This document shows, piece by piece, positions 1 through 64,000 of a stretch of DNA of 64,000 bases; positions within the stretch are counted from its first letter, which is position 1; every line of letters starts with the position of its first letter. The stretch lies in contig CAWARN010000005.1 in the NCBI GenBank assembly GCA_963784455.1, positions 142,005 through 206,004 on the forward strand, written 5' to 3'. The notes beneath the pieces were generated by a model. That model worked only from the letters and a program-made list of their open reading frames with translations. It was not told where the DNA came from and made no database searches. A program made the translations under genes and the position numbers. This DNA is from an uncultured Acidobacteriota bacterium (GTDB lineage Bacteria; Acidobacteriota; Vicinamibacteria; Vicinamibacterales; Fen-181).

Positions 1-3000
1 GCGGCCGAGCGCGAACCAGCTCTCCTGCGGCAGGTGCCCCTGCGCGATCGCGACGAACGTGCAGAAACGAGCCTCGGACGCGAGCAGGTCGTAGTAACTG
101 GAGTCGCGGCGGCGATCGGCGACGTTGTAGCCGATCGACAGAAGGCGACGGGTCGCGTCGAACAGAAACGCCCACTCCACGTCGGCCAGGTCGGTCGACT
201 GCGCCGCGAGGCGAGTGATCAGAGCGATCCTGGCGCGGGCCGGGCCGGCCCGCTCGTCGTCGAGCGCCGCCAACTCGCGGAGCGAGGGGATTGACGTGAG
301 CCCGGGCAGGTGCGCCTGCGGCCTCGCTGGAGCAGGCAGCGTCGTCCACGGCGCCAGGTGCACGAGATCGTCGATGACGTCTCGGCACTGTCCCGCCAGC
401 GCCGAGGCCCAGGTGCTCGCCTCTCGGTCGGGCGTTGTGGCGAGCGCTGCCGCCAGCGCCCCACTCTCCGCCGCGAGGCGCTCGAGCACCAGCCGGCCTT
501 CCACGACGGTGTGCGGGGGCGAGGCGCACGCCGCGCCGACCGTCTTCTGGAGCCGGGTCATGGTGGCCGTCGGCGCCCCCTGAATGCTGTCGGCGACGAG
601 GTCGAATGTGTCGCGAAGACCCTCGAGTACACGCGCCGGCAGGATCGGCTCGCCTGCGAGGGCGATGAGACCCTGGCGCAGCGTCAGCAGGTGGCCCGCC
701 AGGTTACCGCTGTCGACCGACGAGATATAGCGCGGCTCGAGCGGGGCGAGCGACTGCGTGTCGTACCAGTTGTAGAAATGGCCGCGATGACGCTCCATTT
801 CGAGCATCGCCTGGAACGCCCGCGCGGTGCGATCCAGGAACCGGCCGGCCGAGATATAGCCGAAGTCGCACGCCGAGAGATTGGCCAGCAGCGCCAGCCC
901 CATGTTCGTCGGTGACGTGCGATGCGCCACCCCTTTGGCGGGCGCCTCCTGGAAGTTGTCCGGCGGCAGCCAGTGATCGTCTGGACCGACATAGGTGTCG
1001 AAGAAGCCCCAGGTCCGGCGGGCGACGCCGCTCAGGAAGCGGAGCTGGCCGCCCGTCAGCCGCGCGGCACGCCGCGTCAACGGACGGCTGATCTGCCAGG
1101 TGACGATCGGCGCAGTGAACCAGAGCAGCAGGACCGGCGCGGCAACGACGAGACCCGCTGGCCGGACGAGCGACAGGGCGACAGCGGTAGCGACCGCTAT
1201 CGATGGGCCGATCCACATCCTCGCCCACGCGGCGGCCAGAGTCTGCCGGGCCAGGAGTCCGTGATCGGCCGATGGCGTCCACTCGAGGAGCCGCCGGCGG
1301 GTGACGAGCAGGCGCACCGCGGTGCGCACGACGGCGGCCAGGCTGAAGTACGCTTCGTACGGGAGACACGCAAGCGTCAGCAACGCTTGCGCCAGTTGGT
1401 GCCCAATCGCGCGTCCGCTCCCCTCGAGATGCCGGGCGAGTCCGACATCGGCCGGCTTTCGCACGAGTCCAGGCAGCCACGCCGTCAGGGACGGAACCAC
1501 CAGGCAGCCCACGCCAGCGAGCGTCCACATCCAGGCAGGCGACAGCGCCGCCCATGCGACCAGGAACAGGCCGAGCAGCGCCGCCGGTGTGAGGCTGCGC
1601 CGCAGGTTGTCGAACAGCTTCCATCGGGAGAGCAGGGGCAGCGGGTTTCTGCTGCCGCGTCCGTCGCGGCCGGGAGGGCCGGGAAGCACCCAACGCCACA
1701 GCTGCCAGTCGCCTCGGATCCAGCGGTAGCGCCGCCGCACGTCCTCCTCGTAGCGGGACGGGTATTCCTGGTACACCTGCACGTCGGTCAACAGCCCCGA
1801 CCGCGCGTAGCAGCCTTCGAGAAGATCGTGGCTGAGGATTCGGTTCTCCGGGAAGCGCTCGCCGACCGCCGTGTCGAAGGCGTCCACGTCGTAGATCCCC
1901 TTGCCGATGAAGGAGCCTTCGGCGAACAGGTCCTGGTAGACGTCCGACACGACGCGGGTATAGGGGTCGATGCCCGGCTCGCTGGCCCAGAGCCGTGCGT
2001 ACCACGACCGGTTTGCGGCCGGGAGACTGACCGCGACGCGGGGCTGGAGGATACCGTATCCCTCGGTCACACGCTGCTGCCCGTCGTGCCGGGCGCGGTT
2101 GAGCGGGTGTGTCATCGCGCCGACGAGCAGGCGGGCCGCGTCGCGCGGCAGCTGCGTGTCCGCATCCAGCGTGATGACGTACTTCACCTGATCCAGCTTG
2201 CTCGCGTCCCCGACGACGCGAGAGAACTGGCCGCTGGACCGACCGCGAAGCAACGCATTCAGGTCGTCCAGCTTGCCTCGCTTGCGTTCGTACCCCATCC
2301 AGACGCCTTCCTCGGGATTCCAGCGCCGCGGGCGGTGGAAGAGGAAGAACGCGCCTTGCGGGTACTTCCTGTTCAGGTCGGCGATCAGACGCTCGGCGAG
2401 ACGCTCGACGGCATCGTCCTCCGGGAGGTTCTCCTGGGCCGCATCCGCCAGGTCCGTCAGCAGACCGAACGCGACGTGTTCGTCCCGATTGCCGAGAAAC
2501 CGCACCTCCAGCGCCTCGACCAGACGCTCCACGTCCTCCGCGCTCGTAATCAGGGTCGGCACCACGACGAGCGTCCGGGAGGCGCGCGGGATGCCGCCCG
2601 ACAGGTCCATCTTCGGCAGGGCCTTGGGACGCGCCAGCCAGGGCACGACGACGTTCACGACGGCCACCGCCACCTGGCTCGCGCAGAGCAGCAGGAGGAC
2701 CCCGACGAGACCGAGGAGCCAGCCCGGCGGGCCTGTCGCTCGAACCTCGAGGGTTAGCGCCGCCGCGGGCAGCACGGTGAGGGCGGCGATGCTCCCGAGA
2801 TAGAACAGCAGCGGGTGTGTGAGGCATGCGCGCCTTGCGCCGTCCGCGACGGCGACGCGCACGTGCACGGCCTGTTCGACCTGCGGAAGTCCCTCCCCCA
2901 CGAGGTAGAAGCCGACGTGCGCCGCCCTGGCATCGGGACCCGCGGCTGCTGCGGCCTGCTCGGCCAGGCCGATCGCCAGATGCGCCACCTCGCCTTCCGT

Positions 3001-4083
3001 CCGCCCGCTTCGCCTGGCTGTGGTTTCCACGACGTGGCGATACTGGTCTCGCGTGGCGAAGTCCATCTGCGAGTAGACGCCAGCCGGGTCCTCCCGCAGG
3101 GCCTGGTCGACCACGCTCCTCGTTTCGACAAAATCGCGCCAGTCGGCGGCCCCGAGGAACCTCAGGCTGCTGATGCTATTGCTGATCGAGACCTGGTCGG
3201 CCGCCTGCTGCTGGTTCTCTGACTGCACCAGCTGCTCGATCGTCAGGCCGTCCTCCGACAACCGCTGTTCGATCCACGTCAGGGGCAAGGCCAGCGCCGG
3301 GCTCTTGCCCTGCAGGCGGCGGGCGAACTCCGCGACGAACGACCCGACCATCGGAGGGCCGGATCTCGCCATGTCCGCGATCACGAGAATGAGGCTCTTC
3401 GGGTCCTTCTCGGCGATCGCCATCATCTGGTCGGCCCAGTAGTCCGCACGGTTCCGATCCACGCGGTCTGCGCCGACCCGCGCCGCCACGCGGCGGAGGT
3501 TCTCCAGCAGCGCGAGCCGCAGCATGATCGGAATGGCCCACAGCTCGCCGATGCCGAGCGGGGTCACGGTCTGGTAGGCGGAGACGAAGCCGCCGAGGCC
3601 GTCGACGTCCAGCCGGCCGTCGCCGTGCGAAATCGTCTCGAGGGCGATGTCGTAGACGCGAGGCAATCCGGCCGACGGCCCGTCAGCCAGGCACGGCAGT
3701 TCACGGCTGTAGCCCGCCGGGAGGTGCCGCCGGGCGGTCCGGATCTGTTCCTCGACCAGGTAGAAGTTGTCGAGCAGCCACTCTCCCGCCGGCGTGATCC
3801 GGCGGTCTGCGTTCACGGCCTGCGTCAACAGGACCCGCACGGCAACCAGCAGGACCTCGTTCTCCGCCAGCCGGGTCAGCAGCCGGTTGGGTGCGCGCCT
3901 CGTGCTCAGCCTGTGCCGTCCAGCCAGGACCGTCCCGTGCTGCGCCATCTGCTCGCGGCTGAAGAGCTCTGCGCGCAGCGGCGGCTGCTCACCGGCAAAG
4001 GCCGCCGAGAGGTCGCGCCGGCGGCTGACGGCCTCGCGCAGCGAGTGTAATGGAGCACGAACGGCCTTCCGGGAGAGTCCCAC
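1..4083 (-). CDS. Cyclic beta-1,2-glucan synthase-like protein (NdvB/ChvB family: glycosyltransferase plus GH94-type glucan phosphorylase-like region); N-terminal ~1360 codons, C-terminus beyond the left edge
   Basis: Own translation of a minus frame absent from the ORF track because it has no stop in the window. It reads LFSREQMAQHG, KLDQVKYVITLDADTQLPRDAARLLVGAMTHPLNR, HWLPPDNFQEAPAKGVAHRTSPTNMGLALLANL and HFYNWYDTQSL. The frame is open from the GTG at 4083 to position 1. Listed ORFs 704..2827(-) and 922..2757(+) are Arg-rich shadow frames. Confidence 0.8.
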   Translation of the reverse strand, partial: MGLSRKAVRAPLHSLREAVSRRRDLSAAFAGEQPPLRAELFSREQMAQHGTVLAGRHRLSTRRAPNRLLTRLAENEVLLVAVRVLLTQAVNADRRITPAGEWLLDNFYLVEEQIRTARRHLPAGYSRELPCLADGPSAGLPRVYDIALETISHGDGRLDVDGLGGFVSAYQTVTPLGIGELWAIPIMLRLALLENLRRVAARVGADRVDRNRADYWADQMMAIAEKDPKSLILVIADMARSGPPMVGSFVAEFARRLQGKSPALALPLTWIEQRLSEDGLTIEQLVQSENQQQAADQVSISNSISSLRFLGAADWRDFVETRSVVDQALREDPAGVYSQMDFATRDQYRHVVETTARRSGRTEGEVAHLAIGLAEQAAAAAGPDARAAHVGFYLVGEGLPQVEQAVHVRVAVADGARRACLTHPLLFYLGSIAALTVLPAAALTLEVRATGPPGWLLGLVGVLLLLCASQVAVAVVNVVVPWLARPKALPKMDLSGGIPRASRTLVVVPTLITSAEDVERLVEALEVRFLGNRDEHVAFGLLTDLADAAQENLPEDDAVERLAERLIADLNRKYPQGAFFLFHRPRRWNPEEGVWMGYERKRGKLDDLNALLRGRSSGQFSRVVGDASKLDQVKYVITLDADTQLPRDAARLLVGAMTHPLNRARHDGQQRVTEGYGILQPRVAVSLPAANRSWYARLWASEPGIDPYTRVVSDVYQDLFAEGSFIGKGIYDVDAFDTAVGERFPENRILSHDLLEGCYARSGLLTDVQVYQEYPSRYEEDVRRRYRWIRGDWQLWRWVLPGPPGRDGRGSRNPLPLLSRWKLFDNLRRSLTPAALLGLFLVAWAALSPAWMWTLAGVGCLVVPSLTAWLPGLVRKPADVGLARHLEGSGRAIGHQLAQALLTLACLPYEAYFSLAAVVRTAVRLLVTRRRLLEWTPSADHGLLARQTLAAAWARMWIGPSIAVATAVALSLVRPAGLVVAAPVLLLWFTAPIVTWQISRPLTRRAARLTGGQLRFLSGVARRTWGFFDTYVGPDDHWLPPDNFQEAPAKGVAHRTSPTNMGLALLANLSACDFGYISAGRFLDRTARAFQAMLEMERHRGHFYNWYDTQSLAPLEPRYISSVDSGNLAGHLLTLRQGLIALAGEPILPARVLEGLRDTFDLVADSIQGAPTATMTRLQKTVGAACASPPHTVVEGRLVLERLAAESGALAAALATTPDREASTWASALAGQCRDVIDDLVHLAPWTTLPAPARPQAHLPGLTSIPSLRELAALDDERAGPARARIALITRLAAQSTDLADVEWAFLFDATRRLLSIGYNVADRRRDSSYYDLLASEARFCTFVAIAQGHLPQESWFALGR

Positions 4084-4185
4084 GCGACAGACGTCCTTTC
4101 CTGCATGATCGTGCGCGCTGAGGGCACGGCCCCCTTCATCTTAGGAAGCCGGCAGGACCAGGACTGTTCACTTCTGCACATCTTC

Positions 4186-4527
4186 TCAGCTGATCTTCGT
4201 CTTGGCGTCGGTGGCGTAGTGCTGCACGCTGCGCGCGCCCGCTTCGACCTCCTGCGCCGCACGAACCACCGTGTCGCAGGCCTCGTCACGCAGCCCCTGT
4301 CCCTTGCGGGAGAGCCCGTCGGCCGTCTCCGTCACGCGGCGTCGGGCGCCCCGATAACGGTCCGAAAGCGAGTCGCCGAAATCCCTTGCCGAGTCGATCG
4401 CCCGCGCCTTGATCTCCGCCGCTGCCCGCGGAGCCAGCCACATCGCCAGACCCGCGCCGGCGAGTCCGCCCACGGCGAGTCCAATCAGAAACCGATAGTC
4501 GCGACCCTGTGTCTCTTGTCCGTTCAT
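4186..4527 (-). CDS. YtxH domain-containing (general stress-type) small protein with N-terminal TM helix
   Basis: ORF 113 aa: FLIGLAVGGLAGAGLAMWLAP followed by a charged helical region typical of YtxH. AAGGAG lies 9 nt upstream of the ATG. Confidence 0.8.
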   Translation of the reverse strand: MNGQETQGRDYRFLIGLAVGGLAGAGLAMWLAPRAAAEIKARAIDSARDFGDSLSDRYRGARRRVTETADGLSRKGQGLRDEACDTVVRAAQEVEAGARSVQHYATDAKTKIS

Positions 4528-4735
4528 ACCTGGTTCTCCTTTTCGCCCGCGCGACTTCGGCGGGGCCGAACGCGCGTGACGCCCTCCGTGTCATCTACGG
4601 CCACCACGAGCAGTGTGGCGCACGCGCGCCGGTAGCGCTGTCCCACACTGCACAGAGCGCGCGTATTCAGAGGGCTTCCGCGATGATCAACGGGGTCTGG
4701 CGGGCGGAGAAGGCGACGTGGGGGCAGAGAACGGA

Positions 4736-4772
4736 GGCTGCACGTCGGGGACCCGTTCGGAATCGTGCAGCC
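4736..4772 (-). terminator. Possible stem-loop terminator (9-bp perfect stem GGCTGCACG/CGTGCAGCC, 19-nt loop) downstream of the 52-codon ORF
   Basis: Perfect inverted repeat read directly from the sequence. It is followed on the minus strand by a pyrimidine-rich stretch but no clean U tract, so this is weak. Confidence 0.25.
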
Positions 4773-4786
4773 TCAGTTGTATCCGG

Positions 4787-4945
4787 CTACTTGGGCAGGC
4801 CGTGCTTTGGCGGAATGAGCTCCGGGTGGTTCGGGCGATGCGCTTTCGACATGCGGGGCTTCGCCGCGACGGGCTTCATCCTGGCCAGCAGCTCGACAGG
4901 TATCTCAATCGGCGGCGGCTTCGCGTGCCGGTCCTGACGGTTCAT
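4787..4945 (-). CDS. Possible small basic protein (52 aa), hypothetical
   Basis: Below the ORF-track size cut-off. MNRQDRHAKPPPIEIPVELLARMKPVAAKPRMSKAHRPNHPELIPPKHGLPK. GGGGAGAG lies just upstream of the ATG and GC3 is high. No family recognised. Confidence 0.3.
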   Translation of the reverse strand: MNRQDRHAKPPPIEIPVELLARMKPVAAKPRMSKAHRPNHPELIPPKHGLPK

Positions 4946-5041
4946 ACTCTCCCCTTCGAACACAGGCGCCCGACGTTGGACGCCACCGAGACAATAGCCT
5001 GCTCAATGCGACGTTGCTGTTCAAGACTGCACATCGGGCGA

Positions 5042-5695
5042 TCAGTCGTGCAGCACGACGCTCAGGAGCGAGTTGTTGACCGTCAACCCCCCGTCGACGC
5101 CGATGAACCCGAGCTTCTTGAACCGATTCATGAAGTAGTTCACGCGCGATCGGGTGGTGCCCACCATCTCCGCGAGCGTCTCCTGAGAGATCTTCGGGAT
5201 CATTCGTTGCGGCACGGTGTCCCCTCCGTAGTGGGCGAGCAGCAGGAGCGTGCGGGCGAGCCTCTTCTCGGCGGAGTTGAACAGCTGATCGATGAGGTCC
5301 TCTTCCGTGCGGATGTTCCTGGTCAGGAGGTGGGCGATGAAGCCATCCGAGAGAGCGTGCTCCTCGTGCAGCAGCCGGCGCATGTCGGCCGTTCCGATTG
5401 CGACAATGGTCGTAGCCGTGTGCGCCGTCGCATTGCCGAGGCGGACCGGTTGGCCGGCCAGGGCCCCCTCACCGAAGAAGCTCCCCTCGTCGAGGATCGC
5501 GACGATCGCCTCCTTGCCCATCTTCGAGATCACCGACAGCTTCACCTCGCCGGACCTGACGAATAGCACGGTGTCGCAGGCGCTGCCCTGAGAGTAGATC
5601 GGTTCGTCCCTCGCGTACGCCACAACCGTCTTCGGGACGGCGGTCGCCACGAACAATGCCTCCGGGTCGAACGGGCGTGGAGTCTTCGTACCCAT
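5042..5695 (-). CDS. Crp/Fnr family transcriptional regulator
   Basis: C-terminal 218 aa of ORF 5042..6106. cNMP-binding fold (IYSQGSACDTVLFVRSGEVKLSV...FFGEGAL) plus HTH (ISQETLAEMVGTTRSRVNYFMNRFKKLGFI). The upstream part of the ORF is Arg-rich non-coding-like, so the start is placed at the internal ATG 5695. Confidence 0.85.
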   Translation of the reverse strand: MGTKTPRPFDPEALFVATAVPKTVVAYARDEPIYSQGSACDTVLFVRSGEVKLSVISKMGKEAIVAILDEGSFFGEGALAGQPVRLGNATAHTATTIVAIGTADMRRLLHEEHALSDGFIAHLLTRNIRTEEDLIDQLFNSAEKRLARTLLLLAHYGGDTVPQRMIPKISQETLAEMVGTTRSRVNYFMNRFKKLGFIGVDGGLTVNNSLLSVVLHD

Positions 5696-5751
5696 GCCCC
5701 ATGATGGCGGGTCGTCGTCCGCGACGCTGTTCAAAACGGAACACCGTCCCC

Positions 5752-6051
5752 CTACAGCTGCCAGAGTGCTCGCCCGGTCGCGACGACCAGCCGGATGCAG
5801 AGCGCGATGGGAATACCTACGGCGAGAATGACAAGGGGAAACGCGTAGGCGACGATGAGCACCTCGCCGAAGCCGCCCAGCACCCAGAGCACCCGGCCGA
5901 GGCCGTGGCGAAGGCCGCGGCCGCGGAACGGCGAACCGGCGACCGCCGGCAGAGCGAGCCGGATCCCCGGCAGGGTCGCAGGCGCGTGCACGACGACGGC
6001 AGCCGCAGAAGTGGCGCGTGGCATAACGGTACCTTTCACTGTACCGTCCAC
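5752..6051 (-). CDS. Hypothetical small membrane protein upstream of crp/fnr
   Basis: ORF 99 aa. The C-terminal half is strongly hydrophobic (VLWVLGGFGEVLIVAYAFPLVILAVGIPIALCIRLVV). The start is uncertain. Confidence 0.35.
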   Translation of the reverse strand: MDGTVKGTVMPRATSAAAVVVHAPATLPGIRLALPAVAGSPFRGRGLRHGLGRVLWVLGGFGEVLIVAYAFPLVILAVGIPIALCIRLVVATGRALWQL

Positions 6052-6166
6052 GCCAAGACGTGTCTGTGCCCGATTGCACAGGCCGGCGGGGCAACCGCTG
6101 TGTCATTGTGGACAGACGACGAGGCCTGCGGCTGTCATGATCGGATGACCTCGAGGAGGGGATGCC

Positions 6167-6340
6167 ATGTCATTCAGTTTGTACTCGATCGGGTTCGCGA
6201 TCGTGATCGGCGGCCTGACCTACGCCGCTTATCTGCTGCACATACCCACCAGGTGGATTGTGGTGGGCGTCAGCGTCCTTCTGGGAATCGGGATTCTGTC
6301 GGCCGTGAAGGCGACGCGTCAGAAGGACCCGGCTCGGTGA
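6167..6340 (+). CDS. Small two-TM membrane protein (57 aa), hypothetical
   Basis: Not in the ORF track (<60 aa). MSFSLYSIGFAIVIGGLTYAAYLLHIPTRWIVVGVSVLLGIGILSAVKATRQKDPAR. GAGGAGGGG is upstream of the ATG. Its TGA overlaps the GTG of the next gene (GTGA). Confidence 0.5.
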   Translation: MSFSLYSIGFAIVIGGLTYAAYLLHIPTRWIVVGVSVLLGIGILSAVKATRQKDPAR

Positions 6341-6904
6341 GCGCCACGGGACGTCTCCTCGCGGCATTCGCCGTGTCCTCGCTGGTCGCTGTCGGCGGCG
6401 TCGGGCGCCGGGGTCGCGGGCCCCGGTGCGGGGCGGCAGGCGATGGCCTGACCCGCGCACAGGCCGATGAAGCGGTTCGCGCCCACAACGCGTGGCGTGG
6501 ACGTGCCGGCGTGCCGCCGCTCCGGTGGGCCGAGGATCTTCGCGGTACGGGCTCAGACCCGCGCCGCGTATCTTGCCGGCCACGGATGCGACATCGTGCA
6601 CGGACCGCGGCCTGCTGATATCGGCGAGAACCTGTGCTGGGTGGGATCCGTACGCGCCGTCGGGCACAAGGACGAGTTGGACGCCGTCACGCCCGCCTGG
6701 GTCATCGACAAGTGGGGCGCGGAGTCCGCCGACTACTCCATCGAGCAGGGCACGTGCGCCCCGAATCGTCAGTGCGGTCACTATACCCAGGTCGTGTGGG
6801 CGACCAGCGCGGAAGTCGGCTGCGGCACGGCCGTGTGTCCGACGCTCGACCAGGTCTGGGTCTGCAACTACCGCCCGAGGGGCAATGTCCGGGGCGTGCG
6901 ATAG
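6337..6904 (+). pseudogene. CAP/SCP/PR-1 domain protein, one frame break as sequenced
   Basis: N-part in the frame of ORF 5656..6618 (LTRAQADEAVRAHNAWRGRAGVPPLRWAEDL). C-part in ORF 6467..6904 (AQTRAAYLAGHGCDIVH...GENLCW...CGHYTQVVWATSAEVGCGTAVC...WVCNYRPRGN). One extra base near 6541..6548 (cgcGGTACgg). 568 nt minus 1 = 189 codons. Confidence 0.75.
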
Positions 6905-9121
6905 CCGGGCCGCTCGCTACCCGGGGACATCGCGCCGGGAACGGGATCGGGCGGCTCCGCCGCCGCGGCCTGCGTTGCCAGGTACTGGTCAATCCCGTCC
7001 TCGATCTCGCGGGGGAAGCGCGGCGCCCGCCCGACGAGTTGGTCCTTGTAGACGCGGATCATAATGTCGCGGAAGATCGGCAGCGCAGCGCGCCCGCCCG
7101 TTTCGTTCGACCCCAGTGGACGATTGTCATCGAAGCCGATTCGGACCGCTACGGTGATCCCTTGTGTGCCGTAGGTGGACCCCACGAAGAGCGCATCGCG
7201 GAAATCGCTGGTCGTCCCGGTCTTGCCCATCACCGGCACGGGAAAGCCCCCGCCATCCAGGCTGTGGGCGGTGCCGTCGGGGAGACGGACCACGCCCCGG
7301 AGTCCTTCCTGGATCGCGCGCAGCGCGGCGGTACGGACCTCCCGCACGTTTCGCGGAGCCTCGTAGAGCCCTTCGCCTGTCGCACCGGTCACTCGATCGA
7401 CGACGTGCGGTTCCGCGAGCACGCCGGACGCGATGGCGCGATACGCGTCCGCCAACTCCAGAAGCCGAACCTCCGACGCCCCGAGCGCCGTGGACAGGTA
7501 GGGTTGCAGCGGCGACCGGATCCCCATCTCGTGCGCGGTTCGGATCACCGTGTCCACGCCGATTTCGCGCGTGATCCACACGGCCACCGCGTTGCGCGAT
7601 TCGGCCAGAGCCTGCCGCACAGGGATCGGCCCCTTGAACTGATGGTCGTAGTTCACGATCTGCTTGGTGCCTTCGCCCGCGCCGAGCGGGACCTCGATGG
7701 GCTCGTCCGGCACCGTCGTGTCGAGGTCGAGGCCGGATTCGAACGCGGCCAGGTACACCAGCGGTTTCATCGCAGAGCCTGGCTGGCGCAGTGAGCCGGT
7801 CACGCGGTTGTAGTCCGAATACCGCGTATCACGGTCTTTGTAGACCTGGCGCCCGCCGGTCTCGGCCAGGATCGCCGCGTCGCCATTGCGGAGCACGACA
7901 ACCGAGCCCTGAATGGCCCCTTTGGCCTTGGGGTGCCGCTTCTGGTACTGGGCCAGCCCGTGCTCGAGGGCGTCGTTCACGATCGTCTGCACCCGCGCGT
8001 CGACCGTCGAACGGACGACGATCCGACCCTGGAACAGGTCCTCGACTCCGAAGCGACCCTTGCCGTTCCGGGCGAGTTCGTCGAGGACGTGCTCGATCGC
8101 CGCCGGCGCGTCGGTCTTGTTCGGGTTGAGGGCCGCGACTCGAACCGGTTCACGCCGGCACCGCTCGGCCAGGGTCTGCAGGGATGTACCCGTTGCGCGC
8201 CATCAGGGCCAGTATCTGATTGCGGCGGGCGAGCGCCCGCCGATTCCCGGGCGCCGGGGCATACCCCTGCGGCGATTTGCTGATGGCCGCCAGCGAGGCG
8301 GCGTTCCCCGCATCGTCGGTGGTGTAGCTCGACAACGGTCTGTCGAAATCAGTACTCGGACGCCGCGGCATAGCCGTACCGGCCGTTGCCGAGATAGATG
8401 AAGCTGGCGTAGCGGGCGAAGATCTCGCGCTTGGCACTCTCCCGCGATCCATACCGTCGGCGCATCTCCTTCTCGAGCCAGATCGTCAGGCGGATCTCCT
8501 CCGCCTTCCGGAGGAGCTTGTTCGCGGCGGACGCCCCGAGGAGGGCAGACAGGAGCCGGGGCGGACCCATTCCGGCGTGGAAGACTGAGTCTCCATCGAC
8601 GCGACTCATCATGCCTTGGAGGAAGTAGCCGCGCACCAACTGCTGGGTGAGCGTCGATCCCCCCTGCGGCAGGAGCAGTCGGAACCCGTGGCCGCCCTTC
8701 CACCATTCGCTGACCGAGCGCGCCGTCGTCTTCTGGACCACCCGCGGCAGCGCCCGGTAGTCCACGCCGGAGTGACTGAAGAAGCGCTTGTCCTCGGCCG
8801 CCAGGATGGCCTGGCGCAGGATGGGGGGCACTTCGTCGTAGGTCACGACGCGGCGGTATGGCGCGCCAGTTGGATGAGGACCGCGCCGTGTGCGTCGCGG
8901 ACGACGCCGGTCGTGGGAGGCTCGAAGCGGATGAACGACTCGAGATTGGGCAGGCCGGACCAATCGAGGTCCACGTGGTGGACCAGCCAGACCGACGGGA
9001 TGAGAAGCAGCGCCGCGGGAACGAGTGCGACGGCGAGGAGCGCGATGCGGCGCCGGCGCGTGGCGGCCAACCGGGCGGCCGCACGCCGGACGACGCGCAG
9101 CTGGGCGAGGAGTGCGCGCAT
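6868..9121 (-). pseudogene. Class A penicillin-binding protein (PBP1A family: transglycosylase + transpeptidase), three frame breaks as sequenced
   Basis: Four pieces. TM anchor RRRRIALLAVALVPAALLLIPSVWLV (tail of 8843..9442). Transglycosylase ILAAEDKRFFSHSGVD...GGSTLTQQLVR (8349..9245). Linker FDRPLSS...SKSPQGY...RRNQILALMARNGYI (8150..8452). Transpeptidase SAMKP / SRNAVAV / KTGTT (6868..7992). Breaks near 8858 (-1), 8350 (+1) and 8180 (+1). 2254 nt -2 +1 = 751 codons. Confidence 0.9.
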
Positions 9122-9466
9122 GGCCGGCGGCGGCGTGATCTGGCGCCCTTGGGCAGGTAACAGGTTGTCGCGGCTGTCTCGAGCGGCAGCGCAGGCGTCG
9201 TCTTCGGGCCGGCCTTCGTGCCGGCCGCCCGGATAGGGCGTCCATGGACGTGTCGTGAGGTGGTCATAGATGACCTGACGGCACGCAGCGCGCTTGCCCT
9301 GAACCCACACGCCCCAGCATGACGAGAGCCGAGGATCGGCGTCTGTCCACTCTTGAACACGCTCACCACGTAGCCCCGAGTGACGGCTGTGCGTTTCTGA
9401 ACAGACGCCCGGCCAGCGGCCTGTCAAGGTGGGAGCGTTCACTCGTCAGCGAAAGGACGATTCGCC

Positions 9467-9742
9467 ATGACCATCACATTGCCGGGACTACTGCTCCTCA
9501 TCGTGATCGCGGCCGTCTGCGGCGCCATCGGGAAGGCGATCGCGGGCGGGGTCCGCGGCGGGCTCATCGTATCGACCGCTCTCGGGTTCATCGGCGCCGC
9601 GATCGGGCCGTGGGTCGCAGGCAAGCTCAGCCTGTCCGAGCCGCTCATGGTTCAGATCGGAGGGCGCCCATTCCCGGTGTTGTGGTCGATCATCGGCGCG
9701 GCGATCTTCGTGGCGATCATCCACCTGGTGTCGAGACGGTAG
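9467..9742 (+). CDS. GlsB/YeaQ/YmgE family stress-response membrane protein (transglycosylase-associated)
   Basis: ORF 91 aa with three Gly-rich TM helices (GLLLLIVIAAVCGAIGKAIAGG..GFIGAAIGPWVAG..WSIIGAAIFVAIIHLV). Confidence 0.85.
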   Translation: MTITLPGLLLLIVIAAVCGAIGKAIAGGVRGGLIVSTALGFIGAAIGPWVAGKLSLSEPLMVQIGGRPFPVLWSIIGAAIFVAIIHLVSRR

Positions 9743-9804
9743 GCGATCGCCTGCGCTCGGGACCGATGTGGGGAGGACGTAACTCGGGCGGACGGGAGGT
9801 TGGT

Positions 9805-10014
9805 ATGCGGCTGATCGGAATCGTGGTGCTCGCCGTCGGGATCCTCGCTCTCGCGTACGGCGGGTTCAGCTATACCCGAGAGACCCACGACGTCAAGCTG
9901 GGCCCCGTGGAGTTTTCGGTCAAGGAAAAGGAACGCGTCAACGTCCCGCTCTGGGCTGGAGTCGTGATGGCGGTCGCGGGCGCCGGGCTCCTGGTCGTCG
10001 GGACGAAGAAGTAG
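9805..10014 (+). CDS. Small two-TM membrane protein (69 aa), hypothetical
   Basis: Internal ATG of ORF 9319..10014, preceded by GGGAGG. MRLIGIVVLAVGILALAYGGFSYTRETHDVKLGPVEFSVKEKERVNVPLWAGVVMAVAGAGLLVVGTKK. Confidence 0.55.
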   Translation: MRLIGIVVLAVGILALAYGGFSYTRETHDVKLGPVEFSVKEKERVNVPLWAGVVMAVAGAGLLVVGTKK

Positions 10015-10044
10015 CGGGGTTGACGAGCAGGAGCCGCATGGCAC

Positions 10045-10251
10045 TCAGTGCCTCTGACCCTCCAGCCGACCTTCGAGTTGTTCGATGGTGGTTGCGGCGT
10101 CCCGAAGCAGCGTCTTCGTGGCGGAAAAGGCCACCATCCGGTCTGCGGCGTTGCGAAGCCGGCTCACGAGGTCCCGCACTCCGGGCGGCGCGGCCTCGCG
10201 AGGCGGATTCCCAGCCGCGGTGACTCCGCCGAGCGGCCGGAGCCCAATCAT
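10045..10251 (-). CDS. Hypothetical 68-aa helical protein, third gene of a coupled tricistron
   Basis: Internal ATG of ORF 10045..10539. It overlaps the upstream stop as ATGA. MIGLRPLGG...VRDLVSRLRNAADRMVAFSATKTLLRDAATTIEQLEGRLEGQRH. High GC3. Confidence 0.4.
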   Translation of the reverse strand: MIGLRPLGGVTAAGNPPREAAPPGVRDLVSRLRNAADRMVAFSATKTLLRDAATTIEQLEGRLEGQRH

Positions 10252-10490
10252 TTGCGTCCCGAGGCTGCCGCCTCGGCCACGGTGGTCGGCGCGCTTGTGT
10301 CGCCGCGCGACGGTGATGCCCGGTGGGTCGCCCACACGGCCGTTCCGGTCAACAGCGCCAGAGGGCCGGTGAGAACGAGCATCGTGAACGTGCCGACGGA
10401 CAGTCCTCGCGGTACGAAGATGGCCCACACGATGCCCATGAGCGCCGCCCATGCGAGCAGCGCCGTCCAACGGTTCGCATACCTGGTCAT
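10248..10490 (-). CDS. Hypothetical 80-aa membrane protein, second gene of a coupled tricistron
   Basis: Internal ATG of ORF 10248..10760, overlapping the upstream stop as ATGA. MTRYANRWTALLAWAALMGIVWAIFVPRGLSVGTFTMLVLTGPLALLTGTAVWATH (2 TM). Confidence 0.45.
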   Translation of the reverse strand: MTRYANRWTALLAWAALMGIVWAIFVPRGLSVGTFTMLVLTGPLALLTGTAVWATHRASPSRGDTSAPTTVAEAAASGRK

Positions 10491-10687
10491 ACAGCCTCGG
10501 TCTTCCTTCCGATGGATGGAGCCGGCCCACCGTTGCCACCCGGCGGTTCGGCGCTGGGAACGCTCGTCACGTCGGCGGCGGCGTGAAGCCGCAGGGTCGC
10601 AGCCGCGAGCCGCGAGTGCTCGCGCCGCTTCAGGCCGGCCTTTCGTCGCAGCTGGAATCTCGCCTTGTCGCCGTTCAATGCGGACAT
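10487..10687 (-). CDS. Hypothetical 66-aa basic protein, first gene of a coupled tricistron
   Basis: Internal ATG of ORF 10487..11005, with GGAG about 10 nt upstream. MSALNGDKARFQLRRKAGLKRREHSRLAAATLRLHAAADV... High GC3. Confidence 0.4.
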   Translation of the reverse strand: MSALNGDKARFQLRRKAGLKRREHSRLAAATLRLHAAADVTSVPSAEPPGGNGGPAPSIGRKTEAV

Positions 10688-10868
10688 CGTGGGTCGCTCC
10701 GTTTCCCGGGTTGCCGACAGGCCTGGCGCTGACAGTTCGTCGCGCCTGGCGCCGACACAACCACCCACTCGCATCATACGGTCGATGCGGTGCCGCTGTC
10801 TGTGCAGTTGTGCACAGATTGAGGCCCCAGGCGCCTCTATCATGGGAGCGGCGAGGATTGAGCAGTCA

Positions 10869-12866
10869 ATGGCGAAGCGACCATCGGACAGCGGGACGGC
10901 AGGGCGGGCCGGAGGCCCCTCCGCGGCTTCGAAGGGCTCGACCACGGTCGCGCCGAAGCGCCCGCGGCCGTGGTGGCTGGTCTTTGTCGTGGTCCTGCTC
11001 GCCAACTACCTGGGGATGCAGTTCCTCTTTCCAGAGCCGACCGCGATCACCATTCCGTATACCTTCTTCAAGAGCCAGATCGAGGCCGGCAATGTCGCGG
11101 ACGTCACCAGCGTCGGCGCGTCGATCGAGGGGAGCTTCAAGACCAAGACGACGTATCCCCCGCCAGTGTCCCCGGTGCCTCCAGGGGCACCGGGCACGGC
11201 ACCGGCGTCGCCTGCCGCCGGCCAGCCCAAGGCTCGCGAGTCGATGCAGTTCAAGACGCAGCGGCCCGCCTTCGCCGACCAGGATCTCGAGCGCCGCCTC
11301 GACGAGAAGGGTGTCGTCATCAAGGCCGTCGACGAGAACGCGTCATCCTTGTTCAAGCTGCTGGTCGGCTTCGGCCCGACCCTGCTGCTGATCGGCGCGT
11401 TCGTGCTGATGAGCCGCCGGGCGGCGGCGGCCGCCGGAGGCGGGCTCTTCTCGCTCGGGCGGAGTCGCGCCAAGCGCTACAGCGAGGAACAGCCGAAGGT
11501 CACCTTCGAGGACGTCGCGGGAATCGACGAGGCCGAGAACGAGTTGATCGAGATCGTCGACTTCCTGAAGAACCCCGCGAAGTACCAGCGGCTCGGCGGT
11601 ATGGTCCCGAAGGGCGTGCTGCTCATCGGCGCGCCCGGCACCGGCAAGACGCTGCTGGCGCGGGCGATTGCCGGGCAGGCCGGCGTGCCGTTCTTCAGCC
11701 TCAGCGCCTCCGAGTTCATCGAGATGATCGTGGGCGTCGGCGCCTCGCGCGTGCGGGACCTGTTCAAGCAGGCCAGGGAGGCGGCGCCGGCGATCATCTT
11801 CATCGACGAGCTGGACGCGATTGGCCGCACGAGAGGCAGCGGGGCGCAGCTCGGCGGCCACGATGAACGCGAACAGACCTTGAACCAGATCCTGACCGAG
11901 ATGGACGGCTTCGATTCCCGCGAAGGCGTCATCGTCCTGGCAGCCACCAACCGGGCCGATGTGCTCGACCAGGCGCTCCTGCGGCCGGGGCGCTTCGACC
12001 GGCGCGTCGTCGTTCAGCGTCCGGACCGCGCCGGTCGCGCCGCCATCCTCGCGGTGCACACCAAGAACGTGCCGCTCGCGCCGGACGTCTCGCTCGAACG
12101 CATCGCCGCCGAAACTCCCGGGCTGGTCGGTGCGGAATTGCGCAACCTGGTCAACGAGGCGGCCCTGCTGGCGGCTCGAAAGGACGGGAACACGGTGGGC
12201 GCCGAGGACTTTGCGGAAGCGCTGCAGAAGATCACCTTGGGGCCGGCGCGCAACATCCTGCTCATCCCGGCCGATCGCGAGCGCACCGCCTACCACGAAG
12301 CGGGGCACGCGCTCCTCGCGGTCCTGATGCCGGGCAGCGATCCGGTCCATCGCGTCTCGATCGTGCCGCGCGGCATGGCGCTCGGAGCGACCTACCTGCT
12401 GCCCGTCGACGATCGGACCAGCTACGCCGAAGACTACCTCCGGGCGCGCATCACCGGCGCGCTCGGTGGTCGGGCCGCGGAGAAGCTCGTCTATGGCGTG
12501 GCCACGACCGGAGCCGAGAGCGACCTTCAGCAGGTGACCGAGGTCGCCCGCCGCATGGTGTTGCGGTGGGGCATGAGCGAGAAGCTCGGGCCGGTCAGCT
12601 TCGTCACGCCCCAGGACGACGGCCTTCCGCCGGCGTTTCAGCACCAGCCCTACAGCGAGGCCACCTCCGAGGTGATCGACGCCGAGGTCCGGCGCATCGT
12701 CGAGGAGTGTCTTCGAGAGGCTGACCGCCTGCTGGCGGAGAACCGCCACAAACTCGACGCCCTCGCCCGCGCCTTGTTGAACGCCGAGTCGCTCAACGCG
12801 CAGGAGGTTCTCGAGGCCATCAACCCACGGGACTCTTCGGCGCCACCTCCACCGGCCCCGCCTTGA
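10869..12866 (+). CDS. ftsH: ATP-dependent zinc metalloprotease FtsH
   Basis: ORF 10665..12866. Walker [12 protein letters not shown] region, zinc site HEAGHAL, N-terminal [16 protein letters not shown]. Start placed at ATG 10869 (MAKRPSD); 10842 is also possible. Confidence 0.95.
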
Positions 12867-12963
12867 TGGCCACCTTCACCGCGTCTTCCAATCGTCTCCA
12901 CACCGGCCGGCCCGCCATTGCGGACACCGAGTTCTGCCCCGAGAGGGAATGTGGCAGCGAGTG

Positions 12964-13377
12964 CTACGGGGTGGGCGCCTGCGCGACGAACCTCAGTGCC
13001 GTGCCGTTCGTGCAGTAGCGGAGCCCGGTCGGCGCCGGGCCGTCGTCGAAGACGTGGCCCAGGTGGCCGCCGCACCGGCGGCAGTGCATCTCCGTGCGAA
13101 CCATGCCGTGACGGCGGTCGACGGTGGTGTCGACCGCGTCCTCGATCGCCGCGTAGTAGCTCGGCCAGCCGGAGCCGCTGTTGTATTTGGCCTCGGATGA
13201 GAACAACGGCGCGCCGCAGCCGGCGCAGACGAACCGGCCGTCGCGGTGTTCGGCGTTGTACGGGTGCGACCACGCGGGTTCCGTGCCGTGCTGCCGCAGC
13301 ACGCGGTACTCGTCGGGCGTCAGCGACGCCCGCCACTCATCGTCGGTCCTGCGCACGCCATCAGCCGTGTCGTCCAT
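12964..13377 (-). CDS. msrB: Peptide-methionine (R)-S-oxide reductase MsrB
   Basis: ORF 137 aa. CAGCGAPLF ... CRRCGGHLGHVF ... GLRYCTNG (two CxxC zinc pairs plus the catalytic Cys region). Confidence 0.95.
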   Translation of the reverse strand: MDDTADGVRRTDDEWRASLTPDEYRVLRQHGTEPAWSHPYNAEHRDGRFVCAGCGAPLFSSEAKYNSGSGWPSYYAAIEDAVDTTVDRRHGMVRTEMHCRRCGGHLGHVFDDGPAPTGLRYCTNGTALRFVAQAPTP

Positions 13378-13410
13378 ATCGCGTTCTCTGCCGGAAGCCG
13401 AGAGCCGTTT

Positions 13411-14841
13411 CTACCGGCCGTCCGGAGGACCCGGCGCTCCGCGGCCCAACTCGACGCGAATCGCCTTCCATCTCCCCTGCCGGAAGCGGAGGACGCTGAG
13501 CGAGGCGCGCGTGATGTGCCCGAGCAGGATCGCCGTCCAGATGCCGGAAGCCGTCAGGCGTCCACCCGCCTCGAGCGTTGCGCACAGGCCGAGCGGCACG
13601 ACGATCTGAGAGATGATCGAGATGACGAACGGGCTCCGCGTGTCGCCCGCGCCCTGCAGGGCGCCCGTGTAGGTCAGCGCCACGGTGACGAACAGGCCGG
13701 ACACGCTGAGGAACCGGAGCAGCTGGCACCCGATGTCGAGGACCACCGGGTCGGTGAGGCCGAACACGGCGAACAGCGCCCGCGGGAACACGAGGAAGCC
13801 GGTGCCGACGACCGCGGCCACCGCAATCCCGATCCGCGACGCCATCTCCGGGCCGCGCGCGCTCCGGTCCGGGAGGCCGGCGCCCATGTTCTGGCCCACG
13901 ACCGTCGACGCCGCGCCCATCAGGCCGACCGACGTCCACGTCACCAGCGAAAACAGCTCGCCGTAGCCGACCGCATACGCCGCCTGCGCCTGCGCGCTGT
14001 GCCCCAGCGACCCGATGAACCGCAGCAGGAACATGCCGGCGATGTTCATCGCGATCCCCTGGAATCCGGCGGGCAGTCCGAACGCGAACAGCGACTTGAT
14101 GAGCGGCCAGTCGACCCGCCAGTCCATGGTCCTGGACCACCGGATCACCGACCGCCCGGAGAACAGCCACAGCAGCCCCGCGCCGCCGACGATCGCGTTT
14201 GCCGTCACGGTGCCGATGGCTGCGCCCGCGGTGCCGAGCGCCGGGATCGGTCCGAGGCCGCGAATCAGCACGACGTTGAGCAGCACGTTCAGGATCGTGA
14301 CGGCGATGCCGAGCCGGAGCGGCGTCTTCGCATCGCCTGCCGCCCTGAACGCGCCGCCGAGCATGAAGAAGATGAGCATGCCGACGCTGCACGTCAGCAT
14401 GATCCGCAGGAACGGCAGCGCCTCGCGCTTCACGTCGGGCGCCGCGTTCACCATGTCGAGCAGGTGCGGCGCGAGCACGTAGCCGAGAGGCGCCAGCACC
14501 AGGCCGGCGAGCAGCAGCGACGCCAGGAAGGCCTGGTAGACAACCCGGTTCACGCCGTCGGCGTCGCCGGCGCCCGCCGCCCGGGCGACGAAGATCGCCG
14601 TCCCCGTGTAGAGCGACGCGATGAACGTGATGACGACGAGGATGATCTGCCAGCTGACGCCGATGGCGGCGTTCGCCGCGTAGCCCACGAAGTGCCCCAC
14701 CAGCGCGTGGTCGACGATCCCCTGCAGTCCCGCGAACAGGTTCTGCAGCATCGTCGGCCAGGCGAGCTTCCACACCGCGGGGAGCAGCGGCCCCTCCACG
14801 ATGCTGCGATCGAAGCGCCGGGGCGTCTGGGGTGTGGCCAT
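13411..14841 (-). CDS. MATE family efflux transporter
   Basis: ORF 476 aa, 12 predicted TM helices, N-terminal WKLAWPTMLQNLFAGLQGIVDHALVGH typical of MatE repeats. Confidence 0.9.
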   Translation of the reverse strand: MATPQTPRRFDRSIVEGPLLPAVWKLAWPTMLQNLFAGLQGIVDHALVGHFVGYAANAAIGVSWQIILVVITFIASLYTGTAIFVARAAGAGDADGVNRVVYQAFLASLLLAGLVLAPLGYVLAPHLLDMVNAAPDVKREALPFLRIMLTCSVGMLIFFMLGGAFRAAGDAKTPLRLGIAVTILNVLLNVVLIRGLGPIPALGTAGAAIGTVTANAIVGGAGLLWLFSGRSVIRWSRTMDWRVDWPLIKSLFAFGLPAGFQGIAMNIAGMFLLRFIGSLGHSAQAQAAYAVGYGELFSLVTWTSVGLMGAASTVVGQNMGAGLPDRSARGPEMASRIGIAVAAVVGTGFLVFPRALFAVFGLTDPVVLDIGCQLLRFLSVSGLFVTVALTYTGALQGAGDTRSPFVISIISQIVVPLGLCATLEAGGRLTASGIWTAILLGHITRASLSVLRFRQGRWKAIRVELGRGAPGPPDGR

Positions 14842-14850
14842 GCGGGGGTG

Positions 14851-15868
14851 TCAGCGCTGGCGGAACGCGGTCAGCACGTTGCGGGCCGCCCGAAACGGGC
14901 TCAGACGCCCGCTCCGGACCTCGGCCCGCATGGCGGCCAGGTGATCGGTGACGAGGCGGTCGCGCCTGATGTCCTGCTCGAGACCCAGCAGGATGGCCTC
15001 TCGCATCCACTCGAGCGCCTGCTCCTCGCGGAGGCGCGCGAACGAGCCGTTCGACTCGACGAGCGCGCGGTGCTCGAGGACGACGTTCCAGAATCTCAGC
15101 CACGCCCTTGCGCTCGAGCGCCGAGCAGGTGACGACGCGAGACGTCCACCCGTCGCCGGAGGCGGGGAAGAGGTGCAGCGCGTTCTCGTAGTCCTGGCGC
15201 GCGCGCTCCGCACGCCGGCGGTTGTCGCCGTCCGCCTTGTTGATCGCGATGAGGTCGGTCATCTCGAGGATGCCGCGCTTCATCCCCTGCAGCTCGTCCC
15301 CGGCGCCCGCGAGCATCAGCAGGAGGAAGAAGTCGGTCATCGATCGGACCGTGGTCTCGGACTGTCCGACGCCGACGGTCTCGACGAAGACGTTCTGATA
15401 GCCGGCCGCCTCGCAGAGCAGCATCGCCTCGCGCGTCCGGCGCGCCACGCCGCCGAGGTGCCCGCGAGACGGGGACGGGCGGATGAAGGCCCGTTCGTCG
15501 GTGGCGAGCCGCTCCATGCGTGTCTTGTCGCCGAGAATGCTGCCGCCCGAGACGGGGCTGGATGGATCCACCGAGAGCACCGCCACGGTTTCGCCGAGCT
15601 CGCGCGTGAGGTGGGTGCCGAGCGCTTCGATGAAGCTGCTCTTGCCGACTCCTGGAACGCCCGTGATGCCGACACGGCGGGCGCGGCCTGAGTGCGGCAG
15701 GCAGGCCTCGATGACCTCGGACGCGATATCGACGTCGGAGGGCAGGTCGCTCTCGACGAGCGTAATCGCGCGGGCGAGCACGCTGCGGTCGCCGGCGCGG
15801 ATCCCGGCCACGTAGTCGGCAGCCGGGAGCCGCTGACGCCGGCGCGTGGCTGGCGAGGTGTGAGCCAT
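14851..15868 (-). pseudogene. meaB: Methylmalonyl-CoA mutase accessory GTPase MeaB/ArgK, one frame break as sequenced
   Basis: N-part in ORF 13361..16063 from ATG 15868 (GITGVPGVGKSSFIEALG, SVDPSSPVSGGSILGDKTRM, INKADGDN). C-part is the tail of ORF 14851..15213 (WNVVLEHRALVESNG...). One extra base near 15088..15097 (minus strand gagATTCtgg). 1018 nt minus 1 = 339 codons. Confidence 0.85.
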
Positions 15869-15935
15869 CCGGTTGATCCTACGCCGGGTCGGGCGGGAAT
15901 GGGTCCGGGAAGTTCTGTGGCAGCTATACTGACGC

Positions 15936-17162
15936 ATGCTTCGGAAGATGCTCACCCGGAAGATGCTGACGATCCTGTGCCTCGGCATCGCCGCCGGGAT
16001 CCCGCTCGGCATCGTCCTGACCGTCCTCCAGGCCTGGATGACGAAATCGGGGATCGACCTCAAGACGATTGGGCTCGCCGTGCTCGTCCAGATGCCCTAC
16101 ACCTGGAAGTTCGTCTGGTCCCCCCTGATGGACCGGTTCGTTCCGCCCTTCCTGGGACGACGCCGGGGCTGGATGCTCGTTTCCCAGGTGCTGATGATCG
16201 TGTCGATTGTCGCGATGGGCCGGTTCGACCCGGCGCACGCCATCGTCCCCATCCTCGCGCTCGCGACCCTCATCTCGTTCGCCGGGGCCAGCCACGACAT
16301 CGTCATCGACGCCTACCGGCGGGACGTGCTCGACGAATCGGAACTCGGATTCGGGTCGGCCGTCGCGGTCAACAGCTACCTGATCGGGTTTCGCTACATC
16401 GGCGTGGTGCTGGGCCTGTTCCTCGCCGACTTCCTCCCGTGGAGCCAGGTGTTCATGATCCTGGCCGGATTCGTCGTCGTCGGCGTGGTCGGCACGTTCA
16501 TCGCGATCGAGCCGCGGGACGCCATCGCCGCGCCGAAGAGCCTGCGCGAGGCGGTGTTCAATCCGTTCCTCGATTACCTCAAGCGTCCGGGCGCCATCGA
16601 GATTCTGCTGTTCATCCTGCTCTACAAGCTCGGTGACAATCTCGCCAGCGCGCTGCTGACGCCGTTCTACATCAAGGTGGGCTACACGCTGACGCAGATC
16701 TCCGTCTACTACAAGGTCGTGTCCTTCTGGGGGACGTTCTGCGGAGGGCTGATCGGCGGCGCGCTGCTGACGCGCTACAGCATCAGGAAGTGCCTGATGG
16801 CGTTCGGCGTCTTCCAGGGGGTCACGCCGCTGGCGTTCTCGATCCTCGTCGCGACCGGGCCGAACGTGCTGGCCCTGGCCTTCGTCGTTGCCGTGGAAAC
16901 GCTGAGCCTGGGGATGGGGGCGTCCGCGCTCACGGCGTTCATGCTGCGGCTCTGCAACCGGAAGTTCAGCGCCACGCAGTACGCGCTGCTCACGAGCTTC
17001 ATGGGAATCCCGAGGACGATCATCCCGGCGAGCGCCGGCTTCATCGTGGGCTCGCTGGGATGGGTGCACTTCTACATCCTGTGCGTGGTCCTCGCCATCC
17101 CCGGACTGCTGCTGATCTACTTCCGCGCGGCCAAGTGGGAAGAAGGCCTCCCGCCGGCGTAG
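15936..17162 (+). CDS. ampG: AmpG family muropeptide MFS transporter
   Basis: ORF 408 aa. GIPLGIVLTVLQAWMTKSGIDLKTIGL..QMPYTWKFVWSPLMDRF motif region typical of AmpG; about 12 TM helices. Confidence 0.85.
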   Translation: MLRKMLTRKMLTILCLGIAAGIPLGIVLTVLQAWMTKSGIDLKTIGLAVLVQMPYTWKFVWSPLMDRFVPPFLGRRRGWMLVSQVLMIVSIVAMGRFDPAHAIVPILALATLISFAGASHDIVIDAYRRDVLDESELGFGSAVAVNSYLIGFRYIGVVLGLFLADFLPWSQVFMILAGFVVVGVVGTFIAIEPRDAIAAPKSLREAVFNPFLDYLKRPGAIEILLFILLYKLGDNLASALLTPFYIKVGYTLTQISVYYKVVSFWGTFCGGLIGGALLTRYSIRKCLMAFGVFQGVTPLAFSILVATGPNVLALAFVVAVETLSLGMGASALTAFMLRLCNRKFSATQYALLTSFMGIPRTIIPASAGFIVGSLGWVHFYILCVVLAIPGLLLIYFRAAKWEEGLPPA

Positions 17163-17197
17163 CGAACGAATCGCCCCGACCGATCTCGCACCGAGTC

Positions 17198-17582
17198 TCA
17201 CGGCTCGTAGAGATCGACGAATCCCAGGCGGGACATGCGCTCGAAATCCGAATCGAGCGACCACACGAGACTGCCTGATTCTGTGGCAGGGCCCCGATCA
17301 GCAGGTCACCGAAGCCGAAACGTTGACCAGCCGCGCCCGCGACGTCCACCCAGGCGTCCATCAACTGCCAGGTGTCTTCGGACGGGTGCAGAACGGGAAG
17401 CGCGGAGAGTGATCGCCGGAGGCGCGGGCGATCCAGTGCGGACGCGCCTGTCAGCAACTCGATGCGCACGGGAACAGCCAGACACGCCTCATCGGTATCG
17501 AGGAGCTCCGTAGCGTCTCCGCCTCTGCGGACGCGCCCGCCCGAAACGAGCGGACCCAGACCGAGGTATCGACGACGATCAT
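17198..17582 (-). pseudogene. vapC: PIN-domain toxin VapC, two frame breaks as sequenced
   Basis: Three frames. [25 protein letters not shown] (ATG 17582 overlaps the vapB stop as ATGA), ELLDTDEACLAVPVRIELLTGAS...GQRFGFGDLLIGAL (ORF 17041..17469), and ATESGSLVWSLDSDFERMSRLGFVDLYEP. Apparent 1-nt deletions near 17508 and 17288. 385 nt +2 = 129 codons. Confidence 0.7.
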
Positions 17583-17788
17583 GACCGAATCCCGCGAGGC
17601 CTTCGCCGGGAGCGGGCCACGTCCACGTCGAGCACCACCCGGCCGAGCAGGTCCTTCAGTTCGTCGACTCTCCGTCGTCGCACGAGCTCCCGCAGCGCAA
17701 GGACGATGGTGTCGGTCTTCGATTTGAATCCCAGCACCGACCGCGCCTCATCGACGAGTTCAGCCGGGAGATCGAGTGTCGTGCGCAT
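17579..17788 (-). CDS. vapB: Type II antitoxin VapB (ribbon-helix-helix type)
   Basis: ORF 17579..17803. The canonical N-terminus [40 protein letters not shown] starts at ATG 17788. Confidence 0.75.
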
Positions 17789-17795
17789 ACGAAAC

Positions 17796-17825
17796 ATTAT
17801 CAATCGTATGCTTAGAAATGTCCAA
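17796..17825 (-). promoter_or_regulatory. Candidate sigma70-type promoter of vapBC giving a leaderless or near-leaderless transcript
   Basis: Minus strand TTGGAC (17825..17820), 18 nt spacer, GATAAT (17801..17796), then 7 nt to the vapB ATG. It lies in an unusually AT-rich patch. The partial palindrome ACGA...TCGT overlapping the -10 could be the operator. Confidence 0.35.
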
Positions 17826-17878
17826 TTCAGTTTCGTGACGTCTGCGGACGCCGAGCCTTGGCCGCGAACCGCTCGGTC

Positions 17879-20020
<2,142 letters not shown>

Positions 20021-20024
<4 letters not shown>

Positions 20025-21415
20025 GCTGCATCTCCTACGTGCGACTGCAGTCTGGCGGTCTCACTGCGATCGCGTCGCCAGCTGCCAGCTACTGTCCCTT
20101 GTCCCAACCTGTCCTGCCACATGGTGAGCGTCTCCACCGCATTCGACCGCGCGTGGACGAAGCCGGCGACGCCGGCGGCGGTGAGCGCGTCGACGTTGTC
20201 CTTCGGCAGGCCGGCGACGAGGACCGGCACCCGGACCTGCGGCACGATCGCGCGCGCCAGGTCGAGGTAGTCTGCGTCGGCGCTGCAGAGCACTACGAGG
20301 TCGGCATCCGATAACGTGTCGGACTGGGCGATGTCGAAGCCGGCGCAGCCGAAGAAATTGAGGCAGAACGCGGCGCGCGCCTTTCGCATCCTCAGGTCGC
20401 CGCGTTCGAGCAGCAGGACGAGCGGGACGTGCCCGGTTGCGGCGGCGTGCCGCTCGGTGCGGAGACGAATCGCCTCGAAGGGCTCGGCCAGGCGCCAGCC
20501 TTCGCTACGCGTTCCGGCCGCGTCCAGCCGGCGCTCCAGCAGGTTCGGGTAGTTGTTGGTGCCGACGAGCACGCGGCGCCGTTCGGCGACGGCCTGCTCC
20601 TTCGATGCGCGGGCCGCTGCGAGCGCGGCGTCGGCGGCGCCCGACCCTTGGTAGGCCGCCCAGCCGCCCACCCCTTCAATTGCCTGGAAGAGCGTCCACG
20701 CCTCGGCCGAGAGCGCGTCGGTCAGCGCCTCGACATAGTACGAGCCGGCACCCGGGTCCTGCACCTTGTCGAGATGGCTCTCCTCGCGGAGGACGTGCTG
20801 GACGTTCTCGGCGAGGTGCGCGTCGAACCCGCACGGCGGAATTGTGAGCGAGTCGCAGCCGCCGACGATCGCCGACAGCGCCTCGGTGGTGACCCGCAGC
20901 ATGTTGACGTGCGGGTCGTAGAGCGTCTGGTTCTCACCGGCGGTCCGCGCGTGAATGCGCACGTCCCCGTCGGCGCCGAACGCCTCGGCCACTCCCTTCC
21001 ACAACAGCCGGGCCGACCGCAGCTTTGCCATCTCCATGAAGTGGTTGGACCCGACGGTGAAGGCGAGCGTCGTGACCGTCCGACCGGCGGCCAGCGCATC
21101 GGCCCCCTGGGCCAGGACGTACGCGACTTCCTGGACGGCGGTGGCGCCGAGTTCGTGCGCGTCGATCGCGCTGGCATCGGCGGCGGGCTCCGCATCGGGC
21201 GCGGCCATCGTCCACGTGCCGGCGGCGTTCACGACCGGCGGGCGCGGCCTCACGTGCTCGGACCGGTAGTAGGGCCGGACGGCAATCCCTTCGTCGGTCT
21301 TCCAGACCAGCCGCTTCTCGTAATCGGCGCCCTTCAGATCTCTCGCGATCTGGGCCTCCCACTCGGCGGTTGTCACCGGCGGGAATGCAGCGGGTGGGTC
21401 GAACGTGTGAGCCAT
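20021..21415 (-). CDS. mutA: Methylmalonyl-CoA mutase small (beta) subunit
   Basis: ORF 464 aa, MCM-fold without the B12 His motif ([36 protein letters not shown]...). Its stop overlaps the mutB start by 4 nt. Confidence 0.8.
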
Positions 21416-21427
21416 GGCTCAGATTCC

Positions 21428-21455
21428 CTGAGCCCTGGGCCTTGAGCCCTGAGCC
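21428..21455 (-). repeat. Heptanucleotide tandem array, 4 units (GGCTCAR on the coding strand)
   Basis: Plus strand CTGAGCC CTGGGCC TTGAGCC CTGAGCC, filling the spacer between the epimerase stop (21455) and the mutA start (21415). Confidence 0.85.
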
Positions 21456-21919
21456 TACGCTTCCTGCACCACTTCAACGAGGAACCCGAACGGCGCCTCT
21501 TCCCGCGACTTCGGATGCACGAAGAACACCGTCGTCCCGCGCGACCCCCTGCGCGGCGCCTTGTCGATGACGTTGAAGCCCCTCGCCTTCATGTCGTCGA
21601 AGGCGCGGTGGATGTCGGCCACGCGGAACGCGACGTGGGCGAACCCTCCGCGCCCGCCGTTGCGATCGATGAGCTTCTGAACGGGGGAGTCGGCCGTCAG
21701 CGGCTCCAACAACTGGACCAGGTTGGGGCCGCCGCCGATCCGAAGCAGCACCTCCCGGACCTGGTCCCCTCCCAGGACGTCCTCGCGGTGGATCTCGGTG
21801 AATCCGAGCAGCGTGTACGCGCCAACCTGCGATTCGAGTTCGCCCGTGCGGACCGCGATGGCGAGGTGGTCGATGCAGACGAAACCGACGACGTCCTGCG
21901 TCTCATTCGAATTCGACAA
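21455..21919 (-). CDS. mce: Methylmalonyl-CoA epimerase (VOC/glyoxalase fold)
   Basis: ORF 154 aa. IDHLAIAV...LEPL...SPVQKLIDRNGGRGGFAHVAFRVADI...GTTVFFVHPKS, in a methylmalonyl-CoA gene context. Confidence 0.85.
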   Translation of the reverse strand: MSNSNETQDVVGFVCIDHLAIAVRTGELESQVGAYTLLGFTEIHREDVLGGDQVREVLLRIGGGPNLVQLLEPLTADSPVQKLIDRNGGRGGFAHVAFRVADIHRAFDDMKARGFNVIDKAPRRGSRGTTVFFVHPKSREEAPFGFLVEVVQEA

Positions 21920-22307
21920 GGACCTGTCCTCCTGTGACGCTGTCGCCGACCTGCACGTTCACCGCGCGCACCCTGCCGGCCGCGGGCGCGGTGATGTCGG
22001 TCTCCATCTTCATCGCCTCGAGCACGAGCACGCCGTCGCCCACCTGGATCTGCTGGCCGACCTGCGCGGCGATCCGCACGACGATACCCGAGATCGGGCT
22101 CCGGACGACCTTCTCTTCGTTGACCGGCGGACGTGAAGCCGCGCCGGCGCCTGGCGCGGCCGGCGGCACCGCCGCCGGGGCCTGCGCAGGCACGCGCGCC
22201 GGGGACATCGGGAAGTAGCCGCCGACGCCGTAGATCGGATGCTCCGGCGCCGCGACCTCGACGTCGACCTCGTACGTCTTTCCGTCAACCGTCAGCTTCA
22301 GTTTCAC
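21903..22307 (-). CDS. Biotin carboxyl-carrier subunit (1.3S-type, biotinyl/lipoyl domain)
   Basis: ORF 134 aa. Pro/Ala linker then VRSPISGIVV...VLVLEAMKMETDITAP (biotinylation motif AMKM). Confidence 0.85.
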   Translation of the reverse strand: MKLKLTVDGKTYEVDVEVAAPEHPIYGVGGYFPMSPARVPAQAPAAVPPAAPGAGAASRPPVNEEKVVRSPISGIVVRIAAQVGQQIQVGDGVLVLEAMKMETDITAPAAGRVRAVNVQVGDSVTGGQVLVEFE

Positions 22308-22329
22308 ACGTGTCTCCCCTCGTCGCCGC

Positions 22330-22710
22330 CTATCGATGAACGGCCCATCGATGAGAAGCCATCACCGAGACCCGGCCCTGCTGGGCCCACGCCTCGGACG
22401 CCAGCAATCTGACCTGTCGGACGTGCGCCCGCTCGCCCAGGAACGCCGCGACGGCGGCGGCAATCACGGCCATCGTCTCGTCCGTGACCTCGCCGTGCGG
22501 CTCGGGCGGGCCGGCCGGCGCCGCAGCGGGCTTGGCCGGCACGACCGCCGGGACCGGCGGAGGCGGAGCCGCCGCCACGAGATTCCCGACCGCCGCGTCG
22601 CGCGCAGCCTCGAGCCTGGCGATTCGCTCCTCGAGTTCGGCAATCCGCGCGAGCAGTTCCGCAGTGCGAGTGCCGGAGCGTGCCTGAAAGCGAGCCTTCT
22701 TGTCCGTCAT
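22330..22710 (-). CDS. Small accessory subunit-like protein of biotin-dependent carboxyltransferase clusters (OadG/AccE-like), hypothetical
   Basis: ORF 126 aa. Coiled N-terminus, Pro/Ala linker, then EVTDETMAVIAAAVAAFLG...WAQQGR tail. The assignment rests mainly on position between the 12S and 1.3S genes. Confidence 0.5.
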   Translation of the reverse strand: MTDKKARFQARSGTRTAELLARIAELEERIARLEAARDAAVGNLVAAAPPPPVPAVVPAKPAAAPAGPPEPHGEVTDETMAVIAAAVAAFLGERAHVRQVRLLASEAWAQQGRVSVMASHRWAVHR

Positions 22711-22738
22711 GCCTCCACCAGCCGTTCGTGAGTCTGCG

Positions 22739-22766
22739 CTGAGCCTTGAGCCCTGAGCCCTGAGCC
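22739..22766 (-). repeat. Heptanucleotide tandem array, 4 units (GGCTCAR on the coding strand)
   Basis: Plus strand CTGAGCC TTGAGCC CTGAGCC CTGAGCC, between the 12S stop (22771) and the OadG-like start (22710). Confidence 0.85.
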
Positions 22767-22770
22767 ATCC

Positions 22771-24342
22771 CTACAGCGGCATCAACCCGTGCTTCTTCGG
22801 AGGCCTCAGCTCGCGCTTCGTGTGCAGCGCCTCGAGCGCCTGCGCCAGGTGCCGCCGCGTGTCAGCCGGGTCGATGATGTCGTCGACCAGCCTTCGACCG
22901 GCCGCCACGAACGGGTTGGCGAAATGGCTGCGGTACTCCTCGATCAGCTCCTTGCGCCGGGCCGCCTTGTTCTCGGCCTTGTCGATCTCGTTGCGGAACA
23001 CGATCTCGGCCGCGCCCTCCGCACCCATCACCGCGACTTCGGCTGTCGGCCACGCGTAGACGCGGTCTGCGCCGAGGTCCTTGCCGCACATCGCCAGGTA
23101 GGCGCCGCCGTAGGCCTTGCGCAGGATGACCGTGATCTTCGGCACCGTGGTGGCCGAGTAGGCGAACAGCATCTTGGCACCGTGCCGGATGATCCCGCCG
23201 TACTCCTGCTGCACGCCCGGCAGGAACCCCGGCACGTCGACGAGGGTGACCAGCGGCGTGTTGAACGCGTTGCAGAACCGGATGAACCGCGCCGCCTTGT
23301 TCGACGCGTTGATGTCGAGTGCGCCCGCCAGGGAACTCGGCTGGTTGGCCACGATGCCGATCGACCGGCCCAGGATGCGCGCAAAGCCGATGACGATGTT
23401 GGGCGCGAAGCCGGGCTGGATTTCCAGGAAGTCGCCGACGTCCACGACCGCAGCGATCACACGGCGGACGTCGTACGGCTGCTTCCCCTCGGCGGGCACG
23501 ATGGCGCGCAGGTCAGGATTCGGATCGACGTTCCCGTCCGACGGGAGGACCGGCGGGTCCTCCAGGTTGTTGTTCGGCATGAAGCTCAGGAGCCGCCGGC
23601 AGAGGAACACCGCCTCGTTGTCGTCGGCCGCCACCAGGTGGACGACGCCCGAGTGCGTCATGTGCGCGTCCGCGCCGCCGAGCTGCTCGGCGGTCACGAC
23701 CTCGCCGGTCACCTGCTTGATGACCTGCGGCCCGGTGATGAACATCTGCGCCTGCCGCGTCTGGATGATGAAGTCGGTCAGCGCCGGGCTGTACGCGGCG
23801 CCTCCCGCGCACGGGCCGCAGATGAGCGAAATCTGCGGGACCGCCCCCGACAGCTTCGTGTTCGTGTAGAACACCTTGCCGTAGCCCGAGAGGCTGTCGA
23901 TGCCTTCCTGCACCCTCGCGCCGCCGGAGTCGTTGATGAAGACGAACGGCGAGCCGGTCTTCAGCGACATCTCCATCGTGTCGGCGATCTTCGTCGAGTG
24001 CACCTCGCCGGCCGCGCCGCCGCCCACGGTGAAGTCCTGGCTGGCGAGGTGGACGAGGCGGCCGGAGATGGCCGCGGACCCCGTGATGACGCCGTCGGCC
24101 GGGAACTCCTTGTCCGCCATGCCGAACAGCGTGGCGCGGTGCCGCGCGAACAGCCCCGATTCCTGGAAGCTCCCCGGATCGACCAGCGCGTTCACCCGCT
24201 CGCGGGCGCCGAGCTTGCCGGCCTTGTGCTGCTTCTCGAGCCGCTCGTGGCCGCCGCCCAGCATCAGCTCGGCGCGCTTCTTCGCCAGCTCCTTCAGCCG
24301 CCCCTCCATCGTCGTCACCGTCTTCGCGTCAGCCTTTGTCAT
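22771..24342 (-). CDS. Methylmalonyl-CoA carboxyltransferase 12S subunit / propionyl-CoA carboxylase beta-type carboxyltransferase
   Basis: ORF 523 aa. Both CoA carboxyltransferase halves are present (SQDFTVGGGAAGEVHSTKI..., PQISLICGPCAGGAAYSPALTDF, GIVANQPSSLAGALDINASNKAARFIRFCNAFNTPLVTLVDVPGFLPG). Confidence 0.9.
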   Translation of the reverse strand: MTKADAKTVTTMEGRLKELAKKRAELMLGGGHERLEKQHKAGKLGARERVNALVDPGSFQESGLFARHRATLFGMADKEFPADGVITGSAAISGRLVHLASQDFTVGGGAAGEVHSTKIADTMEMSLKTGSPFVFINDSGGARVQEGIDSLSGYGKVFYTNTKLSGAVPQISLICGPCAGGAAYSPALTDFIIQTRQAQMFITGPQVIKQVTGEVVTAEQLGGADAHMTHSGVVHLVAADDNEAVFLCRRLLSFMPNNNLEDPPVLPSDGNVDPNPDLRAIVPAEGKQPYDVRRVIAAVVDVGDFLEIQPGFAPNIVIGFARILGRSIGIVANQPSSLAGALDINASNKAARFIRFCNAFNTPLVTLVDVPGFLPGVQQEYGGIIRHGAKMLFAYSATTVPKITVILRKAYGGAYLAMCGKDLGADRVYAWPTAEVAVMGAEGAAEIVFRNEIDKAENKAARRKELIEEYRSHFANPFVAAGRRLVDDIIDPADTRRHLAQALEALHTKRELRPPKKHGLMPL

Positions 24343-24351
24343 CGTCTTTCC

Positions 24352-24395
24352 TTGAGCCCTGAGCCTTGAGCCTTTGCGCCTTGAGTCCGTGAGCG
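24352..24395 (-). repeat. Heptanucleotide tandem array, 3 perfect plus about 3 degenerate units (GGCTCAR on the coding strand)
   Basis: Plus strand TTGAGCC CTGAGCC TTGAGCC, then TTTGCGCC TTGAGTC CGTGAGC. It lies between the 5S stop (24402) and the 12S start (24342). Confidence 0.75.
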
Positions 24396-24401
24396 GCCTG
24401 T

Positions 24402-25924
24402 CTACGCCGGCGTCACCGTGACCTTGTGCGTGCGGCCGCCGAGCTTCACGTCGTAGGTGATCTCCGAGCGCACCGGCCCCCGGCCGTCGTCCGGCGTCGC
24501 GGCTGCCGGCCGCCGAGCCCTTCGCCGCCGGCTTCGCGGCCGCCGGTCCTGCCGACGTTCTGCGGCCCTTCGTGCCGGCGCGCGAAGAACTTCGTCGCCA
24601 CCTGCGGGAACATCGCGTAGGTGAGGACGTCCTCGTCCGTCCCGTCGCATCCGTCGAGGGCGATGGCCTGCGCCCGGAGGTCTTCCCACTCGGGCTTCAG
24701 CAGGCTGGCGGGCCTGCACGTGATCGGCTCCTTGCGGGCGTGCGTCTGCGCCAGTGCGACGACCTCCGGATCGCGCGGCGCGATCGTGTCGCCGTAGTAG
24801 CCGAGCATCAGGTCGGCGAACTCGCCCGTCATGACCTTGTAGCGGCCCATCATCACGTTGAACACGGCCTGCGTGCCGACGATCTGGCTCGACGGCGTCA
24901 CCAGCGGCGGGAAGCCCGCGTCGCGGCGGACGTGCGGGACCTCCGCCAGCACCTCCTTGATCCGGTCCGCGGCCCCCTGCTGTTTCAGCTGGCTCTCCAT
25001 GTTCGAGATCATCCCGCCCGGAATCTGCGAGTTGAAAAGCTCGGTCTCCACCCCCGTGATGTTCGACAGGAACTCCGAGTAGCGCGGCCGGATGCGCGCG
25101 AAGTGGTCCTTGATCGACAGCAGCCGCGCCTTGTCGAGGGCGGTCCGGTAGGGCGTTCCATCGAGCATCTCGACAAGCGACTCCGTCGGGTTGTGGCCGG
25201 GGCCGAGGCTCATGGAGCTGATGGCGGTGTCCACGCAGTCGGCGCCGGCTTCAATCGCCTTCATGAGGCTGACGAGCGTGACGCCGGTCGTGGCATGCAC
25301 GTGGACGTGGACGCGGACCTCCGCGCCGAGCGCCGCCTTCAGCGCGCGCACCAGATCGTAGGCCGGCTGCGGCTTCAGCAGCGCCGCCATGTCCTTGATG
25401 CAGATGGAATCGGCGCCGAGCTCGCGCAGCTGCACCGCCAGCTTCACGAACCCTTCGATGGTGTGGACCGGGCTCGTGGTGTAGGAGATCGTCCCCTGCG
25501 CGTGCTTGCCGGTCCGACGGACCGCCCTGATGGCGCGCTCGAGGTTGCGGATGTCGTTCAGGGCGTCGAAGACCCGGAACACGTCGACGCCGTTGTCTGC
25601 AGCCTTCTGCACGAACCGGTCGACCACGCCATCCTCGTAGTGGCGGTAGCCCACCAGGTTCTGGCCGCGCAACAGCATCTGGAGCGGCGTCTTCGGCATC
25701 CGCGCCTTGAACGTGCGAAGCCGCTCCCACGGATCCTCGTTGAGGAACCGGATGCACGAGTCGAACGTCGCGCCTCCCCAGCACTCGAGCGACCAGAAGC
25801 CGGCGTGGTCCAGGTCCTCGCACGCCGGGAGCATGTCCTCGGTCGCCATGCGCGTCGCCATCAGGCTCTGGTGGGCGTCCCGCAGGATGAGTTCGGTGAC
25901 GTCGATGGTTCTCGGCTCAGGCAT
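24402..25924 (-). pseudogene. Transcarboxylase 5S subunit / oxaloacetate decarboxylase alpha-type carboxyltransferase (pyruvate carboxyltransferase domain), C-terminal tail in another frame
   Basis: ORF 24446..25924 (LRDAHQSL...WGGATFD...KDMAALL...HVHVHATTG). The expected C-terminal tail AAATPDDGRGPVRSEITYDVKLGGRTHKVTVTPA is in ORF 24402..24719. Either one 1-nt deletion or two 1-nt insertions between about 24480 and 24560 would explain this. Confidence 0.85.
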
Positions 25925-26124
25925 GGCAGGTACTTGTCAGCGGCCAATCGAAACGGATTGACGACGGGAGGCGGACAGGAAGGCAACCCGGCTCACACGA
26001 GGCCCCGCCCAGGGGGAGCGTGTCGACGGGTGACGGCCCGGCGGTATTCAGAAGGGAATTGTACCCCGGCGTCCAGGCGCCTGCCAAGCCGACCATGGTA
26101 GTCTGTGCCGTTCGCGGACGATGA

Positions 26125-29413
<3,289 letters not shown>

Positions 29414-29510
29414 GCGGAAGCCGCCGGTGTTGTGGTAGCGTAGCTGGAGGGCCATTCTCGGCATCGTCAGCTTGTCGGGTGTCGATGCCGGCATCCGTGT
29501 TGGGGGTTGT

Positions 29511-30317
29511 GTGATCAAGTCGCGCTCCGTTCTGCTCGTCGTGCTCTTCGTCGCGGGCTCCTTCGTCGCCGGAGCCGCCTGCTCGAAACAGGCTGAACCA
29601 CCTGCCGCAGCCGCGAACGCCGGGCCCGCGGCGGTGCCCGCCTCTCAGAGCGCGACGCCGGCCGGCATGCCGCAGGCGGCCGCTCCGGTCACGGTCGAGA
29701 CCATCACCGGCGAAGTGGCCGAGACGATGGACGCGTCGAACTACACCTATCTGCGCGTGAAGTCGGCCAGGGGTGACGTGTGGGTGGCGACCGCCAAGAC
29801 GCCGGTGAAGGTGGGGGAGAAGGTCGTGGTCCCGCTCGAGCAGGCGATGGAGAACTTCCACAGCCCGTCGCTGAAGCGCGATTTCCCCGTGATCTACTTC
29901 GTGACGGGTGTCTCGCGCGAGGGCGAGCCGGCGCCGCCGCCGATGGCGGTCGGGCACGGCATGTCGGGCGCCCCGGCGGCCCCGCAGACGCCCGTGAAGG
30001 TGGAGCCCGTCGCGCCGCCCGCCGGCGGGTCGAGCATCGCCGACGCCTGGGCGAACCGCGCGAAGCTCGCCGGGAAAACGGTGACCGTCCGCGGCACCGT
30101 CGTGAAGTTCAACGGCGGCATCCTGGACCGCAACTGGCTGCACCTGCAGGACGGCAGCGGCAAGGCGGCCGACGGCACCAATGACCTCACCGTGACGACC
30201 GACGCCGTGGCGAAGGTTGGAGACGTGATCACCGTCACCGGCACGGTGGCGGTCGACAAGGACTTCGGCTCCGGCTACGCCTACGCGCTGATGCTGGAGA
30301 AGGCCAAGATCAAGTAG
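29511..30317 (+). CDS. Putative lipoprotein with two OB-fold-like domains, hypothetical
   Basis: ORF 29472..30317. GTG 29511 gives VIKSRSVLLVVLFVAGSFVAGAAC (lipobox-like). There are two similar halves (GEVAETMDASNYTYLRVKS.. and KTVTVRGTVVKFNGGILDRNWLHLQDG..). Confidence 0.6.
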   Translation: MIKSRSVLLVVLFVAGSFVAGAACSKQAEPPAAAANAGPAAVPASQSATPAGMPQAAAPVTVETITGEVAETMDASNYTYLRVKSARGDVWVATAKTPVKVGEKVVVPLEQAMENFHSPSLKRDFPVIYFVTGVSREGEPAPPPMAVGHGMSGAPAAPQTPVKVEPVAPPAGGSSIADAWANRAKLAGKTVTVRGTVVKFNGGILDRNWLHLQDGSGKAADGTNDLTVTTDAVAKVGDVITVTGTVAVDKDFGSGYAYALMLEKAKIK

Positions 30318-30340
30318 CGCGGGTCTTTAGACCCGCGAGG
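30314..30340. repeat. REP-like palindromic element (GTAGCGCGGG family), copy 1
   Basis: GTAGCGCGGGTCTTTAGACCCGCGAGG; stem CGCGGGTCT/AGACCCGCG. It sits between the lipoprotein stop and the recQ start. Confidence 0.7.
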
Positions 30341-30367
30341 TGTGGCGCCAGCGATGCGGGCGGGCCA

Positions 30368-32287
30368 ATGGAACTAGACCTGTCCGCAGGTCTCGCCGGT
30401 CTCGGCTACGAGCGGTTTCGGCCGGGTCAGCGCGAGGCGATCGAGACGCTGCTCTCGGTCGGGCGCCTGCTGCTTGTCGCGCCGACCGGCGGCGGCAAGA
30501 GCCTGACGTACCAGCTTCCCGCCACGCTCCTCCCGGGCACGACCATCGTCATCTCCCCGCTCATCGCCCTGATGCAGGACCAGGCGCAGGCGCTCGAACA
30601 GCGCGGCGTGGCGGTCACGTTCCTGTCGTCGACGCTCGAGTCGGGGGACATGCGCCGCCGCATGGCCCGCGCGGCCGAGGGCGACTTCAAGCTGCTGTAC
30701 GTTGCGCCTGAGCGCCTCACCTACCCCGGTTTCCAGGCGCTCCTGGCGGACCTCGAGATTCCCCTCGTGGCCGTGGACGAAGCGCACTGCATCAGCCAGT
30801 GGGGCCACGATTTCCGCCCCGAGTACCTGCAGATTGGCGACATGCTCGCCGGCGTGCGGCCGCCGCGGATGCTCGCCTGTACCGCGACGGCCACGCCGGT
30901 CGTGCGCGACGAGATCCTTGCGAGGCTGGGGCTGGGCGCCGACACGCCGCAGATCGTGCAGGGCTTCGCGCGCCCCAACCTGGTGCTCCGCGCGATCGAC
31001 ATCTCGGGACCGCGCGAGCGCGCCCGCCACGTGGACGCCCAGCTGCTCGAATCGCTCGGCCGGCCCGGGCAGGCCCGCGGCGTCGCCATCGTGTACTCGA
31101 TGACTCGCGTCGGCGCCGAGCAGGAAGCGAACCGCCTGGCCGCGAGGGGCTGGCGCACGGCGGCGTATCATGCCGGACTCGAACGCGACGTGCGCACCCG
31201 CGCCCAGGCGATGTTCACCGACGGCCGCGTGGACGTCGTCGCGGCCACGGTCGCCTTCGGGATGGGGATCGACCGCCCGGACGTTCGCGCCGTGATCCAC
31301 CTCTCGCCGCCGGGGTCCATCGAGGCCTACTACCAGGAAGTGGGGCGCGCCGGCCGCGACGGCCAGACCGCATGGGGGCTGCTGCTGGTGTCGCCGGGCG
31401 ACATGGCGCTTCGCCGGCGACTGCTGGAGAGCGCCGAGGGGACGACCGCCGAGACGATCGAGCACAAGTGGAACATGTTCCTCGAGCTGCTGCGGTGGGC
31501 GGAAGGCGGCAGCTGCCGCCACGACGCGATTCTGAGGTATTTCGGCGACGAGGCGGAAACGCTGGCCGGTTGCGGCATCTGCGACGTGTGCGAGACGCTC
31601 GTTGAATCGCGATCGGGCCAGGACCAGGAGGAGGTGTCGCTGATCGTCAGGAAGGCGCTGAGCGGTGTGGCACGAGTCCACGGCCGGTTCGGCATGACGG
31701 CGGCCGTCCAGCTGGTGAGGGGGAGTGCCGACGAACGCCTCCTGCGAGCGGGTCTCGATCAGACGACGACGTTTGGCGTGCTGCGGGAGCACACCGAGGA
31801 ATGGCTGCTGCGGCTGATGCGCCGGCTGGTGGTGGCCGGCTGGGTCGAGTTCTCCACGGGCGACCGGCCGCTGGTGTGTCTGACCGAGGCTGGCCGCGCC
31901 GTGATGAAGGCCGAGCGCACTGCGAGGATTCTGCTGCCGCCTCGCGGCCGGTTGGCGCCGGTCTCCGCGGCGCCGCGCCGGCGCGGGGCAACCGGCGCCG
32001 CGGTCGAACCGCAGGGAGGCGCGGCATACGCCAGCTCACCCCAGTACGCCACCGACACCGGCGAGGCCGAGCTGTTCGACGCGCTGCGCCGCCACCGGCT
32101 GGACCTGTCGCGAGCGCTCGGCGCCCCGCCCTACGTCGTCGCCAGCGACCGCACGCTCCGGGAACTCGCCACGTTCAGGCCCCGGACGCTCCGCGAACTC
32201 GAGAGCATCTACGGCATCGGGCCCTCGAAGCTCGAGCGATTCGGTCAGGGGTTCCTCGAGGTGATTGCGCGGACCCTCGGCCGATGA
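30368..32287 (+). CDS. recQ: ATP-dependent DNA helicase RecQ
   Basis: ORF 639 aa. FRPGQREAI, APTGGGKSLTYQLP, DEAHCISQWGHDFRPEY, RecQ zinc-binding Cys cluster (CRHDAILRYFGD...CGICDVC), C-terminal HRDC (LFDALRRHRLDLSRALGAPPYVVASDRTLRELA). Confidence 0.95.
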   Translation: MELDLSAGLAGLGYERFRPGQREAIETLLSVGRLLLVAPTGGGKSLTYQLPATLLPGTTIVISPLIALMQDQAQALEQRGVAVTFLSSTLESGDMRRRMARAAEGDFKLLYVAPERLTYPGFQALLADLEIPLVAVDEAHCISQWGHDFRPEYLQIGDMLAGVRPPRMLACTATATPVVRDEILARLGLGADTPQIVQGFARPNLVLRAIDISGPRERARHVDAQLLESLGRPGQARGVAIVYSMTRVGAEQEANRLAARGWRTAAYHAGLERDVRTRAQAMFTDGRVDVVAATVAFGMGIDRPDVRAVIHLSPPGSIEAYYQEVGRAGRDGQTAWGLLLVSPGDMALRRRLLESAEGTTAETIEHKWNMFLELLRWAEGGSCRHDAILRYFGDEAETLAGCGICDVCETLVESRSGQDQEEVSLIVRKALSGVARVHGRFGMTAAVQLVRGSADERLLRAGLDQTTTFGVLREHTEEWLLRLMRRLVVAGWVEFSTGDRPLVCLTEAGRAVMKAERTARILLPPRGRLAPVSAAPRRRGATGAAVEPQGGAAYASSPQYATDTGEAELFDALRRHRLDLSRALGAPPYVVASDRTLRELATFRPRTLRELESIYGIGPSKLERFGQGFLEVIARTLGR

Positions 32288-32310
32288 CCGCCGCTGTGCT
32301 AGCCTGAGAT

Positions 32311-32362
32311 GTAGCGCGGGGCTCGATCCCCGCATGGTGTAGCGCGGGTCTTCAGACCCGCG
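32311..32362. repeat. REP-like palindromic elements (GTAGCGCGGG family), copies 2 and 3 in tandem
   Basis: GTAGCGCGGGGCTCGATCCCCGCATG followed by GTGTAGCGCGGGTCTTCAGACCCGCG, between the recQ stop and the pirin start. The third copy differs from copy 1 only in the loop. Confidence 0.7.
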
Positions 32363-32376
32363 ATCGGAGGCCCCCC

Positions 32377-33283
32377 ATGTCGATTCGACCAGTCACCCGC
32401 ATGTCGCAGTCCGTCCCGACGCGCGAAGGCGCCGGCGTGCGTCTGCGCCGCGCCTTCCCGTTCGGAGACACCGCCGAGTTCGATCCGTTCCTGCTGCTCG
32501 ACGATTTCCGCAGCGACGATCCCGCGGACTACCGCGCGGGATTCCCGTGGCATCCGCACCGCGGCATCGAGACTATCAGCTACGTTCTGGCCGGGGCCGT
32601 CGAGCACCAGGACAGCCTTGGCAACAGGGGCGCACTGGGGCCGGGCGACATCCAGTGGATGACGGCCGGCAGCGGCATTCTCCACCAGGAGATGCCGCAA
32701 GGCGATCAGAACGGCCGCATGCACGGATTCCAGCTGTGGGCCAATCTGCCTTCGTCGCTGAAGATGACCAGTCCACGCTACCAGGACGTGCCGGCGCGCG
32801 ACGTGCCCGAGGTCGTGGAGGACGACGGGACGACGATTCGTGTGCTGTGCGGCCATTTCGGCGGGAAGACGGGGCCGGTGGAAGGCATCGCGGCCGACCC
32901 TCGGTACCTCGACGTCTCCGTGCCGGCCGGCCGCCACAGGCGGCTCGCCGTGCCACCTCGCGCAGCGCGCGTTCGCATATGTCTTCTCGGGTTCGGGATC
33001 GTTCCGTGACGCGTCCGAGCCGCGGGGCGTGCAGACCGAGCGGATCGGCGGTCCGGCGCCGCCTGCCAGCCTCTCGGATGACGCGACGAACCGATCGCTC
33101 GTGCTCTTCGACCGCGGCGACGAGGTGGTGGTCCGCGCAGGCGAGCAGGGGATCCGGTTCCTGCTGGTCTCAGGGCGCCCAATCGAGGAGCCGATCGCCT
33201 GGTACGGGCCGATTGTGATGAACACGGAGGAGGAGCTGCGGCAGGCGCAACGGGAGCTTCGGGACGGGACGTTCATCAAGTAG
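32377..33283 (+). pseudogene. Pirin family protein (bicupin), one frame break as sequenced
   Basis: ORF 32377..33009 (GFPWHPHRGIETISYVLAG..HQDSLGN..GDIQWMTAGSGILHQEMP) continues in ORF 32840..33283 (AFAYVFSGSGSF...RFLLVSGRPIEEPIAWYGPIVMNTEEELRQA). One extra base near 32950..32958. 907 nt minus 1 = 302 codons. Confidence 0.85.
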
Positions 33284-33323
33284 AAGGCAGAATCCAGAAG
33301 ACAGAATCCAGAAGGCAAGACGT
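33282..33323 (+). repeat. Heptanucleotide tandem array, about 6 units (CAGAAKN family, purine-rich strand)
   Basis: AGAAGGC AGAATCC AGAAGAC AGAATCC AGAAGGC AAGACGT, starting inside the pirin stop codon. Same unit family as 38285..38347 but in opposite orientation. Confidence 0.8.
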
Positions 33324-33394
33324 CACGCTGCCACGTGATTGACGCGGTTCTGCTCCCGGTCGCCAAGTCGCGAGCCGGGATGCGCGAGGCGGCC

Positions 33395-34853
33395 ATGCCC
33401 GCTCTCTCCATCCTGCTGACGGGGGCCACCGGCTATGTCGGTGGCCTCCTCCTTCCTCTGCTCGAATCACGCGGCCACCGCGTCAGGTGCCTGGCGCGGC
33501 GCACCGACCGACTGCGGCAGCGAGCCGATCCCCGAACAGAGATCGTCGAAGGTGATGTGCGGGACCCGGCGTCGCTCTCCCTGGCGATGGCCGGCATCGA
33601 TGTTGCGGTCTACCTGATCCACTCGATGGGCTCTGCGGGGTCGTTCGAGGAGGCGGACCGGGAGGCGGCGCGGCGGTTCGGGGCGGCGGCTGCCGCGGCC
33701 GGGCTCCGCCGCATCGTCTATCTCGGGGGCCTCGGCGACGGCCGCGACGATTCTGTCGCCTCACCTCCGGAGCCGGCGCGAGACGGGCGAGGTGCTCCGC
33801 CAGTCGGGCGTGCCGGTCATCGAGCTGAGGGCGTCGATCGTCATCGGGGCCGGCAGCCTGTCGTTCGAGATGGTGCGATCGCTCGTCGAGCGGCTGCCCG
33901 TGATGATCTGCCCGAGATGGGTGGCGGTGAAGGCGCAGCCGATTGCCGTCGGGGACGTGCTGGCGTACCTGGCGGCGGCGGCCGAAGACGAGGCGAGCGG
34001 AAGCGTCGTGTGCGAGATCGGCGGGCCCGATGTGGTGTCGTATGGCGACATCATGCGGGAGTACGCCCGGCAGCGCGGCCTGAAGCGCCTGTTGATTCCC
34101 GTTCCGCTGTTGACGCCGCGGCTGTCGAGTCTGTGGCTTCGGCTCGTGACACCGCTCTATGCGAGCGTCGGCCGCTGGCTCATCGACGGTATGCGCAATC
34201 AGACGATCGTCACCGACGTCGAGCCCGCGCGCCGCTACGCGCTGAAACCGCTGAGGCTGAAGCAGGCGGTCACCGAGGCCATCCGCCAGCGGGGCGAGCG
34301 CGTGGACGTCCTTCTGGCCGAGGCCGCGGGTCCGGACGCCGAAGCCGCGCTGACCGCGCTCAGGGCCTCGGGCTGCGTGCTGGACCACCGCGAGTCGGAC
34401 GTCGAGGCGAGCCCGTCGCGCGCGTTCGACCCGGTGAGGACGATCGGCGGGGCGAACGGCTACTACTATGGCAACCTGCTCTGGGCGCTTCGTGCGTGGT
34501 TCGACCGCCTGATCGGCGGAATCGGGATGCGGCGGGGCCGGCGCGACCCGGACACCTGCGTTGTGGGAGACGCCGTGGATTTCTGGCGCGTCGCGGCGTT
34601 CGAACCAGACCGGCGCCTGACGCTGACCGCCGAAATGAAAATGCCCGGCCGCGCCTGGCTGCAGTTCGATGTCGTGCCGGGGAACGACGGGGAACACACC
34701 CGCGTTCGACAGACCGCGCTCTTCGACCCTCGAGGCCTGTTGGGGCTGCTCTATTGGGCGGCGATGCTGCCGGCGCACGCCTTCATCTTCAGGGGCATGC
34801 TGCGCGCCATCGCCAGACGCGCCGCTTACCACACGCCGGGCAGCAGCCGGTAG
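33395..34853 (+). pseudogene. NAD(P)-binding SDR-fold protein with C-terminal DUF2867-like domain, one frame break as sequenced
   Basis: N-part of ORF 33335..35104 (ILLTGATGYVGGLLLPLLESRGHRV...VYLIHSM). C-part ORF 33792..34853 (LSPHLRSRRETGEVLRQSGVPVIELRAS...). One extra base at 33747..33756 (gacGATTCtg). 1459 nt minus 1 = 486 codons. Confidence 0.8.
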
Positions 34854-35566
34854 CGCACGCGGCCCGCATACTCCGCGTACCCTTCCAGTTCGGCACGGAG
34901 CGTGCGGTCCTCGAGAGCGGTGCGCACGACGACCACCACTCCAATCGCGGCGGCGATGGTCAGCGCCCACAGCGAGCCCAAGGCGAGAGCGACCCCGGGC
35001 ATGTGCACGATCGAGGCAAGGTAGCCCGGGTGCCGGACCAGCCGGTACGGTCCAGTGTCCACCACGTGGTGACCCCGGTCCCGCTGGATCCGGATGATGG
35101 CTGAAAAGAATCGGTTTGCGGCGACCGCCCGATTCGACAGCGCGCCGCCGAGCCCTATGAGCAGCAAGCCGGCCGCGTTCCACGCCGCGGACATCTGCGG
35201 GCTCCAGTGGAACCGCCGGTCGAAACCGCACGCGAGGAGGAGCGCCAGGGGGCCGACGCCACCGATGACGGCCACGAGCGGCTTGTCCCAGCGCTTCGCG
35301 TCTGCCGGAGGCCGCCGGCGCTCGGCCACCAAGTCGGGATGGCGGCCGAGGATCACCATGTAGCCGGCGAGCATCACGGTCATCAGACCCAGGTAGGCCC
35401 ACGCCGCGGGCCAGGCGAATGTGCCGGCGCACGCAAACAGCATCAGCCCGTAGGCGACCGTCGTCAGGGCAAGACGGATCCAATCGGCCAGGAGACCGCC
35501 GCTCGGCGCCCTTCCCTGGCCGGTGGCCGTCTGGTCTCCGCCGGGGCCTTCTGCCAGCACCGTCAC
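34826..35566 (-). CDS. Isoprenylcysteine carboxyl methyltransferase (ICMT/PEMT) family membrane protein
   Basis: ORF 246 aa, multi-TM, C-terminal signature VVDTGPYRLVRHPGYLASI...RTALEDRTLRAELEGYAEYAGRVRYRLLPGVW. The GTG start overlaps the upstream stop (GTGA). Confidence 0.8.
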   Translation of the reverse strand: MTVLAEGPGGDQTATGQGRAPSGGLLADWIRLALTTVAYGLMLFACAGTFAWPAAWAYLGLMTVMLAGYMVILGRHPDLVAERRRPPADAKRWDKPLVAVIGGVGPLALLLACGFDRRFHWSPQMSAAWNAAGLLLIGLGGALSNRAVAANRFFSAIIRIQRDRGHHVVDTGPYRLVRHPGYLASIVHMPGVALALGSLWALTIAAAIGVVVVVRTALEDRTLRAELEGYAEYAGRVRYRLLPGVW

Positions 35567-36541
35567 TTCTTCTTGCTCGCCTCTTCGAGCGAGGTGACGA
35601 GGAACGCGATCTCCTCGTCGCTGAGCTTCTTCTTCACCGTCTGGAGCATCGTCTTGAAGTGCGCGATCTCGTCGGGCTGTGCGGGGAACCCGGTGTTTCC
35701 CTTGGGGCCCGTGCTGTGAATCAGCGCCTTTCCGTCACCGTCGAGGAACGCGAACCACGGCAGGCCCTGTTCCTTGTCGATATAGCGCTTCTCGATCTCC
35801 TTCGCGCCCTTCGCACGGTCGTAGTCGAGCTTCGCGAAGACGAATTCCCTGGCGAGCAGCGGTGCGACATCCTTGGACGCCATCCAGGCGCCCAGCCTGT
35901 GGCAAAACGTTCACCACGGGGCCGTGAACCAGAGAAAGACGGTACTTGCCGTCCTTCTTCGCCTGGCTCAGGGCGGCCCTGAATGGCGGATCGGCATCGG
36001 GCGCCGGCGCCTGGTGTTTCTCGAGGAACGCGGCGAATTTCTTCGGATCGACGGTGGCGGGGTCGTCGCCCGCCATCTCCGTCGCCGACGCGTTCGCCAG
36101 GACCTTGCCGTGTGCGTCCAGGACGGTAAAGTAAGGCAGGGCTCCGGGCGCCGGCTTCGCGCCGTACGCCGCGGCCACGTCCAAGTTCCTGTCGATGCGG
36201 CCGACGTCCACGTAGACGAGCTTGTACTCATCCGAGAAGAACCGCGGCGTCGTGATTTCCGGCGACCGCTGCACCTGCGTGAACTTCGTCGAGCGCTCGT
36301 CGTCGTTCGCGCCCCAGTTGATCAGGACGCGAATGTCGCTCTCTTCGGCGCCCGCGGTGGCGGTGGCGATCAGCGCCTTCGCGTCGGCCGTCTCGCTGTA
36401 GATCTTGCGCGGCGCCTGCGGCTGACGAGGCGCCGCCGTCGGCGTCGCCGGCACGCTCTGTTGCCGCGGCGGTGCCTGCTGCGGCGGCGGAGGCGCCTGG
36501 CCGCTCATCGCCAGGAGGAGCGGCAGGAAATGAAGAACCAT
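35563..36541 (-). pseudogene. Secreted two-domain thioredoxin-fold protein; candidate selenoprotein (TGA at the first position of U-x-x-C). One frame break as sequenced
   Basis: ORF 35735..36541 (MVLHFLPLLLAMSG..., first Trx-like domain, ...SQAKKDGK) joins after one extra base at 35941..35946 (plus-strand GGTAC) to TVFLWFTAPW-TGA-TFCHRLGAWMASKDV..., which runs into ORF 35563..35883. TGA at 35911..35913. 979 nt minus 1 = 326 codons. Confidence 0.65.
35874..35894 (-). promoter_or_regulatory. SECIS-like stem-loop 17 nt 3' of the in-frame UGA
   Basis: mRNA UGGGCGCC-UGGAU-GGCGUCCA: an 8-bp stem (one G.U pair) with a 5-nt apical loop containing GG. The loop starts 25 nt after the UGA. Confidence 0.45.
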
Positions 36542-36614
36542 CGGATGCTCCCTATGCCGAGCCGACGCCCGACGCGGGCCCGGCGGACTGCCGCGGAGTC
36601 TACCACACCGACCT

Positions 36615-38255
36615 CTACGGCGCGGGCGCCCGGATCGAGAAGACCGTCCACACCCGCATGCGCGACACCCAGTTGTTGACGTTCACTCGGGTCACCCACG
36701 CCGGCAGGGTTCTCGCGACCGGCGTGACCTCGAGTCCGCTCGCCGCGAGCCAGTCGGGTGGCGAGAACGATCGGTGGAAAAAGAAGACGCGACCTGGCGC
36801 TGCCGAGGCGGCGTGTCTCAGCTCCTCAATCGTTTCGAAGTTCCTCACCGTGGTGTTGGGCGACCTGTAGAAGCAGATCTCGAGTGAGAGGAACCTGTAG
36901 GGCGAATCCGTCGCCGTGTAAACCGTGATGGGCTGCTGCTGGCTTGCGTCCCACAACCACCGGAAGAGCACCTCGGTTTCGTGCGACGGCTTCACCGTCA
37001 CGACAGCCAGGGCGACGAGGTTCACGACGACGAACGCCCGCGCGGCGTTGCGGGCAGCCCGCGAACGGGTCCAGCGCTCGAGCGTGGACGAGGCTCCTGA
37101 CGCGAACCGGTCCGCAGCGAGGACCAGCAGCGGCACCACCGCGTAGGTGATCGGGACCAGAAAGCGATCCTCCTTGTGCGCGATCAGGCTGTGCCCGACC
37201 AGGAACGGCAGCGTCGCCCACACGAGGATGTGCCGGCGGTCATACCAGACGGCGGCCACGAGCAGGCCCGCGAGCGCGAGGCTGAACGGGGGAAGGAGGA
37301 ACAGCAGAATCCTGCCGATGTAGTACCACCACGGTTCGACACCAAAGGTGGCCGCCTTGCCCTCGATGAGGTTCGCCCGGACGTACTCATAGGGTGTGAA
37401 CACCCAGGCGTCGTACAACCACCGGTCGGCCAGAGCGCCCGCCGCGCACGCCACGAGGAACGACAAGGCCAGAGCCGCCACAACCGACGGACGCGCCCGC
37501 CGGACGAACAGGAGCCAGCATCCGGCGCCCGCGATCGAGAACCCGACCTGATAGCGGAAGTAGAACGCGAAGCCCCACAGCAGTCCGGCTGCCGCCGCTG
37601 CGGCCACCGGTCCAGGCTCCCAGCGGACCCGCGGCCCCGCCGCCCCCTCGCGACTCTCTCGGACGGAGTCCAGCAGGAAGCACACGCCCGCGAAGAACAG
37701 CAGGCCGCCCCAATTGTCCGCGGAGAATCGAACGCGGGCGAAGGGCAGGAACCAGAGGAACATGCTGCCGGCGACGAGGACCAGCTTCAGCCGTTCGCTG
37801 CGAATCTCGGGCAGCACGCGCGTGGCCACCGCCAGCGATACCCAGACGCCCAGCAGGCCGGACGCCAGCCTGAGCAGGAAGGCCAGGACGAACGGCGATG
37901 ACACCCCGATGGCCTCGACCCCTCGCGCGGCCCAGACCGCCAAGAGCGGCTGCAGGCCAGGGCGCATCTGCTCGCGGAACTCCCAGGCCAGCGTTTCAGC
38001 CGGCGCGCGACCGAGCTTGTACCAGGCGAGCTCGAGGATCTGGAAGTGCTCGTCGTAGCTCAGGAAGCCCCGGTTGAACCATGCCGACGCCGCGACGACC
38101 GCCAGGCCGCCGGCGATAAGCCATGCAGCCCGCTTCGCGCCCACGTGCGCCGCGATCGAGCCGAACATCGACTGCCGCCGGACGCCCGTGTCCCCGGTGG
38201 GAAGGGTGAGGGATGTCGCCATTATGCAGATCGTCCGACCGATCATATCAGCCAC
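36615..38255 (-). CDS. GT22 family (Alg9/PIG-B-like) dolichyl/polyprenyl-phosphate-mannose-type mannosyltransferase, multi-TM
   Basis: ORF 546 aa. YDEHFQILELAWYKLG, GHSLIAHKEDRFLVP (GT22 HKE-x-RF motif), more than 10 TM helices. The start may be the internal ATG 38168. Confidence 0.8.
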   Translation of the reverse strand: MADMIGRTICIMATSLTLPTGDTGVRRQSMFGSIAAHVGAKRAAWLIAGGLAVVAASAWFNRGFLSYDEHFQILELAWYKLGRAPAETLAWEFREQMRPGLQPLLAVWAARGVEAIGVSSPFVLAFLLRLASGLLGVWVSLAVATRVLPEIRSERLKLVLVAGSMFLWFLPFARVRFSADNWGGLLFFAGVCFLLDSVRESREGAAGPRVRWEPGPVAAAAAAGLLWGFAFYFRYQVGFSIAGAGCWLLFVRRARPSVVAALALSFLVACAAGALADRWLYDAWVFTPYEYVRANLIEGKAATFGVEPWWYYIGRILLFLLPPFSLALAGLLVAAVWYDRRHILVWATLPFLVGHSLIAHKEDRFLVPITYAVVPLLVLAADRFASGASSTLERWTRSRAARNAARAFVVVNLVALAVVTVKPSHETEVLFRWLWDASQQQPITVYTATDSPYRFLSLEICFYRSPNTTVRNFETIEELRHAASAAPGRVFFFHRSFSPPDWLAASGLEVTPVARTLPAWVTRVNVNNWVSRMRVWTVFSIRAPAP

Positions 38256-38284
38256 GCCCCCGACCGCTCATCCACTGCGCGCGG

Positions 38285-38347
38285 CAGTCTCCTATCTTCC
38301 GTCTTCTGTCTTCCGTCTTCTGGATTCTGGATTCTGTCTTCTGGCTT
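38285..38347 (-). repeat. Heptanucleotide tandem array, 9 units (CAGAAKN family read on the minus strand)
   Basis: Plus strand TCTTCCG TCTTCTG TCTTCCG TCTTCTG GATTCTG GATTCTG TCTTCTG GCTTCTC TCTTTTC, in the divergent GT22/prs promoter region. Confidence 0.85.
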
Positions 38348-38375
38348 CTCTCTTTTCTGATATCTTCCCCCCACC

Positions 38376-39362
38376 ATGAATCCCGAGATGATCGACCCCA
38401 GTGAGGTGCGCTTCTTCGCGGGCAGCTCGAATGGCCCGCTCGCCGCCGACATCGCCCAGCTGCTCGGCGTCCCCCTCGACGGCGTGGCCGTCACCAAGTT
38501 CAGCAACGACAATCTGTACATCCAGCTTGGCGCGAGCGTCCGCTCCCGCGAGGTGTTCATCGTGCAGTCGCTCTCGCCGCCGGTGAACGACCACCTGATG
38601 GAGCTGCTGATGATGCTGGACATCGCCCGCGGCGCCGGTGCGAAGGCGGTCCACGCTATCGTCCCGTACTTCTCGTTCGCGCGGTCCGACAAGAAGGACG
38701 CGCCCCGGATCTGCATCACCGCCCGCCTGGTCGCCGACCTTCTCGAGACGGCCGGCGCCAGCCACGTGATGACGATGGTGCTGCATTCGCCGCAGGTGCA
38801 CGGCTTCTTCGGCGTCCCGACCGATCCGCTGGCCAGCCGGCAGGCGTTCAACCGCCACTTCCTGGCGTGCGACCTGACGGGCGCGGTCGTCATCGCGCCG
38901 GACCTCGGCCACGCGAAGGCCGCGGCGCGCTTCGCCAAGGACCTTGGCCTGCCCGTCGCGGCCGGCAACAAGGAGCGCCTCTCCGACACCCAGGTCCGCG
39001 TCACCAGCATCGTCGGGCCCCCGCTCCAGGCGTTCCGCTGCGCGCTGGTCTACGACGACGAAATCGCGACCGGCGGGTCGGTGGTGGAGTTGTGTGACCG
39101 GCTGATCCAGGAGGGCATCAACGACATCCGCATCGCGTGCACGCACGGGGTGTTCGTGAGAAACGCGCTCCCGCGCATCGCGGCGATCGAACAGGTGCGG
39201 GAGATCGTGACCACCGACACGGTCTACATGCCGCCCGAGCGGCGGCACGCGAAGCTGCGGGTGCTGTCGGCGGCCCCGATATTCGCCGACGCGATCCGCC
39301 GCAATTACTTCAGGCAGTCGATCGGCCACCTGGTGGCCTGCGGCGATGCCGATTCGGTGTGA
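38376..39362 (+). CDS. prs: Ribose-phosphate pyrophosphokinase (PRPP synthetase)
   Basis: ORF 328 aa. VRFFAGSSNGPLAADIAQLLGV, YFSFARSDKK, MVLHSPQVHGFFGVP, ALVYDDEIATGGS (PRPP-binding site). Confidence 0.95.
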   Translation: MNPEMIDPSEVRFFAGSSNGPLAADIAQLLGVPLDGVAVTKFSNDNLYIQLGASVRSREVFIVQSLSPPVNDHLMELLMMLDIARGAGAKAVHAIVPYFSFARSDKKDAPRICITARLVADLLETAGASHVMTMVLHSPQVHGFFGVPTDPLASRQAFNRHFLACDLTGAVVIAPDLGHAKAAARFAKDLGLPVAAGNKERLSDTQVRVTSIVGPPLQAFRCALVYDDEIATGGSVVELCDRLIQEGINDIRIACTHGVFVRNALPRIAAIEQVREIVTTDTVYMPPERRHAKLRVLSAAPIFADAIRRNYFRQSIGHLVACGDADSV

Positions 39363-39370
39363 ACGGCCCG

Positions 39371-41133
39371 CTACCTCGACACCATTTCCATCGTGCGCAG
39401 CACCGGGTAGTACTGCGGCGCTGGCGTCGCGCCCAGCACCGGGTCCAGGATGTTCCACGCCATGAGCCCGTCGTCCGAACGCGGATCGAACAGCATAAAC
39501 GCCAGCCGCGCCAGCGGCTGATCCATCGGCACCACCACCGACCCGGCCGGGATCGTCTGTTCGACGGTCTCCCACTTGCCGGTCAGCGTGCGCATCTTGT
39601 GCGTGCCCTGGTACTCGCGATCGGCCAGCACGTTGGTGTCGATCACGAACCGCTCGCCCTTGAACGACGTCTCCTTCTCGGTCTTGAAGAACCTGACACC
39701 GTGGGCCTCGAGGCGATCGACGACGCTCGCCATGGCTCGGCTGGACGGGCTTCCGCCCCCGCCTCTCGGCGCAGCGGGAGGAGCCACGGGTGATCCCGCG
39801 GCTGGCGGCGCCGACGCGGCGAGCGGCATCACGTAGAACCGCGGCGCCAGGCTCGTCTCGGTGGGGGAGGTGGTGGCATAGTGCCCCGCCGTCTCGCTCT
39901 TCTCGCCTCCCGGCACGCGCTTCCGGAAGGGCCGGTCGGGCACGTACGGATTCCGTTCGCTGACAGTCTGCGCCGTGACGATCGTCACGGGATCAGGCGC
40001 CTTGACGAGTTGCTGGCGCACCGCCAGCTGCGTGCCGGCGACCGACTCGCGCTCCGCCGCGGCGACGGTGTTTCGCACCGTCTCGCCGTTCTTCACGGCG
40101 AAGTCGATGACCTCCTCGAGAAACCAGTAGGTCGCCTTGATCCTGTCCTCGAACGAGGCGTACGAGTAGGTCTCCACGAGGATGCCGAGCTTGTTCCGCA
40201 CGCCGAAGTACGTCGAGGTGTAGCGCGGCTTGGCCAGTTCGGCGTCGGACGCCCAGGCGCGCTCGCTGCCGCCGCGCATCATGCCGCCGTAGTAGAAGTA
40301 GTCCCAGCCGTGCTTCGCCTTGACCGCCCTGGTCACCTGCGGGAGAAGGACGTTGCGCAGCAACCCGACCGTCGCCTTCGAGTCGTTCGGATTGAGCGAC
40401 GTCTCGTAGGTGAGGTAGAAGCCGCTGTCGGCGCTCCCGTCGGTCGTGTGGAGGTCGATAGCCATCTGCGGGTCGTACGCCGTGAGCAGCATGGCGAGCG
40501 AGCGGGCCTCGGCCGTCTCCATCTTCGTGCAGTCACGGTTCAGATCGAGGTTCTGCGCGTTGGTGCGCTGGCCCATCCCGCCGACGGGGCCGTTCTGGCT
40601 TCCGCGGTTCGCCACGTTGACGCGTTCGTTGCCGTCGGCGTTGTAGATCGGGTTGATGAGCAGGACGACCGACTTGAACCACTCGGCGCGCTCGCCTTTC
40701 GCGATGGAGCGGAGCAGCCAGAGCAGCGCCTCCTTCCCTTCGACTTCACCGGCGTGGATGTTCCCCTGGATGTAGATCCGCGTCTTCTTCGCGGCGAGCA
40801 CCGCTTCGGCGGTCGCGGCCGGGGCGCCGATGACGGCGAGCGGCATCGGTCGGCCCTCGTACGTGTAGCCGTAGGTCGTCATGTGGATCTGCGGCGACGC
40901 GGCGGCCATGGCCTTCATGTACGAGACGACCTCGTCGTACCGAGCTCGTTTCCGCGTAGTTCGTCGCCTCGGGTCGCGTCAGCGGCCACTTCGAGGCGGC
41001 AGGCCCGGCCGGAGTGGCCGCGGGCCTGGCGGGCGCCACCGGTTGAGAGCGTCGGGGCCTGCGCCGCCAAGGCGGCGACGAGCGCGCACGCGAGCATCAC
41101 ACCAGGAACGATGGTGGATAGGATCTTCCGCAT
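39371..41133 (-). pseudogene. Secreted M14 family metallocarboxypeptidase, two frame breaks as sequenced
   Basis: Signal peptide MRKILSTIVPGVMLACALVAALAAQAP (tail of ORF 40915..41307). Then VAPARPAATPAGPAASKWPLTRPEATNYAETSS (ORF 40746..41039). Then YDEVVSYMKAM... in ORF 39371..40918 (zinc site NIHAGEVEG, DLHTTDGS). Extra bases near 41035..41043 and at 40937..40941 (GTACC). 1763 nt minus 2 = 587 codons. Confidence 0.85.
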
Positions 41134-41237
41134 GTCGTGGAGTCTCCGTGTGAGGGGTTCCGCTCCCAAGGTCCGCGAGAATAGCACAGGTGACTCGGGA
41201 CTCGACTGGCGGCACGTGCTAGGATCGGCCCCAACGC

Positions 41238-42107
41238 ATGCCCGCGCTGCTTGCCGCCATCGTATGCGCGCTCGCGGCCTGGCCTTCCGCCGCCGCGGCT
41301 CAGCCACCTGCCGACGTCGCGCCGCGTGACCCGATCGAGGTCGCGTTCTCGCGGATGTACGACTACGATTTCGCCGGCGCGCACGCCGTGCTCGACGCGC
41401 AGACCACCGTCGACCCCGGCAATCCGCTCGTCTATTCCACCAGGGCCGCGGCGTACCTTTTCGCAGAACTCGGGCGCTTGAAGATCCTCGAGAGCGACTT
41501 CTTCCTGCACGACGACAACCTCGTGGACGACCGGAAGCTGCAGCCCGATCCAGTCGTGCGCCAGAAATTCCTGGATGCCGTGGCCGCCGCGCGGCAGCGG
41601 GCTACGGCGCGCCTGGCCGCGGCGCCGGACGACCGAAACGCGCTTTTCGCGATGGCCATGTCCGCGTGCGTCGTGGCCGACTACACCGGTCTCGTCGAGC
41701 GCCGCCAGTGGCGGTTTCTCACGCTGTCAAAGGAGACGAAGCGGTACGTCGACAAGCTGCTGGCGCTGGATCCGCCGGTCTACGACGCCTACTACAACGT
41801 CGGGATTCTCGAGTACGTTGTCGGCAGCCTGCCGTTCTTCGTGCGGTGGTTCGTGCCGCTCGACACGGTGGAGGGCAACAAGCGGAAGGGGATCGACGCG
41901 ATGAAGATCGTCGCCCGCCAGGGACGCTACTATGCGCCGTTCGCGCGGGTGCTCCTGGCCGTGGTCTCGTTGCGCGAGGGCAAGCCTGCCGACGCACAGA
42001 CGATCCTCGCCGGTCTCGCCCGCGAGTACCCGAACAATGCGCTCTTCGCCAAGGAGCTGGCACGGCTCGACGACCGGCTTCGCGCCGAGAGCGCGCGGCG
42101 CAGATAG
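41238..42107 (+). CDS. Hypothetical secreted helical protein
   Basis: ORF 289 aa with signal peptide MPALLAAIVCALAAWPSAAAAQ, intact, high GC3. No family recognised. Confidence 0.6.
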   Translation: MPALLAAIVCALAAWPSAAAAQPPADVAPRDPIEVAFSRMYDYDFAGAHAVLDAQTTVDPGNPLVYSTRAAAYLFAELGRLKILESDFFLHDDNLVDDRKLQPDPVVRQKFLDAVAAARQRATARLAAAPDDRNALFAMAMSACVVADYTGLVERRQWRFLTLSKETKRYVDKLLALDPPVYDAYYNVGILEYVVGSLPFFVRWFVPLDTVEGNKRKGIDAMKIVARQGRYYAPFARVLLAVVSLREGKPADAQTILAGLAREYPNNALFAKELARLDDRLRAESARRR

Positions 42108-42131
42108 AAGACGGACGACACCAGAGGTGAT

Positions 42132-43541
42132 GTGTCAGCACACCTCGCGGCTTCCGCGGCTCTGCTGGCCCTCGCCGTCGCGTCGGGCGGGTCGGCACAG
42201 ACCCGACCCGCCGAGGCGCGCCAGGCGAGCGCAGGATCCCTCGCCGCTCGACGGACACCCGTCGAGGAGCCGTCGGCCGCCGACCGGAGCCGTGCGACGG
42301 TTGTCCGCGCCGGCGTCCGCTCGGTGGCCGTCGCCGAGGTGTTCGGCGTCAACCTGGTCTACAACCTCATCAACCAGGCTCTGCCGACCGAGTACAGCGG
42401 CGACTTCAGCGTCAGCCACGACACGCTGGCGCGACAACATCGGCCACGGATTCACCTGGGACAACGATCCGTTCATCGTCAACCAGTTCGGCCACCCCTA
42501 CCAGGGCGGTAACTACTTCTCGGCGGGCCGCGCGCAACGGGCTGAGCTACTGGGAGTCGATCCCGCTGACCGCGCTGGGCAGCGTGACGTGGGAGTGGTT
42601 CGGCGAGAGCACCCACCCGGCGTGGAACGACGTCATCAACACGACGATGGGTGGCGCGGCGTTCGGTGAAGTGCTCCACCGGATGGCCTGGCTCGTGCGG
42701 GACCCTCGCCAGACCGGCCGGTCTCGGCTCTGGCGCGAGATTGGCGCCACGGTGATCGACCCATCGGAGGACTGAACCGGTTCGGATGGCGCGAGGCGCT
42801 TCGCCCAGGGGAGAAGCCGGCGACGTGTCGGCCGAGTCGCGCGATGGCCGAAGTCCAGCTTGGCCTCTCGTGGCCTGAGGGCGACCTTCGCGCGGAAGGC
42901 TCATCGCCGAAGAACGTGTTCGGATCGTTCGCCCTCGACTACGGGGCGCCCGAGCGAGGCCCGACCGAGGCTCCGTTCGACGCATTCTCGATGGCGGTCC
43001 GGGTCGGCGGCGGTGCGACCGTGTCGGCCGCGGCCGATTCGCGGCCGGCTCGCCAGCCGGCCGCTGGGCAGCTTGGACCCGCTCGCACACCAACTCATCG
43101 TCGCCCAGGACTACGGCTACCGAGAGGCCCCTGGATTCCTGTTCGGCGAGCAGAGCGTCGTCGGCGGCCTCGCCAGCCGGGTCGAACTGCGCCCGGGCGT
43201 GTCGATCTCGACGACGGCGGTCGGCGGCGTCATCGCCGCTCGGAACCATCGACTCGGCGGCGGAGCCGCGCGCCAACCGCGCGTTCGACTACGGTCCGGG
43301 CGTGACGGCCTCCGGGTCGGCGGAACTGACGGTCCGCGGTTTGCCGGTGCTCGGCGTGGAGGCGGCGGTGTGGTGGATGCACACGGTGACGCGCGGGCCG
43401 GCCGACCACGCACTGTCGCTCGTCCGCGCGAAGGGCCGGGTCCCGCTCTTCCGCGGCATCCACGTCCTGGTGGAGGCCGAGCGGGTGACGCGCGACAGCC
43501 GGGTGGACGGCCGTTCGGATCAAGCGGCTGACGGGCGCTGA
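42132..43541 (+). pseudogene. DUF3943-like secreted/outer-membrane protein, five frame breaks as sequenced
   Basis: Pieces: signal MSAHLAASAALLALAVASGGSAQ...SVSHDT; WRDNIGHGFTWDNDPFIVNQFGHPYQGGNYFSAGRA; NGLSYWESIPLTALGSVTWEWFGESTHPAWNDVINTTMGGAAFGEVLHR...; ...AEVQLGLSWPEGD...; ...LIVAQDYGYREAPGFLFGEQS...; ...FDYGPGVTASGSAELTVRG... Breaks near 42426, 42533, 42766, 43036 and 43240. 1410 nt -4 +1 = 469 codons. The family call is from memory of the HPY-G-x-YF motif. Confidence 0.55.
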
Positions 43542-43690
43542 ATCCGGCGAAGCGTTGCGGCGCGTGGCCTCGCGCTCGGGCTCGCTCTGCGGACCGCGTA
43601 GCCCTGCGCCGACGCGGCTCGGCCGCCTCGCACTCCCGCGATTGGCCGCACGACGTCCTCCGCGGGCCAGGCGTAGGGTACGTATCGAGC

Positions 43691-45007
43691 ATGCCTTCGT
43701 CCGACCGGACATCCCCTGGCGCCGCGCAGATCGGCTTCTGGATGGCGACGGCCCTCGTCGTCGGCAACGCGATCGGCTCGGGGATCTTCCTGCTGCCGCC
43801 GGCGCTCGCGCCGTTCGGGGCCGACAACGTCCCCGGCTGGTTGCTGACGGCCGGAGGTGCGATCGCCCTGGGCCTCGTGTTCGCGGCGCTCAGCCGCCAG
43901 GTGCCCGGCGCAGGCGGGCCGTACGTGTACACACGGGCGGCGTTCGGCGATCTCGCGGCCTTCACCGTGGCCTGGGCCTATTGGATTTCGATCTGGGTGG
44001 GCAACGCGGCCATCGCAACCAGCGCCGTTGGCTACTCGGGCGAGTTCTTCCCCTGGATGGTTACGACGCCGCTCAACACCGCGCTGTCGACGCTCGGATT
44101 CGTCTGGGCGCTGACGCTGGTGAACTGCGTCGGGATCCGCGCGGCGGGATGGGTGCAGGGCGTGACCACGCTGATCAAGCTCCTTCCGCTGGTCGCCGCC
44201 ATCGGCCTGCTCGCGTCCAGCGCCCCGTCGCTTGGCGCCACGGTGACGGTCGCGCCGCACTTCACGCTCAACGGCACGGCAGCCGTGGCCACGTTGGCGC
44301 TGTGGGCGATGCTCGGCATCGAATCGGCGACCATCCCGGCGGACAAGGTGACGGGCGCCGCAACCACCGTCCAGCGCGCGACCGTCGTCGGCACGGTCGT
44401 GACCGTCGCCCTGAGCGCGGCGGGATGCGCCGCCGTGCTCCTGCTCGTGCCTGGCCCGCAGCTCGCGGCCTCGACCGCGCCGTTCGCGACGCTCATTGGA
44501 GGAGCGTGGGGGCGCGGTGCCGCCGCGGCCGTGTCGTTCTGCGCCGCGACGAGCGCCCTCGGCGCGCTGAACGGCTGGATTCTCCTCCAGGGCGAACTCC
44601 CGCGCGCGATGGCGGCCGACGGGCTGTTCTTCCGGGCCTTCGGCAGAACGACGGCGCGGGGCACACCGGTCGCGGGCCTCCTCCTCACGAGCGGCCTCGC
44701 GACGATCCTGGTCCTGGTCAACGTGCACCGCACACTCGTCGGCGTGTTCACCTTCTTCGTGCTGCTCGCCACGACCGCGTCCCTGTTTGCGTACCTGGCG
44801 AGTTCGCTCGCGCTGATTCGCCTGAGGGCGCGCGATAGAACCAGCGGCCGGCGGTCCGGCCTGGCGCTGGGGATCCTGGGCTCCGCGGGAGCGGTCTACT
44901 CGATCGGCGCGCTTGCGGGCGCCGGGCGGGAAGCGGTGCTGTGGGGCGCGTTGCTGCTGGTGGCCGGCGTGCCGGTGTACGAAGGGCTCAGGCGAGCGCG
45001 GGTCTGA
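43691..45007 (+). CDS. APC superfamily amino acid permease (basic amino acid/polyamine antiporter-like)
   Basis: ORF 438 aa. FWMATALVVGNAIGSGIFLLPPALA, GPYVYTRAAFG, 12 TM helices. Confidence 0.9.
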   Translation: MPSSDRTSPGAAQIGFWMATALVVGNAIGSGIFLLPPALAPFGADNVPGWLLTAGGAIALGLVFAALSRQVPGAGGPYVYTRAAFGDLAAFTVAWAYWISIWVGNAAIATSAVGYSGEFFPWMVTTPLNTALSTLGFVWALTLVNCVGIRAAGWVQGVTTLIKLLPLVAAIGLLASSAPSLGATVTVAPHFTLNGTAAVATLALWAMLGIESATIPADKVTGAATTVQRATVVGTVVTVALSAAGCAAVLLLVPGPQLAASTAPFATLIGGAWGRGAAAAVSFCAATSALGALNGWILLQGELPRAMAADGLFFRAFGRTTARGTPVAGLLLTSGLATILVLVNVHRTLVGVFTFFVLLATTASLFAYLASSLALIRLRARDRTSGRRSGLALGILGSAGAVYSIGALAGAGREAVLWGALLLVAGVPVYEGLRRARV

Positions 45008-45010
45008 ACA

Positions 45011-45195
45011 GGAAACCGCGATGCTGACTCGCGGCCGGCTGGCGGGTCCTTACCTCCCTCGCCGCCTCCGCACCCCGGGAAACCGTCCTCGCTCTGGGCG
45101 GGTTTCCGATCTCCACACCCGCCTCGCGCTAAAGCCCTGGCTCGAGCGGCCGCGCAGCGGCGGGGGAAACCGGCCCACCCGCTCGTCGGTTTCCG
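45011..45195. repeat. Five copies of GGAAACCG / CGGTTTCC forming repeated hairpin modules in a convergent intergenic region
   Basis: GGAAACCG at 45011, 45078 and 45165; the complement CGGTTTCC-type at 45099..45108 and 45187..45195. Hairpins at 45076..45108 (imperfect) and 45165..45194 (perfect 8 bp). An additional CCGCGA/TCGCGG hairpin at 45016..45034 lies just after the permease stop. Confidence 0.6.
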
Positions 45196-45291
45196 AGTGG
45201 CGGTGACGGGCTGCTCCGAAGCGGCTCGTCCGGCAAGGGCCCGCCAGCCGGCCGCGATCCCGAATCGCTGTCTCCTGTGTGAAGACCCGCG

Positions 45292-47145
45292 CTACGACGA
45301 TGACGACGAGGTGAGCACACGCTCCAGCAGGGTGTTCAGCCGGCCCAGCATGGTCCTCGGGTCGTCGAGCAGCCCGGCCGCGACCCGTGCGTTGTCGAGG
45401 ACCTGCTCGGCCACCGTCGCCGCCAGCGCTTCGTCCGTCCGCCGCATCGCATCGAGCCGGACGATGACGATGTGCCGCGGGTTGATCTCGAGATCGAGCG
45501 TGGCGTCGGGCACCGCCGCCTTGTCCTTCTGCATCGCCTTGAGGACCCGGCGCATCCCGGCCGTGATCATGCGGTCGGCGTCCACCACGACGGCGGGGCT
45601 CGTCACGAGGCGCTTCGACGCGCGAACGGCACCGACGCGGTCGCCCAGCTTCTGCTTGAACCAGGCGGCGAGCGCCCCCGCCTCGGTCTCGCCGAGCGCG
45701 CCCTCTGCGGCCGGCGGCGCGACGATGTCGAGCTCGGCCTTCTCGGCGGCGCGGAGCGTCCTGCCGTCGACCTGGTGGAGGTGGTCCATCACGAACTCGT
45801 CCCACGGGTCGTCGAGGAAGAGCACCTCGTAGCCGCGCGACTTGAACACCTCGAAGTACGGGCTGCTCTCGGCGGCCTCGCGGTTCGGCGCGAGCAGGTA
45901 GAAGATCTCCTTCTGGTCGCCAGGCATCCGCTTCACGTAGTCCGCAAGCGACGTCAGCGTGCCCTTCTCCGTCACCGACGACTCGTAGCGGAGCAGCCGA
46001 CCGAGCGTTTCCCGCTGCGCGAAATCGGTCGCCACACCCTCCTTGATGAAGCGCGAGTGCTCGGCGTAGAACGTGTCGTAGAGCGCCGCGTCCTTCTCCG
46101 CGGTCTCCTCGAGGAACTTCAGGAAGCGGCTCGTCAGTGCCGTATTCAGCTTCTTCAGCAGCGCGCTGTCCTGCATCGTCTCCCGCGAGATGTTCAGCGG
46201 GAGGTCCTCGCTGTCGACGACGCCCTTCAGGAAGCGGAGCCATTCCGGGAAGAGGCCCTCGGCGTGGTCCTGGATGAGGACCCTGCGGCAGTAGAGGTTC
46301 ACGCCCGGTTCGATCCGGCCGAGGCCCATGTTCTCCAGGTTGTGTCTGGGGACGAAGAGCACGGCCTGGATGGCGAGCGGGGCGTCCGCCGTGAAGTGCA
46401 GCCGGAGCAGCGGGTCTTCGTGGTCGTGGCCCACGTACTGGTAGAACGCGTTGTAGTCGCCGTCGGTGATCTCGCTCCTGTTGCGGCTCCAGATGGCCTG
46501 GATCGTGTTGAGGTGAGAGCCGTTCAGTTCGATCGGAAACTGAATGAAGCTCGAGTACCGCTGCACGAGCCGCTTGACGTGATCCCCTTTGGCGAAGTCG
46601 CGCGCGTCCTCTTTCAGTTGGATGATCACCTGGGTGCCGCGCGGGACGAGCGGCGCGGGCTCGATCTCGAAGCCGCCGGCGTTCTCGCTGGTCCAGCGCC
46701 AGCCCTGCTCGTCAGGCCGGTAGGAGCGGCTGAGTACGGTGACCCGCGTCGCCACCATGAACGCCGAGTAGAACCCGACGCCGAACTGGCCGATGAGCCT
46801 GGCGTCCGGCTTCTTCTCCTCGGCGAGCTGCTTGAGAAAGGCCCGCGTGCCCGAATGCGCGATGGTGCCCAGATTCTCCACCATCTCGCCTTGTGTCATC
46901 CCGACGCCGGTGTCGGCGACGGTGATCGTCCCGGCCTTCTCGTCGGTCGTGATCGAGATGGCGGGCGCCGTGTCGGGCTGCGCGCTTTCGGTGCCCGACG
47001 ACTGGAGGAAGCGCAGGCGCTCGCACGCGTCCGCGGCATTGGAGATCAACTCGCGGACGAAGATGTCCCGGTCGGTGTACAGAGAGTGGATGACGATGTC
47101 CAGCAGTTGCTGGATCTCGGCCTGGAAGTGATGTCGCTCGCTCAT
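45292..47145 (-). CDS. htpG: Molecular chaperone HtpG (Hsp90)
   Basis: ORF 45292..47376. Start placed at ATG 47145 (MSERHHFQAEIQQLLDIVIHSLYTDRDIFVRELISNAADA, GHKL ATPase motifs). 617 aa, intact. Confidence 0.95.
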   Translation of the reverse strand: MSERHHFQAEIQQLLDIVIHSLYTDRDIFVRELISNAADACERLRFLQSSGTESAQPDTAPAISITTDEKAGTITVADTGVGMTQGEMVENLGTIAHSGTRAFLKQLAEEKKPDARLIGQFGVGFYSAFMVATRVTVLSRSYRPDEQGWRWTSENAGGFEIEPAPLVPRGTQVIIQLKEDARDFAKGDHVKRLVQRYSSFIQFPIELNGSHLNTIQAIWSRNRSEITDGDYNAFYQYVGHDHEDPLLRLHFTADAPLAIQAVLFVPRHNLENMGLGRIEPGVNLYCRRVLIQDHAEGLFPEWLRFLKGVVDSEDLPLNISRETMQDSALLKKLNTALTSRFLKFLEETAEKDAALYDTFYAEHSRFIKEGVATDFAQRETLGRLLRYESSVTEKGTLTSLADYVKRMPGDQKEIFYLLAPNREAAESSPYFEVFKSRGYEVLFLDDPWDEFVMDHLHQVDGRTLRAAEKAELDIVAPPAAEGALGETEAGALAAWFKQKLGDRVGAVRASKRLVTSPAVVVDADRMITAGMRRVLKAMQKDKAAVPDATLDLEINPRHIVIVRLDAMRRTDEALAATVAEQVLDNARVAAGLLDDPRTMLGRLNTLLERVLTSSSSS

Positions 47146-47155
47146 GGATCCTCTG

Positions 47156-47183
47156 ATTAGCGGAAGTAGGGCAGGAGAGTCAA
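47156..47183 (-). promoter_or_regulatory. Candidate promoter of htpG
   Basis: Minus strand CTTGACT (-35, 47183..47178), 16 nt spacer, GCTAAT (-10, 47161..47156), about 10 nt before the ATG. Sequence match only. Confidence 0.3.
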
Positions 47184-47269
47184 GCCCGGACGGCTGGGGT
47201 TGTGAGGCGGCCGACCGAGTTGGTCGGGGTTGCGCTCCGCGCAAAGAGTATCGTATGGTGCTAGGAGGC

Positions 47270-47806
47270 ATGTCGAGCAGCAAGACGTTCGATCGACGAC
47301 GGGTCACCGGCGCAGGGGACCTGGCGAGGCGGGTGATCCACGCCGCCGGGCGCCTGGCTTTCTGGGCGCTCGTCACGTTCCACGTCGGTCTGTTCGCCGT
47401 TCACGTTATCCAGGGCAGGCTGTTCGAACCCGAGACGGCCGGCCGTTGGATCGTGGCCGTCCTGCTCCTCGCCGGATTCCGCAGACTCAGCCACCTCGGT
47501 CTGCCGCTCGTGTTCGGCCAGCGCGCCGTCGTGCTCTGGCTGCTCGTCATCCTGCTTCACTGCCATGCGGGATGGGCGAACGGCTCGACGAGCCTCCACC
47601 TTGCGGTGCCGGAGACGCTGGGCGCGTTGAGCCAGCTGACCGGGTCGCTCACCGTGCTGGGCGCGCTGCTTGTCGTTCTGCTGGTCGCGCTGCAGAGGCT
47701 GCGGCGCGACGGACGCGCGGCGTTTGCCTCGCCGGTGATTCTCGCCGGCCTCGCGTCGCCGGGCTTCGCCTTCCCATTCGCCCCCCGTCCTCCTCCCCTC
47801 GCGTAG
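47270..47806 (+). CDS. Hypothetical membrane protein (4-5 TM)
   Basis: ORF 47144..47806. ATG 47270 is preceded by AGGAGG. AFWALVTFHVGLFAVHVI, WIVAVLLLAGF, VVLWLLVILLH, LTVLGALLVVLLVAL. Confidence 0.6.
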   Translation: MSSSKTFDRRRVTGAGDLARRVIHAAGRLAFWALVTFHVGLFAVHVIQGRLFEPETAGRWIVAVLLLAGFRRLSHLGLPLVFGQRAVVLWLLVILLHCHAGWANGSTSLHLAVPETLGALSQLTGSLTVLGALLVVLLVALQRLRRDGRAAFASPVILAGLASPGFAFPFAPRPPPLA

Positions 47807-47882
47807 CTTCCACCCTCCGCGTTGATCTCTCTTGCGGTGCCCGGCCTCCGCCGGCGTGCACCCGTTCTCCTGGTGGAGTGCT

Positions 47883-48611
47883 ATGACTTCGGGATCTTCC
47901 CTGTATTGGATTCACTACCTTCCGGTGCTGACGACGGCCGTCGCGGCTGCGTTCAGCACGGTTCTGTTCGCGAAGTGGCGCCGGCAGCCGTCGCCGCACC
48001 TGCTCTGGTGGGCGATTGGCGTGGCGTTCTACGGGCTCGGCACGCTCGTCGAGGCGACGATCACGCTGACGGGCAACAGCGTATTCCTGACGAAAGCGTG
48101 GTACGTCGCCGGCGCCGTCCTGGGAGGCTATCCGCTGGCCCAGGGTTCGCTCTACCTCTCGTACTCGCGCTCGACGGCGCGTTGGGCCACCGCGATCAGT
48201 CTGCCGATTGTCGTGGCGGCCAGCGTGCTGGTCGTGCTGTCGCCGGTCGACCTGACGCGATTCGAACTGCACCGGCCCTCCGGCGCCATCCTGGCCTGGC
48301 GGTGGGTGCGGCTGATGACGCCGTTCATCAACGGTTACGCGGCGTTCTTCCTCATCGGCGGCGCCGCCGTCAGCGCGTGGCGCTTCTGGCAGTCGGGCGG
48401 CGCCGGCAACCGGGCGGCGGGCAATGCGCTCATCGCCGTGGGGGCGCTGCTGCCGGGCATCGGCGGGTCCATGGCCAAGGCCGGGATTGTCGAGGCCCTC
48501 TATGTCGGCGAGTGCGTCGGTCTCCTGTTGATCTGGCTCGGCGAGCGAACATGCGCGTGGCGACCGACCTCGGTCCGGGTCGCCGCCGAAGCCGAGCTTC
48601 CGGTTCGATAA
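47883..48611 (+). CDS. Hypothetical membrane protein (about 6 TM)
   Basis: ORF 47832..48611. ATG 47883 is preceded by GGTGGAG. YWIHYLPVLTTAVAAAFSTVLF, LLWWAIGVAFYGLGTLV, and other TM segments. Confidence 0.6.
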   Translation: MTSGSSLYWIHYLPVLTTAVAAAFSTVLFAKWRRQPSPHLLWWAIGVAFYGLGTLVEATITLTGNSVFLTKAWYVAGAVLGGYPLAQGSLYLSYSRSTARWATAISLPIVVAASVLVVLSPVDLTRFELHRPSGAILAWRWVRLMTPFINGYAAFFLIGGAAVSAWRFWQSGGAGNRAAGNALIAVGALLPGIGGSMAKAGIVEALYVGECVGLLLIWLGERTCAWRPTSVRVAAEAELPVR

Positions 48612-48658
48612 CGTCCGGCGGCGCCGAGCGGCCCGCCGTTTCTCGATGAATTGAGCAT

Positions 48659-51298
48659 ATGCGTACAGCAATTCTGTTTTGGCTCGGTGTGGCTCTGGCC
48701 GTCCTTGGCGCGTCAGCCGCCGAGGCGGGCGAGGTCGTCGGCAAGGCCGCCGACGCCACCGGGGCGGCGCTTCCCGCCGCGGTCGTCACGCTTCGAAACG
48801 AGGCGACCGGCGTCGAGCAGGTCGTTCGGACGGATGACCATGGTCAGTTTCGGTTTGCGGAGGTTCCGGCGGGCCGGTACCTGATTGCCGCGGAGTCTGC
48901 CGGCCTGGCGCGCGGGACGACGACCGTCGTCGTGACCGACGGGTCGGCGACGCCCGCCGTCTCGTTTGCCCTTCTGCCCGGGAACGTGGAGATGGGGGTG
49001 ACGGTGACGGCGACGCGCAGCGAGCGGGCGGCGGATCTGGTCCCGCTGCGGACCGACACGTTGAGTCGCGAGAGGCTGCAGGCCGCCTCGTCGCTGTCGA
49101 CCGGCGACGCGCTGGTGATGGCGCCCGGCGTGACGCCGGTCGGCAGCGGCCCGATGCAGGTGCGGCCGCGGCTGCGCGGCCTCGATTCGACGCGCGTGCT
49201 CGTCCTTGTGGATGGCGAGCGGCTGAACAACGCGCGGACGGCGACTGACCGCTCGGGCACCGAGGTCGGCCTGGTCGACCTGGACAGCGTGGAGAAGCTC
49301 GAGATCGCCAGCGGCGCGGGCTCGGTGCTCTACGGGACCGACGCGCTGTCGGGCACCGTCAACATCCTCACGAGCCAGCCGCGGTTCACCGACACGGTGT
49401 CGATGAACTACGGCCTCGACGGGTTCTTCAGCTCGAACGAGAACGGGCGGCGCGGCACGGTGCGGCTGGGGGCGACGGGCAAGCGGTTCGCGCTGCAGTT
49501 CTCGGCGGGCCTCGAGGCCTACGACAACTACCGCGCGGGCGCCGCCGGCGCCAGCGAGAACACCACCCCGTTCTTCACGAGCGGCCAGATCAAGAACGTC
49601 GACACGATCGACTCGAACTTCGGCTTCTCCTTCAAGGCGTTTCCCGACCCGTTCAACGCGCCCTATGTCCGCTCGTCGTCCACGATTCCGACGTCCGGCG
49701 CCGAGGGGAACCATGTCCGCGCCAGCGGCCTGTTCGCGCTGACCCCGAACTCGACGTTGCAGGTGGCCTACAGCCGCCGCCACATGAACAACGTCGGCTT
49801 TCCCGACTTCGAGCAGCCGGTCTTCTTCTCGCGCGTCACGCTGCCGCTCGACAACTTCGACCGCGCGTCCGCGAAGTACGAGGCGCGCTCCATCACATCC
49901 TGGTTCACGAACCTGAAGGTCACCGGTTACTACCAGGACCAGCGGCGCCTGCTCAGGAACGAGTTCCCGGTGCAGTTCCCGGTGCCGTCGCCGGCGTTCT
50001 TCCCGATCAACGTCTACCGGCTGAACCTGGCGACCGAGACCGAGCAACACGTGACCACGCCGGGGCTCGACGCGCAGGCGACGTTCGTGCCGGCGCGACG
50101 CCACGTGATCACCGCCGGCCTGATGGCGTACTCGGACGCCAGCCAGGACAGCCGGACCAACAGCACGCAGACCACGATCATCGGCAACGTGGCGATGGGG
50201 GCGCGCGGACCGCAGGCCAACGTGTTCGCTTCGCCGCAGGTGCAGGGCGCGCCGTCGATCACGCACCCGGTGCGGGTGCCGAACGCCTCGTTCAGCGACG
50301 TGGGGATCTTCGCGCAGGACGAATGGCAGGTGGCGTCGGCGCTGAGCCTCGTGGCCGGCGCGCGCGTCGACCAGTACCGGGTGGTGTCGACGGCGACGCC
50401 CGGCTACGAAATCGACTCGCTCCTGGTCGGCGCCAACCCGCCGATTCCCACCGAGTCGCTCCCGAATCAGAACGGCGATCGCGTGTCCCGGGCGGCCTTC
50501 ACGGGGGACGTGGGCGTGGTCTACCGGCTGACCTCGTCTGCGGTGCTGCGCGCCCGATACGGCCGCAGCTACCGGCACCCCAACCTCGAGGAAATGCTCT
50601 TCTCGGGGCCGGCGACCGTGGGCTCAATCGTCCCGAACATGGCGGTGAAGCCCGAGGTGGGAGACAACGTCGACGTCGGCGCCAAGTTCACGTTCAAGCG
50701 CGTCGCGGCGTCGGTGTCGTACTTCAACAACACGTATCACGGGTTCATCTCGACCGAGATCGTGTCCCAGACCCCGTCAGGACCGCTGTCGCAGGCGATC
50801 AACTTCAGCGACGTCCGCATCCACGGCATCGAGGCCGAGATTGACGCGCCGGTGGTGCTCCGGCCGGGCGTGGTCACGTTCTTCGGGAACACGGCGCTCA
50901 CCCGCGGGACCGTGCTGGCGGGCGAGAATCCGCTGACCGGCGCCTCGCTGGCCGGCACGCCACAGGACAACATCTCGCCGTTCAAGCTCGTCGCCGGCGT
51001 GCGGTTCAACGACGCGCACGACCGGTGGTGGGTGGAGTACGGCGTCCGCCATCAGGCTGAGGTCCAGCGGGTGGCCGTCACGCTGATCGACTCGCCCTAC
51101 CTGATTCCGCAGGACCTGCTCGGGCTGAACGGGTTCACCGTGCAGCGGATGTCCGGGGGCGTCAACTTCCGGCCGCGCGGCGGCCGCCTCGGGCTCGTGT
51201 TCGCGGTGGAGAACCTGACCGATCGCTACTACCGTGAGCAGTTCCAGTTCGCACCGGCCCGCGGCCGGAGCTTCACCGTGGCGTTCCACGTCCGCTGA
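48659..51298 (+). CDS. TonB-dependent outer-membrane receptor with N-terminal carboxypeptidase-regulatory-like domain
   Basis: ORF 879 aa. Signal peptide; CarboxypepD_reg (GKAADATGAALPAAVVTLRNEATG..TDDHGQFRFAEVPAGRY); plug (GLDSTRVLVLVDGERLNN, SGAGSVLYGTDALSGTVNILT); long beta-barrel. Confidence 0.9.
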   Translation: MRTAILFWLGVALAVLGASAAEAGEVVGKAADATGAALPAAVVTLRNEATGVEQVVRTDDHGQFRFAEVPAGRYLIAAESAGLARGTTTVVVTDGSATPAVSFALLPGNVEMGVTVTATRSERAADLVPLRTDTLSRERLQAASSLSTGDALVMAPGVTPVGSGPMQVRPRLRGLDSTRVLVLVDGERLNNARTATDRSGTEVGLVDLDSVEKLEIASGAGSVLYGTDALSGTVNILTSQPRFTDTVSMNYGLDGFFSSNENGRRGTVRLGATGKRFALQFSAGLEAYDNYRAGAAGASENTTPFFTSGQIKNVDTIDSNFGFSFKAFPDPFNAPYVRSSSTIPTSGAEGNHVRASGLFALTPNSTLQVAYSRRHMNNVGFPDFEQPVFFSRVTLPLDNFDRASAKYEARSITSWFTNLKVTGYYQDQRRLLRNEFPVQFPVPSPAFFPINVYRLNLATETEQHVTTPGLDAQATFVPARRHVITAGLMAYSDASQDSRTNSTQTTIIGNVAMGARGPQANVFASPQVQGAPSITHPVRVPNASFSDVGIFAQDEWQVASALSLVAGARVDQYRVVSTATPGYEIDSLLVGANPPIPTESLPNQNGDRVSRAAFTGDVGVVYRLTSSAVLRARYGRSYRHPNLEEMLFSGPATVGSIVPNMAVKPEVGDNVDVGAKFTFKRVAASVSYFNNTYHGFISTEIVSQTPSGPLSQAINFSDVRIHGIEAEIDAPVVLRPGVVTFFGNTALTRGTVLAGENPLTGASLAGTPQDNISPFKLVAGVRFNDAHDRWWVEYGVRHQAEVQRVAVTLIDSPYLIPQDLLGLNGFTVQRMSGGVNFRPRGGRLGLVFAVENLTDRYYREQFQFAPARGRSFTVAFHVR

Positions 51299-51366
51299 GT
51301 GCTTCGACTCGCAATCACGGCCACGGACGGCTTTGGGTACACGTGGCCGGCTGCGCTCGCTCAGCA

Positions 51367-51420
51367 CTCAGTCCTGAGGGCACAAGTCACGTCGCCGTGT
51401 TTGTGCATCGAAGGACTGAG
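51367..51420 (+). other. Nested imperfect hairpin downstream of the TonB-dependent receptor gene
   Basis: Outer stem CTCAGTCCT (51367..51375) / AGGACTGAG (51412..51420). Inner stem GCACAA (51380..51385) / TTGTGC (51401..51406). No U tract. Confidence 0.3.
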
Positions 51421-51519
51421 CGGCGGCGAGTTCAGGGCGGCTTTTCGACCCGCCCGCTCGCGCGACTCGCGCATCGGTTAGCCTCCGGAGCGGGGATGCC
51501 GGAGTGGTATTATCCGATC

Positions 51520-52779
51520 ATGGCTCGCAGCCCCCGTCTCGCACCGCCCCTGCGCGTTGCCGTACTGCTGTCGGCACTCACGCTCGTCGTCAGCGCCGCC
51601 GAGCCTTCACGCATCGTGGCCATCGGCGACGTGCACGGCGCGTTCACTGAGTTCACAACCCTCCTGCAGCGGGTGGGGCTCATCGATGCCAAACGCCGCT
51701 GGACCGGAGGCACGACAACGTTCGTCCAGGTCGGCGACCTGCTGGATCGCGGCGCCCGCACGCGCGAGTGCCTCGACCTCGTCATGGACCTCGAACGGCA
51801 AGCGGAGAAGGCCGGGGGAAAGGTCGTGCCGCTGCTCGGCAATCACGAGGCGATGAATCTGATGGGCGATCTGCGGTACGTGACGCCTGAGATCTATCGC
51901 ACGTTTGCGACCGACCGCTCCGAAGACGTCCGCGCCCAGGCGCTCCAGAGCTACGCCGAGTTCCTCTCCGCGCACGTCGGGCACGTTCACAGCCTCCTCG
52001 TGCCTGCCGGCGACGCGGCGAGGAAGAAGTGGCTGGACAACCACCCGCTCGGCTACTTCGAGTATCGGGACGCGTTCGCTTCCGACGGCAAGTACGGCCG
52101 CTGGATACGCCGCCATCAGGCCATTGTCCAGATCGGGGACGGGCTGTTCGTGCACGGCGGCCTGTATCCCGCGCTGCCGTTCGAGAGCGCCGCCGCGCTG
52201 GACGTGAAGGTCCACGCCGAACTGGAGGGGTTCGACGAACTGTGGCAGGCGCTCTCTCGGGCGAAGGTGATCTGGCGCTACATGACGCTGATCGAGGCCC
52301 TCGCACAGGTCGAGGAAGAGCAGAAGTGGATGCAGGCGCAGGCCGCTCCTCCCGATCCAGTGATCACCGGGCATATCCAGAAGCTGCTCAGCTACCGCCA
52401 GTGGATGGTGGCTTCGTCGGACGGACCGCTGTGGTACCGCGGTCTGACCACGGAAACGGAACCGGCGGTGGCCGCCGGACTCGACGCGCTGTTCGCGCGG
52501 TTCGGCGCGCGCTACGCGGTAGTCGGGCACACGGTCCAGGCGAAGGCGACGGTGACGGAGTGGCTGGCCAACCGGGTGATCGCGATCGACACCGGCATGC
52601 TGCCGGAGGCGTACAAGGGGCGGGGGTCCGCCCTCGAGATCAAGGACGGGCGATTCACGGTCATCTATGGAGACGGGACGACCCAGCCGCTCCAGGCGCC
52701 CGCGCCGCTGACGGTCAAAGCGCCCACGCCCTATAGCGGCAGCCAGGTTCCAAGGCCTCGCGCGGCCGCTCTGCGATAG
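51520..52779 (+). CDS. Secreted calcineurin-like metallophosphoesterase
   Basis: ORF 51343..52779. Motifs GDVHG, GDLLDRG, GNHE, VHGG. Signal peptide from ATG 51520 (MARSPRLAPPLRVAVLLSALTLVVSAA); ATG 51496 is also possible. Confidence 0.8.
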   Translation: MARSPRLAPPLRVAVLLSALTLVVSAAEPSRIVAIGDVHGAFTEFTTLLQRVGLIDAKRRWTGGTTTFVQVGDLLDRGARTRECLDLVMDLERQAEKAGGKVVPLLGNHEAMNLMGDLRYVTPEIYRTFATDRSEDVRAQALQSYAEFLSAHVGHVHSLLVPAGDAARKKWLDNHPLGYFEYRDAFASDGKYGRWIRRHQAIVQIGDGLFVHGGLYPALPFESAAALDVKVHAELEGFDELWQALSRAKVIWRYMTLIEALAQVEEEQKWMQAQAAPPDPVITGHIQKLLSYRQWMVASSDGPLWYRGLTTETEPAVAAGLDALFARFGARYAVVGHTVQAKATVTEWLANRVIAIDTGMLPEAYKGRGSALEIKDGRFTVIYGDGTTQPLQAPAPLTVKAPTPYSGSQVPRPRAAALR

Positions 52780-53705
52780 ACCTCCGGGGCGACGGCCATG
52801 TCGTCGAGCGCCAGTCCGAGGTTGATGGCGATGGTCCGCTGTCTGGCGTCGGCGCGCCCCGTCTTGATCCCCGCCACCAGTTCGCCGAGATCGGCGTCGG
52901 GATCGGGCGTGTGCTGGAAGTACCCGACGCGGCGGTAGTACTGGAACTGGGCATGGTCGTCGGTCGTCAGCCGGTCGAATTCGGCCAGTGCGGCCGGCGA
53001 CCAGTAGCTGTCGAAATCCACCGCGCTCGCGAATCCGCCTGGCTTCAGCCATCCCGGCTGAATGGTGGGAACCGGCTGCCGGAGGATCGGGCCGGATGTG
53101 ACGACGATGTCGCTTTCGGCGACGGCCGTGCGCGCGTCGTCGACACCCGAGATTTCAATGCCGATCTTCCGACCCATCTCCTCGACGAACAGGCGCTGCA
53201 CGTCCGGCGCGATGTCGTACGCCAGCGCCCGCTTCACCGGGAACTCGAGCGCCAATGCCTCGAGGTGCGTGCGCCCCTGGACGCCGCACGCCAGAATGCC
53301 CACGGTCCCGCTCTCCGGTCGTGCCAGGTATCGCGCCGACAGCGCGGAGGCGGCGGCCGTGCGGCAGGCCGTGATCCAGGTGCAGTCCATCACGGCGTAG
53401 GGGAGGCCGGTGTCGACGTCGTTGAGGACGATCAGCCCGCTGATGTACGGCAGGCCGGCTGCGCGGTTCTCGGGATAGCCGCTCACCCATTTCACGCCGG
53501 CCGCCCGCATGGCGGGAATGAAGGCGGGCATCGCGTGGATGAACGCGTCCGGCTTGGTGTGAATGCCCGGCTTGGGCGGCATCTCGACGCGCCCGTGCCC
53601 CTTTTCTCGGAATGCGGCCTCGAGCAGATCGATGATCGTTCGGGGCTCGAGCCCGACGCTGGCCACGTCGGTGGCGGAGAGGTAGAGCAGTTTCTGAGCG
53701 TCCAT
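52731..53705 (-). CDS. Ornithine cyclodeaminase / mu-crystallin family protein
   Basis: ORF 324 aa. Rossmann GILACGVQGRTHLEAL. Family-typical N-terminal region. Intact. Confidence 0.85.
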   Translation of the reverse strand: MDAQKLLYLSATDVASVGLEPRTIIDLLEAAFREKGHGRVEMPPKPGIHTKPDAFIHAMPAFIPAMRAAGVKWVSGYPENRAAGLPYISGLIVLNDVDTGLPYAVMDCTWITACRTAAASALSARYLARPESGTVGILACGVQGRTHLEALALEFPVKRALAYDIAPDVQRLFVEEMGRKIGIEISGVDDARTAVAESDIVVTSGPILRQPVPTIQPGWLKPGGFASAVDFDSYWSPAALAEFDRLTTDDHAQFQYYRRVGYFQHTPDPDADLGELVAGIKTGRADARQRTIAINLGLALDDMAVAPEVYRRAAARGLGTWLPL

Positions 53706-53846
53706 GCGGAGCGCCCCTACTATATCCCTTTCCCACCAGCCCGCTTTGTGCCTCCGCTCCGCCAGGTTTCGTTGTGCCCGGCTTGGCCGGCCTGTATCAT
53801 GGTTGATGGCCCGGCCTTGCGGTGCCGCTCAAGGGAGAAACGTCGA

Positions 53847-55220
53847 ATGAAGAGACTACCCGGATCTCGAGTCGCAGCGTGCCTTGCGCTCGCCATGCTG
53901 TGCGCTGCGGGCGCGGCGGCCCAGGTGCCGACGATCATCGCCCCATCCAACATCATCCTGCCCAACTTCAACGGCCAGCAGCCCGGCGTGACGGGCAGCC
54001 TCGAGGCGGGCGCCATGGTGGCGCGCGGCGACGACGCGTCGGCCACGTGGTACAACCCGGCCGGGCTGTCGAGAATCGAGTCGTCCAGCATGACCGGCAG
54101 CGCCGGAGCAATCCAGTGGCTGTGGGTGTCGCCGAACGCGTTTCCGAACAACGCCTACTCGGCGACGCACCTGCCCGTCCAGCTCGGCCTCGCGTGGAAG
54201 GAGCCGTTCGACTACGTCGGGTGGACGATGGCGTTCAACTTCTCGTCGAGCAACAGCTGGCAGGACGATCTGAGCTCGGAGCTGCAGGTCGGCACGGCAC
54301 AGGCCCCTGAACGGTTCGCGTACACGGCGTCGTCGAAGTTCAGCCGCTATGTGGCCAGCGTGGGCGGCGGCTACACCCCCGACAAGAAGCTCCGGTTCGG
54401 CGGCAGCCTCGATGTCGAGTTGACGCGCATCAACCAGGCGCAGTCGGTCAACGACCGCATCCTCGGCACGCCGCGGCTCACGTCGCTGCTCGTCGCCTGG
54501 TACTCGAACGCGGCGTTCACCCACCTGCGCGCGACGCTCGGCATGCAGTACCAATTCAACGAGAAGCTCACGGTCGGCGGCACGGTCAAGACGCCCGGCA
54601 TCGCGATGTCGAACGGCGGCTCGGCTGGCATGGACGCGACGCTCTACAAGAACGGCACCACCACCAACCTCTCCTACTACGACGGCAGCCCGACGATGAA
54701 GTACAAGGTGCCGTTCGAGTTTGCGGGCGGCGTGGCCTACAACGTCGGGAAGATGACGGCCGAGGGCGACGTCCGGATCACCCAGGGCGGCGGCGTCTAC
54801 GACTTCTTCGCCCCGAACCGGACGGTCACCGGCATCGTCGACACCGGGACCAGCCCGGCGCAGGCCGTCGAGACGAAGTTCCGCACCTACAAGGTGGACC
54901 AGCGGTCGGTGGTGGACGTCCGCGTCGGCGGGCGCATCCTCCTCTCCGAGTCAGGCAAACTGACGCTGCACGGCGGCGTGGCGACGAACAACTCACCGGT
55001 CGGCGAGTCCGACGAGGTGTTCCAGAAGGCGAACCTGCTGCGCTTCACCGTGGGAATGAGCGGCGAAAAGGGGCGGTTCTTCTTCGCGGGCGGCCTCGAC
55101 TACCAGGCCGGTACGACGCCGCTGTACGCCGTCTACACGGCGCAGAACGGCCAGGTCATCAACACCACGGTCAAGGCCGAAGGGCTCTCGCTGGTGTACT
55201 CGTTCGGGCTCCGGTTCTAG
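53847..55220 (+). CDS. Putative outer-membrane beta-barrel protein (FadL/TodX-like)
   Basis: ATG 53847 inside ORF 52911..55220, preceded by GGGAG. Signal peptide MKRLPGSRVAACLALAMLCAAGAAAQ, alternating beta-strand pattern, C-terminal SLVYSFGLRF ending in Phe. Confidence 0.6.
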   Translation: MKRLPGSRVAACLALAMLCAAGAAAQVPTIIAPSNIILPNFNGQQPGVTGSLEAGAMVARGDDASATWYNPAGLSRIESSSMTGSAGAIQWLWVSPNAFPNNAYSATHLPVQLGLAWKEPFDYVGWTMAFNFSSSNSWQDDLSSELQVGTAQAPERFAYTASSKFSRYVASVGGGYTPDKKLRFGGSLDVELTRINQAQSVNDRILGTPRLTSLLVAWYSNAAFTHLRATLGMQYQFNEKLTVGGTVKTPGIAMSNGGSAGMDATLYKNGTTTNLSYYDGSPTMKYKVPFEFAGGVAYNVGKMTAEGDVRITQGGGVYDFFAPNRTVTGIVDTGTSPAQAVETKFRTYKVDQRSVVDVRVGGRILLSESGKLTLHGGVATNNSPVGESDEVFQKANLLRFTVGMSGEKGRFFFAGGLDYQAGTTPLYAVYTAQNGQVINTTVKAEGLSLVYSFGLRF

Positions 55221-55250
55221 CGAACGCGTCTCGACGATTGGGGCGCTGTC

Positions 55251-56882
<1,632 letters not shown>

Positions 56883-57045
56883 AACTGGCGGGTGTCTCCC
56901 CGGCAAGACAGCTGTCGTTCGGTGGGGACAGCGGACGGTCGGCCTGATGAACGATCTTGTCTGAAACCGGACGTTTTCGGGTGAACACAGGCTGACGTTC
57001 ACTGGCCCGGAGATTGCTGGTCTCCTCAATCGGAGGGTTTTCGCC

Positions 57046-58021
57046 ATGCGACGGAAACTTCAACTGATGATGCTGATCGCCGTGATTCCCATGGCGCTCG
57101 CGCTGATTCCTGCGGCCGCCGAAGCTCAGCGGGGCGGGCGTCCCGCGGGAGGGGCGCCGCCGCCGGCTGCCAGCCGGCCGCCGGCAGGGCACCCGCAGGG
57201 AGGGGCGCCGCCGCCGGCCGCCAGCCGGCCGCCGGCAGGGCACCCGGGCGGTGGATACCCGGGCGGAGGGACGGTCGTCGTTCGGGGCGGCTACGGTGGC
57301 TACTACGGCTACCCGTACATGGGACTCGGCTGGGGCTGGGGACCGTATTGGGGCTCCTACTGGGGTGGTCCGTATTGGGGCTATCCGTATCCGGTACTGG
57401 GGTGGCGGCTCGTACGACATCGGCGCCGAGCTGCGGCTGGAGGTGAAGCCGAAGCAGGCCCAGGTCTACGTCGACGGCTACTACGTCGGCATCGTGGACG
57501 ACTTCGACGGCACCTTCGAACGCCTGCATTTCAAGGCGGGCGACCACGAACTCGTTCTCTACCTCGAGGGCTACCAGACGGTGAAACAGAACGTCAGGCT
57601 GGGGCAGCGGCAAGAGGGGAAGATCAAGTTCCAGATGACGCCACTGGCCGCCGGTCAGACGGCGGAACCGCCCCCGCAGCCGAGACCCGAGCCGCCCCAG
57701 GACGCGTATGTGAACGACCAGGCGCCACCGCCGCCGCGCCCCGCGCCTCAGCGGGCGCCGGCTGGAGGGGCCGTGAGCATGGAGGCCCAGGGCTTCGGGT
57801 CGCTCGTGATCCGCGTCCAGCCCTCCGGGTCGGAGGTCTTCATCGACGGCGATCGCTGGCAAGGGCCCGAGGGTTCGGAGCGGCTGGTCATTCAGGTGCC
57901 GGCCGGGTCACACAAGATCGAGGTGCGCAAGGAGGGATCCGTTCCGTTCTCCACCACGATCCAGGTGCGGTCGGGCGAGACGCTGCCCCTCAACGTGAGT
58001 CTGCCCATCAAGGGCAACTAG
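57046..58021 (+). pseudogene. Secreted PEGA domain protein with Pro-rich repeat and Gly/Tyr/Trp-rich segment, one frame break as sequenced
   Basis: ORF 57046..58038 up to ...GGPYWGYPYP, then ORF 57251..58021 (YWGGGSYDIGAELRLEVKPKQAQVYVDGYYVG..., second PEGA-like domain LVIRVQPSGSEVFIDGD). One extra G at 57393..57397 (ccgGGTACtgg). 976 nt minus 1 = 325 codons. Confidence 0.75.
57148..57249 (+). repeat. 51-nt tandem duplication (2 copies, 1 mismatch) inside the PEGA gene
   Basis: Encodes GGAPPPAASRPPAGHPQ twice; the copies start at about 57148 and 57199. Confidence 0.8.
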
Positions 58022-58034
58022 CCGGAGGCGTTCC

Positions 58035-58696
58035 GTGATGAACAGATTCGCCAGATCGATGACTGGCATAGTGGCCGCCTGCCTGGTGGCGCTGGCGGTG
58101 ACCGCGACGACGGCGCACGCGCAGGATGCGGCGGCTGGCGGGCAGCGGCCGCCCGCTCTCCAGCAGGGGCCGATGGTTGTCGAGCCGATTGGCAGCGGCT
58201 TCGTCCTGATGCCGGAGGTTCGGTGGACCGAGCTGAACCACGCGTGGGGCACGCAGTTCGGCGCATCGGGCGGCTGGGTGGTACGACGACAGGTTCTTCT
58301 TCGGCGGTGGCGTGGTACTGGCTGGTCGGCGGCGCCGGCGACCAGCAGTTGACCTACGGCGGCTTCATCACCGGTTGGAGCGCGCCTATCACCAGGTCGC
58401 TGCACGTGGGCGTGCGCGGACTCCTTGGCTGGGGGCATGCCGACACATTCGAGGAGTGGACTGACCCCGGCTACTGCCATCACGGGAGCTGCTATGGCCC
58501 GTCGACCCAGAAGGCGTGGGTGTACCGGGACTTCGTGGTGTTCGAGCCGTCGGTGAACGCGACGATCCGGCTTGCCAGGCAGCTGTCGCTCGACGTCTCC
58601 GGCGGCTACCGCCTGACGGGCAACAGTTACTACGGGTCGGACGACCACGTGAACGGGGCTTTCGGCAGCGTCGGGATCCGCGTGGGCGTGTTCTAG
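58035..58696 (+). pseudogene. Small outer-membrane beta-barrel-like protein, two frame breaks as sequenced
   Basis: ORF 58035..58352 (signal MMNRFARSMTGIVAACLVALAVTATTAHAQ ... GASGGWV), then YDDRFFFGGGV, then ORF 58223..58696 (YWLVGGAGDQQLTYGG...GSVGIRVGVF ending in Phe). Extra G at 58280..58284 and at 58314..58318, both gtgGGTAC. 662 nt minus 2 = 220 codons. Confidence 0.6.
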
Positions 58697-58699
58697 GGA

Positions 58700-60199
58700 A
58701 TGGGTTACAGCGACGCCTATCGGGCGTTCCTCGATGCGCATCCTTCCTACGCCGGCACGGCGCGCCTGGACGAACTGCGCGCCACCGACTACGAGCGCCT
58801 CGACCGCCTGGGCCACGTCTATCTCGACTACACAGGCGGCGGCCTCTATGCGATGTCGCAGATCCGCGCGCACGACGAGCAGTTGCGCGACGGCGTCTTC
58901 GGCAATCCGCACTCGAACAACCCGACGTCGCTCGCCGCGTCGGCGCTCGTGCAGGACGCCCGCTCCGCCGTGCTGGCGTTCCTCAACGCCGACCCCGGCG
59001 AGTACGGCGTCATCTTCACGCCGAACGCCAGCGGCGCCCTGAAGCTGGTCGGCGAGTCGTACCCGTTCGAGCCGGGCGACCGCTACCTCCTGACGTACGA
59101 CAACCACAACTCGGTGAACGGCCTCCGGGAATTCGCCCGCCACAACGGCGCGACGGTCACCTACCTCCCGGTGAACGCCCCGCACCTTCGGGTCGACGGC
59201 GAGGCCGTGGCCGCCGAACTGAAGCGGTGGTCGCCCGGACGCCACCGCCTGTTTGCCTTCCCGGCGCAATCGAACTTCAGCGGCGTGCAGCACCCGCTGG
59301 AGTGGGTGGAGTGGGCGCACGACCACGGGTGGCAGGTCGTCCTCGACTGCGCCGCCTTCGCACCGACCAATCGCCTCGACCTGTCCAGGGTCCGGCCGGA
59401 CTTCGTCCCGCTCTCGTTCTACAAGATCTTCGGGTACCCGACGGGAATCGGCGCGCTCGTCTTCCGGAACGACGCGTTGAAGGCGCTGCGGCGTCCCTGG
59501 TTCGCGGGCGGCACCATCACGATGGCGTCCGTCCAGGGCGAGGACTGGTACCGGCTGGCGCCGGGACACGCCGGATTCGAAGACGGCACGGTGGACTACC
59601 TCGGTCTGCCGGCGGTCGCCATCGGCCTCGACCACATCTCGCGCGCCGGCATCGACGTCATCCACGAGCGCGTCATGGCGCTGACATCCTGGCTCATCGC
59701 CCGGATGACATCGCTCGCCCACGCCAACGGCGCCCCCGTGGCGCGGATCTTCGGGCCGACCGACACCACGCGGCGGGGGGCCACCATCGCGTTCTACCTG
59801 CAGGGGCCCGACGGGATGCCGTACGACGTGAGGGGCATCGAGCAGTTGGCGATCCGCCGCCGCATTTCCATCCGCACCGGGTGTTTCTGCAATCCTGGGG
59901 ACGGCGAGGTGGCGCACGGGATCACGCGCGAGGACATGGCGCAGTGCTTCGTCGGCCGAACGGGGCCCGTGACGTTCGAGGAATGCTCCGAGACGCTCCG
60001 GGCCTCGACAGGAAAGCCCCCGAACACGATGCGCATCTCGCTGGGACTCGCCTCCAACTTCGCCGACGTCTTCGCCTTCCTGATGTTCGCGAGCCGGTTT
60101 GTCGACGTGCCCGGCAGATCGAGCTCCCGGCGGAGTGACCTCGTTCGAGTCGCGCCGCCACCGCGCGGGGGCGGCGCGTTACTCGCTCACACGCGCTGA
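58700..60199 (+). CDS. Class V aminotransferase-fold PLP-dependent enzyme (cysteine desulfurase / MoCo-sulfurase N-terminal-like)
   Basis: ORF 499 aa. YLDYTGGGLY, GNPHSNNPTS, IFTPNASGALKLVGE, PLSFYKIFGYPTGIGALV (PLP-Lys region), IRTGCFCNPG. Confidence 0.8.
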   Translation: MGYSDAYRAFLDAHPSYAGTARLDELRATDYERLDRLGHVYLDYTGGGLYAMSQIRAHDEQLRDGVFGNPHSNNPTSLAASALVQDARSAVLAFLNADPGEYGVIFTPNASGALKLVGESYPFEPGDRYLLTYDNHNSVNGLREFARHNGATVTYLPVNAPHLRVDGEAVAAELKRWSPGRHRLFAFPAQSNFSGVQHPLEWVEWAHDHGWQVVLDCAAFAPTNRLDLSRVRPDFVPLSFYKIFGYPTGIGALVFRNDALKALRRPWFAGGTITMASVQGEDWYRLAPGHAGFEDGTVDYLGLPAVAIGLDHISRAGIDVIHERVMALTSWLIARMTSLAHANGAPVARIFGPTDTTRRGATIAFYLQGPDGMPYDVRGIEQLAIRRRISIRTGCFCNPGDGEVAHGITREDMAQCFVGRTGPVTFEECSETLRASTGKPPNTMRISLGLASNFADVFAFLMFASRFVDVPGRSSSRRSDLVRVAPPPRGGGALLAHTR

Positions 60200-60382
60200 A
60201 CGCACTCCGAGAAGGGCGTACAGGGGGCAGAAACTCACCAGACCCGTGAGCAGCGGCACGGCTCCCACCAACCCCCACATCGACTTCGGTCCCACGAACG
60301 TCAGACTCAACACCACGAGCCCGGCAATCACCCGCACTGCTCGGTCCACACCACCAATGTTCGTCGGCAACATCATCGCCAT
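60179..60382 (-). CDS. DUF2892 (YgaP-like) small membrane protein
   Basis: ATG 60382 inside ORF 60179..60424, preceded by AAGGAG. NIGGVDRAVRVIAGLVVLSL...GLVGAVPLLTGLVSFCPLYALLG. Confidence 0.75.
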   Translation of the reverse strand: MAMMLPTNIGGVDRAVRVIAGLVVLSLTFVGPKSMWGLVGAVPLLTGLVSFCPLYALLGVRSARVSE

Positions 60383-60692
60383 CGGATTCTCCTTGAATGT
60401 GGGGGGCGACCCAGCGCCCTCCATTCAATAGATAGCGTTTGTCGGAAAAGGATTCACCCAAATCCCGACCGGTCTGTCGAATGGCCCGACCGACCCGTCA
60501 ATCGCCAACGAGCGTCTCCATCGCGCCGTCACCATCCGGTTCGGCCGCGAATCCCTGAACGAGGAGGGCGCGGTGCCCGAGGCAGCGTTGATGTCCGAGC
60601 TGTGGTCCGCACTCGGCGGCAGGAAATCCTGACGGAGCGATCCGGTGTCCGACACGAGTCCGCCGGCGCGAGCGGTGATATCCTCTGGGCCG

Positions 60693-62393
60693 ATGGCGTC
60701 ACCGCGTCGTACCCCCCGCATCCTGCTCGCCAGCACCCTGGCGGCCATCGGGCTGCTCGTCGTCGGCTGGTTCGACTACACCGCCACCCGCCGCGACCTG
60801 CTGCAGTTGCTCCGCGAGCAGGCGGTGACACTTCGCCACACGATTGCCGCCGCGGCCCGGGCAAACCAGGCGGCGGGTGCGCAGGCCGAAGCGCAGATTC
60901 AGGAGCGCCTGCTCGACAACGCGCGACTCCTCGCGGAACTCGATCGCCAGCGCCGCCTCGACCCGGTCTTCCTCGACAGCATCGCCGCCCGGAACCGGCT
61001 GTTTCGCGTCGCGGTGTTCGGCAGGGCCGGCGCACGCGAGTACTCGAGCGGCGGAGAGGGCGCGGGATTCGGCGCCGGTGGACGCGGCTTCCCGGCCGCA
61101 GGCCTGCTGCAACGGCTGATGACCGGCAGCGAGACGGAGGCCGTGGGCGAGTTGCACAGCCCGAGATGGGGAGGGCGCGCACGCATCGCCGCGGGGATTC
61201 GCCGTTCGAACGGTGGCGCGATCCTGCTCAATGCGGACGCGGGCGAGATCGAGGCGCTCCAGCGCCAGATGTCCCTCGACAGCCTGGTGAAGGACATGGT
61301 CGCGTCGACCGGGCAGTTGGCGTACGTGACGCTCGACCGGGGCGACCTCCACATCGCCGCAGGCGAGCTCCCGGTGGCGGCGCCTGCGGCGCCGACCGTC
61401 GCCGCCGAGGAGGGTGCCGGCGGGCCGCTGCTCGAGCGGGAGCTGTCCGCCCAGGCCGCCCGGTGTTGGAGTTCGCGGGGCCCGTGACGCTCGGACAGGG
61501 CGAGGCCGCCAGCCTCCGGGTCGGGCTTCGGCTCGACGATCTCAGGCGCTCGGAGCGGCGGATGATGATTCGGCTGGCCGTCTCGCTCGGCGCCGCGCTG
61601 ATTCTGTCCCTGCTCGCGCTCGGCACGGTGTGGCTGCGCCAGGCCTACAGCGCCCTGAGCGAGAAGCACGCGCTGGCCGAGGCGGCGCTGCGCCGGCGCG
61701 ACCGACTGAGCGCGATGGGTGAACTGGCCTCCACGGTCGCGCACGAGGTGCGCAACCCGCTGAACGCCATCGCGATGAGCGCGCAGAGGCTGCGTCGCGA
61801 GTTCCCGGCCGTCGCCTCGGCCGACACCGACGAGGATCGCGCCGAGCTCGAGCAGCTGCTCGGCGTCGTCGAAAGCGAGACGCGCCGCATCAACGACGTG
61901 GTGGAGCAGTTCCTCGACTACGCCCGCCCGCCGAAGCTCGCGCCGCGCGTCACCGACCTCGCCGCCGAGGTGGGGACGATCGTGGACTCGCTTCGGGCGC
62001 TGTCCGAGTCGCGCGGGGTGAAGCTGGAGATCGAAGCCGGCACGGCCGGCGCCGCCGTCTGTGACCCGGGGCAGCTGCGCCAGGCCGTGGACAACCTGGT
62101 CCGGAACGCCATCGAGGCGACGCCGGCGGGCGGCCAGGTGACGGTCATTGCGCAGAGCGACAGCGAAGGGCACACGATTGAGGTTCGCGACACCGGCGCA
62201 GGAATCGCGGCCGAGGACCTCCCGAAGGTGTTCGACCTGTACTTCACGACGAAGCCACACGGGACGGGGGTCGGCCTGGCGGTGACCCAGCAGATTGTCA
62301 GCGCTCACGGCGGGACCATCGAGGTGGACTCGGCGCCGGGGCGCGGGACGCGGATGACGATCCGGCTGCCGCTCAGTGTCGAAGGAGGCGCCG

Positions 62394-62401
<8 letters not shown>
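60693..62401 (+). pseudogene. Sensor histidine kinase (periplasmic sensor, TM, HisKA, HATPase_c), one frame break as sequenced
   Basis: Sensor part in ORF 60645..61487 (TM ILLASTLAAIGLLVVGW). Kinase part in ORF 60602..62401 (second TM, H-box STVAHEVRNPLNAI, N/G boxes NLVRNAIEAT, DTGAGI, GTGVGLAV). Apparent 1-nt deletion near 61450..61465. 1709 nt +1 = 570 codons. Confidence 0.85.
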
Positions 62402-63798
<1,397 letters not shown>

Positions 63799-64000
63799 TC
63801 TGGGCCACCTCGATCGGACGTTTCCCGTACTGCGTGGCCAGCTGTCTCATGTTGCTGTCGGCCGTTACATTGGTGAACCCCGCCTGGCGCAGCCGCCCAG
63901 GGCCGTGTCGACCGGGATGCTCGCTTCGTCGCAGAGCTGACCTACCGTCTTCCGTCCGAACCCGCCGCCCTGAGCGACCGGAACCGATGCGGCCCTGACC

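Follow-up and report, generated by a model that had tools for sequence, protein, structure and literature searches.

R10.4.1 assemblies of bacteria carry methylation-induced errors that are mostly A/G and C/T substitutions (Lohde et al. 2024, PMC11610573; Liu et al. 2024, PMC11610603), and these strain-specific, motif-bound nanopore errors survive Medaka (PMC11610573, PMC11610603). The Microflora Danica (MFD) long-read catalogue was generated from R10.4.1 data with Guppy sup, Flye and one Medaka round, without short-read polishing (PMC12313526). Methyltransferases specific for GTAC include M.RsaI, which produces m4C (PMC6256690), and M.HpyAXII, which produces m6A (PMC2588503).

The frame breaks in the stretch of DNA analysed here (64 kb, hereafter the window) resemble the published methylation errors in that a short motif recurs, a fraction of its instances is affected and the errors are strand-biased. 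Unlike those cases, the errors are 1-nt insertions, mostly of a doubled G, together with one deletion, the modification is putative, and the GTAC motif is absent from one of the two papers. The breaks also resemble the residual indels of low-coverage MFD MAGs (PMC12313526), which are likewise single-base, frame-breaking, private to each MAG and biased towards insertions; in contrast to the sister MAGs, where errors are scattered over G+C-rich contexts, the window is alone in having one 4-mer account for a third of its errors. This 4-mer is the palindromic target shared by the RsaI/M.RsaI and HpyAXII/M.HpyAXII systems, although no such gene was seen within the 64 kb, part of a contig of at least 375 kb, where a search of all coding frames with a methyltransferase motif IV regular expression ([DNS]PP[YFWH]) returned two hits, both in proteins that are not methyltransferases. 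Moreover, GTAC is only mildly under-represented in the window (163 observed vs 200 expected), a depletion too slight to indicate a restriction-modification (R-M) system. Finally, the reading frame resumes elsewhere after one extra base, as it does in programmed +1 ribosomal frameshifting and in genuine pseudogenes. In contrast to both, the homologues read straight through and conserve the shift in no case, a slippery or stimulatory context is lacking, and dozens of unrelated genes are broken.

The window has a G+C content of 68.7% and contains 163 GTAC, 42 GGTAC and 39 GTACC sites. A catalogue of 28 localised frame breaks, comprising 22 insertions and 6 deletions, was built from alignments to relatives, independently of the first-pass annotation that had pointed to GTAC. 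The affected genes include those for PBP1A (three breaks), a beta-galactosidase, an M14 carboxypeptidase, a sigma-54 regulator and a histidine kinase, among others; the main features are collected in Table 1. Ab initio detection (a codon-LLR Viterbi model, sliding left/right frame scans and per-site tests of deleting the G) was dropped in favour of the alignments, as it recovered at most 1-6 of 8 known sites, though the frame map was useful. Breaks spaced 34-100 nt apart, and the weak discrimination that 20-40 codons provide at 69% G+C, left it too insensitive and too coarse. Excluded as ordinary same-strand gene junctions were 9733/9805, 17612/17615 (a VapB/VapC-like pair), 21904/21906, 35565/35566 and 62374/62376, and the uncertain compensated indel pairs 11834/11847, 19875/19879 and 28968/28976 were omitted. 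An Rfam search of the entire window gave zero hits.

Table 1. Frame breaks in the window, with the evidence locating them.
Gene	Position	Strand	Break	Support
CAP-domain	6539..6548	+	+1; candidate extra base T/C at 6540-41 or G at 6544; GTAC at 6545	blastx, blastn
PBP1A	8172..8189	-	+1; 6-8 nt from GTAC 8186	32/34 to 41/45 relatives
PBP1A	8350..8355	-	+1; C inserted 2 nt 5' of GTAC	28/34 to 45/45 relatives
PBP1A	8856..8860	-	-1; C of conserved GTAC lost (8859)	33/34 to 44/46 relatives
GH2 beta-galactosidase	27903..27907	+	extra G in GGTAC	7/7 relatives, PDB 6s6z alignment
beta-galactosidase	28001..28003	+	-1, away from GTAC; T lost from TACCGTCCGG	6/7 relatives
beta-galactosidase	28380..28384	+	extra G in GGTAC	5/5 relatives, PDB alignment
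thioredoxin-fold	35941..35945	-	extra G in GGTAC (gene orientation: C after GTAC)	L061
M14 carboxypeptidase	40937..40941	-	extra C (40941) in GTACC	L001
DUF3943	42425..43236	+	five non-GTAC breaks: 42425 +1, 42535 +1, 42763 -1, 43036 +1, 43236 +1	pairwise alignment to L001
PEGA-domain	57393..57397	+	extra G (57394) in GGTAC	L002 reads CCG-TAC
218-aa outer-membrane-type protein	58280..58284	+	first extra G in GGTAC	gap vs L138
same 218-aa outer-membrane-type protein	58314..58318	+	second extra G in GGTAC, 34 nt downstream	gap vs L138
sigma-54 response regulator	62801..63620	+	four non-GTAC breaks near 62805-15, 63019, 63422-34, 63581	frame segmentation

For ten of the 28 breaks there is a GTAC within 2-4 nt, where 0.6-0.9 such breaks would be expected (P about 1e-10 to 5e-9), and at a cut-off of 2 nt the expectation for the same ten is 0.57 (P = 1e-10). 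The earlier claim of an enrichment far above chance was thus borne out by counting. Similarly, 8 of about 20 insertions that double a G or C fall in GGTAC or GTACC, contexts to which 0.68% of GG/CC dinucleotides belong (P = 6e-13), and an unbiased 4-mer scan around the breaks ranked GGTA and GTAC first. The same scan revealed no significant enrichment of a second error motif, including GATC, which had been hinted at by the breaks at 42763, 43036 and 43517. About 10 of the 163-164 GTACs are affected (about 6%), and identical 8-mers may be error-free (52938, 46435). The GTAC-linked events amount to ten 1-nt insertions and one 1-nt deletion, indels alone being scorable against relatives that are 80-90% identical.

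Alignments to relatives, at the DNA or protein level, show all eight sites listed in the first-pass annotation to be real +1 frame breaks, and two breaks in PBP1A, at 8350 and 8859, were added to them as GTAC-linked. The proposed repair, deletion of one G from GGTAC or one C from GTACC, is exact at seven of the eight sites, the exception being the CAP gene. Here, blastx against two relatives (L009 and L017) changes frame from +0 to +1 at WAEDL/AVRAQTRAAYL, and with blastn 2/2 relatives show a gap at 6540-41. Deletion of the T/C would give DLAVRAQ and deletion of the G DLRVRAQ, while the relatives have DLAARAQ; because the former fits the relatives better, the extra base is more likely the T/C 4-5 nt 5' of GTAC than the G itself. 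Pfam CAP positions 69-117 sit in the downstream piece of the broken gene. It had further been stated that the repair always restores an x-Tyr reading. This phase holds, but it is not informative: 134 of the 143 coding GTACs are in phase xxG/TAC, so the regularity is just a matter of codon phase and codon usage.

The remaining alignments are specific as to the base gained. At 27903, where the break interrupts Pfam Glyco_hydro_2_C at profile position 222 of 302, the window reads GGAGGTACTGG and 7/7 relatives read GGA-GTACTGG; the repaired junction LKE/YWDVF aligns to NLKDYWDVI of PDB 6s6z, and the junction repaired at 28380, PGAE/YWLNVSF, aligns to DSEYFLEISF. The relative of the thioredoxin-fold gene reads GAC-GTACTTG, and that of the M14 gene, which is intact at 542 aa, reads GTAC-GAG at 40941, the sole event located 3' of GTAC in the + strand orientation. 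The outer-membrane-type region aligns to a JGI contig (L138) over 2127 nt at 90% identity with only two gaps, which are the extra Gs (58281, 58315). The repaired 218-aa protein is 93% identical to its homologue P0079 without gaps, and the tyrosines at the two sites, Y82 (58280) and Y93 (58314), are invariant, Y82 across 8 homologues.

Two PBP1A breaks had also been placed close to GTAC. This stands for 8350, where the window reads AAATCAGTACTCGG and the relatives AAGT-AGTACTCGG, while the association of the break at 8172-8180 (CTGCAGGGATGTACC in the window vs CT-CGGGGATGTACC) with GTAC is borderline. At 8859 the window reads GGTA-TGG where relatives have GGTACTC/GGTACTGG, GTAC being present in 40/44. 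An extra G before GTAC is therefore the usual event, but as a rule it is too narrow, since an upstream C, an upstream T/C and a C deleted within GTAC also occur. The surrounding context appears in the counts as well: on the + strand 9-10 events lie 5' of GTAC and 1 lies 3' (P about 0.02-0.04), the base following GTAC is T or G in 10/10 events, and GTACTGG is affected at 5/9 sites compared to about 6/155 other GTACs (Fisher 5.5e-5).

The closest relatives of the window are nanopore-only MFD MAGs (ERZ.../'contig_N' assemblies), and the contig is itself most likely a nanopore MAG of this type. In the alignment of the 2-kb PBP1A gene, about 51 private frameshift indels are spread over 22 MFD MAGs, compared to 0 in 13 non-MFD MAGs. 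The sister MAGs have 2-10 indels per kb in this gene, with insertions outnumbering deletions 43:8, an insertion excess as in the window. Indels adjoining GTAC account for 3 of 51-61 in the sister MAGs vs 10 of 28 in the window (Fisher 4e-4 to 1e-3), and the AGTACTCGG and GGTACTC/GGTACTGG contexts, with the GTACs matching window 8352 and 8859, are error-free in about 22 MFD MAGs. Judged from these alignments, a bias towards GTAC is a property of this assembly alone. As in the MFD relatives, the nine window proteins tested all lie on a single NCBI+ENA contig (375 kb); they occur on no other, and a search for a short-read contig of the same strain therefore gave no second assembly. The breaks away from GTAC in the DUF3943 gene (family by Pfam DUF3943), which is intact at 482 aa in L001, are an illustration of background consensus-indel noise. 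In the sigma-54 regulator, the breaks are 22 nt or more from any GTAC, and the Pfam Sigma54_activat match starts at nt 63020 with profile position 66, next to the break at 63019.

The reading we favour, with a probability of roughly 0.6, is that the breaks are errors of a nanopore-only consensus with a systematic focus at GTAC, most likely arising from modification of GTAC in this organism. The clean state of the same GTAC contexts in about 22 sister nanopore MAGs makes base modification at GTAC the leading, as yet unproven, candidate cause, with methylation as its presumed form. The scattered single-base insertions would then be the background noise of a nanopore-only consensus without short-read polishing, while a methyltransferase of the RsaI/HpyAXII type would place m6A or m4C on GTAC. 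The modification could distort the current signal across a few surrounding bases, the commonest outcome being a doubled call of the G (xGTAC to xGGTAC), with insertion of a base 2-8 nt upstream or loss of the C as rarer ones. Where coverage is modest, polishing may then leave the extra base in place at a minority of GTACs (about 10 of 164). Several observations count against methylation: the strong one-sidedness, since a palindrome modified on both strands does not predict one side; the insertion-type errors, since the published R10.4.1 methylation errors are mostly substitutions; the small affected share of GTACs together with identical clean 8-mers; the slight depletion of GTAC; and the negative outcome of the motif IV search for a methyltransferase in the window.

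The one-sidedness and the insertion-type errors also lend some support to a rather unlikely alternative, namely artefacts unrelated to methylation, in which GTAC-type contexts were a weak point of the run, model or polisher in this sample only. Candidates for such a weakness are a Guppy/Medaka model mismatch, 4 kHz vs 5 kHz data, or very low, strand-unbalanced coverage, and MFD data do combine Guppy versions and sampling rates (PMC12313526). It would agree with errors that are one-sided on the contig strand, with the influence of context beyond GTAC (GTACTGG, and T or G as the next base), with insertions in place of the substitutions typical of methylation errors (PMC11610573, PMC11610603), and with single insertions in two sister MAGs (L049, L052) inside the GTAC aligned to window 7945. 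On the other hand, about 22 MFD MAGs from several samples are clean in the same contexts, the indels of the sister MAGs lack GTAC enrichment, and a single palindromic 4-mer, a classic target of R-M systems, is not what a generic weakness should pick. Considerably less probable is that the true target is a longer asymmetric motif containing GTAC, or that the modification chemistry is unusual, as the 5' one-sidedness (9-10/11), the following T or G and the preference for GTACTGG might suggest; a true insertional hotspot would be even less likely.

Very little speaks for the insertions being real, whether through a mutational hotspot at GTAC, which had been offered as the alternative to a consensus error, or through recent pseudogenisation in this lineage. 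There is no direct support for either, whereas about 28 frameshifts in 64 kb, three of them in PBP1A alone, would have to have arisen without accompanying nonsense codons or large deletions. The repaired beta-galactosidase (about 1090 aa), PEGA and outer-membrane-type products contain zero internal stops, and repaired products match intact homologues without gaps at 90-93% identity. None of the breaks was common to any of the 5-45 relatives examined per site (support 5/5 up to 45/45), and similar private indels flood the sister nanopore MAGs while being absent from non-MFD MAGs. Breaks that are private to the assembly and lie in essential conserved genes without other decay support an artefact, and the conclusion that they probably stem from assembly and not from biology is well supported by these comparisons; the hotspot is accordingly disfavoured, and the earlier suggestion of a systematic consensus error agrees with the private breaks, the intactness of the repaired genes and the abundance of indels in the sister nanopore MAGs. 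Chance or cherry-picking, conceivable in that the sites were picked by eye and the xxG/TAC phase is common, is already refuted by the enrichment count from the independent catalogue and by the 4-mer scan.

The value of the finding is practical, not biological, in that the 64 kb, part of a public MAG, would owe some 28 seeming pseudogenes to sequencing artefacts, a third of which one simple rule could mend. Gene calls, pseudogene counts and completeness estimates would be distorted for this genome, and probably for other nanopore-only MAGs of the catalogue. Frame breaks by themselves can raise the suspicion of a methylation-type motif, which offers a cheap flag for methylation-aware re-basecalling or re-polishing. 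For the organism, the pattern yields a testable prediction, that GTAC is modified, and if the improbable longer motif were the true target, a modification of an uncultured Vicinamibacterales-like acidobacterium would be readable from assembly errors alone.

Breaks, that is, single-base indels shifting the reading frame, were catalogued across the window by frame segmentation and alignments to relatives, leaving out ordinary gene junctions and compensated pairs. In the resulting set of 28 localised breaks, ten were no more than 2 nt away from a GTAC or destroyed one, compared to 0.57 expected (binomial P=1e-10), and the number was still 10 within 4 nt (P=5e-9). The window has a G+C content of 68.7% and contains 163 GTAC (mildly under-represented, with 200 expected), 42 GGTAC and 39 GTACC. 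GGTAC/GTACC represent only 0.68% of the GG/CC dinucleotides, yet accounted for 8 of approximately 20 G/C-doubling insertions (P=6e-13). In a blind 4-mer enrichment around the window breakpoints, GGTA and GTAC were the top words, and as no other 4-mer was significant after multiple testing, no second error motif was found. The first-pass annotation had described an excess of breaks at GTAC far above chance, and this observation is confirmed and slightly extended. The accompanying remark, that repair always restores an x-Tyr reading, describes a real regularity, though one that follows from codon usage, since 134 of the 143 GTACs in coding sequence stand in the phase xxG-TAC.

Pfam matches agreed with the gene names assigned earlier (Transgly and Transpeptidase, CAP, GH2, M14 and PEGA). 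The extra G or C at each GGTAC/GTACC site listed below was confirmed by alignment to relatives. When both Gs were removed, the beta-galactosidase gave an unbroken alignment to the solved Thermotoga enzyme 6s6z across both junctions (glkeYWDVf/nlkdYWDVi and pgaeYWLNVSF/dseYFLEISF). Similarly, the repaired outer-membrane-type product (218 aa) matched a JGI protein over its full length with 93% identity and without gaps, and the DNA of the region aligned to that JGI contig over 2127 nt (90% identity), the gaps being exactly the two extra Gs.

Frame breaks at or near GTAC, by gene and window position (L001, L002 and L061 are aligned loci of relatives)
Gene	Position	Window	Relatives
PBP1A	8172-8180	+1, 6-8 nt from GTAC 8186	
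PBP1A	8350	inserted C, 2 nt before GTAC	
PBP1A	8859	C of GTAC lost; GGTA-TGG	GTAC present in 40/44; GGTACTC/GGTACTGG
Beta-galactosidase	27903	GGAGGTACTGG	GGA-GTACTGG in 7/7
Beta-galactosidase	28380	GGAGGTACTGG	GAG-TACTGG in 5/5
Thioredoxin-fold gene	35941		L061: GAC-GTACTTG
M14 peptidase	40941		L001: GTAC-GAG; gene intact, 542 aa
PEGA gene	57394		L002: CCG-TACT
Small outer-membrane-type protein	58281 and 58315	two extra Gs, one per site	

Alignment of PBP1A with approximately 45 relatives revealed three window-private breaks. Two had previously been placed within about 6 nt of a GTAC; the one at 8350 stands, while the one near 8180 is borderline. The third, at 8859, is a GTAC-linked error that is invisible without the relatives' sequences. 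At 8177-8182 the borderline break makes CTGCAG (a PstI site) where relatives read CT-CGGGG, and the insertion adjoins a G-to-A difference. In the CAP gene, the frame switches from +0 to +1 at approximately 6540, so the break is real. The base proposed as surplus, the G before GTAC at 6544, is a different matter: its deletion yields DLRVRAQ, whereas deletion of T/C at 6540-41 yields DLAVRAQ. Since the relatives have DLAARAQ and the gap falls at 6540-41 in the blastn alignments, the event is better described as near GTAC than as a doubled G.

Nine of ten intact window proteins looked up in a public protein collection were found on one and the same contig only (NCBI and ENA), and members of the 90% clusters of the window proteins were annotated as Vicinamibacterales. 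The relatives' loci L001 (ERZ25039459 contig_42132) and L002 (ERZ25039554 contig_5064) were 87-94% identical to the window at the DNA level. The PBP1A transpeptidase fragment, used as query against species-representative genomes, matched 53 loci; roughly half belonged to MAGs named 'MFD...bin', whose contig names are Flye-style. These MAGs originate from the Microflora Danica (MFD) long-read study, which used nanopore sequencing, Guppy super-accurate basecalling, Flye assembly and one round of Medaka, without short-read polishing (PMC12313526). Searching metagenomes with the beta-galactosidase added 80 loci, for the most part JGI contigs.

The window breaks are consensus errors, probably of nanopore-only data like those of the MFD study. 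The repaired genes contain no internal stops and are 90-93% identical to intact homologues, an essential gene is hit by three breaks, and no window break is shared by the aligned relatives. In the PBP1A multiple alignment, private frameshifts numbered 0 in 13 MAGs of other projects and approximately 51 in 22 MFD MAGs (19 of them in the locus L049 alone), and the ratio of insertions to deletions was similarly skewed in the MFD MAGs (43:8) and the window (22:6). In a crude frame-change test, the proportion of GG/CC positions that were flagged was 1.2% for the window, 1.5% for MFD loci and 0.2% for the remaining assemblies. The absence of stops after repair, the private nature of the breaks and the MFD indel contrast bear out the earlier preference for a systematic consensus error over a true mutational hotspot; the pattern reflects the assembly and is no biological feature.

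In the window and the sister MFD MAGs alike (PBP1A alignment of L005-L053), single-base insertions far exceed deletions, the inserted bases being mainly G or C outside long homopolymers. Such an error spectrum is unusual in nanopore consensus sequences, possibly reflecting how the Flye/Medaka pipeline behaves at low coverage. Breaks distant from GTAC cluster: a 0.8-kb part of a DUF3943 gene holds five (42425-43236), and a part of similar length in a sigma-54 response regulator gene holds four (62801-63620), a distribution more suggestive of locally reduced read support than of a sequence motif. Near the 3' end of an Aminotran_5 (MOSC-type sulfurtransferase-like) gene, two extra bases lie 4 nt apart (60115-60119; CGGCAGATCGAG vs CGG-AGA-CCAG in L002); with them the product has 499 aa, compared to 478-480 aa in relatives. 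The weakly coding stretch 10012-10928 is approximately ten single-base indels apart from the relative L040 (92% identity). On the minus strand at 17514-17788, an apparent VapB-like antitoxin is followed by about the first 33 codons of a PIN (VapC-like) toxin, the remainder lacking coding signal down to approximately 17160; the toxin gene is possibly truncated or riddled with errors. Also on the minus strand, a gene spanning approximately 35566-36529 reads TGA, in frame, in place of the first Cys of a thioredoxin-type redox motif (35895-35920; P W TGA T F C H R). L061 keeps it (P W TGA G Y C H R), and the TGA probably encodes a selenocysteine (UxxC) of a putative selenoprotein rather than a stop. 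No Rfam matches were found in the window.

Methylation is the best available explanation for the GTAC errors, as a candidate only: base modification of GTAC in the source organism would produce motif-bound consensus errors surviving polishing. Nanopore errors that are motif-bound, strain-specific and persist after Medaka have been documented (PMC11610573; PMC11610603), and methyltransferases are known that place m4C (M.RsaI; PMC6256690) or m6A (M.HpyAXII; PMC2588503) at GTAC. A motif-IV regex search of coding frames revealed no methyltransferase in the 64-kb window, and the depletion of GTAC there is only mild; both count as caveats to the methylation reading. A run- or model-specific artefact without methylation stays a serious rival, since published methylation-induced errors are mainly substitutions whereas those at GTAC in the window are, but for one deletion, insertions, and the events are both one-sided and context-dependent, neither of which is predicted by a symmetric palindromic modification. 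Viewed on the plus strand, 9-10 events have the surplus or missing base on the 5' side of GTAC and one has it on the 3' side (P ~0.02-0.04), regardless of gene strand (6540-58318); T or G follows GTAC in every GTAC-linked event, and 5 of 9 GTACTGG sites are affected (Fisher 5.5e-5). A generic basecaller weakness is unlikely, as identical GTAC contexts (AAGTAGTACTCGG, GGCGGTACTC/TGG) are error-free in approximately 22 sister MFD MAGs and only 3 of 51-61 indels there touch GTAC, compared to 10 of 28 in the window (Fisher 4e-4 to 1e-3), which points to an organism- or run-specific cause. Two sister MFD loci, L049 and L052, each carry an extra base within the GTAC aligned to 7945-7948 (GTA[G]C and GTA[A]C, respectively), and in L049 a further insertion precedes the GTAC aligned to 8859 by 7 nt. 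Both may share the GTAC-linked problem, though with 19 indels in 2 kb of L049 chance is possible. In practice, the findings call for caution among users of the MFD MAG catalogue, and the methylation reading predicts that GTAC would be modified in the source organism.

Follow-up and report, generated by a model that had tools for sequence, protein, structure and literature searches.

A thioredoxin-like gene in which TGA stands at the first cysteine position of a CxxC motif raises the question of whether that codon is a stop, a sequencing error or a site of selenocysteine insertion. The gene concerned lies on the minus strand at 36541..35563 of a 64,000-nucleotide stretch of DNA, here called the window, and a sequence-only reading had proposed that it encodes a UxxC selenoprotein. 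Among bacterial selenoproteins no class is commoner than that of the UxxC thioredoxin-fold proteins. The comparisons described below make it very probable that the TGA, at 35913..35911, is a real and conserved selenocysteine codon of a gene of soil and sediment Acidobacteriota.

Gene and domain layout

The gene starts with the ATG at 36541 and ends with a TGA terminator at 35565..35563, spanning 325 codons plus one extra base. Joining 36541..35942 to 35940..35563 on the minus strand, and so removing one extra C (see below), reconstructs a protein of 325 residues to which collinear full-length matches were found in 64 loci. The frame reads ...TVFLWFTAPW-TGA-TFCHRLGAWMASKDV... and, beyond the TGA at 35913..35911 (residue 210), enters the ORF at 35563..35883 without meeting a stop; strand, TGA position and in-frame continuation are thus all as originally described. 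The TGA replaces the first Cys codon of the W-C-x-x-C motif of the second of two domains, and the resulting redox motif, U-T-F-C with UGA at its first position, occupies 35913..35902.

At the N-terminus (36491..36541) is a probable signal peptide (MVLHFLPLLLAMSGQA...), hydrophobic and followed by a Pro/Gln-rich linker. This N-terminus is kept among orthologues, and it is at residues 1-25 that the AlphaFold2 model of the homologue P0029 is of low confidence. Judged from the hydrophobic stretch alone, the protein is probably exported.

Sequences, alignments and the AlphaFold2 model all give domain 1 (36017..36409, minus strand) a thioredoxin-like fold, the active site of which has degenerated. 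Its active-site position in the window reads NWGANDDERS (36319..36290), where Planctomycetota homologues have WCGWC aligned and most Acidobacteriota copies are left with the second Cys alone. The core of domain 2 (35740..35980, residues 188-267) matches Pfam Thioredoxin_7 (PF13899) at 60.1 bits against a gathering threshold of 27, in keeping with the thioredoxin fold first suggested for it, and the threshold of PF13098 (Thioredoxin_2) is passed too (33.9 bits against 27). The core includes a G-L-P-W-F loop (35766..35752) where thioredoxins usually have their cis-proline, and its Pro is invariant in the alignment. The model of P0029, a Cys homologue, has a pLDDT of 90.8 and contains two thioredoxin folds. 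In its second fold a strand at 178-184 is followed by C188/C191, located at the start of the helix 189-198, and P239 is invariant; U210/C213 and GLPWF of the window align with C188/C191 and with the P239 loop, respectively.

Conservation of the TGA codon

Loci were retrieved using domain 1 peptide patterns, so that the sample is unbiased as to the TGA region. TGA occupies the aligned codon in all 64 of them, nine from Acidobacteriota genomes and 55 from contigs of metagenomes, with protein identities of 50-90%, and in every one the second domain continues in frame past it; the closest relatives are around 88-90% identical to the window in DNA. The second thioredoxin domain is kept in 52 of 52 full-length orthologues. 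Distant homologues have APWCGWCHRLGAWM at the TGA position: Cys is found there in P0028, P0029, P0048 and P0105, which carry APWC[GSV]WCHRL, so that an APW-TGA-xWCH common to the 64 loci is set against APWC[GSV]WCH in the Cys homologues. A close relative of the TGA forms, L072, is also a Cys form. The proposal of a UxxC thioredoxin-fold protein is well supported by this alignment.

Differences at the three codon positions are distributed alike downstream (0.25/0.23/0.41) and upstream (0.30/0.25/0.42) of the TGA, and the region after it is therefore translated in that frame. The real terminators of the gene are TAG in 34 cases, TGA in 11 and TAA in seven, whereas the internal stop is TGA in 64 of 64. 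The presence of TGA among the real terminators indicates that these organisms still use it as a stop.

The probable SECIS region

Just downstream of the TGA lies a near-invariant block of 30 nucleotides (35878..35907, minus strand) in which synonymous sites are frozen among orthologues. It reads TGG TGC CAY AGG CTG GGC GCC TGG ATG GCG, the first TGG being TTT in the window. Codon entropy is zero at only eight of the 158 degenerate codon columns that are conserved, and six of the eight fall at codons +3 to +12 after the TGA. At the block, 50 of 50 sequences have the minority Arg codon AGG, which makes up about 15% of the Arg codons in the rest of these genes. The Cys form L072 departs from the block at four of the 30 positions, three times synonymously. 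It has CGG, GGG and GCG at frozen sites, and in it each of the two hairpins described below is weaker by around 11-12 kcal/mol. Synonymous freezing in TGA forms that is lost in the Cys form is the pattern expected of a SECIS element.

Two hairpins can be drawn in the region. Hairpin A (35874..35894), put forward in the sequence-only reading, has an 8-bp stem (UGGGCGCC / loop UGGAU / GGCGUCCA) with its loop 25-29 nt past the A of the UGA. It does exist at 35894..35874, as the centre of the minimum-free-energy fold of the window sequence. Folding that single sequence (35850..35920, 69% G+C) recovers the hairpin with a stability no better than chance (z = -1.19, with 24 of 200 shuffles as good), so that it gains meaning from comparative data only. 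Each of its seven core pairs is preserved by 89-100% of 56 distinct orthologues, with GC-to-GU changes; hairpin A dominates the folding ensemble in 51 of the 56 and is the structure selected by RNAalifold. Hairpin B (35879..35903; GCCA-YAGGC / loop UGGGC / GCCUG-(GA bulge)-UGGC) overlaps hairpin A, and the two are mutually exclusive. Here 99.6% of cells are paired and a C-G to U-G change occurs in 14 sequences. In hairpin B, moreover, the invariant AGG codon is base-paired throughout, which explains its invariance. The G-rich apical loops of the candidate hairpins lie 17-29 nt after the UGA.

Among the 56 distinct orthologues no compensatory base-pair changes were seen for either hairpin, and covariation shuffles carry no information for a block that varies so little. 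An Rfam scan of 35500..36100 at E-values of up to 10 gave only two chance matches and no matching model. We infer that either hairpin A or hairpin B is the SECIS, the two being equally conserved with no covariation to separate them. Hairpin A, likened to a SECIS in the sequence-only reading, is thus conserved and dominant in the ensemble but is one of two candidates.

As in the SECIS of E. coli fdhF, a candidate hairpin within the coding sequence follows directly on the UGA and has G residues in its apical loop. The upper stem of hairpin B begins at nt 15 and its loop contains G22/G23, which we take to be the same distance from the UGA as in the fdhF minimal SECIS. Unlike the fdhF element, to which there is no sequence similarity, the region has two mutually exclusive conserved hairpins as putative sites of SelB binding.

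The extra base and the integrity of the window copy

The upstream ORF, from the ATG at 36541, is one base out of frame with the downstream part, so that one frame correction is needed, as had been anticipated. The cause is a single extra C, specific to the window, in the CC doublet at 35941..35942 on the minus strand (K-Y-[c]-V-F-L): the window has 'aag tac c gtc' and the relatives L001, L010, L011 and L012 have 'aag tac gtc'. KxVF[LV]WF lies in a single frame in all 64 loci from the protein searches. A garbled nanopore contig that was fetched separately (L073) is the one exception.

A second 1-nt insertion found only in the window (around position 33752) duplicates its neighbouring base and breaks the adjacent, unrelated NmrA/DUF2867 gene; the insertion-free reading there is GACAGATC, and the gene is intact, at 485 aa, in L074. 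Given this similar insertion in a neighbouring gene, faulty assembly is the probable source of the extra C at 35941/35942, which would then be outside the biology. The window copy is otherwise well preserved, differing at one of 49 near-invariant residues where other orthologues differ at zero to three, and the orthologue L017 has Tyr at the residue in question. As sequenced the copy is frameshifted, and a full-length product from it is a prediction.

Gene calls, neighbourhood and selenocysteine machinery

It had been expected that annotation would record the C-terminal part of the protein and miss the redox motif. In public assemblies of relatives the tail of about 106 aa is indeed called, but it does not stand alone, for a head of about 206 aa is called too (206 aa and 106 aa in L074, for example). 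The redox motif is hidden by these split gene calls, and the function is therefore invisible in protein databases.

Close relatives (L001 and L074) are syntenic with the window, and the contigs of L072, L073, L075 and P0038 have unrelated neighbours. Conserved gene neighbourhood was considered as a functional clue and rejected, the neighbours in distant relatives being unrelated. No sel, ccm or dsbD genes lie near the gene in the loci compared. Likewise, neither the 64-kb window nor the fetched flanks, of about 20 kb per related genome, contain selA, selB, selD or tRNA-Sec; ARAGORN returned zero tRNAs in the window and in 22 related loci, and no SelA-, SelB- or SelD-like proteins were seen in GC3-based ORF translations of the whole window. 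A search of the window for other in-frame TGAs with coding signal on both sides gave only the gene boundary at 14853. For the phylum Acidobacteria, both the Sec-decoding trait and selenoproteins have been reported (PMC1794560, Table 2).

Proposed mechanism and alternative explanations

With considerable confidence we read the locus as a UGA-recoded UxxC selenoprotein gene, encoding a probably exported oxidoreductase of two thioredoxin folds in which selenocysteine insertion would be directed by a SECIS, the extra C being an assembly error. Domain 1 has lost its CxxC, and domain 2 would carry a selenocysteine-x-x-cysteine (U-T-F-C) redox centre. During translation the UGA at 35913..35911 would be bypassed as a stop: an RNA hairpin within about 40 nt of coding sequence after it, the bacterial SECIS, would recruit SelB and Sec-tRNA(Sec), and selenocysteine would be inserted. 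The full-length protein may then work outside the cytoplasm, as an oxidoreductase of the thiol-disulfide (selenenylsulfide) kind. We infer the SelB/Sec decoding, the export and the enzymatic role.

Other explanations concern either the window copy or the codon itself. The family could be one of real selenoproteins and the window copy a recent pseudogene, its extra C genuine and no protein made from it. The frameshift does stand in the given sequence and the TGG-to-TTT change in the UxWC motif of this copy is unusual; against this, the copy is otherwise intact, as the count of near-invariant residues and the Tyr of L017 attest, and the second window-only insertion in the adjacent gene is better explained by assembly error than by two independent fresh inactivations. 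We regard a pseudogene as unlikely. That the TGA itself stands, through faulty base-calling or assembly, for the TGC or TGT of an ordinary CxxC gene, a caveat entered at the outset, might be suggested by the single-base indel errors of the window and by the existence of Cys forms of the family. A miscall is excluded, as nearly as such a thing can be, by the TGA of all 64 orthologues, assembled independently from many samples and technologies, and the Cys of distant homologues; the window moreover has the SECIS-type frozen block that is absent from the Cys form.

The UGA might instead terminate translation, with domain 2 made as a separate polypeptide from the AUG at 35883..35881. Gene callers give exactly that split, and the AUG is conserved. 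Its conservation is explained by its coding for the Met of GAWM, and such a start leaves in-frame conservation of xWCH[RK][LQ]GAW between UGA and AUG, matching the CxxC region of the Cys homologues, to be accounted for; a domain starting at MASKDV would, on the model, lack beta-strand 1 and the redox motif, and the internal stop is always TGA where true terminators vary. Two polypeptides are on these grounds barely credible. Recoding of the UGA as something other than Sec, such as Cys or Ser through an opal-suppressing tRNA-Sec-like or allo-tRNA like those known from Deltaproteobacteria and Acidobacteria, is highly improbable. Possible unusual suppressor tRNAs have been reported in Acidobacteria, and SelB-like-dependent insertion of Cys at UGA in other phyla, but selC* was found in other phyla and not in Acidobacteria (PMC5389517). 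The position is that of the nucleophilic Cys of CxxC, the classic Sec site, the conserved hairpin block directly after the UGA is a signature of SelB and SECIS, and TGA still ends some of these genes in the normal way.

Relationship to known systems

Among the closest known systems are the UxxC thioredoxin-fold bacterial selenoproteins listed by Zhang, Gladyshev and colleagues, in particular the 'thiol:disulfide interchange protein' (PF13098 Thioredoxin_2, UxxC; representative WP_011366075.1) (PMC9312934; PMC13188914, Table 1). Shared with it are Sec in place of the first Cys of a thioredoxin-fold CxxC, the existence of Cys homologues and a SECIS just downstream within the coding sequence. Set against that listing, the present protein differs in that its best Pfam match is Thioredoxin_7 and in that its active domain comes after a probable signal peptide and a second thioredoxin-like domain, which is degenerate. 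A Thioredoxin_7 domain in a predicted selenoprotein is shared with the Trx7/PDZ domain-containing selenoprotein (NCBIfam NF041199, Pfam Thioredoxin_7, CxxU; PMC13188914). There, however, Sec is second in the motif and is accompanied by a PDZ domain, in contrast to UxxC and a tandem thioredoxin-like domain here. An NCBIfam scan of the protein returned neither NF041199 nor SaoT (NF040730). TsoB (NF045694), the sole match among NCBIfam selenoprotein models, scores 24.4 bits where the cut-off is 805, and the match covers a single domain.

Outside selenoproteins, there are weak matches to NCBIfam DsbH and Pfam Thioredox_DsbH; the former, the DsbH disulfide reductase model NF043050, scores 24.6 bits against a cut-off of 190, a likeness in fold only. 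The best solved structural match is the Xylella 'disulphide isomerase' 3fk8 (active domain: target TM 0.85, rmsd 2.5 Å), with DsbD gamma (TM 0.65-0.71) and DsbH (TM 0.50) ranking lower. All three are periplasmic oxidoreductases of Thioredoxin_7/DsbH type, are Cys-based, are single domains or parts of DsbD, and have only 14-20% sequence identity. In PDI b'-a' too, a redox-inactive thioredoxin-like domain precedes an active one, and Foldseek matches cover both domains. The PDI superpositions are poor (rmsd 13-18 Å), so that the two domains are not oriented alike; PDI proteins are, besides, Cys proteins of the eukaryotic ER, and the resemblance is in architecture only.

The gene is of an ordinary bacterial selenoprotein kind and changes no concept. 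Tentatively, it may represent an uncatalogued family of exported tandem-thioredoxin selenoproteins with the motif PW-U-x-W-C, split between two ORFs in the public gene calls that were examined and so far known only from Vicinamibacterales-like Acidobacteriota of soil and sediment, in which the two-hairpin SECIS could be a conformational switch; we would place this proposal somewhat short of even. An apparently exported selenoprotein would be added to the repertoire of these widespread, little-studied bacteria, and use of selenium by them is implied. A rule combining APW-TGA-xWCH with the frozen 30-nt block would mend dozens of database entries. Finally, L057 and L072 offer a clean natural pairing of a Sec and a Cys form, in which the SECIS block has decayed along with the loss of Sec, and which is useful for studies of Sec-to-Cys conversion.

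Gene layout and protein architecture

The ORF starts with an ATG at 36541 (minus strand), and its translation has a hydrophobic N-terminus, which suggests that the product may be exported; a linker rich in Pro and Gln comes next, and then a thioredoxin-like domain. The protein-like reading switches frame at 'aag tac c gtc' (35947..35938, minus strand), and the next frame runs through VFLWFTAPW, a TGA (35913..35911) and TFCHRLGAWMASKDV... and meets no other stop until the TGA at 35565..35563 (minus strand). Deleting one C from the doublet 35942/35941 gives a protein of 325 residues, in which Pfam Thioredoxin_7 matches residues 188-267 (60.1 bits, cut-off 27) and the internal TGA falls at residue 210, the expected place of the first Cys of W-C-x-x-C. 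An earlier, sequence-only reading is thus borne out in placing an in-frame TGA at this Cys, in finding the frame open beyond it and in calling for a single frame correction.

The AlphaFold2 model of P0029, a homologue with Cys at this position (48 aligned homologues; pLDDT 90.8, pTM 0.83), comprises two thioredoxin folds; C188/C191 sit where helix 189-198 begins, following strand 178-184. Among solved structures the best match is 3fk8, a 'disulphide isomerase' of Xylella (target TM 0.85), with DsbD-gamma and DsbH ranking lower; the tandem-domain b'-a' fragments of PDI match only loosely. Domain 1 keeps the thioredoxin fold and has lost the CxxC motif: WCGWC in Planctomycetota homologues, it is DxxC in most Acidobacteriota copies and DxxS in a few others and in the window (NWGANDDERS, 36290..36319). 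Since the motif is reduced to DxxS there, redox activity is predicted for domain 2 only.

Conservation of the TGA codon

In a protein search, the closest homologues of the repaired protein (55-87% identity) are only about 200-213 residues long, with 64% query cover, and all 12 retrieved end in ...VF[LV]WF[ST]APW. More distant homologues extend over the full length, with APWC[GSV]WCHRL at the point where the closest ones stop. Orthologous DNA was collected with domain 1 peptide patterns, so that sampling was unbiased as to the TGA region. Species-representative genomes yielded nine loci, all from Acidobacteriota MAGs (one labelled Vicinamibacterales), and metagenome contigs a further 62, of which 55 reach the motif. 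TGA occupies the site in all 64 loci covering it, and in each xWCH[RK][LQ]GAWMA and the conserved second domain follow in the same frame, with no frame correction needed. This orthologue comparison, proposed along with the sequence-only reading, gives TGA throughout, with Cys in the more distant homologues, and rules out the TGC-to-TGA miscall that had then been entertained.

The true terminators of the orthologous genes are varied (TAG 34, TGA 11, TAA 7), so TGA continues to serve these organisms as an ordinary stop, whereas the internal stop alone is fixed as TGA. The three codon positions differ by 0.25/0.23/0.41 in the part downstream of the TGA and by 0.30/0.25/0.42 in the part upstream, a matching pattern which places the downstream part under the same protein-coding constraint in the same frame. 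Both this and the conservation of the stretch from the TGA up to the first AUG, which constitutes the redox motif itself, make it very unlikely that translation truly ends at the TGA and that the tail is initiated on its own.

Candidate SECIS element

Nucleotides 7-36, counted after the U of UGA, are nearly invariant among 56 distinct orthologous sequences, reading TGG TGC CAY AGG CTG GGC GCC TGG ATG GCG. Aligned by codon, 52 distinct full-length genes give 158 columns whose amino acid is both conserved and degenerate; codon entropy is zero in only eight, six of which lie at codons +3..+12 after the TGA. The frozen sites carry TGC, GGC, GCC and GCG (each 52/52), AGG (50/50; at other sites of these genes it makes up about 15% of the Arg codons) and TCC (38/38; the commonest Ser codon elsewhere is TCG). 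The three lowest codon-entropy sliding windows of the gene fall within +3..+15, and the eight lowest all overlap the stretch directly after the TGA.

The 8-bp stem with loop UGGAU described in the sequence-only reading exists (35894..35874), and the minimum-free-energy fold is built around it. Taken singly, this sequence folds no better than its shuffled versions do (z = -1.19; 68.7% G+C), so that the description of its sequence is accurate yet by itself proves little. Across orthologues, this hairpin (A; nt 20-40, minus strand) keeps its seven core pairs in 89-100% of the sequences, two of these pairs showing GC-to-GU changes. It accounts for the invariant third positions G21, C24, G36 and C39, and in 51 of 56 sequences it is the dominant structure of the predicted ensemble. 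An overlapping and mutually exclusive hairpin (B; nt 11-35, 35903..35879, minus strand; GCCA-YAGGC, loop UGGGC, GCCUG, GA bulge, UGGC) has 99.6% of cells paired, C-G being replaced by U-G in 14 sequences, and only here is the invariant AGG codon paired. Its upper stem and loop G22/G23 are probably spaced from the UGA as they are in the minimal SECIS of E. coli fdhF. No compensatory change was found for either hairpin in the 56 sequences, because the block hardly varies, and Rfam gave no match for the candidate SECIS region. Location of a SECIS within 35907..35874 is well supported, with hairpins A and B as candidate structures.

A natural control is provided by the gene for P0029 (locus L072, 2292..3221), whose nearest relative is a Sec form (locus L057, 17..~950). 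The latter keeps the TGA and the frozen block. L072 carries TGC in place of the Sec codon and reads TGG TGC GGG TGG TGC CAT CGG CTG GGG GCG TGG ATG ACG: the amino-acid motif is almost unchanged, synonymous sites have drifted (CGG, GGG, GCG) and each candidate hairpin has lost about 11-12 kcal/mol. Selection at the nucleotide level thus appears tied to the TGA, as would be expected for a SECIS, and the pair suggests that Sec was converted to Cys in L072 and that a remnant of its SECIS is decaying.

Decoding of the UGA and genomic surroundings

Unusual, possibly suppressor tRNAs have been described in Acidobacteria (PMC5389517), and recoding of the UGA as something other than Sec is therefore kept as a minor rival. 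Against it, the SECIS-type block and the position of the catalytic Cys argue for Sec. The phylum is reported to contain selenoproteins (PMC1794560, Table 2); no Sec machinery was found in the 64-kb window or the fetched flanks of relatives. With TGA in 64/64 loci, Cys homologues and a frozen block after the TGA, the feature is real and its initial interpretation as a candidate UxxC thioredoxin-like selenoprotein is correct.

The gene neighbourhood is conserved among close relatives only and offers no functional clue. A cluster at 17879..25936 (minus strand) seems, when its ORF translations are inspected by eye, to code for an epimerase-like protein and a biotin carrier together with subunits of methylmalonyl-CoA mutase and of carboxyltransferase/oxaloacetate decarboxylase type. 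At 12964..13410 lies an MsrB-like gene, which has Cys, not Sec.

Catalogues and annotation

UxxC thioredoxin-fold proteins are the commonest prokaryotic selenoprotein class (PMC9312934). Current catalogues include a UxxC 'thiol:disulfide interchange protein' (PF13098) and a CxxU family of Thioredoxin_7/PDZ type; a tandem-thioredoxin family with PW-U-x-W-C is absent from them (PMC9312934; PMC13188914, Table 1). No NCBIfam selenoprotein model matches above cut-off (best TsoB, 24 bits vs 805). The family is possibly an uncatalogued one within a well-known kind.

Public gene calls cut the orthologues into ORFs of ~206 and ~106 residues, named, where at all, 'hypothetical protein' or 'thioredoxin 1'. 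In relatives L074 (10001..10621 and 10649..10969) and L075 (10001..10618 and 10646..10990) the first ORF, of ~206 residues, ends at the TGA and the second, of 106-114, starts at the Met of GAWM and has no Pfam hit on record. The tail is therefore called separately, as had been foreseen, but not alone, since the head is called too.

Insertions in the window

Compared with four relatives (L001, L010, L011, L012), the gene has indels in multiples of three in its low-complexity N-terminus and one 1-nt insertion, at 35942/35941. The adjacent NmrA/DUF2867 gene (NmrA/NAD-binding plus DUF2867; 33335..34853, plus strand), intact at 485 residues in the syntenic L074, is broken by another window-only 1-nt insertion at about 33752, a duplicated neighbouring base (GACAGAATC against GACAG-ATC or GACAG-CTC in L010 and L001). 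This probably indicates assembly-type indel errors, and the two insertions agree with the single-base errors suspected from the sequence. The extra C is best explained as an assembly indel, although it may be a very recent real mutation; the copy is not decayed, since it departs from relatives at one of 49 near-invariant residues (other orthologues, 0-3).

That residue is W212F in UxWC. Codon 212 (35905..35907) is TTT where 54 of 55 other distinct aligned orthologous sequences have TGG, the sole other exception being L017 with TAC (Tyr); the change requires two adjacent substitutions and removes two G whose pairing could lengthen the lower stem of hairpin A.

Other window genes also look split. 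A GH2 beta-galactosidase gene (26125..29413, plus strand) has overlapping ORF segments, 26125..29145 and 28346..29413, in different frames, which suggests another frameshift; its syntenic counterpart in L074 is likewise split in gene calls. In the orthologue L073 (3001..3885, protein P0036; contig_3179_np1212) the motif region is garbled: an A6 run lies upstream and the SECIS block is longer by about 5 nt. The gene call crosses the motif in another frame (KNRVRVVLGPLVKVVPCWK) and returns at LGAWM, reflecting either assembly error or a decayed copy.
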